From NCBI GenBank assembly GCA_001179505.1, contig CDMY01000411.1, forward strand, positions 1 through 64,000: a stretch of DNA of 64,000 nt. The letters are read 5' to 3'. Shown here one piece after another: positions 1 to 64,000 of this stretch (position 1 is its first letter; every line of letters begins with the position of its first letter). Origin of the DNA: Vitrella brassicaformis CCMP3155 (lineage: Eukaryota > Protista > Chromerida). Below the pieces are notes generated by a model, which was not told where the DNA came from, searched no databases, and was given only the letters and a program-made list of their open reading frames with translations. Both the position numbers and the translations under genes were made by a program.

Positions 1-565
1 GCATGATTGTCCACCTCTCAGCTTCGCCGTGAGGTGAGAAGGGGTGTTGGGTTTTGATAGCAGGGTTTGTGCTTAGCTTGCAGACATGTCTTTCTATTTC
101 GTGCATCTTCGGTGAGCGTTGGCAGCTCTCGTGCGTGTCTTGCTTGGCGGGCTGGCCATGCCCATGATGGACTCGTGCGTTGCGTGCCTTGCGTAAAGGC
201 TTGTACGGCAGAGATTGATCCTTCTGACCACGGTGTGTGTTCGGCACACAGCAACTTCAACATAATCTATCGCTTGATCGCAAATGGGCGTCGACCGATC
301 ACATCGAGGCCTACCCATATCAGTGGCCGTGGAGATGATCCGACGCTCATGCGAAAAACACAGGTGTCGGGCAAGTGGTTACCGCAGAGCCCATCTTCAG
401 CTCTGTCTCTCCCTTGGGGCGCCTACCCTGTCCGTCTACCCGATTAGCCGGTCTGTCTGTCTGTCTGTCTCTGGGAGTGTGTCGTTCATGTTGGCAATCA
501 TTCACACGGGAGCAATTACAAAGAACAATCATCATAAAAATAAACGAAAATAGAATGCCAAGCAT
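1..565 (-). CDS. 5' part of a hypothetical gene, possibly secreted, running off the window start
   Basis: ATG at 565 opens a hydrophobic N-terminus (MLGILFSFIFMMIVLCNCS), followed by a (TGTC)n intron-like tract. Exon structure not resolved. Confidence 0.3.
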
Positions 566-750
566 CTCTCTCCTCCCAAAAAGGCGCCTGACGTCGTAGC
601 TCCGAAGCTCGTCGGGCGCTCCCGCAGACCCAGCTGAAGCGGCCCCTCCTGCCGACCAGCTAGCCTAGCTACCAGCTAGACGCCAAGCTACGCCGATCCC
701 GTTACCGATAGCAACCACCCGAAGGCGCCATTCGTCGCCCCGCTTTGTGA

Positions 751-1845
751 ATGGCCCTCTCTTTCCTCTCTATCTCGTTCCTCTCTGTCTCGTTCCTCGC
801 CCTCGGGAACTGCGCGGAGGTCCTCGCCGAGTCATTTGCGCTAAGCGAAGAGATTCGCTGCCAGCGGCTCTATGCCCCACAGATGTCGAAGTACTTCGAG
901 ACATTCTCTTCGACACTTTTCCTCGAGGCTGGAAGGCAGGTTCTGATTGAGGCGCAGCTGCGCACCCGGTCGAGCACTACCACGAATATGCTGGCCGGCT
1001 TCCGGCTGTACGCGATCATCCCCGGTACGAATCGCAGGGACTACGCGGCATCCGGCGGGGGTCTCGTAGCAGCGGCGAATCATGTGGGGCGGTGCGGAGT
1101 AAGAGGTGATCCCGGACCGTGCGAGGACACTCTCACGCTCCGCGGCTACTGGGTCTACACGGCAAAGCAGACCGCGAACGTACCTTTCTTCATGGAGTCC
1201 CGCGCCCAGACAACCGCCTCCGACATCGATGAGCTTGACAGCTCTTGTCCTGAGGCTCGACCACGGTGCCCCGGCCCGGGACAGCCGAGCAGCACATCGT
1301 GTCACCTGGCCATCAACACCGGCAACGCCAACAGCTACATCCGCGTGTGGGAAGCCGATGCGGCCATTCAGTTTCTCGAGGACTGCCGCTGGGCCGCAGG
1401 GTATGGCACAGTCAACGCCGACACTTCGCCCGTGTCCATACTGAGGCGCACCGTCAAGACACCCGAGGGCCGCTCCGAGATGACTGCCATCTCACACGTC
1501 GGGCTGACCATCGACAACACCGTCGCCCAACCTACCGTGACGCGTGCCCGACTGATTCTCACCAGTCTCACCTCCAACACGAGCAGCTATTTCCCTTCAG
1601 AGGCCGGGACAGTCATCACGATCAGCCCTGAGAAACATCACTACCAGCTGCGTATCGAAGGGGCTGTCCCCGTCGAGCCTGGCGAGCGCATCAGGACCAA
1701 TACGGAGATCTCCCTGGTGTCCGGCAACTGGATCCGCATCGACACTGGCTGCGACGCTGGCTGTGAACTGAGCAACGGCAGACGCCGCATCTGCACTGGC
1801 GCCACTACGCGGCAGGTGGACATGACCGTGCGGTTCGACACATGA
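751..1845 (+). CDS. Intronless 364-aa secreted protein of unknown function
   Basis: Single uninterrupted ORF with a signal-peptide-like start (MALSFLSISFLSVSFLALGNCA), coding-like composition, several Cys pairs and beta-strand-like segments. Confidence 0.8.
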   Translation: MALSFLSISFLSVSFLALGNCAEVLAESFALSEEIRCQRLYAPQMSKYFETFSSTLFLEAGRQVLIEAQLRTRSSTTTNMLAGFRLYAIIPGTNRRDYAASGGGLVAAANHVGRCGVRGDPGPCEDTLTLRGYWVYTAKQTANVPFFMESRAQTTASDIDELDSSCPEARPRCPGPGQPSSTSCHLAINTGNANSYIRVWEADAAIQFLEDCRWAAGYGTVNADTSPVSILRRTVKTPEGRSEMTAISHVGLTIDNTVAQPTVTRARLILTSLTSNTSSYFPSEAGTVITISPEKHHYQLRIEGAVPVEPGERIRTNTEISLVSGNWIRIDTGCDAGCELSNGRRRICTGATTRQVDMTVRFDT

Positions 1846-2089
1846 CTGCGACCGACGCCCTCGCATTCGCTGTATTTTTTCGGTTCGTACACAACCTTCT
1901 TGCCTTCATAGTCTGTCCACAACTGGCCTGTTGTTCGTTTGTCCATACTGGGGGGGCTGAGACGAGAGCCACATGGCGGGCCAAATGCGTGTGTATCTGT
2001 GTGAATGACATAGGAATGGTTCTGTCAGGGCGACAACAGGTATGCTCTCACTCTCAAGCGACGAAGCAAGCAGTGAGGCTAATTAGCTA

Positions 2090-4870
2090 TGTGCTTGTTT
2101 TGCTGGCCAATTGACTGCCGCATGCGCGTACGTCGGTTGTCGAGTCAATGATGCGATGGCATGCAGATGTGGCTGAGAAAGAGACTTGGAGGTTACACAC
2201 CACATAAGTTGATGACGGATAGATTGATGACGACCCTTTCGTGTCTGAGTCCGGTTTTCTACAAAATCGTCAAAAGACATCCACCCGCCCCCATAATAAA
2301 TGCCAGCCGCACATACCCCCGCCCCCCGTGGACATACACAAACATTTGCTGCGACACGAACGAATGCGCGAGCAGCACACATGCACCAAAATCCTCCATC
2401 CACCGCAATCAAGGCCGTGGACACCGTGACATTCTGGTCCAAAAACGTGCACGTAATCCAACAGGATCGCATGCACCACACAAAACTGCATGTGCAACAC
2501 ACAGGAAGGCCGGTCCAGCCACACAAAGCCGCATGTGCACATCGATTCATTGCGCGTATGATGGATCCATGGACGAATCGCAATACGTGCATGAAATCAC
2601 ACACGTGGCCATCTGTGTGTCTCTGGTATCCATCCATCCATCCACCCACCCATCCATTCACCGTACACAAATTCCCATGAACCACATAAAGGACTGCATG
2701 TTCGCTTTGCGATGATGCGATTGCCATTGCCCTCCAACAGGCATAGTGCGCTCTATTCGCTTGTCCACAGTCACATCAAACCGCCTCTCAGCTTACGGCG
2801 CTCGCCAGCGTCATCGGGCGTGTTTCCTATCACGCCGACCTACCACACACACACCACCATGCCGTGTGCCAATTATAGACAATTCACCTTGACGTCAAAA
2901 CATTACCTTATCCGTCAGCTCATGTTCAGTCCAGTGGGGCATCCACAGAAGGCTTTGTGCGTCTCTGGACGGACACGCAGGCAAACGAATATTTGATGGC
3001 TGTGCCGTGTTTCAGCGCGTACGTGACATTTGAGAGATTTCTGAAGTCGCCAGTTCTCGCGTCGATGACCGCAACGCCAGTGTAAGAACCGCCCCTGCAC
3101 AGGGAAGCAGCCAATTGATAATTTTGACTTCTTGGCTGGCTGAATCACAAGCTGCCACTAGCTCACCCTTCAGCGACGGGTGTCAAGACCCATGGGCCGC
3201 CCCGCTCGATACTGCGATACATTCTACCTGGCCCAACATCTGACAGCGGAACAAGCCGATACAAAACATGGGATAAGCTGCGTGCCACTGGATGTCTGCT
3301 CACTGATGAGTGAATAGGTGAGGTTCCCCGCCAACACTTCGCCAATGTCAACCACAGCGACGCCACTATCGGCTTCATCGGACCCCAATGCAATGAATGC
3401 CTGACAGATAAAGAGAAAGGGACCTTCTTCAGACAGCCACCGTGTGTGGGTGATCTCACCAGCCAGTGCGCGGCGCTGCTTGCATCGTCAACAGTGTTAA
3501 AGAAGGACATCTTGCCTGGCCCCCTTCAAACGAGACAACCACCGGATTTGTTCCTCCCTCTATCGCCCTCTGTCCACCTCGCTCGCCGCTTACCCAGGGA
3601 CGTCGAGCGTGATGACTTTCGTCTCATCCGTGAGATTCTTTTTGTTGAAGATGTGCACTCTGTCTGTCTTGGTATCGCTGATCAAGAGCAAATCGCGCGC
3701 ATGGCCCTCCGCATCGTTCTCCGTTTCAGGAATGGGGTAAATCCTGAAGCCATGAGAGAGGCAGTATGAGGTCGGTCTGCTAGTTCTTTACTGTGTCTCA
3801 CATACCTGCCGCTGATGCCTGCATGCCGCCGCAGAGGCCGTCTCGAGGCGACGTCGATCTCCCAAACGCTCGGTGCGTCAGAGGGCCTCATGCACTCCAC
3901 CAGAATGACCTCATCCTTCGCAAATTTGCCGACTTCATGTGTGCCCTCGCAGCCAGCTTCGCTCTTATCGATGGGGCTTGACAGATTGTGAAAATCCACG
4001 TACGTGCGAGACTCAAGGGTGATTTCATGGATACCGGGCTCGCCTGTTGAGGTCGCGAAGGCCACCGGCTTCCATTTAGCCGCCCAGATGAGATTTCCGT
4101 GGCTGTGTTGACCCGCGTGAGCTTTCAGCTTGGAAAACGCAGCGCTGTCGACATCCTCGTAACGCAATATATTGAAGTGTCCTAATGGATGTCGACAATC
4201 CCACAGTGTCAGTGTGTTGATCTCTGCATGTGTCCTACCGTCAGCATCAGAGTGTACCCACCTACAACACACTGCGATTACGTGCGGTCCACCTTCTCGT
4301 GTCAGCTGCTATTACCACTCTTGGAGGTCTTGAAGCCAGTAGGTGTGTACTGCCTCTCGCGCCGCGACGAAGTCCCCTCCACTCTCCCTCTGCAGGCCCA
4401 TCGTCTCCATATCAAATGCTCCATATCACGCTGCACACCCAACACCACAACACCACAGAGCCGCACTGCATGCCCTTTTATCCTCTCGCTTTGTCCTTTC
4501 TGACACACTCTGATGGGGATGAGCGCCTTCGGTTTGGTCGGTATGCCCCATGTAGCGGCTGGCACGCCCCATGCTTCGACACTGGTTTTCTGGCTCTGAG
4601 CAACGCTGTTCACACAGAGCAGACAGGCAGCACAGCGTGTGTGCGTATGTCTGTGTTGTCTGATCTGTCTGCGTACCGGGCCTGTTCGGGATCTATCACA
4701 TAGATGGCACCCTTGGCGAATACGATGAAGTGCCCCTGAGAGAGATCATCAGCGCAAGTGAGTCTGTTTGTGCATATATCATGCATTCAGTGTGTACCTT
4801 TCCGAGCGCCTCTGTCGCTTCATCCCCACTGATGCCCAGGGAGCGAGAAGCGACAGAGAGCTTCATCTGA
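2090..4870 (-). CDS. Multi-exon beta-propeller protein (YVTN/NHL-like blades)
   Basis: Exons bounded by AG/GT encode propeller-like motifs: GVAVIDARTG, GVAVVDIGEV, SHGFRIYP...LLLISDTKTDRVHIFN, HSHGNLIWAA. Gene ends are approximate. Confidence 0.5.
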
Positions 4871-5049
4871 TCACGTCCCGTTGAGCACGGGGGGAGGCGC
4901 AGGTCTCTCCTGATCACGCAGATCTGCCAGTGCCAGTGCACCAAACGAATTAACGGGAGGCCCCCATGTGCCCCCCGGGTACGAAGCAAACTCCACTCCA
5001 CTCACTCACGGGCAGGAAACTACCTGCATTCGAGACAAGCCCGACAACG

Positions 5050-6758
5050 ATGATGCTTTCCAACAGAGAGACGATGATCCCTTCACTTGACCTTGCGTCC
5101 GTGAAGCACCGACACCGCCGAGACGGCGCGGAGAGCGTGTACTCCGTGAGTGTCTACGGGGCCAGCGACGCGGATGGACTTCATTCATCCCCAGTATCTT
5201 CCCCAGGTCCGTCGCTGTTGAAGGAGTCATCAGCCTCGTCGCGCCGGTCGTCGCGCCGGTTGTCGCGCCGGTTGTCGCGCCGGTCGTTGTCATCATCCCC
5301 AGTATCTCCCCGAGGTCCGTCAGGGTCCAAGGAATCCCCAGTATCTCGACCGGGTCCGTTGGGATTGAGAGAACTATCGGCCCTGAAAGCACAATTGCAT
5401 GCGTGACGGTCCGACATCAGGAGTTCCTGCATGCATGCTTACGAGTCTGGTCGTCGCAGCGCGCCGCTCAACTGAAACGAGAAAACCGCAGCCTGCGGCG
5501 ACGCCAGCGGCAGCTCGAAGCCAAGCTCTCTTCTCGCTCGAGAGCTCTCGATGACGTAAGCCACCCATCGACACAAACACGAAGGGGAGGGGGGGGAGGT
5601 CGTGGCATCGCGTGTCGGATCTGCCTGTCCCTTCCAGCACGATGCGGAGCAGGCCGCAGCGGCTGAGGAGTCGACACGGGAGCGGGACGTGCCTCAAGCA
5701 CCACCAGCTGAGCAAGGGACTGCTGGGTTGGATGAGCGGATTTGGGACCTCGAGCGGGAGGTGGGCCATTGCATGCGGGTTCGGCTGCATTTGAAGCCTC
5801 TTGTCTGTTGTTAACCAGGTGGCTGACAGGGATGAGACGTTTCGGCGTCTCGTGAAAGATGTCAGTCTGGTGCGCGTCACCATTCAGGACACTTGTTGCA
5901 CTTGTCTCTCTCTTCTGTAGAGGGATAGATATCGAGAGTTCCTTCACAACGCCAACAAAGGGCACCGCCAGGAGACAGGTCTTCACAGTGATGGCGATGA
6001 GTCGGAGGTGAGAGCAACACCGAGGAAGCATGGAAAGGCCTCACTCCGGCTTTCTTGTCGTTGTTCAGAAGAGCAGCAAGTCAGATCGCGAGCGAAAACT
6101 GGATGCCGAGATGAAGAGAGTAAGCCACAGCTTGGAAGAGACGCGTCCACTTCTGTTAGCGGCTGCGCTCCTTTGCTCAGCTCCGTCAAGAGAACCACAC
6201 GTTGAAGGACGCTTTCAGAGATGCCTTCGTCACGTCTCAGCAGAAAGAGACTGTCGAGGAACGAGAGAGAATCATTGCAAGATACGAGGTAGCACACACG
6301 ACGACACCGAAAGACGAAATCGACACAACGCTTCCCTTCTTCAGGCACGTCTTCAGACTAGGGAGCGGCAGATGGACTCTCAATTAAATGAGTACAAGGT
6401 ATCTTGTCGATCACACGGAGAAGCACGAACCCATCCACTAGCCCACACACACTTTTTCTCCCTGCCGGTCACTTTCTCGCCTCGTTGCCTGCAGTCGATC
6501 ATCGCCTTTGAGCGTGAAGAGAAAGCGGCTCTGCAGAAGAAGCTCGAGGAAGAGCGTCTGTCCCCCCGCCCGCCGCCGCCACAGCTGCTGAGCTACCAGA
6601 CTGAGGGCCTCTTCAGTGCCACTGGGACGGATAACAGCAGCGTTTTCAGCGACCGGTCGTCTGCCCGAGAGCGGACAGATGGCGGCGATGAACAGCAGGA
6701 GCAGCCAATCGGGTGGTGGGGCCGTTTCAAGGCTTCTGCAGTGTTGCTGGCTGCCTAG
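5050..6758 (+). CDS. Multi-exon coiled-coil protein with Ser/Arg-rich N-terminus
   Basis: Successive GT-AG exons encode charged heptad-like segments (QLKRENRSLRRRQRQLEAKL, LDERIWDLERE, EREEKAALQKKLEEER); stop at 6758. Confidence 0.6.
5182..5360 (+). repeat. Coding minisatellites: three TCCCCAGTATCT..GGTCCGT units and four TCGCGCCGGT(C/T)G 12-mers
   Basis: Seen directly; they encode SSPVS(S/P/R)..GP x3 and SRRS/SRRL x4. Confidence 0.8.
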
Positions 6759-7192
6759 GTTCTCTCAGCTGCTGCGACCGGCCTGGGTGCGTTTGCGCGG
6801 AGAAGAGAGAGAGAGAGAGGCCCACGCAGACATCAACCAACACGTATGGTCTCTGTTGCTATGCAGCCACAGCGGTCGACAGAGAAGCCGGCGGGAGATA
6901 GAGGAGGATCTGCTTGTGCGAGAACCCGTAAGCAGAAACATCCACAAACCAATGCAGCCACAAACCTGGGGTCTCTGTCAGCTTGCTGGTCCCTGATCCG
7001 TCGGCTCCAAACGGTCGGCCGACGCACCGGTCGTCGCGCCGGCGCACATCGAGGCGGTAGAGTCTCATCCGCCGACGCAACAAACAGCCGCGCACCAACA
7101 TACTCGAAGAAAGAGTCGCGAGCAGCCGACAAAGCAAAGGTGCGGGTGCAAGAGTATTTGCCACTCAAACGAAGTCTCGACTTCTTTCTCTT

Positions 7193-10100
7193 TCAGTTGC
7201 GTTTGGTGACAACGTCATCCACGAGGCAGGGAGCAGAGCCACAGGAAGAGTCTCCCAGCCGTTCAGAGTGCTTGCGGAATACAGTGATGAGGTCCCCATG
7301 CGAGGCAGCCGACTCAGGTACAAGCACACGGGTGAGAGTTCTTCGCACGGCCTGCTTTTGTCTTTGTCCACAGGGCGATGGATCAATCGCAGGGCACCAC
7401 CCGCCGGCCCACCAAATCGATACTCAAATCAGCAGCGGGGCAATCATCGGCAGCCAACAAGTGACCCCAGACAGAGTCGTGACATTTTGCGTAAGTCTTG
7501 GCGCCATAGGACAGTTAGGACAATGTGCGTTGTTTCATAGGACTGATGTGATTTTGCAAGAGAGACATCCATATCACTTGAGCGAGACGGGAAGGTTGGG
7601 TGCCATGAGCAGAGGGCAGGGAGAAGAAGACATGACTGCACCGCCTTGTATGTAAGTGCCGTGGGTGTATTGGCTGATCTATTTTTCGGTTGGCTGATTG
7701 GTTTTCTGCGTGTCTGTCACCTTTCGCTTGATTGATCAGTCTTTTTCGATGAGTCGTCAAGTGTAAGAGCCCTGCACAGCGTTATGGTTGGTTATGACGG
7801 CCTATCAGGCAGACATTATGCCATAAGACAGTTTGAAGAATCCCGGCAGTCAGTCAGTCGAGAAGCACACAGACAGACAGACAGACCCAGCCACGGAGAC
7901 AGAGATACGGCTGCAGCGCACGAAGTGTATGCAGAGAGAAGGGGTCTACTTTCTCGACACCATGCACGGCTTGTGAGGCAGGATGGGTGGGTCGTGTGGT
8001 GCGGGCTAAGCCTCGTGTACGCGTGTGATGATATTCGTGATGGCATGGCGGTGAGTCTGTAAGGACTGCAATGACCACATTCATGTCTGTCTGGAGACAC
8101 TCTTTTTGTGCACTCGCGTGTCCTCATGCGGGGCCGCATAAATGCAAAGAGACACAGATCAAGTCTAAGTACAATATGAAGGGGAAAGTCACAACGAGCC
8201 AAGTGACTGTCGCCTTGGCTACGTGAACATGTCTAAGTCTTGTATGCCGCCTATCTCCGATAATTCGTCGACGTCCAGCCGCCTCCCTAGGGCCTTCGAC
8301 GACTCAATCAGCTCCTCAGGAGAATTTGCAAACAGGAAGGTCCAGTCCAGGAAAGAAGGGCAGGCAGACAGCAGCCCATTGAAGTGGTCGACGATTGTCG
8401 ATATCTTGATTAGGCCGAAGAAGCCAAGGACGAAGAAGAACGGGCGGACTATCATCTTCTGCGCAAAGCTCAGCTTCGTCGTAATAATGTAGTCGTAGAC
8501 GTCTTGCAGCTTCGATGTCGTGACCTGCAATCGAGCAGAGCACAATGACTCGCAGAATGCAGTGTGCCTGTGGCTTGTTCTTATGTGGCTTACGCAGAAC
8601 ATCAAGAGGAAGAAAAGGCACCAGAATAGGTAGCAGAAGCCGAGAACTACGCCAACTTTCTCTTTTCTGCGCCACTGGCGGATGAGTTTCTTTTTGTCTT
8701 GCAGGTGCATCGGCTGATGCACCACACGCTTGGCAAACAGCTGTTTGAGCAGCATGGGGACGGGGACAGAGAAGACGATTGAGAATATCGCCACCCAAAC
8801 CTGACGGCAGCCACAAAATGACATTCCTTGTGGGAATTCTCCTCTTTCTTTCTTCTTTCAGGCGAGACCTGCCGCCAGTTTATCTGGAATGTTGCCTCGT
8901 TGGGGTCCTCAAAGACGCAGGGCACCGCTGCTTCCTCCTCCTCTTCAACAGGCTGCTCCAGGATCTTTTGCTGCAGCGAGGCATTGTACGATATCGCATC
9001 TGAAAGACAGACTGACACCTGGTGAGCAACTGGTGGGAGAGAAATCGCTAAGTGGCTGTACTCATGAAGGACGATCGCAGCCTTTGCCGCTCCCTCAGCG
9101 ACCAGACAGAGACATTGTACAGCCACCCCTCAGTGTAAGGGCCTGTCATTTTTGTCAAAGGAGGAGATTTGTGTCTCTGCCCTGGTGCATCGGATCGGAC
9201 TGTTACTGTCATTGATCAGATATGCGGCGTCGTCCAGTCGCCTATTAGTTTCAGACACTGTTCCGCCAATGGGCGCCTTGAGCTGAATCAGCCGAGTCAT
9301 TGTCTCGATCTCACTGGCCAGACCACCCTGATTGCAAAAACAAAAGACACTTCCTTCGGCAAATGAGACACAAGTGTACCGACCGGTTTGAGCTCGATGC
9401 CGACGACGGGCTGGCCGACAAAGATGACGTCTCCCAGTACTGATTGCCTGTAGTCGGTCAGCCCCACCGTAGCCGAAACCTAGAGCAATCGTTCAGGTGA
9501 AGCGGATCAGACATCCGTGTGAAAACATAAAAGGCAGCACCTCTGGGTCACTTTCAAGGTCCCCAAAGACCTTTATCCACTGGTCATCCGTCGTGTAGAG
9601 CAAATCAGTCGGGATGCTGAACGACGCCTTTGGAAGGCTGGGTGCCGGAGAGGGCACGTCCGTGTCGTTGGTTGGCAGCTATGCTGTCCGTCGCGTTGCT
9701 TGCAGGGACAGGTACGCACTGCAGAGCGGTGGCCGTGCTCGTGAAGAACAGAGCGCCGACGAATGCGGTGCCCAACGTGGCACATGCAAGTAATAGAAAC
9801 CTGAGAGGACACACGAGGGAAAGAAAGGTTCTCAAAGCTCTCATCTGTTCTGGCCGCTGTCACTGCTCACCTCTGCATGGATGTGAGCATTGCGTTTGGC
9901 TGCAGCACTTTTGCAAGCGGGTGGTTCCTCATGAAAACATTGGACGCCACCTTTGTGTTTGGCCAGGAAAAAAACTCCACTTGTCTGAGGATCTGCTGCT
10001 CTTCCTGTGGAAGTGCACTTGTGTCCTGTCTCTCGAACTTCTTCTCTGCAGCCAAATCGGGTGCGACCGGCGCTGGCTGCTCCAAAGGGGCCGGTGGCGC

Positions 10101-13100
10101 ACTCTCCGGCTTTTGTCGCGCTTGAAAGTGACTTTTGGGCACATCAGACAGGGAGACATTGAGAAAAAGGTCGTCGAAGTGCATCTATACTTGATCACCG
10201 TCTGAAGGTTTCTATTGCTTGGAGAATCTCCTCCGCCACTGCCGCAGTCGACGTGGAGACAATGATGTAGACTGAGGGCTCAGTGGCTGTCGCACACGGG
10301 CCAGGGTCAGCAGGTAGGGAGACGGGGGATGCAAGGTGCGTGCAATTGAGATGGGGACCTTCTCTTGTACAAGTGTCTCCTGAAAGTGCTCATCGCTTGT
10401 GAAGGAGAGCAGCTGTGCTTGCACCAGACCAGACCATCGAAGGGAATGCCGATGCTTGCAGGCCCCCCTTCGTCAGTGGTTCCCATTTCTTCGTCGACTT
10501 GAGTTCTCTTCAACACCGTCAGTCCCGAAGAGTCCACGTCAATCACTGAGGCCGTAAAGGATGCTCCGAGGCTGCTGAAGGAATAGATTTCGTTCTCAAA
10601 TGTAACGGCCTCGGCCTTCGAGGTTTCGGAAGGACCGTGAATGGCCGATTCCGCAGCGACAGATATGTGAGACGGCTCCTCTTCCTGCACGAGCCTGTAA
10701 TATACACATGTCTTGTTGGTGTGGTGTTCTCACCTCCTCGATTTCTTCCAGCTCGACCGCTGCTTCGTCCACCGCTGCTTGTGCTTGTCGCGTCTCGTCA
10801 CCCTCTGCCTCCTCATGGCGGCTTTCCTCCTCACCGACGTGCCATAGGCGGGTCTGCCAGGCACGCCTGCCCCTCCTGATGGTCTCAGTGAACCTCTCAG
10901 CGTCCTCTCTCGGCAAGAAAAGGTGGACTTGGACCTCATTCAGCCGGTCCTCAAGATCAGGGGCTTCCATCTGGGCCGCTCGTTGCTCTATGGCTTCCTT
11001 GAGAAGCTGCGTTGACGAATGGACCGTCAGGCTGATGTCGACGCGAACGACCAAGTTGACGGCCGCTTCAGACTCACCAGAGAAATGCTCAGTCTCGAAC
11101 CCCTTGGCGAGTTTTCCATACCATCTCTGAGATTTTCTGCTTTCAGCCGACTCTTCACCTTCGCCAATCGGCTCATCTGCCCATTCAACTCCACAAATGC
11201 GGACCCAGTCGATTTGGACCTGATTCGACCCTCTCCGCAAGACCAAGCCAAAGTCAGTCACATCAATCGCCACAAGAACTCCACGCACGCCCTCACGTGA
11301 CGTTTTTGCATCCAAGAACAAGGCCTCTAAGGCTGCGTCCCTAAGACAGGCATGTGCAAAAACATACAATTGTGAGCAAACAGCTTTTCCGGGATGTCTT
11401 ACTGTTTCATTGACTCTTCTTCGTCGAGCAGCATGACCAGAGCTTTGTCCAGGGTGAAGCTGATCGATTCTGTGGACAGCTCTTCCTCCTCCTCACGGAT
11501 TTGTCTGATGATATCCTGCATCACCTGGTCCCTCGCCTCCGGCAACGGCTCCACCTCGCCAGGCTCGGGGTGTTCAGAGAGCATGACCCCCTGGATGGCC
11601 TGTGCTAGCGCGTCTTTCCGCACAGAGCGTCCCTGCTGTCTCTCCATAACCAAGACCTGCTCACGCTCGGCCGGTTTGGGCTCGGCCCTGGTTTCTTCAA
11701 AATACGTCCCACTGCGTCTGCTCGCCTCCTCTGCGAGGACTATCAAGATCTCTTTGGCATCGTCGCCGGCTCCGTCCAGGGCCTCCTGCACTTCCGGTGG
11801 GTAGACGTAGCTTGTTTCGCCGAAGAATTGGACAAGCATTGGTTTTTGCGTAGCCCTGCCGTATTTCTTCAAGCGGTAGCCCTGCGCGTTGCGGAACTCA
11901 GGTTTGCAGAGGGCGTCCTTGATCGGCAGTGCCACCTCTCCCAGCAACGACCCTCCTCCTCCCATCTTTGGGCAGCCAGCCGACCCTCAACACAAGGGCA
12001 CCGAAATCCCTCGGACCTGAGACTTTGATGACGTTCTTGCCGATGTCCGTCTGGGTGAACTGGAAAGACAGCTCATCCACCGGTGACACCTCGACCACAT
12101 CCGCTGCTGCCGTGATTGCGTAGGACGGGACGTGGCGGTCGAGCGGTGGTCCTGTTGGAGCCTGTGGCCCCGTCTCGCGAGAAAACATGCCGAAGCAAGC
12201 CTTCTGAACTCGTCCAAAGAGGTCGGCAACGGCCCTTTTTTGCGGTTGTGCTTCTTCCTCCTGAGGGAATGGCTGAGCTTGGCTGCCAGACAGCTGCTCG
12301 GTGAGGTAGGCTTCAATATAGATATTCATTGCCTTATTGGCCGTGACTGGGATATTCTGAGCCGACTGAATCTGGATTGTGGCCGTCCTCCCGCCGCTCT
12401 CATCATCCTCAACATGGTAATTCAATTGCATAGTCGCGGTTGGCAGGATGGCTGCATTAAGGGACAACGGAATGCGTAGTGGCTCACTTGTTGGCTGGCG
12501 ACGAGATGACAGACTCAGCACCGCTTCAGCCAGACGCGCAGGGTAATCGGTCAGGCTGCTGTCGACAACTCTTAGCAGAATCATGTCCTCCTGTATGCGC
12601 ATTCACAACAAACATACCTTTCAGGCTCTTTCTCGCTCATTCGTTGTCCCTTCTCACCTTCCTCTTAAATGGGAGCTCTAGACTGCATTCTGCCGCTGGG
12701 AATCGTGTGACAGGCCCCTTGTCGACGGTGGGCGTCTGCACCAGATCACTGTCGTTTTCAGGATCGGGCAGCGGCTTGCCGGCCTCGGACAAGAAGGCCA
12801 GTTTGTGCGGCTCGAGGACATAAGCCTCCACAAACACAGGCTCCGGCTCGCTGCGTGCCACGTCCAGCCTTGTCGAGGTCTTCACTGCTGCTGTCCTGAC
12901 CTTGGCCTTCTTCCGGAGCAAGAGGGGCACAAACCCTTGGGTTGGCTCGGCCGTGCTTGCCAGGACTTCGAGCGATGACGGTAGCCCAGCCACCTGAGAG
13001 ATCTGGATCTTAAGCAGTTTGCGACTCGCCACCGTGTCCTTCAGTTCATCCACTTTCTCCAGCAGTTGCGAATCGTGCCACTTACTGATCAGCTCCTTCA

Positions 13101-16100
13101 ACTGTGGCGAGACACAACGAGCAAATAAGACCGTCAAGCAGAGAGCATTCTTGTACCCTTTCGCGGCGGTCCTTCGGATTCTCATACCCCCGCAGGCCTG
13201 GCCGGAATCTCTGCACTTGCCGGACAATCAGTGCTGGAACGGACAACACAAAAGGTGATATGTGGGATAACTCCTCATTGTATTTCAGCACCGTTGTCGC
13301 CTGCCCGCTTCATTCGTTCCTCCGCCGACCGACGAATCTCCTCGGCCTGGGCGTCCAGATAGCCTTCCACGACAGACAGGCCCGAAAACTCACTCTCAGT
13401 GTCCAAATCATAATACCCTATAAGAAATCGGACAAACAAAAGAAATCGGAGTCGCCTGGCGTTCCTACCAGGCGCTCCTGTTGGCATCTTCTTCGCCTTC
13501 ACACCGACGTAATATTGCAACGGGCGGATAGCAGCCCTTTGTTGCAGACAAGAATCATACTCGACCGCCAGCTGCCAAGCGAAATCGAGAAATCTACCGC
13601 AGAACTGTATGTGATTTGTTCAATGACACACTTGGGTGGGCGATTTCTTTTTTTGAAAGAGAGCCGAAACCGATGAAATAATGGTTTGAATCCTGACAAA
13701 GAGACAAGCAGTGCATCGTCGGCGAGTTGATGTGATCTACTTTGAAGGCTGAGCGCGTTTCTTTGCTGCATAGTTAGGGTCATCGAGGAAATACAAACGT
13801 AGGAGGTCGTCGTCAGTGATGCGAAATCGGCGGTCTCTCAAGTAGGCCCAGATTGCGAAGATAATGAAGAACAGCCACAGGGCGATTGAAAACCAGAGGC
13901 CAATGTTGTTCCATTGGACGTTTAGAAGAGCATCGAATTGCGTCACGACTCCAATATTGGACTCTTGCAGGACAGACGCCGGGGTCGATGCAAACGACGT
14001 CAGGTGAGAACAGGAGCATTGTAAGCCACCCTGCAATAAGGAAGGCGTCGCACCTCCGAGAGACAGAGGTAGTGCTGCTTACGAGATTGAAAAGCTTCGG
14101 GTTGCATCCTGCTGTTGACCACGACAAGACTCCTCGTCCCAATAGCTGCATTGCGGGAAGTGGTCCAAACTGATCTGGATGCCGTACACCGTCTCGGTCG
14201 GGAAAGGCTCCTCCTTGACATCGTCGTCTGCTTGCGCATTGCCTGCTGCGTCACTAGAGGTGCCCCTGCCGGCATCGGTTGTGTTCCAGCCTGTGTCTCT
14301 CTCGCGCAGCACGAATTGTCGAGAGAATTCATATCTCCTGTTGGCGTCCCACTTCAGAAAATCAACCAAGGCAGTCAAGTTTCGGCCGTCAGGTCTTGTG
14401 AAGTTTGCAACGTCCAGCTCGAAAGCCGAAGTGCGGCAGACTTTCTCAATCGTCTTGAGTTTTCGTAGGGTGGCGAAGGTGAGGTCTTCAGGCCGACGAA
14501 GGGGATCGCTGAAGACGGCGTTGAGAAAGTCCCAGCTGTATAGCAGAACGATGCAGTCATCCAGAAGGGGACCGATGTCGTAGTCCTCCTTCCACGGAAT
14601 GAAGATCGCAATGCGTCCTGCCGTGCTCCCTGGCTCGACAGCCAACCCACCCTGCACAACAAGCACCACTACGCCGAATGCAGGTCTCTCGTGAATGAGT
14701 TGTTCTGATCACTCTCACCCCTTCCTGGTCCACCAGCCTAAGTGCGACAATGTTGGAATCAACTGTCTCATTTGACTCGGTGGCGAAAGGATTCTCTGTC
14801 CAGCGATTCGCCACTAGGCCCAAGTGGCTGGATGGCTTTGAAGAGGTGTTCTTCTTTGCGGCTATGTTCTCCAGCGTCTTCGAAAAGTCTGGCGGGAGAA
14901 GGAAAGCCTCTTCGACACCAGGGAAGCCCACTGCCTTGTTGTCGATTTTGGTCGGGTCGGCCGCTTCTGCATGCATGTCAATGGTTTCCGTATCGACCAG
15001 CACCGGGTCGGTCACTTCAGCGTCGAGCAAAGTCTTTGCTGCCAGATTACCGACCGTGTCCGCAGCACCGCGTTGCTTGGTGCGGATGTCTCTCTCGCCA
15101 CTTCCTTTTCCACAATTTGATGCGGCACTGAGGAAATCTGTCGATGTCGAGTTCTTCATGTCGACTTTGTACACACCGGGGGAAGTCTGGTAGTCAATGT
15201 CTTCTGCGGCAGAGTTGTTGAGCGCCAGTGACGTGTTGTACAGCATGTCAATGCCACCGCGCTTCGCAAAGTCGGAGAGATCGGACTCGGTCTTGGTGGC
15301 CTTGTTCAGCGTCCTCACATAGTTTGTGCCTTCCTCTGGAGACGTGTCTTCGACACCCTTCAGGGTGCTCACTGTTGCGAGGCCCTTCACCAGAGCGTCA
15401 CTGGCAGCTGGGACAGGCTCATCGGCAGCAGCGTCCCCATCCTCAGCCGTCACCGACCAGGTCGCTCTGTCGACCACAGAGAACAGCTGGGACGGGTTGT
15501 TGCTCTGCGATGACAGCTGATCGACGAGATTCACAACGGCAGCCTTCTCGCTTTGAATGCTGGCGCAGTGTATGACAATCTTGGAGACAATTGGCGCCGA
15601 CACAATGCCCAGCACGTCTCTCGCCCTTCCCATCAGGTAATATGATCCCTCGGAAAAGGTGAACAATGCGGCTGCAGAAAACCTCCAATCGCTAAGCAGC
15701 GTCTCGTCTTCATCAGGTGGCCAGTCGAGAAGCTGCCGGCCCGTCCGCTGTTGGTAATAGTCGAAGAATGTCATACCGCTGGAATCAAAGTTCCACGTCT
15801 CATTGCCGAGGACGAGTGTGCTGATGCTCCACATCGAAAACTCGAGGGGCAAGTCGGCATCTCTCCAGTCGAGATGAGTGATCTGGAACTGGGTCTGCAG
15901 AGAAATGCCTGGGGGACAATAGACAGAGAGCAGATGCGCAGTCACTTATATCTTTCAAGCTCACCTTGTGAGGGCTGCACATCGAGTGTGCCGAATGTTG
16001 GAGGGGTGTTCACGGGCAGAGAAGGGCTTACAGAGCCGTAGGTCTCCCCTGCCTCATCGCCGAGAACAAAGTGAAACACGTAGACGTTGCCTGCGGTGAA

Positions 16101-19100
16101 CTCAGCTGCTGGGACGCTCGTCCAGAAGTACTCATAGTCCCACGATTCGCTGCTGTCGTGATAGAAGCCCGTCACTTGTGCTTGGCTTTGCAGCCTTCTG
16201 CGCTTCGCGTCTTTACGTGATCGGCGGTTGTGCTGTGCATCCGTAAGACGCCTTCTACTGTCAGCCGTCTGGAAGAGATCCCCGGCGCGGCCACTCAGGG
16301 GAGGCGGCTGGGAGGGATCCCATTTTTTGGTTGGCAAAACAGTAGGGCGATCTAGCGCTTTCCATCCTGAAATGTCCATGAGACCTCCGAGGACGTGTGT
16401 GTGTCTGATGTGCAAATCTTCCTTCGACTCACCGATTAGCTCTTGCCACTGGCAGCTGGTAGCATTATTGACGTCCATGGGGACCTTTGCTATCAGTGTC
16501 AGACTGCTGATGGAAGATATCTTGTTCGGCAAGGCTTGAAACGTGACATACGGTGCCGGCGCGTCTTCTCTGTCAGAACGAGACAGAGGAGACCAATTGT
16601 GCAGCTCCACCTATTGTTGCATGGTCATGTACCGCACTTGAATGCGAATTGCACCTCCAGGACCGCTTCTGAGCTCGTCAAGCTGAGCTCTTCGCTGATT
16701 TCCTTTCGTCGTATCCGAAGCGAGAAGCGAAAGACACTTCCTGGAAAAGGGGAGTACTGCTTCGGAAGCGAAAATCCCGTCCTAGCATCGCTTGGTTACC
16801 TGGGGAGAATGTATTCGCAGGGAATTCGAGCGAGCTCGTCGAATTGCTTGGATCAAAGACAGCAGTTGGACACTCGTCGCCTAGGACATTTCCATAGAAG
16901 TCAACCGCCCCATCTGTCCAAGTGATGTCGAGACACGCCCTGCAGCCGCACAAACATGCATACGAAGTGTCATGTCTCTTCCCTATTGTATCTGTCTGAA
17001 GGCCAAGAGGCGAAGTCTACCAGAAGAAGTCATAGTCGTCCTCCGATAACATCCCTGTCATGGTCTCTGGCACCATGGGATCAAAGCTGCCTGATGAGTC
17101 GAGCTGGAACTGTCAGAGAGAGAACACAAAAGAGGCAGACGTGACTTGCGAGGCACGAACGAGAGCCTACCGGGCATTGGATGCCAACAGTCACTCTCTT
17201 GGCGCCGTTGATGAACGGGATCGGCGCTGAGGGAAGCACCTGCATCGGCCGCAGATGCTTTTGCTCCAGGATGCTTTCTTACTGCCCAGACCTTGATGCT
17301 AAATACGTTTGAAACCACAATGTCCAGATTCGGCTGCAAGTCCTTTTCTTCAAGCGTGTAGCCAGCTATATAGCAGGAAAGCCAGAGTCGTTGGCGTGCC
17401 GATGAAGTTGTTCTGTTCACTTACCGAGGACCCGGAAGGTGTAGTCTCTCCCGGCTGCCAGCTGGAATGGCGCAATTTTGGCCAATCCTGGGTTGCCTCC
17501 GATAGTTGCTTCCATGGGGAATGGCTCGTCGACGCCGAGCTCCTCCCACTTGAATCGCGAAGGGATCTGGCCAGAATCGCACACCAGAGCCTGACCATTC
17601 GCTGAAGGACAAGAGAGACAGGACAGCTCATGCGTATCCACAGGAGTTCCTTTAGCGAGGCTCGAATCACCTGCTTCCAAAATAGACAATGTCTCGACAG
17701 CCAGCACCACGAAATCCGACACTGAAATCAAGAAAACATCTGCAAGCGACTCGCTGCCCCCTCGCTTCTTTCTTACCGTTCACGACCTGGCTCACGGGGG
17801 TCTGAGGCACTATCATCGGCACAGGGAAGTCCACATATTTCACCTGAAGAATTCTCAGCCACAGGCCCGATGAGACGTCTGCTGATGAGTGAATATATTA
17901 GTATGCTCACTTGAACATCCATCCGCGAGGAGATCCCCAGCTCATTGGTGCCCTTGACACGAAACGTGTATGATGACCTGTTGGACTCCGCGACGCAATC
18001 TCTGTGAACAAGTTGATCGATCAGCGTGAGCACAGAGAAAGACGCACTCTCGCATACGTGTTGGCACTTACGCGAATGGCCTGTCGTCCAATACGTCTTC
18101 CCGCATGACCGCCGCACCGACGATGGCCGAACTCATATCCTTATCGTCCACACACAGCAACAGCGCCGAGTTTGAAGTCGCATCTGTGTCTCACTGTTGT
18201 TGTTACTCTGAAGTCTTCCAGGACTCTTGTGAGGCTGTCGGCATGCGATTGGCCACAGGGCGAGTCGATGCATGACCAGTCAATGGCGAGCGGCCTCATG
18301 CCGCCCCGCGACTCCGATGCGTCCATCCGCAGTTCGCCGTTGCAGCCCACCACTGACTGTGTCTTGAGCTTCATGGTCGGCGGCACCACCATGTCGGGAT
18401 TCTCGAGCAACACCTCCTGCTCCTCATTGAACTCATTCTTGTAGCTCTGATGACAAAGAGTGAGTGAGTGAGACAGCTACTTGATCGACTGTTTGCTTGT
18501 TTGGCTGTTTGGTTGTCACCTGCGTGTCGCCGGGGGGGCAGTCTGTACTTCTCAAAATTCAGCCCGATGATGCCGCCGATCAGATTCACCCTCAGTCCGC
18601 TCTGCAGGAAGCATAAAAGCGCATGCGTATCGCTATTCAATTCGTCCATATATATATGAATATTTGGTTGTCGATCGAGAGAGATATGGACAGGTGGCTT
18701 GATGACTGCCACGAGCACGACGAATCGTTGCCGAACTGCAGTCGACACCGACTCGTGCGTGGGTGCGGAATCGTTGTGCCTTCCTTGACTCACCCACCCA
18801 GTTTGTAGCATTGCTAAAGAAGAAGTTGCAGTCGGTGGGCTTGCTCTCATCGACCGGCGAGTTCGTCTCGATGTCAAACAGCGCGTCCACAAACGCCAAG
18901 TCATCCGTCAGCCTGCGCCCAGAAAGGGAAGGAAATTGAAACGTCCGACATTGCCTGTTTTCCCACTTGTCTGATGTCTTTTAACGTACTTGAAGCGGAC
19001 TATTTTGGGTGCCTCTGGGATGACACATGATTTGACTCTCCCCTGCACCGGCGAACAACCCAGCTCCGGCCGCACCGACTGCACACACGCGTCGAAACAG

Positions 19101-22100
19101 TACACTGAAACAAAACACAAGACGAAGGAAGAGTGTTGACCAGGTTTAGAGGTCCAGTGGATAAACGCTCGTCTCAGCTTGCTTACACAGTTGCGGGGGC
19201 GGCGGCGGCAGCGGTTTCATGCTGGTTGTGGAGCAGGCAAACCCGTCATCTAAGATGTAGCCGCATATCTGGCACCACAGAAAGGCACTCACAGTTTTGC
19301 ACACTTGCTTGCTTCGTGTAATGTACCGGGATGCATTGCTCGTAGGACGTGCCAAAGACAGAGAACACACGCTGACAGTTCCAGCCCTCTTCAACCTGAA
19401 TATGTGAAATCGAGCCAAGTAATGGGCTAGTCATCGGCTGGTATGTATTTCTCTGCTATATGTTTGACCGCGCAGAAGGGCGAGCAGCCATCAAGCTTGA
19501 ACAGATTGCCGTCATCTGCCGCACACACCCCTCATTCAACCCTTGCTGTCCCTGCATAGCAGCACACCTACCGCATTCTTCGCCCAGGTCAGTCTCAAAC
19601 TTGAGAGTGTCGCCGCATCGCGCGCCAGGCTCGACAAACAAGTCATAGAGGCGCACCGGCTGACCCAGGTTGTTGCTCGGAGACACCACGCCGGGGTACC
19701 TCAGGTCCTCACACCACAGATACACATCCCAGGATATCGGCGTCCAGGTGCTGAACACTGCCACGTGGCTGCAAGCCAACTTACACATAGAAGGAGACAT
19801 CCATAGATTGCTTCTGCACACACCTGGCGGGCTGATCAACGTGGTCCCCTCTCCCTTTGCCCGTCCATACGATGGGTTCTTGTTCCAGTGCCCCGCGGCC
19901 AGCCGGCTCTCTCGTCCACCCCTCTGCGATGAGAGCGTGGTTGACGAGCCGTGTCGCATAGCCTGGCGATGGGGGCTGGCGGATCGTGCAAAGCAGCTGG
20001 TTGGACATTCTGACTTCGATGATGGCTTGGAAGTTCTCGTCGTCCGTGTAGCGATAGGTGGTCGAGGGATACTCCGCCTCAGGGTCGAATCCCATGCCGG
20101 GCAGCACAGCCTCTATGTCCATCTAAACCGACAAGCAGCAATCCGCCAGCTTCCCCTTCAGACTTATCTTCATGCTCTTGCCTGTCTCCCGGTTGGCCTC
20201 GAGTCTTCCACCGCTCGGATGCACGTAATGCCGCCGATTCTCGACGCTTCCTGCGCGACGATGAGGTTTTGTCTATCCAGCTCAAGCACGACATCAGGCG
20301 GCGGGGCGGGCGAGGCAGCGGCACTGTACAGATAGAATCGGCTGGCGTAGTCGCCGCTGTCAGCCCGCCTGTCGATCAGGGGCACCAGCGTGCTGTTGAG
20401 CCGGCCGAGAATCCAGCCGCTGCCCGGCGCGATGAAGTGAGCAGGAGCCACCGGCAGCTGCCCAGGTGATGTGGGCAGCAAGGCGAAGTCGAATTCCTCA
20501 TTGACATAGCTCTCTGGCGCAGGCGCCATGGGACCCTTTTCATCCTCGTTCTGTGTCAGTTGGAATGTCCATGTGAAGTTGACCTGATAGGGCGCCTTAT
20601 CATAGCTGCACACCCGACTGGCCTGCTCGCCAACACCCAACTCCTGCCAGCAAACAAGACGAAATGTTCCGTGCGTCAGTGCATCACGCGTTCTTACCAC
20701 TAAGTGCAGGTGTGCCTCGCCAGCCGCTCCAGGGTAGAAGGGGTCGTATGAGTCCTGAAGAGAGCTGTCGTCGTATAGGAGGGCGTGCACCTCGTGGAAG
20801 ACGGGATTGGACATGACAGCTGCTGTCCTGAAAGGCACCGCTGACTCGACCAACACCGCAGCTTCCTGAGGGCTCTGCACCAGGTCATCTTCCGCGTCCT
20901 CACTGCCCTCACGGCCATCGCTGTAGTCGGCATCCCACATCTGGACCTCTGAATCATTGGTGGCGGCAGCGTAGGGAGTGTTCCAATTCAATGACACGCC
21001 AACAATAGCCGCTGTTGTGAAAAGCAGACACCATTCGATGTGCTGTGCGCCTTCCGCACGCGTGTCTCACATTGTGTATCGTCGATGGCAGTCGCGTTGG
21101 CTGCACGGGAGACGTAGTATACGTCCAGCAGCGAGTCCAGTGCCGTCACAGCGAATGCATCGACCACATTGCCGAGGCCATCAACGCCCGACACCCTAAA
21201 CTGACGGTCCTTGAACCGAATGTCTATGTCCTGAATGTGCACGCGAGTTGACAACAAATCACCCTGTCATGTCACTCTCACCTTAAATCTCCCGTTGGTC
21301 CGAATGGTCACAATTCTTAAGATCGATGGCCTGACAGGAGCACACCGAAATGCAGGAGTCCATGTAAGGGGTCTTGCTGCACATGCATTCCCACCACACG
21401 TCCTCTGATCCTGGTGGTCTCCCGGGCTCAACAGTGATAGCTAGACACAATGAAGAAGGAGCAGACAATAGCAGCACGTGTACAAGTTCCGCACCCACCC
21501 GGCCAGACAATGCCGACGATCCTGTGGTGGTCCTCATCGAATTGAAGACCCTGCATATCGAGGCAGAGGGTAATTTGTGGGCTCGCCACGCATTCATACT
21601 GCGAGAGGGTGCTGCAGCGGACGATGCCACTCGAGACTGCAGACGACACAGACAGGCACCTTCATTCCCACGAGCTAAATACTCTCGTGTGCGCAGTGAA
21701 GGTTGTAGACACATCCATCCATACATTGGCAGGGACGAGTGTGTCTCCAGGTTGACGTATGCTGCCTTGAGATACCAGCGGAAGGCAAACTGAGGTGGCA
21801 GCACATCGGATGGGCTCACGTACTTGGTGGCGTTGACAAGGAAGGGTATCGACGGGTTGACTGTCTGCATGAAAGAAGGATGCACGAGGCTCGCGAGCTG
21901 CTAGCGTGGCTCGATTACCGAGTCGTCCGCAACACCGACGACTGACCACCAAATACTCCTCTGGGTGGAAAGGAAAGAATAGCAATTGTGTACCGTTACC
22001 GTAGAACTCACCCACGGATCGAAAGCGGCTCTGCCCGGGAGGAAGGCCCCATCATAGCGGACATACACTGAGTACCGAGACGTCGAGTCAGGCGCGAGTC

Positions 22101-23035
22101 CGCCACACAGCTGACCCCATGCCTTCCCCAGATATGCGGATGACGCCCACGGCACCTGGCTGTAGTATTCTGGATTGCACTCATACGAGCAACCTGACGA
22201 CGGCTCAGTGTCAGTCCCATTCCCCGCCGTTTTGTTCGCCTGTGGGCCGTCAGAGTCGCTCTCGTGGCGCGAGAGTCCTGTGAATGTATGGTTGCAGTAA
22301 CAGAAGTAGAGTGTCTTGTCTGGGGCACGACCAGGGATCAGAATCCTCTGCTGCGGGTTGGCGAACTGGATGAAGGGATTCACAGTCATCATGGCCACCC
22401 TGTAGCCTTGGTTGAAGCACTCCCTCACGCACGCAAGAGGATTCCCGCTGCAAGCAGAGTTTGTTTGCTATACATGCGTCTACCATGAGTGTGTCGTGTG
22501 TGTACCTGTTGTCAAACGTTTGGGCGAGTGGCGTGCCCCACCAAAACCGCCTGTACTTGAGCAGCTTGATGCCCACCTTGATGATCTCTGACTCTGTCGG
22601 CCCGTCAACCGATGTCTCATTCTCTGTCTTGAGCGGGCGGAAGTCGCTCAGCGTGGGAGGCAACAGCGCACTCTGCTTGTAGCAACCAACTGATATCCAC
22701 TCATCTGTGAAGATGCTCGACATACAATCTAAATCGAGAAGAGGTGGCTATATCGAATCTCACCTACCGAGAGGAGGTCCGGGTGCTTGGCCCATCTCCT
22801 CTTCGGTGCTCGTGAAAAGCCCTCCATCGTCGCCCGTCGAGGTGGGAAAAGCATCGAGCGACGAGACCATGGAGAGTCCCCCCTCATGGATAAGCCGCGA
22901 CAGCCTCGTCTCACCGATGTCAAGCCATTCATAGCCTGCAACTCCCTGCAGGCCACGGCCCACCGGCGGCGAACGCGTGCGACGAACCGATAAAATGACT
23001 AGGCACACGGTCCAAAGCAACTTGAAGAGAAGCAT
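7193..23035 (-). CDS. Polycystin-1 (PKD1)-like / REJ-GPS multi-pass membrane protein
   Basis: Signal peptide at 23035 (MLLFKLLWTVCLVILS). WSC-type Cys pattern, CGD..EEC..EGC..EEGWNC Cys-rich repeat and long Ig/REJ-like exons. GPS (CSYWDEE..WSTAGC..CSCSHLTSFA) followed by a TM helix, then NHPLAKVLQPNAMLTSMQR+TM matching the PKD1 TM2 entry, then further TMs at 8219-8824. The 3' end (TGA at ~7193) is tentative. Confidence 0.75.
13989..14160 (-). other. GPS autoproteolysis motif
   Basis: Spliced reading CSYWDEESLSWSTAGCNPKLFNL-GGLQCSCSHLTSFA contains the canonical H-L|T/S-F cleavage triad. Confidence 0.85.
22055..22700 (-). other. WSC carbohydrate-binding domain
   Basis: WISVGCY...CVRECFNQGYRVA...FCYCNH...GCSYEC...LCGG...YSVY matches the WSC cysteine framework. 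Confidence 0.75.
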
Positions 23036-23131
23036 GATCCCTGCGATATCGCCCCCATGCGCCCACGGATTTATGTTTGCGATTGGCGAGGATATTGCCG
23101 ACTGTTTCTATCACAACCCGATTATTTTCAT

Positions 23132-24531
23132 ATGGAATGGATGTTATCTATGCTGAATTGGCAGTGGCAAGTTTTCGCCCTCATCCTGGTCTCGGCGGCC
23201 TTCTTGTCCCTCCCTTCGATCCCCCGGTATCTGTTGCTGCGCTTCAGGAGACCCGCTGAGGCTCGCGAGACTCCCCGCGACGACCTTACACCAGAAAGAG
23301 GATGTTGGAACAAGACAGGTCCGCTCATCATCGCAGCCTTTCGAGAACTACAGTTGCGAGTCATTTCCCCCGGCCCTGTACCGCCCTGGATGTCGGAGAG
23401 CGGTATACATTCAAGGCGGGTTCCCCAGTTTGACGTGTCGTCAGTCGAGGACGGAGTGGTCGATCGGGGCATGGTCTACACGGTGAAGGGTGCCTATGTC
23501 CTGGGCAAACACTCAGTGGTCTTCAATTGCTTTTCGGCGGTGGTCTTTGGTAGGTGCAGAGCTCACGAAGCCGCAAATGGCCTCACACACGATACGCTGA
23601 AGAGCCTCGTCAATGGGCCGGTGGACCAATTGAGCGGGAGCGTTGTGCTGCTGGTTGCGATGTGGGGAGACAACTATTTTCACTTTCTAATTGGTGAATA
23701 TAGCAGCACACAAAGACACACAGCTTTTTGGTGCGGACGACCGTTGATCGTGTGCAGAGAACTTCATGCGTCTCGCCCTTGTTTATGATCTGCTGCGCGA
23801 GGACACGAGCAGCAGGGTACTGTCGCACACCAATTTGAAGTGGTCCTGGCGCTTTTTCGAGCTTCTCGGCATCGATTCGTCTCGGGTCATTCCTTATGAC
23901 AAGCCATGTTTCTTTGTCGAGCGGCTGATTGTACCATCCGCAACAAAATGTGGTCACTCCCGCGCGCCCGCAGTCCGTCTAATCCGAAACCTCCTTATCG
24001 CCAACATCGAAAAAACACTCAAGTTGCCAATGAAAACCAAGCCGCACATTTTGATACAAGTGCGTCGAAAGTCTCGCGCGCTGTCGAATCTGAGAGCGTT
24101 GAGCGCGAGACTGAGACGGTCATTCCCTCACGTCAAAGTCGAGTATTTCCGACCCAAGGACAGCTTCGAACAGGCCATGAGAAAACACATGCAGGCAGAC
24201 GTTGTCATTGCTCCCCACGGCGCGGGGCTCAGCAACATGGTGTTTTGTGCCAAAGGCGCAGAGATTATCGAGATTCATGCAGCAATTGGTGAGGAGACGC
24301 AAAGGCGCAACGATCCCATGCTTGTCCTTTTTTCAAAAGTCGCTTTGTCCTCACCTTTCAGGCAACAGAGGAAAGGGCGACATGAATCACTGCTACTCGG
24401 ATCTCGCTGGCGTGATTGGATTGCGAAAATGGAACCTGACTTCAGAGACCATCGGGAACAGACGGGATGGCCTTACAGCCCCTATAGAGGACGTGCTTCG
24501 CCTTGTGTCAGCACGTCTCTATGGCTCATGA
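23132..24531 (+). CDS. Glycosyltransferase family 61 (DUF563), type II membrane protein
   Basis: N-terminal TM; motifs WGDNYFHFL and ADVVIAPHGAGLSNMVF; last exon CYSDLAGVIGL...APIEDVLRLV*. Confidence 0.85.
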
Positions 24532-25309
24532 TCATTGTCGTAGTCGTGTGGACACAATGCAGTCAAAAGATACGAACTGTACTTCCTTCAAGAGGGCGGC
24601 TTTCAAGGATGAGGATCAGGCATTCGCATACAGTCAGTCAGTGTTGCGTGAGGTGCATCAGATGCAGCGTACCGCTGCTTTTGGCCTTGCCAGCTCTTGG
24701 GTACATCCTTGTCATTCATCAGAACGAAAGAGACATACAGAACAAATAAAGTACAAAAACGCGAACGGGCAATGACACTCCCTGGTCCATGAAGCTTTCT
24801 TCCCCCGCCTGTGTGTCTGCCTGCCTGTTTTAAACTCGCCCTTCGGGCCTCGCCTTTGTACACACTCTTACACGTCCAGCCAGGTTGGGAGGCACAAAGC
24901 CAGTGCCTCCACTGTCGTAAGGACATGAATATATGTGTATCGACCGTCTACCGCACACACAACCGATCTGTATGTGGGTGTTCCCGCATCCCCGTGACCA
25001 CGCCTACGCGTGCGTGTGCAGCCGACTCGTGTGTGTCCATGGCATGTGAGCACAAAGTGTTTGTCGTGCTCGTGCCCATTTGTATGTCGATGGATGTGTT
25101 GCGTGTCCGTCGGTCGGTGCGTGCGACTGACTGTCTGCCTGTCTGACTGCCTGAATGGATGGATGGATGCATGTATGGATGGAATCGCTGGATGGGTATG
25201 GTTTGAGCCTGCAGCGTAGCCTTACTGTTGTCCCGCGCCTTACTCAATGTCCCTCGGTCATTGAAGCACGTTTGCTTCATCTGCTTGTCCAAAACCGCCG
25301 TTTTTGCGT

Positions 25310-25453
25310 CAGCTTTCCGCCTGGAAAGCTGGCATTCCGCCTAGAAAGCTGGATTTCCAAGTGGAATTCTGGCCTTCTGCAGTGCAAAGCTGGCTTTCCG
25401 TGGCGCTGGCTGGCCTTCTGAGCGTCTGTCCAGCTTTCTGAGTGGAGGGCCCG
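25310..25453. repeat. Degenerate tandem array of seven ~20-bp units
   Basis: Units start at 25313, 25333, 25353, 25373, 25394, 25414 and 25434; consensus about CTTTCCGCCTGGAAAGCTGG. The first unit forms a 9-bp hairpin, CAGCTTTCC-GCCT-GGAAAGCTG. Confidence 0.65.
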
Positions 25454-25499
25454 CTTGCCGGCAGAAGCACCAGCTTTTCGCCGCACCTCGTCGGGTAGT
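25434..25499 (+). repeat. Dispersed repeat, copy 1 (copy 2 at 29595-29644)
   Basis: Both copies share CTTTCTGAGTGGA and GAAGCACC(A/G)GCTTTTCGCCGCACCTCGTCGGGTAGT. Confidence 0.75.
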
Positions 25500-26394
25500 A
25501 TTGGGGGCGGGCAGTTGCCTGCGCGACATACAGTAAGTATCGATTAAAGGAATCACCGTATAAACCACTCATTTCTGTAAAGCAATCACCCCACCCCGAT
25601 GACTGTACACAGGCAAAATGAACCGCATAAACCAATCACCTCCCAAAGAGACTCAAATCAGCCATACGGGCTGACGACTCATGGCTCAAAATGACCGCAA
25701 GAAAATGAAGCACCACTCTCTGAAAGAGCGGACCGATGAAAAAGTGAATGAATGGAGAAATACAGACATTTTGATTGTCATCTGAGATGAACCCTTCGGA
25801 CGGTGATTTCCGACGAGAGATGGAGTTTGCTTGGCGAGGTCAAGTCACTATGTAAATGGAAGAGCAGCGTTACTTCACTTGAGGCAACAAGGGCCCATTG
25901 GTGACTCACAGGAGGGTCAGATGAGCCATGAGTTGCCCTCCTCCGTCGGGGGGTCGGGCGGTCCTCCCGCGCGAGTCGCGAAACGCGTGCAAAGCCCCCA
26001 AGCTCGCATGAGGCTCCCACTCAAGAAAGACGTGCCGGACGAAAAAGTCTCGAGGCCCCAATTATTGAACGACGAACACGAACTTCGAGGCACGTACAGC
26101 ATATGATTACGCATGTCGGCACCGACGAAGAACAAACGCACTGCTCTGTCGCCTATCTATATCCCTATCGTATCGTGAGTGTCATGCAGTCAGTCTGTCA
26201 GTCAGTCGGTCAGGATGCACCATTTTTGAGAGAATGTCTCGGCGTCGCTGTAGGGCTTGACGAAATGTGCAGCCGACTCATACGCAGGATGCGAGGCATC
26301 TGATGACATTCATCCAGCCCAACACACGTTTTTGCGGGTTGGTGTGACCGTCCAGTACTGTACTTGCCGTCCAGTCTCCCTTGCCCTCACGCCC

Positions 26395-26470
26395 GCCCGC
26401 CCACCCACCCACCCACCAACCTAGCCAGCCGCCCACCCACCCACCCATCCATCCATCCATCCACCAACCC
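26395..26470. repeat. (CCCA)n/(TCCA)n microsatellite tract
   Basis: Seen directly. Confidence 0.8.
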
Positions 26471-26842
26471 ATCGCATGAGCGATTTGATATATATCATTT
26501 TCTAATGCATTTACTGCTGCAGGCGGCCGCCCAGGAACTTTGACCGATTTATGGCATGCTGTCCTGTCGGCTGTCCATGCCTCTTGTGCCGTCATGGGCC
26601 CACTGAACATCATGTTGATGACTCCTGTTCTCTATGCAAATCTTCATGCAAACACTCCTAAGGCCTGTGTGGAGGGTGAATGAGACACAGCACCCAGTCA
26701 TCGCACCCATACGAGTAAGTGAATGGTTTTTCGTCGTTTCAGATCGAGTCGTTTTGGGCGGGGAAAAAAGAAGCAATTGGCAGCCTGAGCACGCCTGCGT
26801 GCGGTGGCGTACGTACTCGCAGCCGCAGCGACGCACACACAC

Positions 26843-26869
26843 GCGCGCGCAAGCTAAGCTTGCGCGCGC
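26843..26869. repeat. Perfect inverted repeat with 13-bp arms
   Basis: GCGCGCGCAAGCT-A-AGCTTGCGCGCGC. Confidence 0.9.
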
Positions 26870-27049
26870 TTTTCGACCTGGCCGGCCAGCCTGAGCTCGC
26901 AGCGCTCGAGCACAGACGGCGCTTTTCGGCACCCACCCGTGTCCCCTGGACACACCCACCCACCGGTCTCCCCGCGCGCACGTCGCGCTGTCGGGCTCGA
27001 GGCCGGATGGCTCTCTCCCATTTGACTCGGTACAGACAGGCTCAGACCA

Positions 27050-27135
27050 GGACAGGCAGGACAGGCAGGTCAGCAGCGACGGGATATCCGGGCTCGACGA
27101 GCGAGCCCGGACCCATGGATAGCGGAGGCGAGAGT
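27050..27135 (+). repeat. Dispersed hairpin-containing element, copy 1 (copy 2 at 33961-34072)
   Basis: GGACAGGCAGGACAGG..CAGCAGCGACGGGAT.TCCGGGCTCGACGAGCGAGCCC.GA..CATGG.TAGCGGAGGCGAGAGT; contains a 10-bp stem, TCCGGGCTCG/CGAGCCCGGA. Confidence 0.8.
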
Positions 27136-27267
27136 AGTGATGGAGGGTGGCTCTGGTGAGTGATTCACGGCGAGAAACCCCGCGTAAAACAGCATCGGGA
27201 TGACTCCGGCTGATGCGACATCTTTCTGTAAAGTGTGTCCTCGAGCTCCACCAAAGTCTTTCTGCAA

Positions 27268-29174
27268 ATGCAGCCTTTTCCGCTCTTCCCCGTTCTCCTT
27301 CTCCTTTCGTCCTCAACTCCCATTGCGAAAGCAGATCATCCCTTCAGCGGCCCTTCTGTCAACTGGTCAACCCTGCGAGATGAGCTGAATCACCTGTACC
27401 CGCCTTTTTACCTGTCGTCATCACAAAATGGACGGCATCCTTCGGGGCTGCTCGCATCAGCCCTGGTCAAGACCGCGATAGGCACTGAAGAGGCGATCAG
27501 ATGGCTGACATTGTCAGCAATGTCAGCCGGCAACGCATCTTCCTCACTGGCGATAGGCACCTTTGCGTCGTTCCTGCTGCACGCGCTGCACGCCACGGGA
27601 GAGCAGAACAGTGATGGCAGCAGCGCCCGTCGAGTCCTGCGGGCCATTGATCTGATGCGCTCCGGTCTGCCGCTTGAAGCGCTGCTGACTTCCGGCTGGC
27701 CAGTATTCAGCATGCTCATGCATTTCCGCTCCGTGGTTGATGCGGCTGGCCTTGAGAGTGATTCAGTGTGTGCGGCGGGCAGCTGGGACCTGTTGTCTGA
27801 GGGACTGGAGTCAATCGACTCAGTTGCGCGACATGAGGGCATCTCTGTGTCTCTGGCAAATCATCTCATGGAGATGGCATCCAACATATCAGTTGTGTCC
27901 CAGGGACTCACCATAGGTGAAAGGAGCGAAATGGACACCGCTCACTAAAGAGAAAATAAGCCATATTCATTTCTCTTTGTAGGTAAGATCAACGAGTGTC
28001 CTCCAGGGTCTATGGCTGCCTTGACCTTGTGGCTCTTGGCCGCACTCGGGAGCGGTGTTCCTGACTTGCCCCGCATTCTGCAAACCTATGTTTCCATTGC
28101 CGACGCACTGTGGCAATTCATGACGATCGAACAACTCACAAGCACGCGTACAAAAGCCGACTCACATCTGCACATACCGGCTGCGTTCGTCTCTTCTGCG
28201 TCTTGTTTTGGTGCGTCCACGTGTTTCAGGTTGGCGGATCTTGGAATTGCTTCAGCTTTTGGCTGCGCAGGCACTGAAGAGACAACAACAAGGCAAGCCA
28301 TAAGCAGAGAGTCATAAGTGTTCTCATTTCCCTACTCTGCCGCAGCCGTGTCTGAGAGTGCATTCCGGGACAAATACAAAGATTGGGATGCTCAATTCAC
28401 CGTTCTGATCACGACAATTTCCAGAACACGAACGGTCAATGTCAATCGTGTGATCCAGCTGTTTAAGACTGAACCAGCTGTCCGTGAGATCATCGTCTTA
28501 TGGAACAACGGGGAACAGGTATTTTACCCGACATGCATTCGCTTAGTCCATTTTCTCAATGCCTCCAGGACCCTCCATCGTTCGCGAATTCGTCACTTGT
28601 GCCTGTGCGAGTCATTACGCAGCCCAACAAGAACATCTCGAATCGGTGGAAGGTCGCTGCTTGTGAATCCAAGACGCCGCTTGTCTTCAATGTCGATGAC
28701 GACATCGTATTCGATGTGGCTGATATTCTGCGGATGTTCCTTGTCGCCCGGGCCTATCCCAACACTGTGGTCGGAACGATGGGGCGTTTCTTTGACCTGC
28801 AATCGCGTCAGTATTCTTTCCGTGGCTGGCCCTTGTTCAATATCGTGCTGCCCGGGTTTGCCTTTATCGGTGTCGAGACGCTTCGAGAATTTGTTCACGA
28901 GCGTGAATTACTGAAGTATTTTGACGCTGACGACGCCCACTGCGACGACATCTCTCTCAACTGGTTCATATCCATCAAGAAAAACCAAACGCTGATTGCC
29001 GTTCCAGGTGTCAGGGTGGGCGATGCGCCTCAAGCCAGTGAAGCAGGCGCGCTGTCCATGCACAAGGACCGCAGGGCTCTTCGGTCGCGCTGCTGCGAGT
29101 GGATCCTTAACTACTTCCGCAGCAACCACCTAAAGTTTGGTCGCTGGGTCTCTTCTTATCCTGATGTAGCCTGA
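27268..29174 (+). CDS. Gene A: shared N-terminal domain + GT64 (EXTL2-like) glycosyltransferase
   Basis: Signal peptide MQPFPLFPVLLLLSSS. Introns at 27917-27982, 28148-28229, 28293-28345 (GC-AG) and ~28519-28568. GT64 motifs FTVLITT, IIVLWN, NISNR, VFNVDDD, HCDDISLN, RSRCC..F. Confidence 0.85.
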
Positions 29175-29594
29175 GTGAATCTCTCTGCAATACGTCACAT
29201 ACGCTACGCGCCAAGAAGAGCGTGGCCGATGTAGGCCGCCCCGATAAGACAGTAGTGAGTAAAGGAGAAACAAATGATGGCAGGAAGGGTGTTTAGAGTT
29301 GTCGCCGAGACAGTCGATGAGAAATTTTCAATCTTCGCATGGGGGACTTTTTCTCCCTCTGCTTTTCAAGTGAATCATGTTTCTGTGTGACTCAGAGGGA
29401 GCGGCTCCAAGGCATAAATGGGCCGTATCTGCATATCTCCGAAGAAAAACAAAGACGATGAAATCGCAAGCTCCTGGTAGAGAAACATGCGCAACACATC
29501 CCCCGCCTAGTTCCGAAGCTGAATCATCCACCGAGGATTCGGCTTCTCCGCGAGTGCTTTTGGACAGCATTCAGCATCGAGGATGCTGGATGCC

Positions 29595-29644
29595 CTTTCT
29601 GAGTGGACGAAGCACCGGCTTTTCGCCGCACCTCGTCGGGTAGT
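29595..29644 (+). repeat. Dispersed repeat, copy 2 of the 25434-25499 motif
   Basis: Same motif, lacking ~16 nt found in the middle of copy 1. Confidence 0.75.
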
Positions 29645-29995
29645 TTAAGTACATGTATTAATGGATGTTTGTGTTGTCGCTCATTTAAGTTCCGTGCCAA
29701 CAGTCTTTTCGTCTGCGATCAGACAATCAATGACTGATTGTGTGTCCCACACTTGCTTTATTTTGTACGGACATGTGTGATCGACATCCATACACATGCA
29801 CTCAATGACAGCTGCATTCAATGACATGGGGAGGTCATTTTGTCACTCTGCGTGCATGTTTTGCTGGCCCCTTGGAAAAATTCGCAAATAAGTTCATAAC
29901 ATGACCGCTGGACAGCTGCTCTCAGCTTGCTGTGGTAGCACATCTAAGTGGGCCTTGTCTCGGAACAGCTCACCAATTTAGACTGCAAGCAAAAC

Positions 29996-32900
29996 CTACA
30001 AAACCAGGTGAAGATGCATAGCCATTTTAGTCACCTGGTTTTGGCATGTCGAGTGACCATGCAATAATGAAACCACGTCCACGTCCCACAACCGATGTTT
30101 CATCAGGGCCCTTTTCTTCATGGCCGCCCCTTGGACCCAATTGACATGCACCATCACCACGTCCTCTCGCTCCTGTCTCGTCAAGAAGTCAGAGGGAGGT
30201 GCACTTCGCATCTTCAAAAACACCCGACCTGATGGCAACAAGAGATACTGCGCTGACATGTACTTCGAAGGAACTTCAAACCTGATGGGAAGAGCTTTCG
30301 TGAGAGACTGGCGATAGACATGCTGTTTCTGAGATGTTTCACAGCTTCATTCAGATACGACTGATTGTAAGTAATGTTGCGTCTTGTCTCCTTGTGCATC
30401 AGCTGCCCCCACTGATCGAGGAGAGAAAGCGCTCCCTCTGTTGGCCGAAACAACATGAGACATGAACAGAAGCAGTTTGCGTCGATCTGGAGGGCGACGT
30501 CGAATCGCCTGGATGGCATAAAGTCAAGCGCGTTCCTGAGCCACACCATGTCAACATCGTTGTACAGGACCGTGTAGCCTCTTTGGACAATCTCGCGGAC
30601 GAAGAATGGCCTCGTCATGACAAGAGCCCCGAACGACTCCGTGTTGAAGCGTGTGGCAGCAACAGAGACACGCACCTCCTTCGGCGCGCGAACCACATTT
30701 TCGGGGAAGCTTGTAGATAGAAGATCGAAGCACCTGTCGTCGAGGCAAATGACCAAGAAGCTGTTTACGCCTTGCCTGTGGAGGCTCTTCGCCCAGTTGA
30801 TGGCGAAATCGACCTGCAAAGCAGAGGATCCAGGTGAATGTCTAGACACTGAGACAAGTGTGAATGGCTCACCATGCCCCTGTTGACGGTCGTCATGACG
30901 ATTGTGCCATCAGAATCAGCAACCGAAGCCAGCAGGTCAGAGGAAAGCCACCCAGTGGCGGCCGGCATTGTCGTGCCGTTCCTGTCTCCCGCAATTTCCC
31001 GTCCCTCTAGGTGACGCACTCTCGTCGAGCAAGAGTCAAGCGCATCTGCGTGCCTGCACCACATCCAGCAGTCGTTGCCCCCTTGTTTTCCCTTGCTCAT
31101 CACGACACCCCACAGCGGACCGAAGAGGCCCTCTGGGGGACAGTCCGGCTGCATCACAGGGATGACGTCATGAATGTCGGCTGGGTGACTGCACTGGAAG
31201 AGCCTCAAGAAGGCCGCAAGGGCCTCCGTCCTGTTGGTGGGCAGCTTGACGGCAGAAGAAGAGCCGATCCTGTCAAAGCCGCTGGGCAGGAGGAAGGCAG
31301 CGTAGCCGTTGGGACGCAGGACCCTCTCAATCTCTGTTTGAGTACTCACACACATACAAACGCAAGCCTAGGGATTCAAGGGCGGCTCACCGGCAGCGAA
31401 GCTGAATGGACAGTGTGTGCGGTCGAAGACATTGGCAAAAACGAAGTCGAAGGTGTGGTCTTCGAAGGGCAAGTTATGCATGTCGCCCCTGACCACCAGT
31501 GGAGGCCTCTCCACCAGATCGACACCAATGGCGTGCCGCACGCCGGCTTGGTACAATGCGCGCACCTCTTCCCCTGTTGACGCGCCAATGCTGAGGGCAT
31601 GCGAGTCGCGCGTGAGGTAGCCGGCAGACCAATAGCGATCAAACAATCGCACATGCATGTACCTATAACCAGACCAACTACAAGGGTCAACACCTCGAGA
31701 CAAACAAGCGGCGTGCATACCTGATCCACTCGAGCATATCGACGGAGAGCTGTCCTGAAGCGTGCTGCCCACCTAAAATACTGCTTCTCACGTCGGCGCC
31801 CTCCTCCTGTGTGGCGACGTATTCGTCTTGCGCGCTCCCATTCACGGACGCATTGAGGTGGCTGCTGAGGGCAGACTGACACATTTCCGTTGTCTTTCGG
31901 GCTGCCTCCCGGCCGATGCTCTCTCGTTGGCTAATGGAATCCATGATAAAGCAGCTATCATTGGCGACACTGGGACGCAGGAGACGCTGGGCATCAAAAG
32001 AGGGCGTCTCTTGTGGACTCGTATATCGCTTGTCCGCCCTCCAGATGTGTAAGCACTCGTCGGCCGCACCGTCGAGGTCGTGTAAAACTGACATATTCCT
32101 GAGGAGAGGCAAGCCATTTCCGATGATATATCTGCCTAGATCCCCAGCTCACCTTTGGGTATGGTCAGTATGGAGAATATCGAGGAGGTCCAGCACGGGC
32201 CACTCTGAGACAAACAAGGCATGCCAGCCGGTCAGCCAAATACAGTTTTAACTTACTGGTGCTCAGTAAGGTCCGCAGAGGGATCTGCCTGATGATGTCT
32301 CTCAACGCATCTACGAGAGTGATTTTTCGGTCGACATTTTGAACCATGGCTGCCGAGATGAGGGCCAGCGGGCACTTGTCAAAATAGCGAGGGGCGTCTA
32401 CGGGAGAGAAAGAGACACTCTGCCTTTCAGCAATCAGATCCTCTGTGGGCCTCCGTGTACCTTTGGTGACCTCCCGGCCGAGTCGAGCCACCTCATTTGC
32501 ATGCTCTCGCAGAAGGGCCGCTGGCGGCTGGCCACCACTCATTTGCTCTTGCCATGTGCTTACAAGTGCTATGAGAGAGCTGTAAAATGTGCGAAGTGCT
32601 GAGGACTTGTGAAAGAGAGGACAGTCGTTCGAGTCAATATCAGGGAGGCCCTCTTTCAACAGAGCAAGCATCCTAAACAAGAGACAGAACAGATCAGGGA
32701 AGGCATCGGTCCTCTGCGCTAACCTGACGATTGGCCATGTTGTGTTGAGTATGTGGGAAGCGAGACCCAATTGGTCGTACATCTCGTCGAGCTCAGCCAG
32801 GGCGTGTGACATGTACTGCTCGAGGGACGCGATGACAGCGTCATTCTGAGGCGGATGGACGGCAAAGAACAGTCGTGCCACGAAGACAACCACGGGGCTG

Positions 32901-33235
32901 TCAGGTTCCTGTGAGATCGAGTTCCAGTCTGTCGATTCAATAGTATTACGTCGAAGGATCTTCGCACTTTCTCTTGCTGCGCATCCAAGGGACAGCTGCC
33001 TGTCAAACAAAGCAACCCCCTCTGATTGAATGCCGGTTGAATAGTCGGCTATATTGTGGACTGCGTTTTTTTGTTGGCGGACACTGAGTCTCTGCCAAAG
33101 GGGAAGGGTCTGGCTGGGAAACAGTTGCTGGAGATGATCATGGAGAAGTGAAACATCAAAAGATTGGTTGGCACACACACATGATCCTAGGGCTCCAATA
33201 ATGAGGACCACTCCGAGTTTGGCATGCATCATCAT
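29996..33235 (-). CDS. Gene D: shared N-terminal domain + class I SAM methyltransferase + GT77 nucleotide-diphospho-sugar transferase
   Basis: Signal peptide MHAKLGVVLIIGALGSCVCA. MTase motifs ALSIGASTGEEVRAL, GVDLVERPPLVVRGDMHNLPFEDHTFDFVFANVFD and EIERVLRPNG. GT77 motifs GYTVLYNDVDMVWLRN, NQSYLN, LFPSG and VHVNWVQG..K. Confidence 0.85.
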
Positions 33236-33960
33236 GATGATCTACTTCACGACCCCCCAAAGCCGGGGGAGTGCTCTAGGCTAGTTTTTCCGACCGCGAA
33301 TCGCATAGTGATGTGAGGGCGCATGTAGCGCGGGGGGGTCTATGTGTATGTCTTGCCGCCCTTCTGGTTGCCTTGAAGTTCTTGTTTTTCCTGCGGTGAT
33401 GATATTATGTGTATGGGCGTGCTCTTGGGGTGTCTACGAATCGGCTGCCTGCCGCCCCTCTCCGGTGCGCTCGAATTTCATACACCCCTTTTGTTGCCGA
33501 AAAATGCGCTCGGCACATCACATTGACTGGTTGATTAATTGATTGGTTCATATACGTATCATCCCGACTGTCTGTCTCTGTGAATGAATGTCGTGCCTCT
33601 GCCGACACTGTCTGGCTGTTTGTCTGGATGAATTATGTATGCATGTCTCTATGTGTTGTGTGTAACCTTATGTCTGTCTTATGTGTGCGTGCGTGTATGT
33701 GTGTAAGTGTGAAGGCAAATGGACTGTGCGGACAATACAAACGAGTGTTCTCCACTTCGATGTGTGAAGGACATTGGTTTGTGATTCAACGGGTTGCAAC
33801 CCAAAGTTTCTCCTCCTTCTTTTTGGCGGCTTTTAAAATGGTTCCGTTTTGTTTGTCAGATTTTTCAAATTTCTCCTCAATTTCTTATTTGTTTGCGTTG
33901 TTTTAAATATTTCTCGGCGTCGGCTTTGGGACGTTTCAGGGGAAGAGGCTTGCACGGGGT

Positions 33961-34072
33961 GGACAGGCAGGACAGGGCTCAGCAGCGACGGGATGTCCGG
34001 GCTCTGTCCGGGCTGGCTCGTCGTCCGGGCTCGACGAGCGAGCCCAGACACATGGGTAGCGGAGGCGAGAGT
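33961..34072 (+). repeat. Dispersed hairpin-containing element, copy 2 with an internal expansion
   Basis: Aligns to 27050-27135, with extra TGTCCGGGCTGGCTCGTCG-type sequence inserted. Confidence 0.8.
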
Positions 34073-34681
34073 GTCCAGAATTGCTAACAGAGGTACGTGG
34101 AGCTGTCAGTTAGGTCCTTTGTCCAGCCCGTGAAACGGCTCACCTCTCAGTCAACTCTCAGTGCGCCTTTTGGCTCTATCGTCGCGGCCTTAATTACGTT
34201 GCGCCGCAGCGTTTCGGGTGCCAACGTTATTGCGCGAAGCAGCATCGCGCGAAGCAGCACCGCGCAAAGCCGCGTGTGTGCATTCAGAACAGCGGAACGA
34301 TCGTTGGGGTTCAAAGGTCCACGACACGGTGTTTGCATGGAAGTATGCGGAGTCTTCTCCCTCGTGGGACCGGTGGGTCCCGGGCGGACGAGCAGACAGA
34401 AGGCATTGGTGTCGCGAAATGCGAAGGAGAACTCCACGATGATAAAGGCGTCGGACTGTCGTAACGAGACGATGTTGCGTCAAAATTGGGAGCCTCGGCG
34501 TGGAAAAACAGAACGAAGGTGTGTTGTACATGTGCGTCATGGCGACGTCAGTCAAGACAGTACGGGCGCCGACTACTACCGATGCCAACAGCCTACTTCA
34601 AAGCAATTGAAGGAGGCGTTGTTGAAGTAGGCTTTGTTGACTGTTGAAGCATGAGAATCCTAGGAGGCGTTGTTGAAGTAC

Positions 34682-34932
34682 CACGGCGTCCGAACGAAAG
34701 GTGAAGACTGGTCGGATGGAAAAAACGAGGTGATATTTTGCGACTTGACGCTCGTTCGACATGATAAAAGCAGAGGTGCGTATTATGTCCACGATTGGTG
34801 AACCAGATCAGTGTCGTTGTACACGGTCTCCGAACCAAAGGTGTAGACTGGTCGGAATGGGAAAAACGAGGTTACAGTTCGCGACTTGACGCTCGTTCGA
34901 CATGATAAAAGCAGAGGTGCTTATTATGTCCA
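34682..34932 (+). repeat. Tandem duplication with 140-bp period
   Basis: Copies at ~34682-34791 and ~34822-34932 share the identical 40-mer GCGACTTGACGCTCGTTCGACATGATAAAAGCAGAGGTGC. Confidence 0.85.
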
Positions 34933-35562
34933 ATTGATTATGTCCAAATCCTCGTTCTCATACGTTCCTGCGTTGTTCGCTTACGGCAATGTCGTCTACA
35001 CCACTTTTTGGCACTCTCCGATGCCGTGGTGGACCGTTACCCAGCCTCTCTTTCGGCTCGAGCCCATGTCTCATCATTCTTGAACACGAATACAATACCT
35101 TGCGGCGGCGCGTTGAAACCAACAATCGGAGTGTGTCGGCTCACTAGGAAGAATACGGTGCATTTCGGCCAAATGCCGCACTCGGCGCCATTCTTGTACA
35201 ATTGTTGGTTTCAAACAAGTGGTGGACCTACATGTGGCGTGTGGCTCGACCATCTGCGCGCTTCGTCCTGGTCTTGGTGGATGATCGAGAAAATGGGGTG
35301 TCTGATGCTCAGCCGTTCCCCGAAACGGTGAGCGATAATGGGAACGCCTCAGCAGCGACCCGCGGTGTACCCTGATGAGTCGTTTTCGTGGCTTCCGAAT
35401 GCTCCCCGCGACGAGGAGACCTTGCGCAAGACGGTTTTAGGAGCTTGGAACTCATCGCTATTGCCAGTTGCAAGGCATGATTGGGTCCTGTTGCAGCGCG
35501 AACGAGTGTGGCTAGGGTCGGTCGCAAAAGTTGTGGTGGAGGTTAAGTCAACGCGAGCGAAT

Positions 35563-38160
35563 ATGGAGCGTGTAGGATTATTCTTCTGTATCCTCACTGT
35601 TTTCCTTCCTTTCCTCTCCGCGCTGGACAGCCATTTCAGTCCGCGGGACGAACTCCGTCAGCTGTACCCGCCGTTCTACACTCGTGGAAATCACAGCTCT
35701 TCCGAGCTGCTCGCGTCAGCCCTTGGCAAGACCACAACGGGCGCCGAAGAGGCGGTCAGATGGCTGACATCCGGCAACGCATCTTCCCCACTGGCGATAG
35801 GCACCTTTGCGTCGTTCCTGCTGCACGCCCTGCACGCCTTGGCAGAGCCAGACAACGGTGACAGCGCCCGTCGAGTGCTGCGCGCCATCGATCTGATGCG
35901 CTCCCGTCTGCCGCTTGAAGCGCTGCTGACTTCCGGCTGGCCAGTATTCAGCATGCTCATGCATTTCCGCTCCGTGGTTGATGCGGCTGGCCTTGAGAGT
36001 GATTCAGTGTGTGCGGCGGGCAGCTGGGACCTGTTGTCTGAGGGACTGGAGTCAATCGACTCAGTTGCGCGACATGAGGGCATCTCTGTGTCTCTGGCAA
36101 ATCATCTCACGGAGATGGCATCCAACATATCAGTTGTGTCCCAGGGACTCACCATAGGTGAAAGGAGCGAAATGGACACTGCTCACTTAAGAGAAAATAA
36201 GCCATATTCATTTCTCTTTGTAGGTAAGATCAACGAGTGTCCTCCAGGGTCTATGGCTGCATTGACCTTGTGGCACTTGGTGGCCGCACTGAGGAGCGGT
36301 GTTCCTGACTTGCCCCGTATTCTGCAAACCTATGTTTCCATTGCCGACGCACTGTGGCAATTCATGACGATCGAACAACTCACAAGCACGCGTACAAAAG
36401 CCGACTCGCATCTGCACATACCGGCTGCGTTCGTCTTGTGTTGGTGCACGTGTTTTAGGCTGGCGGATCTTAGAATGGCTCCAGCTTTTGGCAACTCAGG
36501 CGCCGAAAAAACAACAGCAAGGCAAGCCATAAGCAAAGATTAGTCTTCGGTGGTCCCACTTCTCCCTGCTCTGCCGCCCAGCCATGCCGCCCAGCCATGC
36601 CTCGAGGCAAGAGAGGTCCCGTGGCGTGTCGATCGACCAGTCAAGTGGGACTCACTTGGAATCGTCCTGCAGCAGATCCTGTTCGGCCTCGAATGGAACC
36701 TGTTTCCTTGGCACCTGTCTGTGCTTCCCGGGCAAGTCGTAAAATCCCCACATGTTCTTATCTGGCAATTTCTCTGTTGGCAGGCTACACAGGTCAGAAC
36801 TGCAGTCAGATGCTTGAGGGGCACACAAAAGAGTGCGGTCCATATGTAAGGCGCCCGGGAGGGTATACACTGGGAGTTAGGGCCGCGTACCATGGGGAGA
36901 CATACTCTGGGTCTGTGGATCTGTCAGGACGATCGATGTTGTTTCCATCCTGATTACGGCGTGGCGCAAGTACCGTGCTCGCGATGGCGCAGCGCACAGC
37001 AGTTCGAGAAAACGACTTGGTACCTGAGAAAGACTGACCACGACCGAAACTTGCAACACGCAGCGAGCTACGACAACTACCGCAGTTTGCCTGCCCAATT
37101 GGGCAAGGTGCTTGAGATGGGTTGTGGTCCGTTCACCCAGCTGAAGACACTCCTGGATGCGCGGCCGGATGTGACGGTGGAAAGCATTACGTTGGCGGAT
37201 CCACTGGCGTTTCACTATATGGATGGCGTAGAAAAATGTTCGTACCGCGAAGGCACGTTGAGAGGTTGGCCAACCCGCGTGATTTCGTTGCCGAATGAGT
37301 ACCTCTCCCTTGAAGAGCGGTTCGATACGATTGTGATGATCAACGTCATTGAACATGTCATCGATGGCCTTACTTTGTTGCACAAGGCATTCTCGTTACT
37401 CTCTGACGGGGGAGTCTTGGTTTGGCATGAGAAGCTTAGGGACTCGTACAAGGGCTCGGCAATACTCTGCGAACAAGACGGTTGGCATTCATGCGGTCGA
37501 GAATTCGATTTGCATCCCATCCGCATCAAATCGAGCTTGGCAGACAGGTTTGTTGATTTATTCGACAGCTTGTACGACGAGCGGAATGCGGTTGAAACAC
37601 GAAGAGTGCGCAGCTTCACGGGCGCCGGCGGCATTTACTATATTGGGCGGAAGTTAGGCACAGGACGTCCACACCCTCCTCACTTTCCCTACGAGAGCGG
37701 CTGCATCGAGTCGCGTATCCCTCGTCTTGTCTCCATTGTAATTTACGCCGCGAAAGAAACCTCTCCAACTGGGGCTCTCCAGGAGACGATAAAGACATAC
37801 GTCGAGAGCGTGTTGGTTGATCGGGTCGTTCTCGTGTTCCGTGCAGGGCAACAGCTGCCTAAGCTGGAACGTTTTGCATCAAAGCTGATTCTCATAGGAG
37901 TTTCGTCGCCGGAACGCATTGATGTTTTCTACAGGCAAATTGCGGCTTCGTTGTCTCTCGACCCGGTTCTTTTGTCCCCCACCGACTCGTCAGCACTCAA
38001 CGACGACGAGCTGATCGAAGTGTTCCGCGCATTCAACAATGGTCTGGCCGGAAACCGAGCTCGAGGTGCTCTTCTGGTCCACCGCAAGGAGATGACTGCC
38101 AAAACCGTTGAAACTCTTCTCCCCGGACTACACTGTGCTGTTCTCGGTGTCTGCCTTTGA
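35563..38160 (+). CDS. Gene B: shared N-terminal domain + EGF-like + class I SAM methyltransferase + degenerate GT64-like domain
   Basis: Signal peptide MERVGLFFCILTVFLPFLSA. Spliced EGF-like CSRSCSASNGTCFLGTCLCFPGYTGQNC. MTase motifs VLEMGCGP, FDTIVMINVIEHV and LLSDGGVLVWHE. The tail resembles the start of gene A's GT64 but lacks DDD. Confidence 0.8.
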
Positions 38161-38199
38161 TGACACCCGTGCGAGACAGATCGTCCGGCATTGACAGGA

Positions 38200-39560
38200 C
38201 AACAACCGAGACAGCAACTCGTGCAGCGATACCTCATGCCTAAGTCGGTGATTTCTCTGCTGTTTCTCCTCCTTTTCGGATGGAGCGTGTGTCGGACTAT
38301 TCCCAAATCCCCTGAGAATGCAAACTAAGAACTCGCATCCAGCGACCCTCGTGCCCGCGAGACGGCGATCATGGACTACGATCGACACTGCTGCAAGGAC
38401 TTGCGGCATTAGAACGGAAACTACAGCAATTTTCCAGCCTTTCGGATGTGTATCGCGTTGAAAGGCTAGTGGAGAGACAGCAGTGTACATCAGGGGAGTC
38501 AACGTACCATCAGTCGGTCAGTCGCTTATGTATGTGGCCACATACACAGTGTCCACATACACATGTCTCCCTCCATGGTTGGTGTGTGTACGCCATGAAT
38601 GACTGTGTGCGCTTCCTGCGCATGGACGTGTCGACATGTGCGCCCAAGGAAGAATCAACATGCCCAAGGTCGGCCCTGTCTGACCTCTCACAGCATGTGT
38701 CTTCTGCCAATCAATCAGCCCCTTAGCGACTTGTATGTCAGATCCAATCCCTTCTGCACCGGCGTAGCCACGCACATCATCACATCATCTTCTGTGTCAG
38801 GCACTGTGCCCATGAGATGATCAAGCGACTCTCGATCGATCTCAGCAGGTGCTACAGAAGCATCGCGGTCAGCTGAGGCAATCGCTGCTCTGTCGCACAC
38901 CAGACATCTCATCGAGAAGACCTGGCTCAACTCCTAGAGGGGGATCCCCTCTCACACTTGTCCAGCACGTACAGAGACGGTAGTAGCGCTCTCATAAGGT
39001 CGGCTGTGGACAGAGAGCGGATGGGTGGGAAACATACACGGCATCATGATGTTCGTGTGTCAGGTTTCTGAACCGGAAGGTCAAGGACAAGAACCCGAAA
39101 CAAGCATGTCTACTGGGTGCCTTCAGCCAAGTTTGTGTTGGGGACGGGCAGTTGTCGAGCGACATTATTCATTGATTGGTGTATTGAGTGCATGACTGTC
39201 GACACTTATCGGCTGCCTGCGCGACATACACCGCTGGTCAACAGTCGCTGCACTCTGTTGGCCTGGAACTGTGCGTCCCGAAGCATGTCACTGGCCGCCG
39301 ATGCAAAAAGCATCGCACGAAATGTATGCGCTTTCCATTCATCCGGCGGATCACTAAATGGTACGTCGGTTGATGTCACGAAAAGGTGCGTCGCTTTCTC
39401 CATGGCCAGTCTCACTGGGTATCGCTTTTTCCTCCTCGAGTGCGCGAAGACGACCGCGACTGCTTCGTCAGGCGAAAGGTAGCCGCTTTTGGCTGCGGCT
39501 CTTTGTCGGATGTCGTTGCAACAGTGATGAGGTCCCGTACTAGTCTATGGACACAAACAA
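38200..39560 (-). CDS. Hypothetical multi-exon gene, boundaries unresolved
   Basis: Open exon-like frames (AKSGYLSPDEAVAVVFAH..., AEIDRESLDHLMGTVPDTEDD..., WKIAVVSVLMPQVL) flanked by GT/AG. Confidence 0.3.
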
Positions 39561-39605
39561 GATATGGATGTCTTGCCCTGTCTGCTGGCTGAATGGAAGA
39601 CTGGC

Positions 39606-42277
39606 TCACTTGTTGTAGACATCCTTCATCTGCTTTTTGATGATTGTTTTGGGCGGCGAGAAGCCAGTTTCCATGTGCTCGGCAATGCCCGCGTACTGTA
39701 GGCATTGGTTTCCTTCAGTACATGTGGCATGCCGTGTCTCTCGCCAAGTACGTGACTCACCTTGGGGTTGTGAGCGAAGATGGCGAAGTTGGGGTCGAAC
39801 ACAGCTTCGACAGTCAGCTCTCGAGCTTTCTTCCACCACGTGGCCAGATCCTTCTCGGTGGCGTCGAGTTCTCCTACCGTGTACTGCGGACATCAAAGCA
39901 AGAATGTGTGTGCGGATACATACATGAGTGGATGAAGAGGACAATTTGTTGCTCTTGTGCTCACGGCTGGCAAAACGGAATGAACGAAGACCACGGCGTC
40001 GACACCGATAGACGACCAGCGGGGCAGACGATGGAGGTAGATGCCATCGGTCCAAGGCTTCCAGGACTGCGCGTTGTAGTGGATGGTATTGATCTTCCCC
40101 TCGAAGTCGTCCACGAACCCCTCCCTTTTGAACATGGCGTAGAGGTAGTTCTGTATTCGATCAATATGTGATGAACACAGGTAAGAGACATAACAGAGAC
40201 AGCATGGTTAGCCCTTTAAGAGCCCTCAGCCCCTGCCCGCATACTACCGCTCGCTACGCTCGCTTCGCTCGCTTAGCTTACCACACTCAAGACAAGCCTG
40301 ACGCCTTTCTCCGGGTTCCTGATGGTGGGAATGGAAGGAAAACACTGTCCTTGCTGAATCGGCCATTCACGGTCCTACGCGACAGTCGGATGGCCCTTTC
40401 GGAGGGAAACTCGTTTGAGTGTCTCGATGGTCGTATCCAGCGACCACTGCAGATACGTACGTACATATCCACGAATGCCACACGTGTCGCGTCCGTTCGC
40501 CATTGTGGCTGGTGTCTGTCGTCATGTTGGCTTACGATGAAGGGCCAACCCTGCGGGTAAAGCGCTGGCAACTGATTGAGCTGAGACACCAAACGCATTT
40601 GTCTGTCCAGCCGTTTCCTTCTAGTCTTATGAGGGTTGGCCGCTACATACTTGTTTGGCTGCCGGGATGGTATCTACGAACACACGCGCATATTGGCAAA
40701 GACACATGACGATTCCTGTCTCTGCTCACCCACCCGGGCTAAGGCTGGCTGGCTGCCAGGATTCTGTGGCGTCAGGCGACACAAGCTGGACCACATTCTT
40801 GAGTCTCATCTGTGCACAGGCGCATCGGATATTCATTCGGCCATGATCTCATCAGGGAGAGGTCACACCGTACGTACCTGTGGGATCTGTTTGTGGGACT
40901 TGAAGGCCTCATCTAGCCGCTGATTGAGCTTGAATGTCTCCCGGCGAGTCAGCTTGGCGTGAGTTTCTATCTCCTGCCGCAGGTGCACTTCGTCTGAACG
41001 CGTGCACCCGAGTGTCAATGATAGTGTAGGTCGACCGTCGGACGCTTACCGATTAAAATGGCTGCATGGTGGTATCTGAAGCTGGCTTCATCCAGCAGGA
41101 GAGAAGGCGCCGACTGCAACGGAAGAGCTTGGCAGAGGTCAACTGATTGATTGATTGGTCTCTGCTCACCTCGTAGGACGCTTTGAGGTACTCGAAGAGA
41201 GTCTTCGAGACAGTGTCATGCCACAGGCATCCCGAATGTGTATTCACAGCACGTGCAATGTGAGAGCCGGCACCCACGAATCCCAACATAAGCCTCCTCA
41301 CCGCACCTTGAAGTAGTCGCGGATGTCTTGCCTCATCTTAGCAAGAGCTAAAAAGTCGACATTTGAAGATGAACGAAAGGATGGCATATGTGCAGGGCAG
41401 GCAGCTGTTATGTACCCTTGGCCTTGAGCTTCATGTAGTCTTCACCGTCGGGGTAGCCGTTGGCTTCAGTATCCCACTCAGTCGCGACCGCCTGTATGTT
41501 TGTACAGTGAAGGAAGGCATGAAGGCCAGAAGTGCCAAGCCACTGACTGCCTTACCTCTGCCACGTATTCATCGCCGACCTGTGTCAATCAGTGGAAAGA
41601 GACAAGCTGCCAATCCTTTTGTATTATTCTTCTCACTCACCCAGAGACCAACCAGGTCCACGCCACAGACCCGCTTGGATCCTTCTTCCTCGAATGCTTC
41701 TTCCTCGTCCTTGCACCCCTGCGGAGCAGCAACATTCAATGCATAGCGCACTCCGCCATGGGGAAGAGGACATAACCCACCGGTGTCCCGAGAGGCTTGT
41801 TGCAGCAGTCGTGTCGCCGTTTCAGCTCTTCAAGTGCAGTGCTCTTTCCCTGCATGTGTAGAGAGCTACAAGCCTGCATGCATGATTGAGGTCAACGTGC
41901 ATTCACTTACCGAAGCTGGCGTCCCAGCCGACATGACCACGAGCTGCTCCATGCATACGGCAGACATCCAGCACAAGAGTCACACAGCCGTTCACTGTGA
42001 CTCTGCACTGTGTGACTCACGATCGTGCCAATGTACGCGACGTGACCGGCCTGTTTTTCCTGAGAGTGGCGCGAGGAGGTGGGGTGAATTCAAATATAGC
42101 ACGACGAAACACAAATGTGAGACAAGTCTGATCTCACCCATTGAGTCTCACCGTGTGGTTCCCATCAAGATTCGCATCCCAGGCACCGTCCCGCCGCACT
42201 CGCAAGGCAATGCCTCCAGGCAAGGAGAAGGCCAACAACAGAACAAGGCACGACATGACGACACACCAATCGGTCAT
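39606..42277 (-). CDS. Signal-peptide-bearing P-loop NTPase/kinase-like protein
   Basis: MTDWCVVMSCLVLLLAFSLPGGIA signal peptide; Walker A LVVMSAGTPAS|GKST is formed across a phase-0 GT-AG intron; AILIDE later; about 15 short exons. Confidence 0.55.
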
Positions 42278-42605
42278 TCCTTCCTGAAATTCCACTACAT
42301 GCAAAGTGGGGGCCGAATGGGATTAAATTATGCGCCGCACACTTGCAAAATTGCACGTGTGCCGGTGCCTGTCGATATGTCTGCGTGCGTGCATGCTCCT
42401 GGCTGCGCTCAAGTGATTTGTGTCGCTCGAGAGAATCGCCCACTCATATGCGCTGGCTGGACAGCTCTATGCTTTTCACCTCTCGTCAGCTCGTCCCTAT
42501 GACACATCTTGCAATGCACACATACATGTCTGGCTGCCTGCAGCACCTGGGCTGCTCCACTGACATGGCTCCAATCCGGATGCCCCTCTTCTTTGTCCGG
42601 ATTGA

Positions 42606-42643
42606 CTAAACCCTAAAGTCAAAACCCTGAGCCCTAAACCCTG
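42606..42643. promoter_or_regulatory. Telomere-like AAACCCT(A/G) motif cluster (telo-box-like) in a divergent intergenic region
   Basis: CTAAACCCTAAAGTCAAAACCCTGAGCCCTAAACCCTG lies upstream of PABPN1. Confidence 0.5.
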
Positions 42644-42797
42644 CCAGTGGTAACCCACCACGACGGTGAAAATGGTAGCTTTCCCACATTGCTCCACGCA
42701 ACCGCACACCGATCCTTGTCTGTCTGTGTTTGTGTGGGTGTCAGGTACCCAGAGTGTTCCCGGCGAGCATCCGGTCGACCAACAGAGAGTAGGCGCA

Positions 42798-44337
42798 ATG
42801 AGCGGAGCGGAGAAAGTAAGCGAGGCTTCCGCGTACTACAACCAGACTGATGTGGTGCCCAGCTGGGTGGAGAGGGAACTTGAGGTTGACCGCAGGAGTG
42901 TCTATGTGGTAAGGAGCCTTTCCTTCACACGCGTCGGTTGATGATCCTCTCACACTGCATGCATCTGTTCACCCGCCAGGGAAATTTGGACTACCACACG
43001 ACGTGTGAAGAGCTCCAGGGTGAGAACGAAAAGAAGGAGGGGCAAGGGAATAAGCTGCAATGTTGGGGTGGGGTGCACTTGTGTGCGCGCAGAGCATTTC
43101 AAGTCGATTGGACCAATCAATCGGGTCACCATCCTTGTGGACAAGTACACAGGTAACACGACGGTCCCCTCTGAAGTGAACATTCATAACAAGACGGTGA
43201 AAACCCTCGTCCATTCACAGGTCACCCCAAGGGGTTCGCCTACATAGAGTTCATGGACGTCGAATCGGCCGAGAATGCCCTCACGCTCAACGAAACATCT
43301 TTTCGGTGCGATCACTGGGTGGATGTGTGGATGTGTGCTGGTGAAGGCATCGACCAATCCGTCCACTCATGGCTTGTTTGTTCAGGCAGCGCGCCATCAA
43401 GGTTGTGCCCAAACGGACGAACGTGCCCGGTCTGGGGCTGAGGAGAGGGGGAGGGGGAGGGGCCTACTCGGCTGGACCACCCAGGGGGCCGTCGAGATTC
43501 GGGGGAGCGCCCCGGCCATTCAGACCACCGCCCACTGGTTCGTTTGCGCAAGGCGAATTTCTGGGTTGATGGCATTCTTGCATGCAATATTTGTGCGTCT
43601 TGATGAATGATGGATCAGGCATGGATGGCAGTGCTGCAGCTGCTGCTTCGTACGACCCCACGACAGCCAACCCCACCACAGCCAACGGTTCTTCGGTGTA
43701 CTATTCCTCATCCTACAGCCCCTACGACTACAGCGCGTACATGACTGCCTACGCCGGGTACCCCTACGCCCCCTTTCCACTCACCCACCCCCCTGCAACT
43801 GCCGCCACTCATGCCTCCGCTCCATCGTCATCTGCGCCAGCACCAGCAGGCGACCCGTCCTCATCATCAGCCACGGCTAGCGGCGCCACGGCGGCCCTTC
43901 AGAGTCAGATGCAGGCGTACCAAGACTACGTCGCATCGGCGTACAAGGCCATGATGCAGGCGCAGACGGGCGCGACAGACGCGGGTGCGATGAGCAGTGT
44001 GGCGATGCCGTACTACTCTGCTTGGCCGGGCATGATGATGGGCATGGTCGGCACCGCACAGGCGGCGGTGTCGACAACCACCGCACCCGCCGCACCTACG
44101 GCTGCATCTGCGACAGCGAGCGCATCCGCGGACGCGTCCGCAGAGTCTGTGTCTGCATCTGTTGCGCAAGAGGTGTCGAGTGGCGCTGTGGCTGTACAGG
44201 AGATGGAGGGGGGTGCGGGTGCTGCGGGCAGCAGTAGCAGTAGCACAGATGCGGGTGGCGGGGCCGCTGCGTCGAGCACCGCGGCCACGAGCTGCGGTGC
44301 TGATGCGAGCAGTGCAGAACAGAAGAGCGGGGGATAG
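42798..44337 (+). CDS. PABPN1: Nuclear polyadenylate-binding protein (PABPN1/PAB2)
   Basis: RRM exons DRRSVYV|GNLDY..TCEELQ|[21 protein letters not shown]|[26 protein letters not shown]|[15 protein letters not shown], followed by an RG-rich and Ala/Tyr-rich tail. Confidence 0.92.
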
Positions 44338-44572
44338 ATGCTGACAATGGATGGATGGATGTTACCCATGAGTGTTTGACAAACATGACGGCACGTCTCC
44401 CGTGGCAAATGGCATAGCGGAATCCGGAGGACCCTGTGTGCATAAGCAGTATTAGGGTAGTTCAACCCTGAAACAAATCCGTACTCGATTCTTGCACCCG
44501 CAGGGTCACTGTCGACTATCATCGTGCAAGGCGTCTGATCACTGAGTCTAGTTCATCACTGATCAGACGCTC

Positions 44573-46323
44573 ATGTCGAGTTCATCGTGCGGGCAGCCGC
44601 TGCCTCCGTCCTTCATGGACCTGGTAGAGTTGAAGCTCAGGGAGGAGGGTAAGTGCATACACGACGAGGGCTCCCTACAGCTCGACGCCGTGTCGCTCGC
44701 CCACGGCTTCACGTCGAAGGACGCCGAGTTCCTGCAGGAGATGTCTCAGATGAACTCGATGTCGCTGCGCATGTGCCGCATAAAAAAGGTGGGTGCCGAA
44801 CATGGGAAAATCAACGTACATAGATCTGTGGTGCGCTGTTGCTGGTACTTGCGTGTTGGTGTGGATCTGTCAGATGGACAACTTCGTGGTGCCAAAGGAG
44901 CTGGTGTCCCTGGCCATGGTGGACAATCGCATCAAGGTTCGCTGGTTCGTACAGGGATGCCTGCATCCGGAGGTTGCATGAATCTGATCTGTCAGGGAGG
45001 CCTGGAGGTGCTCAGCACGAACAAGAACAGCAAGCTGGTGCAGCTCAACCTAGCAGGCAACCCCATCGACAGCATCGACGCGCTCAAGCCACTCGTGAGA
45101 CCCCGACAGATCGCTCATATTCATCACCTGGTATTTGCCTCACGCCTGTGTTGATTTGATGTGTCATCCCCTCAGAAGAAGCTCAAGCACCTCAAGTCAC
45201 TCGATTTGACCCTGACGCCCCTGATGGAAGCCGACTCCTCCAGCAACACAGAAGGCAACCGCACCGCCATCCTCAAGATGCTCCCAAAGCTGAAGGCAAG
45301 CAACAAACTACCACTGGCCAGCGCTTCTCTCTGTCTGTCCATTGTTGTTCGTGCAGGTGTTGAACGGCCTCGACCGCGATAGCCGTGACGTGGTAGACCG
45401 TGGCGAGAACCGTTACGACGCCGACGAGGGCATGGCCGATGATTTGGAGGCCGAGCCGATGGATGGGGGCGAGGGAGGCGAGGGCGGCGGCAACGGAGAA
45501 GGCGATGGGGGAAACGGCCAACAGGGCGGACAAGACCAGCAGCAGCAGGGGCAGGGCCAGCAACAGCAAGACGGTAGGCATGGATGCACGGACGGACACC
45601 TCCTCGACGCATGGATGTGTCACACCCCTGCATGTCTGAATACACGCACTCAGGTGGTGGCGACGGTGGTGCGGGTGGCGGTGGCGCGTCTGGTGGTGAT
45701 GGTGGTGATGGTGGGCATGGTGGTGATGGTGGTGGTGACGGTGACGACAATGAGGGTGACGGTGACGGTGACGAAGAAGATGAAGACGGGGACGATGGCG
45801 ACCGCGTAGACCTCAAAGCCTTCTATGAGGGGGTCAGGCACACCGTACCACACCACACCATACGACAAAATGAAGCATAGAATGGTGTACGGTGCGTCTG
45901 TATTTCAGCAAATACCTGACGACGAGGAAGACGAGGACGAATTCCAGCCGGGGGATGACGAAGCTGACGAAGACCTACCCGGTATGCCAAGCCTCCACGT
46001 GCACGTGCCGTGCTCCTGCCGTGGGTTGTTCGCCCTCATGGACCGATGGATGGATTTGTGCAGATGACATCGACGACGAGGAGGACGAGCAAGAGGAGGA
46101 CGGCGGAGGGGACAAGGACGGCGATACCGCCGGCCGAGGTGCAGACACAGTCACTAGTGAATGACCGGGCGCATCGGTGCGTCTGTCACGTTGGTATGAA
46201 TGGGGGATGCGTGTTTGCTTGTTTGTTTGTTGGTTTGCTGGTTTGTTCAGGTGTGAAGCGTGCGGCAGAGGGTGCGGATGAGGACGGCGAGGATCGCCCC
46301 GCCAAAGCCGCCAAGTGCGAGTA
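44573..46323 (+). CDS. ANP32-like acidic leucine-rich-repeat nuclear protein
   Basis: LRRs (LVQLNLAGNPIDSIDALKPL, LKHLKSLDL), LRRcap-like ILKMLPKLK|VLNGLDRD, long Asp/Glu/Gly tail, C-terminal KRAAE..PAKAAKCE. Confidence 0.8.
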
Positions 46324-46399
46324 GACGACAAGACACACAGACACTAGACCAGCGTAGAATACCATAACCATGATATCCAGCACTTACACGTGCTGCCGA

Positions 46400-46700
46400 T
46401 GGTGGGATGGGATGGGGCGGGTGGCTGGGTGTGCTGTAGCATACATATGGCAGGCAGACCGTTTTATGACATATGGATGGATGGATGGATGATGCATGAA
46501 TGGCTGGTCGGTAGGTAGTGGGTGTCCGCCTCCTCTTCCTTCATGTCTGCCTGTCTGTCTGTCTGTCTGTCCGTCCGTGATGCGTCTGCATGATCCGTGA
46601 CCCTCTCCACCTCTTCTCTGGACGTTGCGTGTGTCTGTCGCTCTTTCTTTCTTTCTTTCTTTCTTTTGTTCTAGCTGTGTCAGTGTCTGTCGGTCGGTCG
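46400..46700. repeat. Compound microsatellite region: (GGAT)n, (CTGT)n, (CTTT)n
   Basis: Seen directly in intergenic DNA. Confidence 0.75.
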
Positions 46701-47261
46701 GTTTGTTTGTATCTCTGGAGTGCCCACTTCTATCTTGCCGAATGACTGACTCAGTGAGTGCCATAGTAGCCGCCGGAGATGGACACTGTCGGAAGACGCA
46801 CGAGACCTGCTGGATGAAAGATTCATTATGGTGTTTTCATGCACAACCTGGGCGCAAATGCGCGTACCAGCCATCCCCCAACGCACCTGCAAGAAGAGCC
46901 TTCAGAAGCGATCCGCAGCGCCTCTTAGATCGCGCCATCCCTTGTGGTCCACCGCTGCTGCCTTGTGATCCCTGGCTTTCGGCGTCCTTCGCAATTGAAT
47001 CGCTCATCTGCCTTCCTGGTATGCGTGTGTTCGCGTGAGGATTCATGCGTTGTCGATGTGTCGTTGTTGTGTGTGGTGGCTGTGGCAGGTTGATTTTCGC
47101 ACCTCTTATCGTGTCGCTTTTCGTTGGGCTTTCCCGCGTGACGTCATTCATTCAATCATTCTCAAGTCCCCGCGCTTGACTCAACCTGAGCTGATCTAGA
47201 CCATCACCATCGAAATGGTCTGAGCAGAACACAAGACAACCGACTACAGCCTCATCGAACC

Positions 47262-48602
47262 ATGTGGCCGTACACGAGGAGCCCACTCAATGGGCCGTCC
47301 CAGATGCCCGAGAGGAAGTCCTGGTTTACCACCGCCCGTCCCGTCAGCGCCCACCGCAATGTGCAGCGCCGGTGGGCACGGCGCTTCCTCCGCCTCCTCG
47401 CCCTCATCGGCTTCGTCACCGCTGCCGTCTGGTATCTTGCCCAACTCTTCGCGGCCGACAGCCCTGCTGGGTTGGGGGACGTCCACTTGGTCATGATGTC
47501 CACGAAAAATTACTGGCTGAAGGACTTGCGTGGCTACCTCCACGGCATCATGCAGCGCCACCTCGCCCGCCAGCGCGGCTTCGTCGTCCACATCATCGGC
47601 AATGATCACGCAGCTCCGGCAGGGGCGCTGGCCGGCCCGCCAAATACACGGCGCGCTGCGCTGCTGCGGGCACAGCTGCGCGAGCGCAAATGTCTTGACT
47701 TCGTGGCGCTGGCGGCTTCGAAGTTGGCGTCGGGGGCGTTCTCGAACGACTCCATCATCCTGCTGATGGACTCCTCGGACACACTGGTGCAGGCAACGGC
47801 CGCGGAGGCGGCGGCGCGGTTTCGGTGGATGGTGCTCGAGGGACAGAACAAGTAGGAGGCTTACTGGGCAGAGCGGATTGAGGCCGCAACAACGCCGCGC
47901 GAGCAGCTGCGGGTAAGGCGGGACGCCATGAAGTCGCGGGAGCAGCAGCGCAACGACCTTCAGCTCATCGTGGGAATGGAGCCGGCGTGTGCCCCCTCCG
48001 TGTGCCACGAGGTCGATGCCACACTTGTTGATGCCATGATGGGAATGTCGGCCGGCAAGAGACGCAAGTGGTACTCTCAGATGGTGGCCACCCGCGAGAC
48101 CTTCCCTCTCCGCCCACGCCCCTTCGTGAACGCCGGCTGCCTCGCCGGCACTACCGCCACCCTTATGGATGTGTGCCAGCAGTTGCCGCCGCTTATGCAC
48201 CGGCACGAAGACAGCAGCGACCAGAAGGCGCTCGGACGTCTGCTGGCAGACACCACCCTCCCGTACGCCCACTCGGCCGTCCTCGATGTCAACGCGCACG
48301 TATGTACGAAGCGATGTGTCTGGTGTGGCGGCTGCCCGATTTTTCGTGTGTTGTTGTGTGAATCCCCCTAGTTCTGCTACAATTTCGTCGATGCACAGGC
48401 GGGTGAGCTCGTGCCGTGGATTCGGCGAGTGTTCATGTGGGAGCCACGGCGGCGACTGTTCGTCTTTCAAGAGCAGCTGCTTTCTGCCCAGCGCGGCGAG
48501 GCGGCGGCCTTTCCGATTGTGTTTCACTTTCCCAACTTTTCCTGGTGGCGGAAAGGGGCGCTTTACACGCAGCTGGTGCCGTACCTCCTTGGGGGGCCGT
48601 AA
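47262..48602 (+). CDS. PLOD/procollagen-galactosyltransferase-type GT-A glycosyltransferase, type II membrane, with an in-frame TAG
   Basis: TM anchor; IILLMDSSDTLV, FVNAGCLAGT, SDQKALGR and PIVFHFP motifs; TAG at 47853-47855 interrupts one continuous frame. Confidence 0.6.
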
Positions 48603-49747
48603 TGCAGCGTCCGCGGCTCAAACGTTGGCGACAAGATCTGAAGGCATCGAGATGTACAGCTAGAATGGAGGCTGACGTGGTACAGCTGAAGGCAACACGT
48701 GTCAGTCGGATCTAGAGGATGCCATTCAGACAGTGACCCCCCTGACTGCGGTGACACTTCCGCCAACGAGTGCAGAGATGGAAGGTCAGAGTGGGGCGAA
48801 CACATTCACTGTGTCTCGCATCACATGTATGTATGCAGGTTGTTAAGGTAATGACCAGACCTCTACTGACGGCAACGAGTGCTGCACCCGCTTTTCAACG
48901 AAAAGCAGCAGTGGCACATGTGAAGAATGCGGCAGTGGAAAAAGGGAATGTACCGCAACGCCGTCGTGCCACTTTGTGAGGAAAAGACGAGAACATCTCA
49001 TGTGCTCATTCACGCGACGCAATTGAGCTCCCTCCCTGGCTTCATTTCGTGCAGGCTCGCCGGTACGACATCAGATCTCACTTTGAGCGCTGCGCCATTG
49101 CATTCGGCGAAGGCGGTGTCTGTGACGCTGATAGGAGTCTATTTGGATTGCCGAGACGGTATCGACTCCGCTGTCCCTTTGGACATCCTGTGGCGATGGC
49201 GGCTTGTGCGTGGCTTCTGTATCTGCGCCTGGTGGTGACGAAGACTGTGAACCAGCCTTGGGCGTCCGACGATGCAGAAGGGCTTATGGCAGAGAAAGAC
49301 TGGAGTTTTCGTAGGACGTGCCAAAAGTAGTGCAACGGGCAATTAGGAAAGAGGAAAGGTCTGTCTATTTGTCTGTCTTCTGCCTGTCTTGAGTGGGCGT
49401 CTGTCTGGAAGGGGAAGCGATGATGCGAAGGGACGTCACCGGGTTGATTCCACCAAGACACAACACTCGCCCGACAAAAATCCTACTGTCATTGATGTAC
49501 CCACAACACATTGCGTAAGCCATTCATGTCTCTGTCAAGCGCACAATTCGACCACCGTAAGAAGGCTAGGACACAGAGGGGCGTGGAATCGGTCGATCGG
49601 AGTGTGATCGTGCGTGGCCAGTGTAGATGAATCGGACTCGGCTCAAAGAGGAGGCCAAGGCCACCAGTAACCAACATCGCTAGGGTGTAGCATAAAACGC
49701 TCGTCCTACTCCATAACCTGAGCTCCTCCATCGCACGCACTCACCCC

Positions 49748-52722
49748 ATGGATCCCTCCTCCTCGCGCAGACAGCCCACGTCGATGGATGACGTGTACGG
49801 CGCCTTTGGTTGCGACGACCCATCGCAGCTGCAGGAGATGTTCGGCACGTTCGATGACAAGGTGCGCTTGTTTGCCTATACATGAAGCTGGCATGGCAGA
49901 TCTGTGCATGAATGCGCTCGGACATGAGTGCATGTGTCCGTATATGTGTTTGGTGTCAACAGCCGCACGAGCAGGCGATGGTGGCGTATTGGCAGCGTGG
50001 CATGGAGAGCGTGGTCAAATACAAGTACGCAGACGACTCTTGAAGACTCATGTCACACCTGGGTGTGTCTTGGTGCTTTTCCCAGGTCCTCTCTGGCAAT
50101 ATCTGCCAAGCAGCTGGTGCAGATGTTCAAACAGCACAGAGAGAAGTTCCCCATCGTGCCACAGGGTAAGCAGACATCTGCAGGCACATGTGTGCATCAG
50201 GGCGCATGCGTATGCCCACCATCCACCGCCAGGCCTACCGGCTCTCTTGGCGCGCCTCTGTCGAGACAAGAGCATCGTACCCATGTCAACCGTCCTGCCC
50301 GAATCGGTTCTCAAACATGCACGACACATTCATTCTTTCATTCATTCATTCATTCATGAGATCGCCATTGATGCGCAATACGTGTATGTGCAGCAGCCCA
50401 AGCACTGGCAGGCGGCAGATGCGGCGCCCCAGCCGTCTTTGATGCGCTCGATCGCTGGTATGCGGACATCTATACACGCAGAGGGGAGGGAGGGAGGGAT
50501 GACGTGCGTACTCTTACCAGGTGTGACGAGTCACGTTGTCTTCGGAGGTCTTGGCGTTATCACCGCTGCTGCTTCATACGTGGTACGCATGGGCACAGGT
50601 GCCATTGACATCTGCACGTATGTATTTTGTACTGTATACTGTTTCATGCGTACAGAGTGGCCATACGAGCCGGGATAGCCGTGTCACGATGGACGAAAGT
50701 GAGCGGATGGTGGTCATCAGTGTGCTTGAGGTATATATGCACGTCGTAATTCATGAGTAGCAGAGAGAGAGATTGGGCACGTACTGTCCATTATGTATGC
50801 GTGTATCTGTCTTGTGCGCAGGAGCTTGCTCAGGCGCTCGAAGCAGACCTACTCGCCTCCACGGTAGGCAACGCGCCCATCCATACGCACAAAAATATGA
50901 TGCGCGTATGTGCTGTGTTGTGTTGTGGCGCACAGGACCGTTGCTGCGAGTGGTCGGACTCTTTGCTGACAGACGGCGAGGGCAAGGCCATCCTGCTGTC
51001 ACGAGACGACATACGCAAGTTCCTCACACACCGTGTATGGATGTCTATGTATACATGAATGTGTCACACACGAGTGGATGTATGTGTATGTGTATGTGTG
51101 TGCACAGGGAGTGGGCAGCGATCGTCAGAACAGCACGTGCACCATGGCCGAGCATGTGGAGATCTTCGTGTGGTACCTCGTCAACTACAAGTATGCACCA
51201 CGCCGCGCCCGTCACGAGTCGCCATCCATACGTGAATGAACGAATGAACGCATGCATGCATGTGGATGAATGCGTACGTTTGCAGGAGCAGCCTTGCTGT
51301 GCGTGTCAGTGCTGGACAGGGAGCCGTCATAGATGTGAGCACATGAAACTTCACAGATGCACGCGCATTTGTGCACAGGTTCTGTGTGTGGTCAGGCTGT
51401 CAAAGTCGCCCTGCACACAAGCTCAGACAAGCACCAAGTGAGCCGACAAAAAAAGAGCCATGAGGGAGGGATGTCATATGACATGTGCACCTTCACTCGT
51501 GCAGACAGCAACACTGTCGCTGAGTGACCACGACCGTGCTCTCCTGATCGAGCGATACGTCGAGGACAAGCTCAAAAAGAGAGAGAAGAACCTGCTCAAC
51601 AAGTATTGCCTTCACAACGATATTATCACATGATCTGCACACAACCGGGCATGTCGCATGTATATGGTTGCATTGTGGGTGTCAGGTGGACTGAGGTGGA
51701 CGCCAACTGCCGCAGGCTGCTCAAATATGACAAGCAGCGTACGCAATGCTTCCATATGTATCTGCTTACACACATGCGGCACGTGCGCGTGTATGAGTGT
51801 CATGCAGTGGCCCTGGTCGAGTTGAAGCGTCGCAACATGATCGCAGCGGAGCTGACCAAAATCAAAAACCAGCTGCTCACCGTACCCCTCCCACACCTCA
51901 CACACATACATACACACACACATACATACATACAATCACATCGCACTTTCGTGGCGCGTGCACATGTGCAGCATTGCACTGCTGTTGCTTGTGTATGTGT
52001 GTATGTGTGCAGGTGTCTCAGTGCATGCTGCAGCGTGATGCAGCCGTGTCACTCAGCACGGTGACGGCCATGCTGGAGACGACCACACAAGCCACAGCAA
52101 GCACCATGTGAGTGACTGCGACGTACGTATGGGTGTCACCATTTAGTCGCCTGTGTGTATATCTGTCTGTTTGCTCCATATTCCAGTGACCGCGATCGCG
52201 TCCTGACTGCCATGGACAACGCTGCAGATGTACAGGTATGCACGTACGTGTCTGTCGATCTGCGCCTTTCACCTGTGTCGACGCCTCACCACACACAGGA
52301 CGATTTGGCTGAGGTGAGTGCGGCTTTCTCGGCAGGCACCGACGCACGGCTCGCAGCTGCTGGGGTGAGTGAGTCAGAGATGCGTGCATGCATGCACACA
52401 TCCATCCATCGTTCCCATGTGTCCGTGTGTGGACGTCCTTGTAGGCGACTGACGATGCGCTCGAGTCACAGTATGCCGAGCTGCTCGCCGAGCTATCCAT
52501 TCAAGACAAAGACAAGGCCGCGCAAAAGCAGGAAGCGCCAGACAACAAGCAGCAGAGGTACGTCTCGTCTATACCATGTATGCCCATGAGCCTGTCTATG
52601 TGTTGAGCAGGGTGGAGCAGCTGTTGAACGACCTGCCAGCAGTCCCAAACGGTCCGCTCCCTTCACCAGACAAAAAAGAGGCGGCACGTGGGGAGGCGGC
52701 TGGTGCTCGTGTGGCCCAGTGA
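49748..52722 (+). CDS. CHMP7-like ESCRT-III (Snf7) protein
   Basis: N-terminal region AYWQRGMES..SAKQLVQMFKQH..LPALLARL; Snf7-like ALVELKRRNMIAAELTKIKNQLLTLQCML and DDALESQYAELLAEL; C-terminal LLNDLPAVP. Confidence 0.65.
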
Positions 52723-52907
52723 CACGCTCTGTGCATGCGGCTTTGTACAGTGAGTGTGCATGCGTGTCAAAGGACACTTGTGTATGATACTCACGGCATC
52801 AATTCCGAAGAATGTACGCAACGAATGGTGAATCATTTTTGTGTCGGCAATCGACGGACGCATGCAAGACAAAGAGGAGAGCGACAACACTACATATATA
52901 TATTCGC

Positions 52908-55814
52908 TCATGCGTCCCTTTTAGCTAGCCCCGGCTCGACCGCGCCTTCTTTTGAGGGCCTGCATGAACAACAGAATAACGAGCAACGGCATCGATAGCA
53001 AATGTGTGTCTGCAGTGCTCTGGAGCCCTGTGCACTTACTGACCCCAGAAGGGTTGAGGATTGGGCATCCACCTGGGCTGTGCCTGCGATGACGCATCCC
53101 TGTCCTCGCGTATGCACGAGCCCATCAGTGTGCTGACGTCCTTGTGCAGAGAGAAGTCGATGCCCTCCGTCCTGACAGAGACACCGACAGGGAGCGCCTT
53201 GCCGTCAGTGAGGCGTGTTGGTTTGCTCTCGCTTACATGATGTCCTTTTGGAGCAGAGCGTGCTTGGTGTTCTTGGGGGGGTGCTCCTGTGCAGCAGAGG
53301 CCAATCAACATATCAAGTCATATGTACACACAAGAATGGCCGTTGGTTTATGGCCCGCCCACCCCCCACGCACCTTTGCCCAGGACCGTATGAGATCATG
53401 CACCACAGTGGGTGGCGCATCCGTCTGCAATTGAATGACATCATGACATGACAGACACCCACGTGTGCAATGAATGCCATCTCCCTTGCGCGTGACTCCT
53501 CTCAGCTACCTTGATGGCCTGTGGCTCTCTGTGGAAATGTGACACGCGATACCCGAGATGCAGCAAAGCCGACCTGCTCGTCGCAACCAGCCCATGTTTG
53601 TGACGCGGGCGGGCAATGTGTGAGTTTTCGTCTCTCACTTGAATGCCTTCAGGGGTATAACTTGCAGCTTGATCTTCGCACAGAGGGAAGGCAGATGGTA
53701 GAACAGCGGCAAATCAAACCACTCCTGCAGAACACAGGGAACCACCGGATGGGTGCGTGTATGCTGTCGACCAGTCCGTCGCTCACCTGTTGGACGGCCC
53801 CCAGCATCCCCTTGATGCGTGGCGTCTGCGTCAGGCCATCCAGTGTGTCACTGTCGTCGGCATCGGCAGCCTTGCACACCTCCAGACACAGAGAGACGAA
53901 CTCCTGCTCACACTCAAAACCAAGGGGAGCATTCACCGGCGATCAGGTTTCGCTTCGTCTGGTTTTTGTGATGATTACCTCTTGGTAGAGCGGCCCCATG
54001 TACGCCGGCCCTCCAATCGTGTACCGGCCGCCACACTCGCCACACGTGCCACCTGCACACGAACGATCGACAGGCAGAGAGTCGCACATTGCACGCCTTG
54101 CACTGTCTTTCGCGTGGGTTTCACCGATGTGTGTGGGCATGTGTGGCGCTTTGAAGCGGTCGGGGCCCTGCGGATTCTTGCTGGGGACAGTCTCGCCAAG
54201 AGGCACGACATGAAAGGTGTCACACTGCACACACTGAAAAACCTGGAGAGAGAGATATAGAGAGAGAGAGAGAGACTTACAGCAGCGCATTGTCAGGCTG
54301 ATTTGATCTCACCAGGCCCGTTTCCTTGCAGATGTTCTTCGTCTCGGCAGATGAGTTGCGGATTTGGACGAACACCTGCATACGCAAACATATATAGAGA
54401 CACGTGAATGTCCAGGTTATATGCGCCTGCTTACCCGGACGTAAAAGTCGATGCTGAACGATGCGAGCGGCACGACCGACCGCTTGTACCGCCCAGCACT
54501 CGTGCGAATCGCATGCAGCACCAGCCTGTCATCACAGAGAGTGAGAGGAAGGGCATCCTCTCAATCCATCGGATGGGTCGTCGACAGGACGAGAGTCACC
54601 TGAGTGCCATCTCGTGGACGTATCTGGCCTTGAGTGCCGTGCCGCCATAGCGGGAGAAGGTGACCTCAGGCGTATTGCCCGCCAACACGGGCATGTCGGT
54701 CGACGTCACGCACAACATGCCTGCGCACACGATTCCATAAAGCGAAGGAGGTGTGTGAGGCGGTGGGTGGGGGATCTGACCTCCGTCCTTGACGGCCTGC
54801 ACGGCGGCATCGAGGAAGGGGGATGCCGAGCCGTATGGGTCGATGTCGATGATATCAAGATTGTCGGCACCGTTACCCTTCCCCTGCTGTTGCCCGCGCC
54901 TCTTCCACATGTACATCAGCACCGACGCATCCTCACACTCAACTGAACACAGAAAGCAAAACGAACGGAGTGTATGTCCAAATGTCCGTCTGTTTCCCGC
55001 TTCCTCTCTCCCTTGGCAGGCGGACCGTGCATTTGGTCTGGTGAGATATTGTTGATGTGTCTGTTGTGTCTGATAGTATCGGCAGCCTTTGGGTCGATGT
55101 CGTTCGCAATGACGTGCCGCACACAGTGGGGCAGCTCCAGCAGATAACGGAGGCCCCGCAGTCCACTCGCAGACAGAGGCTCCAGCACCGTCAGCCGGTG
55201 CGACTCGGGCACGTCAACCAGACCACGAAAAGCTGCAGCTGGTGGCTGTGCGCGGCTGCCGTGGGCATCTCCCGTGCCATTGTGCTGCTCTGTGTCCACT
55301 GGCGCTGCAGAGGATTCGTCTTGAGGTGGAACAGCCGGGCTGGCACCGTCTTGGTCTGGCAAGGGCCCATCACTGCCAACAGCTGTCCAAGCAAAACGCA
55401 GACAGAGTGAGACTAATGTTTGTATGTGTTGGTGCGGGCCTGCCTTTCCGTTTGGTGCCTCTGGTCTTTTTGTTGGCCTTGTTAGCCTGCAGCTGCCTCC
55501 ACCTCAGCTGATGGTAGGCTTTGATGCAGATCACAGACAGATCCCTGTTCACCTGCAGACAAATACAGACGACTGACTCACTCATGGTCCACTCAATGAC
55601 TCATTCACTCATTCATTCATTCATTGTGAAGTGATAGTGTCTGCTGTGTGTCTGTGGTCAGATCGTTACTCACCACCTGTGCGGGGTTATAGAAGACCTC
55701 GTTGGCTGCGCTGACCTCCACCTGCGCCTTGCCCTCGTGAATCAGCTTCAGCTTTGGCGAATTGGACGAGCCTGGTGCAGCTGCACCCTGTCCTTCTCCA
55801 CTGCTTTCCGCCAT
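52908..55814 (-). CDS. TRM1: tRNA (guanine26-N2)-dimethyltransferase
   Basis: [71 protein letters not shown], zinc-knuckle [32 protein letters not shown]. Confidence 0.95.
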
Positions 55815-55864
55815 CTGTGATTTCCTCGCGGCCTGCTACCCCTGTGAGCCTCCAGACCCCGCAG

Positions 55865-55890
55865 CCTGAACCCTAACCCTGAAACCCTAA
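55865..55890. promoter_or_regulatory. Telomere-like (A)ACCCT(A/G) motif cluster in the 133-bp TRM1 / RS-gene bidirectional promoter
   Basis: CCTGAACCCTAACCCTGAAACCCTAA lies between ATGs at 55814(-) and 55948(+). Confidence 0.5.
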
Positions 55891-55947
55891 CATCCCACGG
55901 CCATCTTCTGTGCGAAAGCTGTTCAAGCTCGGAAATTGCAGGAACGT

Positions 55948-57678
55948 ATGTCGAAGTTCGTGCTGAAGCAAGGTACAAGTAGATGCTGTTTGGACGCTGG
56001 TATATTCACCTGCACAAGGACATCGAACCTGCATACGAACCTGCACTACAAACTCTGACCGTGTCCGTGCGTGTCCTTTGTATGCAGGTGACGCACCTCG
56101 ACAGCGAAAGGGAGGATTTACTGCTGCCGAGCAAGTACAACAACAACAAAACTCTCTCTCTTCTGCACAGACAAACTTCTGTTACCGTATCAACCTGTCA
56201 GGCGGCTGCACTGTGGCGCCAAGAGCTCGAGGCAAAAGAGAAACTCAAGGAAAAAGCATCATCGCAGCGACCAATCGTAAGCACACGGACGTCGCATATA
56301 CGTGCAGCATGTTCACACCGCTGTCTGTGAGTCACACCCAGGATGACGGGAAGAGGCGTCGGAAGAAGCGGAAGAAGGCCAAGCGGCGAGACGATGACGA
56401 TGGCAGCGACCCCGACAGACGCTCCCGCAAGAAGCGGCACAGGTAGATAGCAGACCCTCCACTGTCACCATTCACTGACAGATGTGCATACGTGTGTGCA
56501 GGTCACTGAGCCCATCATCGTCATCCTCGAGCAGCGGTGAGTCGCCAAAGCGGCGGCGAAGGGACAAGGCGTCACCACCGACGCAAGATGGCGGAGGCGG
56601 GAAGGAGGGAGGCCAGAAGGACCAACCGCAGATAGAGAAGTGGGCAGGTAGGTATGTGTGCAGCACGTGCTCGCAGAATGGACTGGTCCATGTGTGCTTT
56701 CATTTGTTTGTTCAGAGAGCATTCAGCAGCGGAGCCTGCCCGCCAACCCCCTGGCCCGAATGTACCAGGCCACCACAATGAGCCTCGTGCAGCAGCAGCA
56801 ACACATGTAAGTGCATACCAACACAGTGACACGTATACGCGCTTAGGGTACACTTACACATGTGAGTGCAGGAAGAAGCAGGAGCAGCACGCCGAGAAGA
56901 GCCCTCCACGAAAGGTGCACGGCATTCGTGCGCTTACAACCACAGTGGCCCTTACATGCATGCCCGAACCGGTGCATGTGTGCAGGAAAGGGCATCTCGC
57001 CGGTCGTTGTCTCGGTCTCGGTCCCCTTCGCCGTCTCCCCTTCCGCGAGATCCCGTCAACCCGCTCGATGCGGCGTACGACAGGAAGGCCTATCGCAGGC
57101 AAGTGGCAAGTGTGCACCCATCCAGATAAAGATCCGTCTGTATAGCACATGTATGCACGTGTATCTTCACTATGAATGCGCGTAGGCTGAAGCGCGAGAG
57201 GAAGAGGCGCGGATCGCGGTCGCCGAGTGGCGGGAGGCGCGACCCATACTGGGAACACGACAGGTATGCAGCGATACTCGTGTCGAGTGTGCACATGACA
57301 TGACACACGTGGGTGGGTGTAGGTATGTTGAGCGTTCGGAGAGCCCCGAGCGGGAGAGGACGGAGGGGCCGATGTGGGATACCAGGAAGGGATCGTGGGT
57401 CAGCAAGGCAGGGGGCGTGTACATCCCGCCAGCCGATGGCCGTGAAGGTGAAGGCGGCGACGACCAAGAGCCAGCAAGATACATGTGGGCACCGCACGCG
57501 TCACCACGAAAGACGCGCGTACACACATGGACGTCATCATGTGTGTGTGGTTCTCTCGAGCAGCAGGCGAGCCCACCGTCCCCGCGGTCGTTCTCGTTCT
57601 CCCTCTCCCCGTCAGCGTGATAGCCCCGTGTATTCCCCCTACCAGAAACCCATGGAAGAGCCCAAGTCACCCGACTGA
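55948..57678 (+). CDS. Arg/Ser/Lys-rich nuclear protein, possibly splicing-related
   Basis: Exons encode KRRRKKRKKAKRR, RSLSRSRSPSPSP, RDPYWEHD and GSWVSKAGGVYIPP. Confidence 0.55.
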
Positions 57679-58006
57679 CTTCCGTCTGCCTGAGAGTGTC
57701 TGTATGGGCTGTGTCTGTATGTGTGTGGCGGACCTTCTGCCCCGATCGATTGGTGGTGAGGCCGGACGCTCGATCAATCGCATTTCCATACAGAGGGGCA
57801 GAGACGTTAGTTGTTTCCGCCAGACATCCCCATACAAATATCATCAATCGCCACACAGAATCTTCAATGTCAGGCAGCATGCCACTCAGTCAGTCAGGAA
57901 CGGAAAAAAGGCGTCTACACTCACCTCTCCCTCCAGCTGATCGATCAGCGATAGGACGATGGAACAAGGACGTGAAAGGGTCTTTGAATGCCAGCCACTA
58001 CCATCC

Positions 58007-60265
58007 TTAACCTGCTGGTACGCGCCTGTTGCTGCCATAGCGCATGGCCATTTCATGGAGCTCGTTCATGCGGTCCTTGGCGTTGTAATGGTACAACAGA
58101 GGAAGAGGCATGTACTCGTACACGTGCGGCTGCAGACTCTCACGCAGAGTGGCCTCACTTAGATACCTGACATGCGCACAGACAAACGCGTCATGTGTCT
58201 CGGAGACACTGCACGTTTGTGTAGGCTCATGCACATTACCATGGATAGACGCCTTCCAGCGGCACCATCTTCAGAGAAGGAATGTTCATTCTACGGGCCA
58301 TCTGAGACACCGTAACGTCGTCTGTCATGCGGCAATCCTCGTTTGAAAGGTGCATGAACTCCTGCCGAAAGCTGCGGTAGGTGGTCTTGTTAAATCCCTC
58401 CACCATGAGACGGACGAGAGATGAGCTCATGATCCACCCGCCGCCACCGCACACGCCATAGTCGCAGTTGCCCGTCCCACACGCGAAGATGGCAAACAGC
58501 GTCGGGATCGAGGGGTCGTGGTCGGCAAGGAACCGCTGCACGTTGTCGGGCAGCACATATGCGTCGTCATCACAGAACAGCACCCAGCCGAAATAGCCAT
58601 TGGTCTGGCTGATGAGGTTGGCAGCCACTTCGATGCTCCCGGCCGTCACACAAACTTGAGACGTGAAGCTGCTCACTTGTTCTGCAGTGTTGTTCACACG
58701 AGGAATTCTCGCGAACAGGTCAGAAACTGTTGACATATAGGCAGCAAGCCAACAAGCCATGGTTGCGAGCGGGCGGCGCAGAAGAGAAGGCGCCTTTCCT
58801 TCTACTCACTTGTGGTGCACTCCTCTATCACGATCATGTCATCATGCCCGTCACCGTGGCCCTGTCCGACGAATAGAATCAGCTGGTCGGTCCTGTTGTG
58901 GGCGACTGCCGCATAGGTGGACCGAATGAGGGGCACGCGAGTGCTATAGAATCGTGGCGCCGTACGGTGGAGTATCAACACAGGCGGATAGGACGAATGA
59001 CCTGACGAGTCTCCTTGCGCGTCTGAGTTGGATGGAGCGGCCATCTGATGTGCGAGGCCCTCGTGTTTGTCACCTTGGTGCGGCAATAGATTGGCCCTGC
59101 AATGGCAACGACAACTTCAGACCCACGTCTGCGTGCCCGTTTCACCTTTTCTTCTGTTCTGTGATTTGGGACTGCTCGTAAAGGACCGCAAGTAAGCCCA
59201 AAATGTCCCAATCTGCCAAGCATGTCAAGCATGCATTCGTATGACGTGTCTCATCCACATACATTCGTATTACACGTGTACCCGTCAGGAGCAGGTCTCT
59301 CAGCCGCAGCCGCCCTATGAAAGCTATCAGCTCGTCATCGGGTGTAAAACCGTCTGCACGTTGGATCAATAGTGCAGTCACAAAGGCCGAAGGGCAGCGC
59401 TCAAGATAGCCAGCGCCATCTGATACCAGAAGATAGCTCCATTTTCCTTACACACAGAAGAGGGCCTGCACTCACTCACCCTCTGTGACAGCCAAGGAGG
59501 CATTGAGGGCCCTCACATACGTAACAGGGGCCCACGCACTCATCGTTGCTGAAGTTCGGTCCTCCTCCTTCGCCTTTTGGAGATCGACAAGCAGTTCAGA
59601 AACTGCGCGATGTAAGGATGCAATCACTGCACTGGCCGACAAACAATCGTCGACGTGCAACCCGAGGTCAGCATTTCGCACACGTGTGCGAAGCGCACAA
59701 AGCATCCTGCAAAAAGACAAGAAATATTTGAGCTGTGTTTTGCTGCTTAAAGACCTGAAGATGGGCCACGATGTCCTATCAGGTGAGACAGACAACAGCC
59801 AGCCAGCCAGCCAAAGAATGGCGCGATGGTGCATGCCTATCACCTGAAGAGCCCTATAACGCCTACTTCCTGGAACAGTGACCTGAAGACCCCCTTATCG
59901 CCTACTTCCTGGAACAGCGCATCCAACTCCGCAGATAAAAGAAGCATGCCATAAAGAGCGCCCCGATGTGCTTGGGCCAGGACGTACATACAAAGAAGGG
60001 CAGCGAGTTTCCTCTCTCTTGTCTGTCTGTTCGAGTTTTTCTCTGGACTTCGCGACCGCAGTATCTGTGTGCTTTCCCTCATGGCATTTCCCAGCGCCAT
60101 CTTTCTGTATATGTCACCGTCCAAAGTGGTGTTGTGTTTTTCATGTTCGTAAGTGCAGAGAAAGAATGTGCGAGGAAAGATGGTGTGAAGGCTTGAAAGG
60201 AATCGGCTTGAGACGAGAGAAGAGCAGCCTGATCCGACGACGAGAAAAGTAAACGCTGTCCCCAT
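58007..60265 (-). CDS. Gene E: shared N-terminal domain + GT31 Fringe-like glycosyltransferase
   Basis: Hydrophobic start MGTAFTFLVVG. Domain motifs LHTIFPRTFFL, SWPIFRSL, YLERCPSAFVTALL and LLLTDWDILGLLAVL. GT31 motifs ILHRTAPRFYSTRVPLIRSTY, WVLFCDDDAYV, CGGGGWIMS, TDDVTV and LLYHY. Confidence 0.8.
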
Positions 60266-60563
60266 CCCCGAAGAAAAGAAAAAACCTTCTCTCTTTGTTT
60301 TCGACATGCATCTCATTCCACTCGCCTCAGGAGCTTGTGGAATTTACGACGGACAAAAGTGCGCGGTGTACCCTGATGAGTCGTTTTCGTGGCTTCCGAA
60401 TGCTCCCCGCGACGCGGAGACCTTGCGCGAGACGGTTTGAGGAGCTGGGAACTCATCGCTAGTGCCAGTTGCAAGGCATGATTGGGTCCTGTTGCAGCGC
60501 GAACGAGTGTGGCTAGGGTCGGTCGCAAAAGTTGTGGTGGCGGTTAAGTCAACGCGAGCGAAT

Positions 60564-62493
60564 ATGGAGCGTGTAGGATTATTCTTCTGTATCCTCACTG
60601 TTTTCCTTCCTTTCCTCTCCGCGCTGGACAGCCATTTCAGTCCGCGGGACGAACTCCGTCAGCTGTACCCGCCGTTCTACACTCGTGGAAATCACAGCTC
60701 TTCCGAGCTGCTCGCGTCAGCCCTTGGCAAGACCACAACGGGCGCCGAAGAGGCGGTCAGATGGCTGACATCCGGCAACGCATCTTCCCCACTGGCGATA
60801 GGCACGTTTGCGTCGTTCCTGCTGCACGCCCTGCACGCCTTGGCAGAGCCAGACAACGGTGACAGCGCCCGTCGAGTCCTGCGGGCCATTGATCTGATGC
60901 GCTCCGGTCTGCCTTTGGAAGCGCTGCTGACATCCGAATGGCCGATTTTCAGCATACTGGTGCATTTCCGCTCCGTGGTTGATGCGGCTGGCCTTGAGAG
61001 CGATGCGATATGTGAGTCGAATGGCGCCTGGTCATATCCGTGGGATGTTCTAATCGAGGGTTTAGAATCTCTCATCGCAATGGCTCGACGTGAGGGCATC
61101 ACTATTGCCGTGGCGAGCCATGTGCAGATCATCAAGATGGGATTTCATCTATCGATGGCGTCCTCCTCTAAGACCTTAGGTCATATAGTCGAGTCCTGAG
61201 TGACACTTGGACGTTCTTGCCGTGATTTTCAGGTGACATGAGCTCATGTCCTTTAGGCTTCATGGCCGCTTTGACTTTGTGGCTTTTGACAGCAGCATTT
61301 GTCAGCCCGATGCTTGATTTGCCCGACATACTGCAGACGTATAAGTATGGAACATTTGGACATATAGGTGCCCTGTGGAATCATTTGAGGATCGAACAGC
61401 TCATCAGCAAGCGTTGGCGAGTCCTTGAGCTGCTTGAGCTTGTGTCATCACAGTCGCTCGAGAGGGAAGACAGGGAACGCAAGACCAGGAGACAACAGGG
61501 TAAGTGGGACAGAAAACCCTATAGTGCTTCCATTTCCCCTGGTCCCCTGCCGTGCGCTCAGCCATGTCTCCCAAGCGTGCCAACCACTCGAGTGAGGTGA
61601 TTCCGAGACGAGGCCTCTTCATTTCGGTGCTGACGTACAACCGCCCCCATTCCCTCGTGAGGCTGCTAGAATCCCTCTCTAGGTCACACTATCTCGGTCA
61701 TCGTGTGGACCTGCTTATCTCGGTTGACTTGAATCGTGACGGGCTCGTCCACAGCGAGACGCTTCGGGCGGCCAAGTCTTATGAGTGGCCGCACGGCAAG
61801 CTCACAGTGCGGTTGAGGGAGAGGCACTATGGATTGGCTGAGCAGTGGATCCATGCAATTCCCGAAGACAGACTGAAGCAAGACAATGGCACTGTCCTTC
61901 TCATCCTGGAGGACGACATCGAAGTGTCTCCGTTCTTTTTTAAGTGGCTCCTCAAGGCCCACGCAGCGTACGGGACGAGGGAAGATGTGAGTGGATTCAC
62001 TCTGCAACGGGCAATCTTTCGAGGCGACCAGCGACGCTATCATGGGAAGCACGTGAGTGTGCATCAAGGTGTCTTTCTTTATCCGCTTGTTGGGACCATC
62101 GGATACAGCGCGTTGCCAGTGGCGTGGCAGCGATTCGTTCGATGGTACGCTTCGCTTCGGGTAGACGGTCGCTCTGCACCGCTGGTGCCTCACATCATCG
62201 CTACGCACTACCTTCTTTCCCTCTCTCAACGCAATACCTCGATTTTGACATCATCCTCTTCGTGGGGCTCAACAGAATCTGCTCTCGATTACTTCAATCA
62301 CATTCATGGCCTCTACTGTGTCTACGGTAATGCGCCGGACTACATGACTCTTGCTGCGCACCACCACGAGCCAGGAGAGCACTTCTCGTCCAGAAAGATG
62401 GATGCGCTTCCTCTGCCTAAGTGGCAAGACGAATGGTTCGTTTTTCCTGACCCGCCGGTCGTACTTGGCACCGATGGCGAACCGATCCAGTGA
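60564..62493 (+). CDS. Gene C: shared N-terminal domain + GT2-like (GT-A) glycosyltransferase
   Basis: Same signal peptide as gene B; introns at ~61179-61232 and 61500-61561. Motifs VLTYNRPHSLVRLLESL, WPHG, GLAEQW and LILEDDIEVSPFFFKWL. Confidence 0.85.
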
Positions 62494-62745
62494 CTAATGA
62501 GAAGGGCATGATAAATGCTACCCGAACACTTTCAACCACCATTGACAAAGCAATTACATAGACGTGTTGGCCTTCCTTTCTGTCCCCGCTCTTTCCCTCT
62601 GTTTCTCCCTCACGTTGCGTTCAGAGGAAAAGAGCGGCTCCACGTTGGGTTGCGTTAAGTGATTCAGTCCAAACCGACACTTCGATGCTGACATCTCCGA
62701 CATGGGTAGTTATAGGACTGTGACGATTACCTGTAGCCAGCACCC

Positions 62746-63712
62746 TCACTCAGTAGAAGAGCTTCTTATCCAGATTGAGGTCAAACCGGCTGGCGATTGA
62801 AATACGAATCGCGGCCATAGGGGTATCCTCTTGATCGCATCCTGATACGGTTCGCGCTCCGCATTATCGACAACGAGGATTCCCCCGATGCTCAGCAAGC
62901 CTTTTTTCAGCACATACTCGATGCACTTTCCCCGGTGTCTTCCGTCTACGGATATGACGTCGAAGGTCCTGTCTGTTGAAGCGGTGTCAAGCACTTCTAC
63001 ATATTTCGGGTCGTCCATATGGCGGTGGCGAAAAGTCCATTTTCTCTGGAGCCGCGGGTAGTGTTTCCTGATGGTCTGCTCTGTATGCGTAACCCAGCTG
63101 CAAAGACACACAGAGGTAGAGAGAGAGGGGAGGAGAGGGATGGCGGCACCTGTCGTATGCGTGCTGGAGCATACCTCTCGCTGTCTTCGATGGTTGTCAA
63201 GGAGGAGACATGCAAGAGAAGAAAAAGAGTCCTCGAGCCACTGCCCCTGAACGTGAAGTAAGTGTATAGAATCCAAATTGAGACAGACAGTAGGTGTACC
63301 ATTCGAGTGCAGTCATATCGGTGCGAAGGATAAATTGCATAAACATCACAGCATCGCGAGTCCACCACGGCTCGCATATATTTCCCACTGATGACGGACC
63401 GTGCTTTCGGCTCTTCGGCCTCCCGCCAATTCCAGCAGGGCAAAGATTGACGAAAACGACCCGATTGTCTCGGTAATTCTTGATCTTTGTTTGGGCACTC
63501 AGCGCGCTCAAAATGACCGCTGACGGAGGAGATCCGAGCTGCTGACTTGAGTTCACCACCGTCCCATTGACATGAGTGTCCAATCGCCTGTCACGCCTCC
63601 GTGACATGGAGAGAGCTGATTTGCGGCCGCTGAGAGACCAATAAACAAAGTAGAGCACCAGCAGCCAGACCGCTCCCGTGGCTGCCGCGCCCACCGACCT
63701 TGCCCCGCTCAT
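62746..63712 (-). CDS. Type II membrane class I SAM-dependent methyltransferase
   Basis: N-terminal TM; EPWW..., spliced ALEW|GSGSRT, FDVISVDGRHR and GGILVVDNAER. Confidence 0.8.
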
Positions 63713-63713
63713 T

Positions 63714-64000
63714 TCAATTTCCTCGCCATGAGTAAATCTGGGTTGTCCGGGAAAGGAAGTTTACCACGTCGGCACATTTACGAATCTTTAGTACAATTAC
63801 CATTCCTTGAGTTTTGCGCATTTTTACAATGGACACTCTTCTGACTTCCTCTTCTTCCCTGCCCTCGTGCTCAAAGCCGTCTTCTTGGCTCTCTTCTTCG
63901 CTTGTCTCGTCGCTCCTTTCGTCACCGACTTCCACCATCGAGCCAACCCCTCGTTACCGTCGAGCGGGTGTGACATGTTCGTGTCGCCCGTCATGTCGAC
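63714..64000 (-). CDS. Possible 3' end of a gene entering from beyond the window
   Basis: Acidic low-complexity ORF only. Confidence 0.25.

What the first reader, a model, noticed from the sequence alone, without database searches (positions are those of the whole stretch)
27268..62493. One unassigned luminal N-terminal domain fused to five different glycan-modifying catalytic modules
Seen: genes A (27268+), D (33235-), B (35563+), E (60265-) and C (60564+) all begin with a signal peptide and a ~300-aa helical domain with colinear motifs. (1) LNHLYPP / LRQLYPP / LQQLFP / LHTIFP. (2) GWPVFSML / EWPIFSIL / TWPIVRL / SWPIFRSL. (3) INECPPGSMAAL / MSSCPLGFMAAL / FDKCPLALISAA / LERCPSAFVTAL. (4) After splicing, LTSTRWRILELLQLL / LISKRWRVLELLELV / LLSTKWPVLDLLDIL / LLLTDWDILGLLAVL. 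The C-terminal modules differ entirely: GT64 (A), MTase+GT77 (D), EGF+MTase+GT64-like (B), GT31 (E), GT2-like (C). Knowledge: these families build or decorate glycans in the Golgi, usually on type II TM anchors rather than a shared soluble domain. Inference: the domain may be a common docking, oligomerisation or acceptor-binding adaptor that assembles soluble enzymes into a modular glycan assembly line, e.g. for cell wall polysaccharide. I recognise no family for it.
Basis: partly seen in the sequence, partly recalled or inferred. Interest (0 to 1): 0.92.

Follow-up and report, generated by a model that had tools for sequence, protein, structure and literature searches.

The report
Orphan N-domain shared by glycosyltransferases
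Five neighbouring genes of the alga Vitrella brassicaformis really do start with the same previously undescribed helical domain, placed in front of different sugar-transferring or methylating enzymes; what the domain does is still unknown.

Summary
The window is the first 64 kb of Vitrella brassicaformis contig CDMY01000411.1. RNA contigs and transcript-derived proteins show that genes A, C, D and E each encode one polypeptide. Each has a hydrophobic N-terminus, a 260-300 aa all-alpha domain, a polar linker and then catalytic modules: GT64 (A), a weak GT-A/GT2-like domain (C), methyltransferase+GT77 (D) and GT31/Fringe (E). B's fusion to EGF+methyltransferase is only predicted, and its "GT64-like" tail is not supported.

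A/B/C are recent recombinant copies (88-96% DNA identity). D and E are deep paralogues. A sixth Vitrella protein, P0008 (CEL99550.1), links the groups: BLASTP E=3e-9 to A and 1e-7 to D; hhalign P=2.7e-9, probability 96%. Shared intron positions agree.

The domain has no match in Pfam, PDB sequences, PDB folds or the ESM Atlas. A profile search of 1.84 billion proteins found only Vitrella proteins. The one outside lead is a Foldseek hit (E=0.019, probability 1.0) to the N-terminal region of another GT77-domain protein.

Conserved positions are almost all hydrophobic, plus two Cys. This points to a non-catalytic luminal scaffold or structured stem, spread by intron-mediated shuffling. A docking or retention role is plausible but untested. 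Interest is moderate.

The parts
27268..29174 (+). Gene A: signal-like N-terminus + N-domain (27268-28292) + GT64. Exons 27268-27916, 27983-28147, 28230-28292, 28346-28518, 28569-29174.
   Evidence: RNA joints. The spliced translation equals the MMETSP complete transcript protein P0002, 551 aa. Pfam GT64 5.8e-31. Matches to PDB EXT2/EXTL2 at 3.5e-15.
29944..33235 (-). Gene D: N-domain (33235-32153) + long linker + SAM methyltransferase + GT77 (Nucleotid_trans); 930 aa. Introns 32673-32723, 32398-32460, 32205-32256, 32099-32152, 31663-31720, 31334-31390, 30814-30872, 30229-30281, 29983-30034.
   Evidence: Nine minus-strand GT..AG joints occur in the RNA run X1 and not in the DNA runs. The ORF is continuous. 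The NCBI model of 789 aa already joins the C-terminal part of the N-domain to MTase+GT77.
35563..36521 (+). Gene B N-domain (introns 36158-36223, 36392-36458). It is a chimera: the 5' part is 96% identical to C and the 3' part 91% identical to A.
   Evidence: P0001, the 278-aa NCBI model, maps here. Self-blastn shows the chimera. Exons are more conserved than introns, and B-C codon changes are 10 synonymous to 5 nonsynonymous.
36522..38160 (+). Predicted continuation of gene B: linker, EGF, Cys-rich stretch, SAM methyltransferase and a weak GT-A-like half. Predicted introns: GC..AG 36522-36581, GC..AG 36732-36783, GT..AG 36846-36927. Total about 755 aa.
   Evidence: Sequence only. Splicing recreates a perfect six-Cys EGF consensus (CSRSCSASNGTCFLGTCLCFPG|YTGQNC) and keeps the frame open to 38157. 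Pfam gives Methyltransf_23 at 4.6e-9 and EGF_Teneurin at 6.8e-4. There is no RNA or database protein support.
58007..60265 (-). Gene E: N-domain (60265-59146) + linker + GT31/Fringe-like domain. RNA-supported introns: 59707-59754, 59420-59479, 59097-59145, 59023-59073, 58727-58809, 58167-58239. One 5' intron within 59844-59990 is unresolved. A 69-nt phase-1 intron at 59213-59281 is putative.
   Evidence: RNA joints, frame analysis and Pfam Fringe at 4.7e-6. The D-E N-domain comparison gives z=19.
60564..62493 (+). Gene C: N-domain (60564-61499) + basic linker + GT-A-type domain (weak GT2/GNT-I similarity); 604 aa. Introns 61180-61232 and 61500-61561.
   Evidence: An X1 RNA contig spans 60971-62452 with the 61500-61561 splice. 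The transcript-derived P0010 shows SSSKTLG|DMSSCP spliced. P0007 covers the same part. Pfam E is about 0.02.

Best explanation
Shown:
- The ~260-300 aa region is one homologous, all-alpha protein domain. It is so far found only in Vitrella brassicaformis, in at least eight loci: A, B, C, D and E here; P0008/CEL99550.1 and P0006-P0009/CEM02313.1 on other contigs; and the fragment P0005.
- It always sits at the extreme N-terminus behind a hydrophobic ER-entry signal.
- A polar or basic linker follows it, and then GT-A-fold glycosyltransferases (GT64, GT77, GT31, GT2-like) and/or SAM methyltransferases.
- An intron lies at or just after the domain's end in all five genes.
- The A-B DNA homology stops at the acceptor of that intron. 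The B-C homology includes 200 bp of upstream sequence.

Inferred:
- The cassette (promoter, signal and N-domain) has been moved in front of different catalytic exons by intron-mediated recombination or segmental duplication.
- The domain is a non-catalytic luminal module, a folded, disulfide-stabilised substitute for the usual unstructured stem of Golgi glycosyltransferases.
- It would retain and/or co-assemble otherwise soluble enzymes in one secretory compartment, by self-association or by binding a common partner or acceptor. The enzymes could then act on the same, probably methylated, glycan.
For: - Homology.
- Shared intron positions: after WP[IV][FV]x in C2, D and E; before the CP motif in all; phase 1 at ST[RK]|W in A, B and D.
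- One transcript per gene: P0002 complete ORF, P0010, RNA joints.
- Lineage restriction: a profile search of 1.84e9 representatives gave 7 hits. The five looked up by exact sequence and P0001 are recorded as Vitrella or come from unlabelled JGI contigs.
- No known family: Pfam, PDB sequences, Foldseek PDB, VIA-align best Z 6.8, which is within helical background, ESM Atlas, Swiss-Prot models.
- All-alpha prediction: 11-13 helices, pLDDT 59, pTM 0.57.
- Conserved columns are L/I/V/F/W/P plus an invariant Cys-Pro and a second Cys next to a conserved Asp. Only the N-terminal segment is strongly hydrophobic.
- Purifying selection on the duplicated copies: exons 93% versus introns 84% identical; 10 synonymous to 5 nonsynonymous changes.
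- Recombination boundaries lie at the intron and upstream region.
- The best structural neighbour is the N-terminal region (residues 37-291) of a 528-aa Nucleotid_trans protein, A0A7J6L1I0. This suggests N-domain+GT77 is the older architecture.
Against: - No experiment or computation here addresses localisation, cleavage, oligomerisation or binding.
- The structure model is of low to moderate confidence, so a missed enzymatic or carbohydrate-binding fold cannot be excluded.
- Two Asp columns (A residues 165 and 244) are conserved and could be functional.
- With about one intron per 250 nt, an intron near each domain boundary is partly expected by chance.
- Type II anchoring by the N-terminal segment (18 hydrophobic residues in B/C) would remove the need for a retention domain.
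- B's fusion is unproven.
Confidence: 0.5

Rival explanations
1. Acceptor- or glycan-binding module ('reader-writer'). On this reading the N-domain binds the nascent polymer or a carrier protein and presents it to whichever catalytic domain follows. It would act like the lectin or stem domains of some animal glycosyltransferases, rather than mediating enzyme-enzyme docking.
For: The same domain sits on enzymes with different chemistries. This is what a shared-substrate binding module predicts. There are two invariant Trp positions and conserved Asp columns. Unchecked scan notes report other N-terminal binding-type modules on Vitrella GTs, such as a CBM42-like + GT77-like fusion.
Against: No similarity to any Pfam carbohydrate-binding family. 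Known CBMs and lectin domains are mostly beta-rich, whereas this domain is predicted all-alpha. Conserved positions look like a buried core.
Confidence: 0.2
2. Structured stem of ordinary type II membrane enzymes. On this reading the N-terminal hydrophobic segment is an uncleaved signal anchor. The helical domain is then only a lineage-specific spacer or dimerisation stem with no sorting or assembly role, inherited by duplication.
For: B/C have an 18-residue segment with hydropathy 2.13 and D has 1.81. The position equals the CTS stem of Golgi GTs (established knowledge). A/B/C similarity is simply recent duplication.
Against: A, E and P0008 have short h-regions followed by small-residue -3/-1 patterns typical of cleaved signal peptides (sequence inspection). 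A mere spacer would not keep about 45 conserved columns across paralogues at 20-25% identity, nor show purifying selection.
Confidence: 0.15
3. Pro-domain or intramolecular chaperone. On this reading the N-domain assists folding or keeps the enzyme inactive, and is removed by a Kex2/furin-like protease at the basic linker.
For: The linkers directly after the domain carry di- or multibasic sites in A (LKRQQQ), B (PKKQQQ), C (RERKTRRQQ), C2 (RERRRYRE) and E (EQKKR).
Against: D and P0008 lack a clear dibasic site at that position. A 260-aa pro-domain shared by unrelated catalytic folds is unusual. There are no proteomic data.
Confidence: 0.07
4. An unrecognised enzyme domain, for example an alpha-helical hydrolase, lyase or transferase, which would make these proteins bifunctional.
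For: There are 11-13 helices and two conserved acidic columns. A weak VIA-align match includes an (alpha/alpha)6 rhamnosidase region at Z 5.3.
Against: That Z is far below the helical background. No Pfam, PDB or Atlas hit was found. Few polar residues are conserved. One of the two Asp columns is gapped in D.
Confidence: 0.05

Closest known systems
Cytoplasmic-transmembrane-stem (CTS) region of type II Golgi glycosyltransferases and the 'kin recognition' model of retention
   Same: It has the same position (N-terminal to a GT-A catalytic domain, behind a hydrophobic ER-entry segment, followed by a flexible linker). The proposed role is also the same: retention and co-assembly of enzymes of one pathway.
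   Different: CTS stems are short, poorly conserved and largely unstructured, and they differ between enzymes. Here a folded, 260-300 aa, conserved all-alpha domain with two conserved Cys is shared by enzymes of four or five families. At least some members look like cleaved soluble proteins.
Accessory non-catalytic domains of animal GTs, from established knowledge: the POMGnT1 stem domain, the ricin-type lectin domain of ppGalNAc-transferases, and the EXT1/EXT2 N-terminal coiled coil
   Same: These are non-catalytic modules fused to a GT-A domain. They bind glycan or mediate hetero-oligomerisation and so direct where the enzyme acts. A's catalytic domain is itself EXT2/EXTL2-like.
   Different: Each of those modules is tied to one GT family and has a known fold. 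None is all-alpha with these motifs, and no sequence or fold similarity was found.
AlphaFold DB cluster representatives A0A7J6L1I0 (528 aa, 'Nucleotide-diphospho-sugar transferase domain-containing protein') and A0A812M7X1 (600 aa)
   Same: They are the best structural neighbours: E=0.019 with probability 1.00 and TM 0.42, and E=0.2 with probability 0.92. The match falls on their N-terminal residues 37-291 and 35-245. In the first this is an N-terminal helical region in front of a GT77-type domain, as in genes D and P0008.
   Different: The profile search did not detect them by sequence. The query model is only pLDDT 59. Their sequences could not be fetched, so motif conservation is untested. 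From memory only, the accession ranges suggest Perkinsus and Symbiodinium.
Dockerin/cohesin modules of cellulosomes (analogy only)
   Same: One small shared module is attached to many different carbohydrate-active catalytic domains, and it assembles them on a common scaffold.
   Different: That system is bacterial and extracellular, Ca-binding and about 70 aa, and it acts in degradation rather than synthesis. There is no homology, and no scaffold partner is known here.

Membership tests
Any curated protein family for the N-domain (Pfam-A 2025; PDB sequences) | Significant HMM match over the N-terminal 300 aa | tested here: not met
   There were no Pfam hits at E<=0.1 on the N-domain ORFs of A, B, C and D, or on full-length P0002 and P0008 outside their GT domains. 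A profile built from alignment A3 against PDB sequences gave only noise, E=0.11.
Known structural fold for the N-domain | Foldseek or VIA-align match standing above background | tested here: inconclusive
   The model has pLDDT 59 and pTM 0.57. Foldseek against PDB gave a best E of 0.74. VIA-align gave a best Z of 6.8 to generic helical repeats, below the stated helical background. Atlas TM was <=0.32. Swiss-Prot models gave probability <=0.47. Only uncharacterised AFDB entries stood out.
GT64 (Pfam PF09258) - gene A catalytic domain | HMM match above the gathering score, with relatives among solved EXT/EXTL enzymes | tested here: met
   108 bits against a 21.3 cut-off, E=5.8e-31. EXT2 and EXTL2 chains match at E 3.5e-15 and 8e-14.
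GT64 - gene B C-terminal region | HMM match above the gathering score over the whole domain, including the DXD region | tested here: not met
   11.4 bits against a 21.3 cut-off, E=0.19, covering only the first 105 of 245 profile positions. BLASTP to A's GT64 gave E=0.009, with A's DDD aligned to DSS. tblastn found no second half downstream.
GT77 / Nucleotid_trans (PF03407) - gene D | HMM match above the gathering score | tested here: met
   85.5 bits against a 22 cut-off, E=6.7e-24.
GT31 / Fringe-like (PF02434) - gene E | HMM match above the gathering score | tested here: met
   26.6 bits against a 21 cut-off, E=4.7e-6, on the exon ORF 58236-58760. Only profile positions 60-114 of 250 are covered by that piece.
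GT2 (PF00535) - gene C | HMM match above the gathering score | tested here: inconclusive
   15-16 bits against a 23.3 cut-off. The paralogue P0006 hits GNT-I at E=0.014. There is no PDB sequence relative. It is probably GT-A fold, but the family is undetermined.
Class I SAM-dependent methyltransferases - genes B and D | HMM match above the gathering score | tested here: met
   B: Methyltransf_23, 36.7 bits against a 27 cut-off. D: Methyltransf_11, 28.5 bits against a 21.2 cut-off.
Type II (signal-anchor) Golgi glycosyltransferase architecture | Uncleaved N-terminal TM helix of about 17-22 residues, then an unstructured stem | tested here: inconclusive
   Hydrophobic N-termini are present in all members. 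A, E and P0008 have short h-regions with small -3/-1 residues, while B/C have 18 residues. No signal-peptide predictor was available. The stem position is occupied by a predicted folded domain.

The most novel reading that the evidence does not exclude
The domain is a dedicated luminal sorting and assembly module. It would be a solution to Golgi enzyme retention that differs from the type II membrane anchor. It would hold soluble glycosyltransferases and methyltransferases of one pathway together. It would also be older than Vitrella: ancestrally attached to GT77 enzymes in myzozoan alveolates (the structural hits), and then spread to other catalytic modules by intron-mediated exon shuffling that is still visible as 88-96% identical cassettes.
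Probability: 0.2. Interest if true: 0.8.

Novelty: new variant of a known kind. Interest (0 to 1): 0.55.

Why it matters
Golgi glycosyltransferases are usually kept in place by individual membrane anchors and poorly conserved stems. A single conserved, folded domain shared by enzymes of four or five unrelated catalytic families would be a different way to co-localise a glycan pathway. The locus also offers an unusually clear snapshot of domain shuffling in a eukaryote. The same promoter+signal+domain cassette is found at 88-96% identity in front of three different catalytic exon sets, and one breakpoint lies at an intron.

Vitrella is a free-living relative of apicomplexan parasites, so its wall and glycan machinery is of comparative interest. 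There is also a practical consequence: the public gene models here are truncated or missing (A, B, D), and the family is absent from domain databases. The impact is limited because the domain's function is untested and the family is so far confined to one non-model species.

Tried and rejected
- Direct BLASTP of B's N-domain ORF against the raw ORFs of D and E was not significant, E 0.07-7. This was partly because tiny in-frame introns pollute the ORF translations. It was resolved only after splicing and with the bridging paralogue.
- Word-indexed homologue searches with the B and D N-domain ORFs found only A/B/C-type Vitrella proteins or nothing. The length filter excludes long proteins.
- The same search with B's methyltransferase ORF found only distant metagenomic MTases and no Vitrella transcript protein. 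A 755-aa full-length B would have been just outside its length window.
- The first AlphaFold run, with a 6-row alignment, gave pLDDT 42 and was unusable.
- ESM Atlas feature searches with P0001 and the P0008 N-domain gave only noise, scores 0.71 and 0.56.
- An HMM of the domain against six-frame translations of the window and loci L002/L003 found no further copies beyond A-E, P0008 and C2.
- A multi-pass membrane domain was considered and rejected. Only the N-terminal segment, plus one helix in C alone, exceeds hydropathy 1.6.
- A mis-assembly or pseudogene explanation for the A/B/C similarity was considered and rejected, because transcripts exist and substitution patterns show constraint.
- Pfam scans of large ORFs between the two gene groups and of the ORF at 62746-63712 gave nothing. 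Literature searches found no description of this domain.


Full report
**Source and gene models.** The window is the first 64 kb of Vitrella brassicaformis CCMP3155 contig CDMY01000411.1. P0001, the NCBI protein for gene B, maps at record position 35563, which equals the window position. Vitrella is a chromerid alga related to apicomplexans.

Public RNA-derived contigs (runs X1, X2) laid on 27240-33239 and 57300-63299 show many 48-83 nt joints. These joints are absent from the DNA runs X3 and X4. All resolve to GT..AG, and one to GC..AG at 28293-28345. Several of these tiny introns are in frame, so raw ORF translations contain intron-derived residues.

Splicing gives these products:
- A is 551 aa and is letter-for-letter the MMETSP 'complete' transcript protein P0002.
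- D is 930 aa, through nine introns.
- C is 604 aa. An RNA contig spans 60971-62452 with the 61500-61561 splice. The transcript-derived UniRef protein P0010 shows the predicted 61180-61232 intron removed (SSSKTLG|DMSSCP).
- E is about 610 aa, through six RNA-supported introns. One further 5' intron is unresolved and one 69-nt intron at 59213-59281 is putative.

In A, C, D and E the N-domain and the catalytic domain therefore lie in one reading frame and on spliced RNA. The NCBI models are truncated. A is modelled as 349 aa, D as 789 aa, and B as a 278-aa N-domain-only gene, with nothing annotated at 36533-38660.

**Gene B.** The A-B DNA homology (27521-28343 versus 35765-36577, 91%) runs through the GC..AG intron that follows the N-domain and stops at its acceptor. 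B keeps the same GCAAG donor at 36522. Three predicted introns keep the frame open from the N-domain to 38157:
- GC..AG at 36522-36581.
- GC..AG at 36732-36783.
- GT..AG at 36846-36927.

The second splice recreates a perfect six-cysteine EGF consensus across the junction. The downstream ORF has a clear SAM-methyltransferase domain. The EGF/MTase part has no signal peptide of its own, so fusion to B's N-domain is the most economical model.

I have no RNA or database protein to prove this. The last 170 residues resemble only the first half of GT64. Pfam gives E=0.19, BLASTP to A gives 0.009 with DDD aligned to DSS, and no second half lies downstream. 'GT64-like' is therefore not supported.

**Is it one domain?** A, B and C are recent copies. 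B is a chimera, 96% identical to C over 35361-36003 (including 200 bp upstream of the ATG) and 91% identical to A over its 3' part. This confirms the earlier scan note s1-231245.

Direct comparison of A/B/C with D/E is only marginal:
- BLASTP E is 0.07-0.17 on raw ORFs.
- Smith-Waterman z is 5-6 on spliced domains.
- hhalign gives P=3.7e-4.

D versus E is clear (z=19, P about 1e-11).

A profile search of 1.84 billion representatives with an A/B/C/D/E alignment returned only seven proteins. The five looked up by exact sequence, plus P0001, are Vitrella records or unlabelled JGI contigs. One hit is the 1163-aa CEL99550.1 (P0008), on another contig. Its residues ~90-430 carry all four motifs (LLQLYPPF, TTWPILRLL, LACPLGSATAL, SSGWPIFELLL).

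P0008 bridges the two groups:
- z is 19 to A and 18 to D.
- BLASTP gives 3e-9 to A and 1e-7 to D, on overlapping P0008 residues.
- hhalign of {A, B, C, C2, A2} versus {D, E, P0008} gives P=2.7e-9, probability 96%, over 155 columns.
- Moving P0008 to the other side still gives P=6.6e-8.

Intron positions agree:
- After WP[IV][FV]x in C2, D and E.
- Just before the Cys-Pro motif in all members.
- Phase 1 at ST[RK]|W in A, B and D, and putatively in E.
- At or just after the domain end in all five genes.

The five N-domains are therefore homologous. In this window they represent three deep lineages: ABC, D and E.

**What the domain looks like.**
- Pfam finds nothing on it.
- A profile search against PDB sequences finds nothing.
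- With an 11-row alignment, AlphaFold gives an all-alpha model of 11-13 helices, with pLDDT 59, pTM 0.57 and pLDDT 70-83 for residues 70-140 and 220-278.
- Foldseek against the PDB has no hit below E 0.7.
- VIA-align gives at best Z 6.8 to generic helical repeats, within the stated background for helical models.
- The ESM Atlas and Swiss-Prot models give nothing.

The only outliers are in the AlphaFold DB clusters:
- A0A7J6L1I0 is a 528-aa 'Nucleotide-diphospho-sugar transferase domain-containing protein'. It is matched on its residues 37-291, with E=0.019, probability 1.00 and TM 0.42.
- A0A812M7X1 is 600 aa and is matched on residues 35-245, with probability 0.92.
- All other hits have probability <=0.21.

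The best structural neighbour is thus again an N-terminal region in front of a GT77-type domain. That is unlikely to be an accident. It suggests a wider, fast-evolving family whose older architecture is N-domain+GT77, as in D and P0008. I could not fetch those sequences, so this stays a lead. From memory only, the accession ranges suggest Perkinsus and Symbiodinium.

**Conservation pattern.** Across A, C, C2, D, E and P0008, about 45 columns are conserved. Nearly all are L/I/V/F/M/W. The exceptions are two Pro, an invariant Cys-Pro, a second Cys beside a conserved Asp, one further Asp and a Gln. Mature A/B/C N-domains contain exactly two Cys.

Only the N-terminal segment is strongly hydrophobic (1.3-2.1 over 19 residues). 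One internal helix reaches 1.9, in C alone. N-glycosylation sequons are present.

After duplication the copies stayed under constraint. A-B exons are 93.3% identical and introns 83.7%. B-C has 10 synonymous against 5 nonsynonymous codon changes.

This is the signature of a folded, probably disulfide-bonded, non-catalytic luminal domain. It is not an active site, a membrane domain or a decaying duplicate.

**Mechanism.**

Shown:
- One homologous N-terminal cassette is attached to GT64, GT77(+MTase), GT31, a GT-A/GT2-like domain and (predicted) EGF+MTase. With P0008 there is a further GT77-like+unknown architecture.
- An intron lies at or just after the domain's end in each gene.
- One recombination boundary lies at an intron acceptor and another lies upstream of the promoter-proximal region.

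Inferred:
- The cassette spreads by intron-mediated recombination.
- It functions as a structured stem that retains and/or assembles these enzymes in one secretory compartment, or presents a common acceptor.

The partner set comprises retaining and inverting GT-A enzymes plus methyltransferases. This is what one would expect for a decorated, methylated wall or glycoprotein glycan, but the product is unknown.

Rivals are an acceptor-binding module, a mere type II stem, a cleavable pro-domain (dibasic sites follow the domain in A, B, C, C2 and E) and an unrecognised enzyme. None can be excluded with these tools.

**Context.** Unchecked notes of this scan list many other modular GT fusions and GT-rich neighbourhoods in this genome. 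Accessory modules on GTs therefore seem to be a genomic theme. No paper describing this domain was found.

**Verdict.** The domain is unassigned and, by sequence, confined to Vitrella. The functional interpretation is reasonable but untested. It is a new domain family filling a known kind of role, the accessory or stem module of secretory glycosyltransferases. It also gives an attractive example of ongoing exon shuffling. Interest is moderate (0.55), not 0.92.

Noticed in passing
window 27874-29174, 29944-32812, 35563-36532, 36533-38660: The public NCBI gene models are truncated or missing. A is modelled as 349 aa (true length 551), D as 789 aa (true length 930), and B as a 278-aa N-domain only. 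A spliceable EGF+methyltransferase coding region at 36582-38157 is not annotated at all.
   Followed up: partly
window 28293-28345; 36522-36581; 36732-36783: GC..AG introns with a GCAAG donor. The first is RNA-supported and the two in gene B are predicted. Gene predictors that demand GT donors probably ended B's model at the first one.
   Followed up: partly
window 36569-36594: A 13-nt tandem duplication (CCGCCCAGCCATG x2) at B's predicted acceptor creates two AG acceptors 13 nt apart. Only the first keeps the EGF frame.
   Followed up: no
window 28933-29294: A 360-nt skip with one inserted G is seen in both RNA and DNA runs. It is therefore a structural variant, allele or paralogue rather than an intron. 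It would remove A's last ~80 codons.
   Followed up: no
window 34678-34791 and 34819-34932: A direct repeat of about 115 nt at 89.6% identity in the D-B intergenic region.
   Followed up: no
window 59796-60029: RNA contigs match only the ends of this stretch of gene E and diverge in between. This indicates an expressed E-like paralogue elsewhere in the genome. No E-type protein was returned by the profile search.
   Followed up: no
window 62746-63712 (-): ORFs directly downstream of gene C have an N-terminal hydrophobic segment and a Rossmann-like stretch (…LVVDNAEREPY…). There is no Pfam hit. It might be another membrane-anchored modifying enzyme.
   Followed up: partly
L002 10001-14301 (CDMY01000283.1) and L003 9686-11468 (CDMY01000323.1): Further family members lie on other contigs. 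P0008/CEL99550.1 has the N-domain, a weak Nucleotid_trans match and a ~400-aa unknown C-terminus. The C-like paralogue CEM02313.1 has an NCBI model (374 aa) that lacks the first part of the N-domain present in the 568-aa transcript-like protein P0009.
   Followed up: partly
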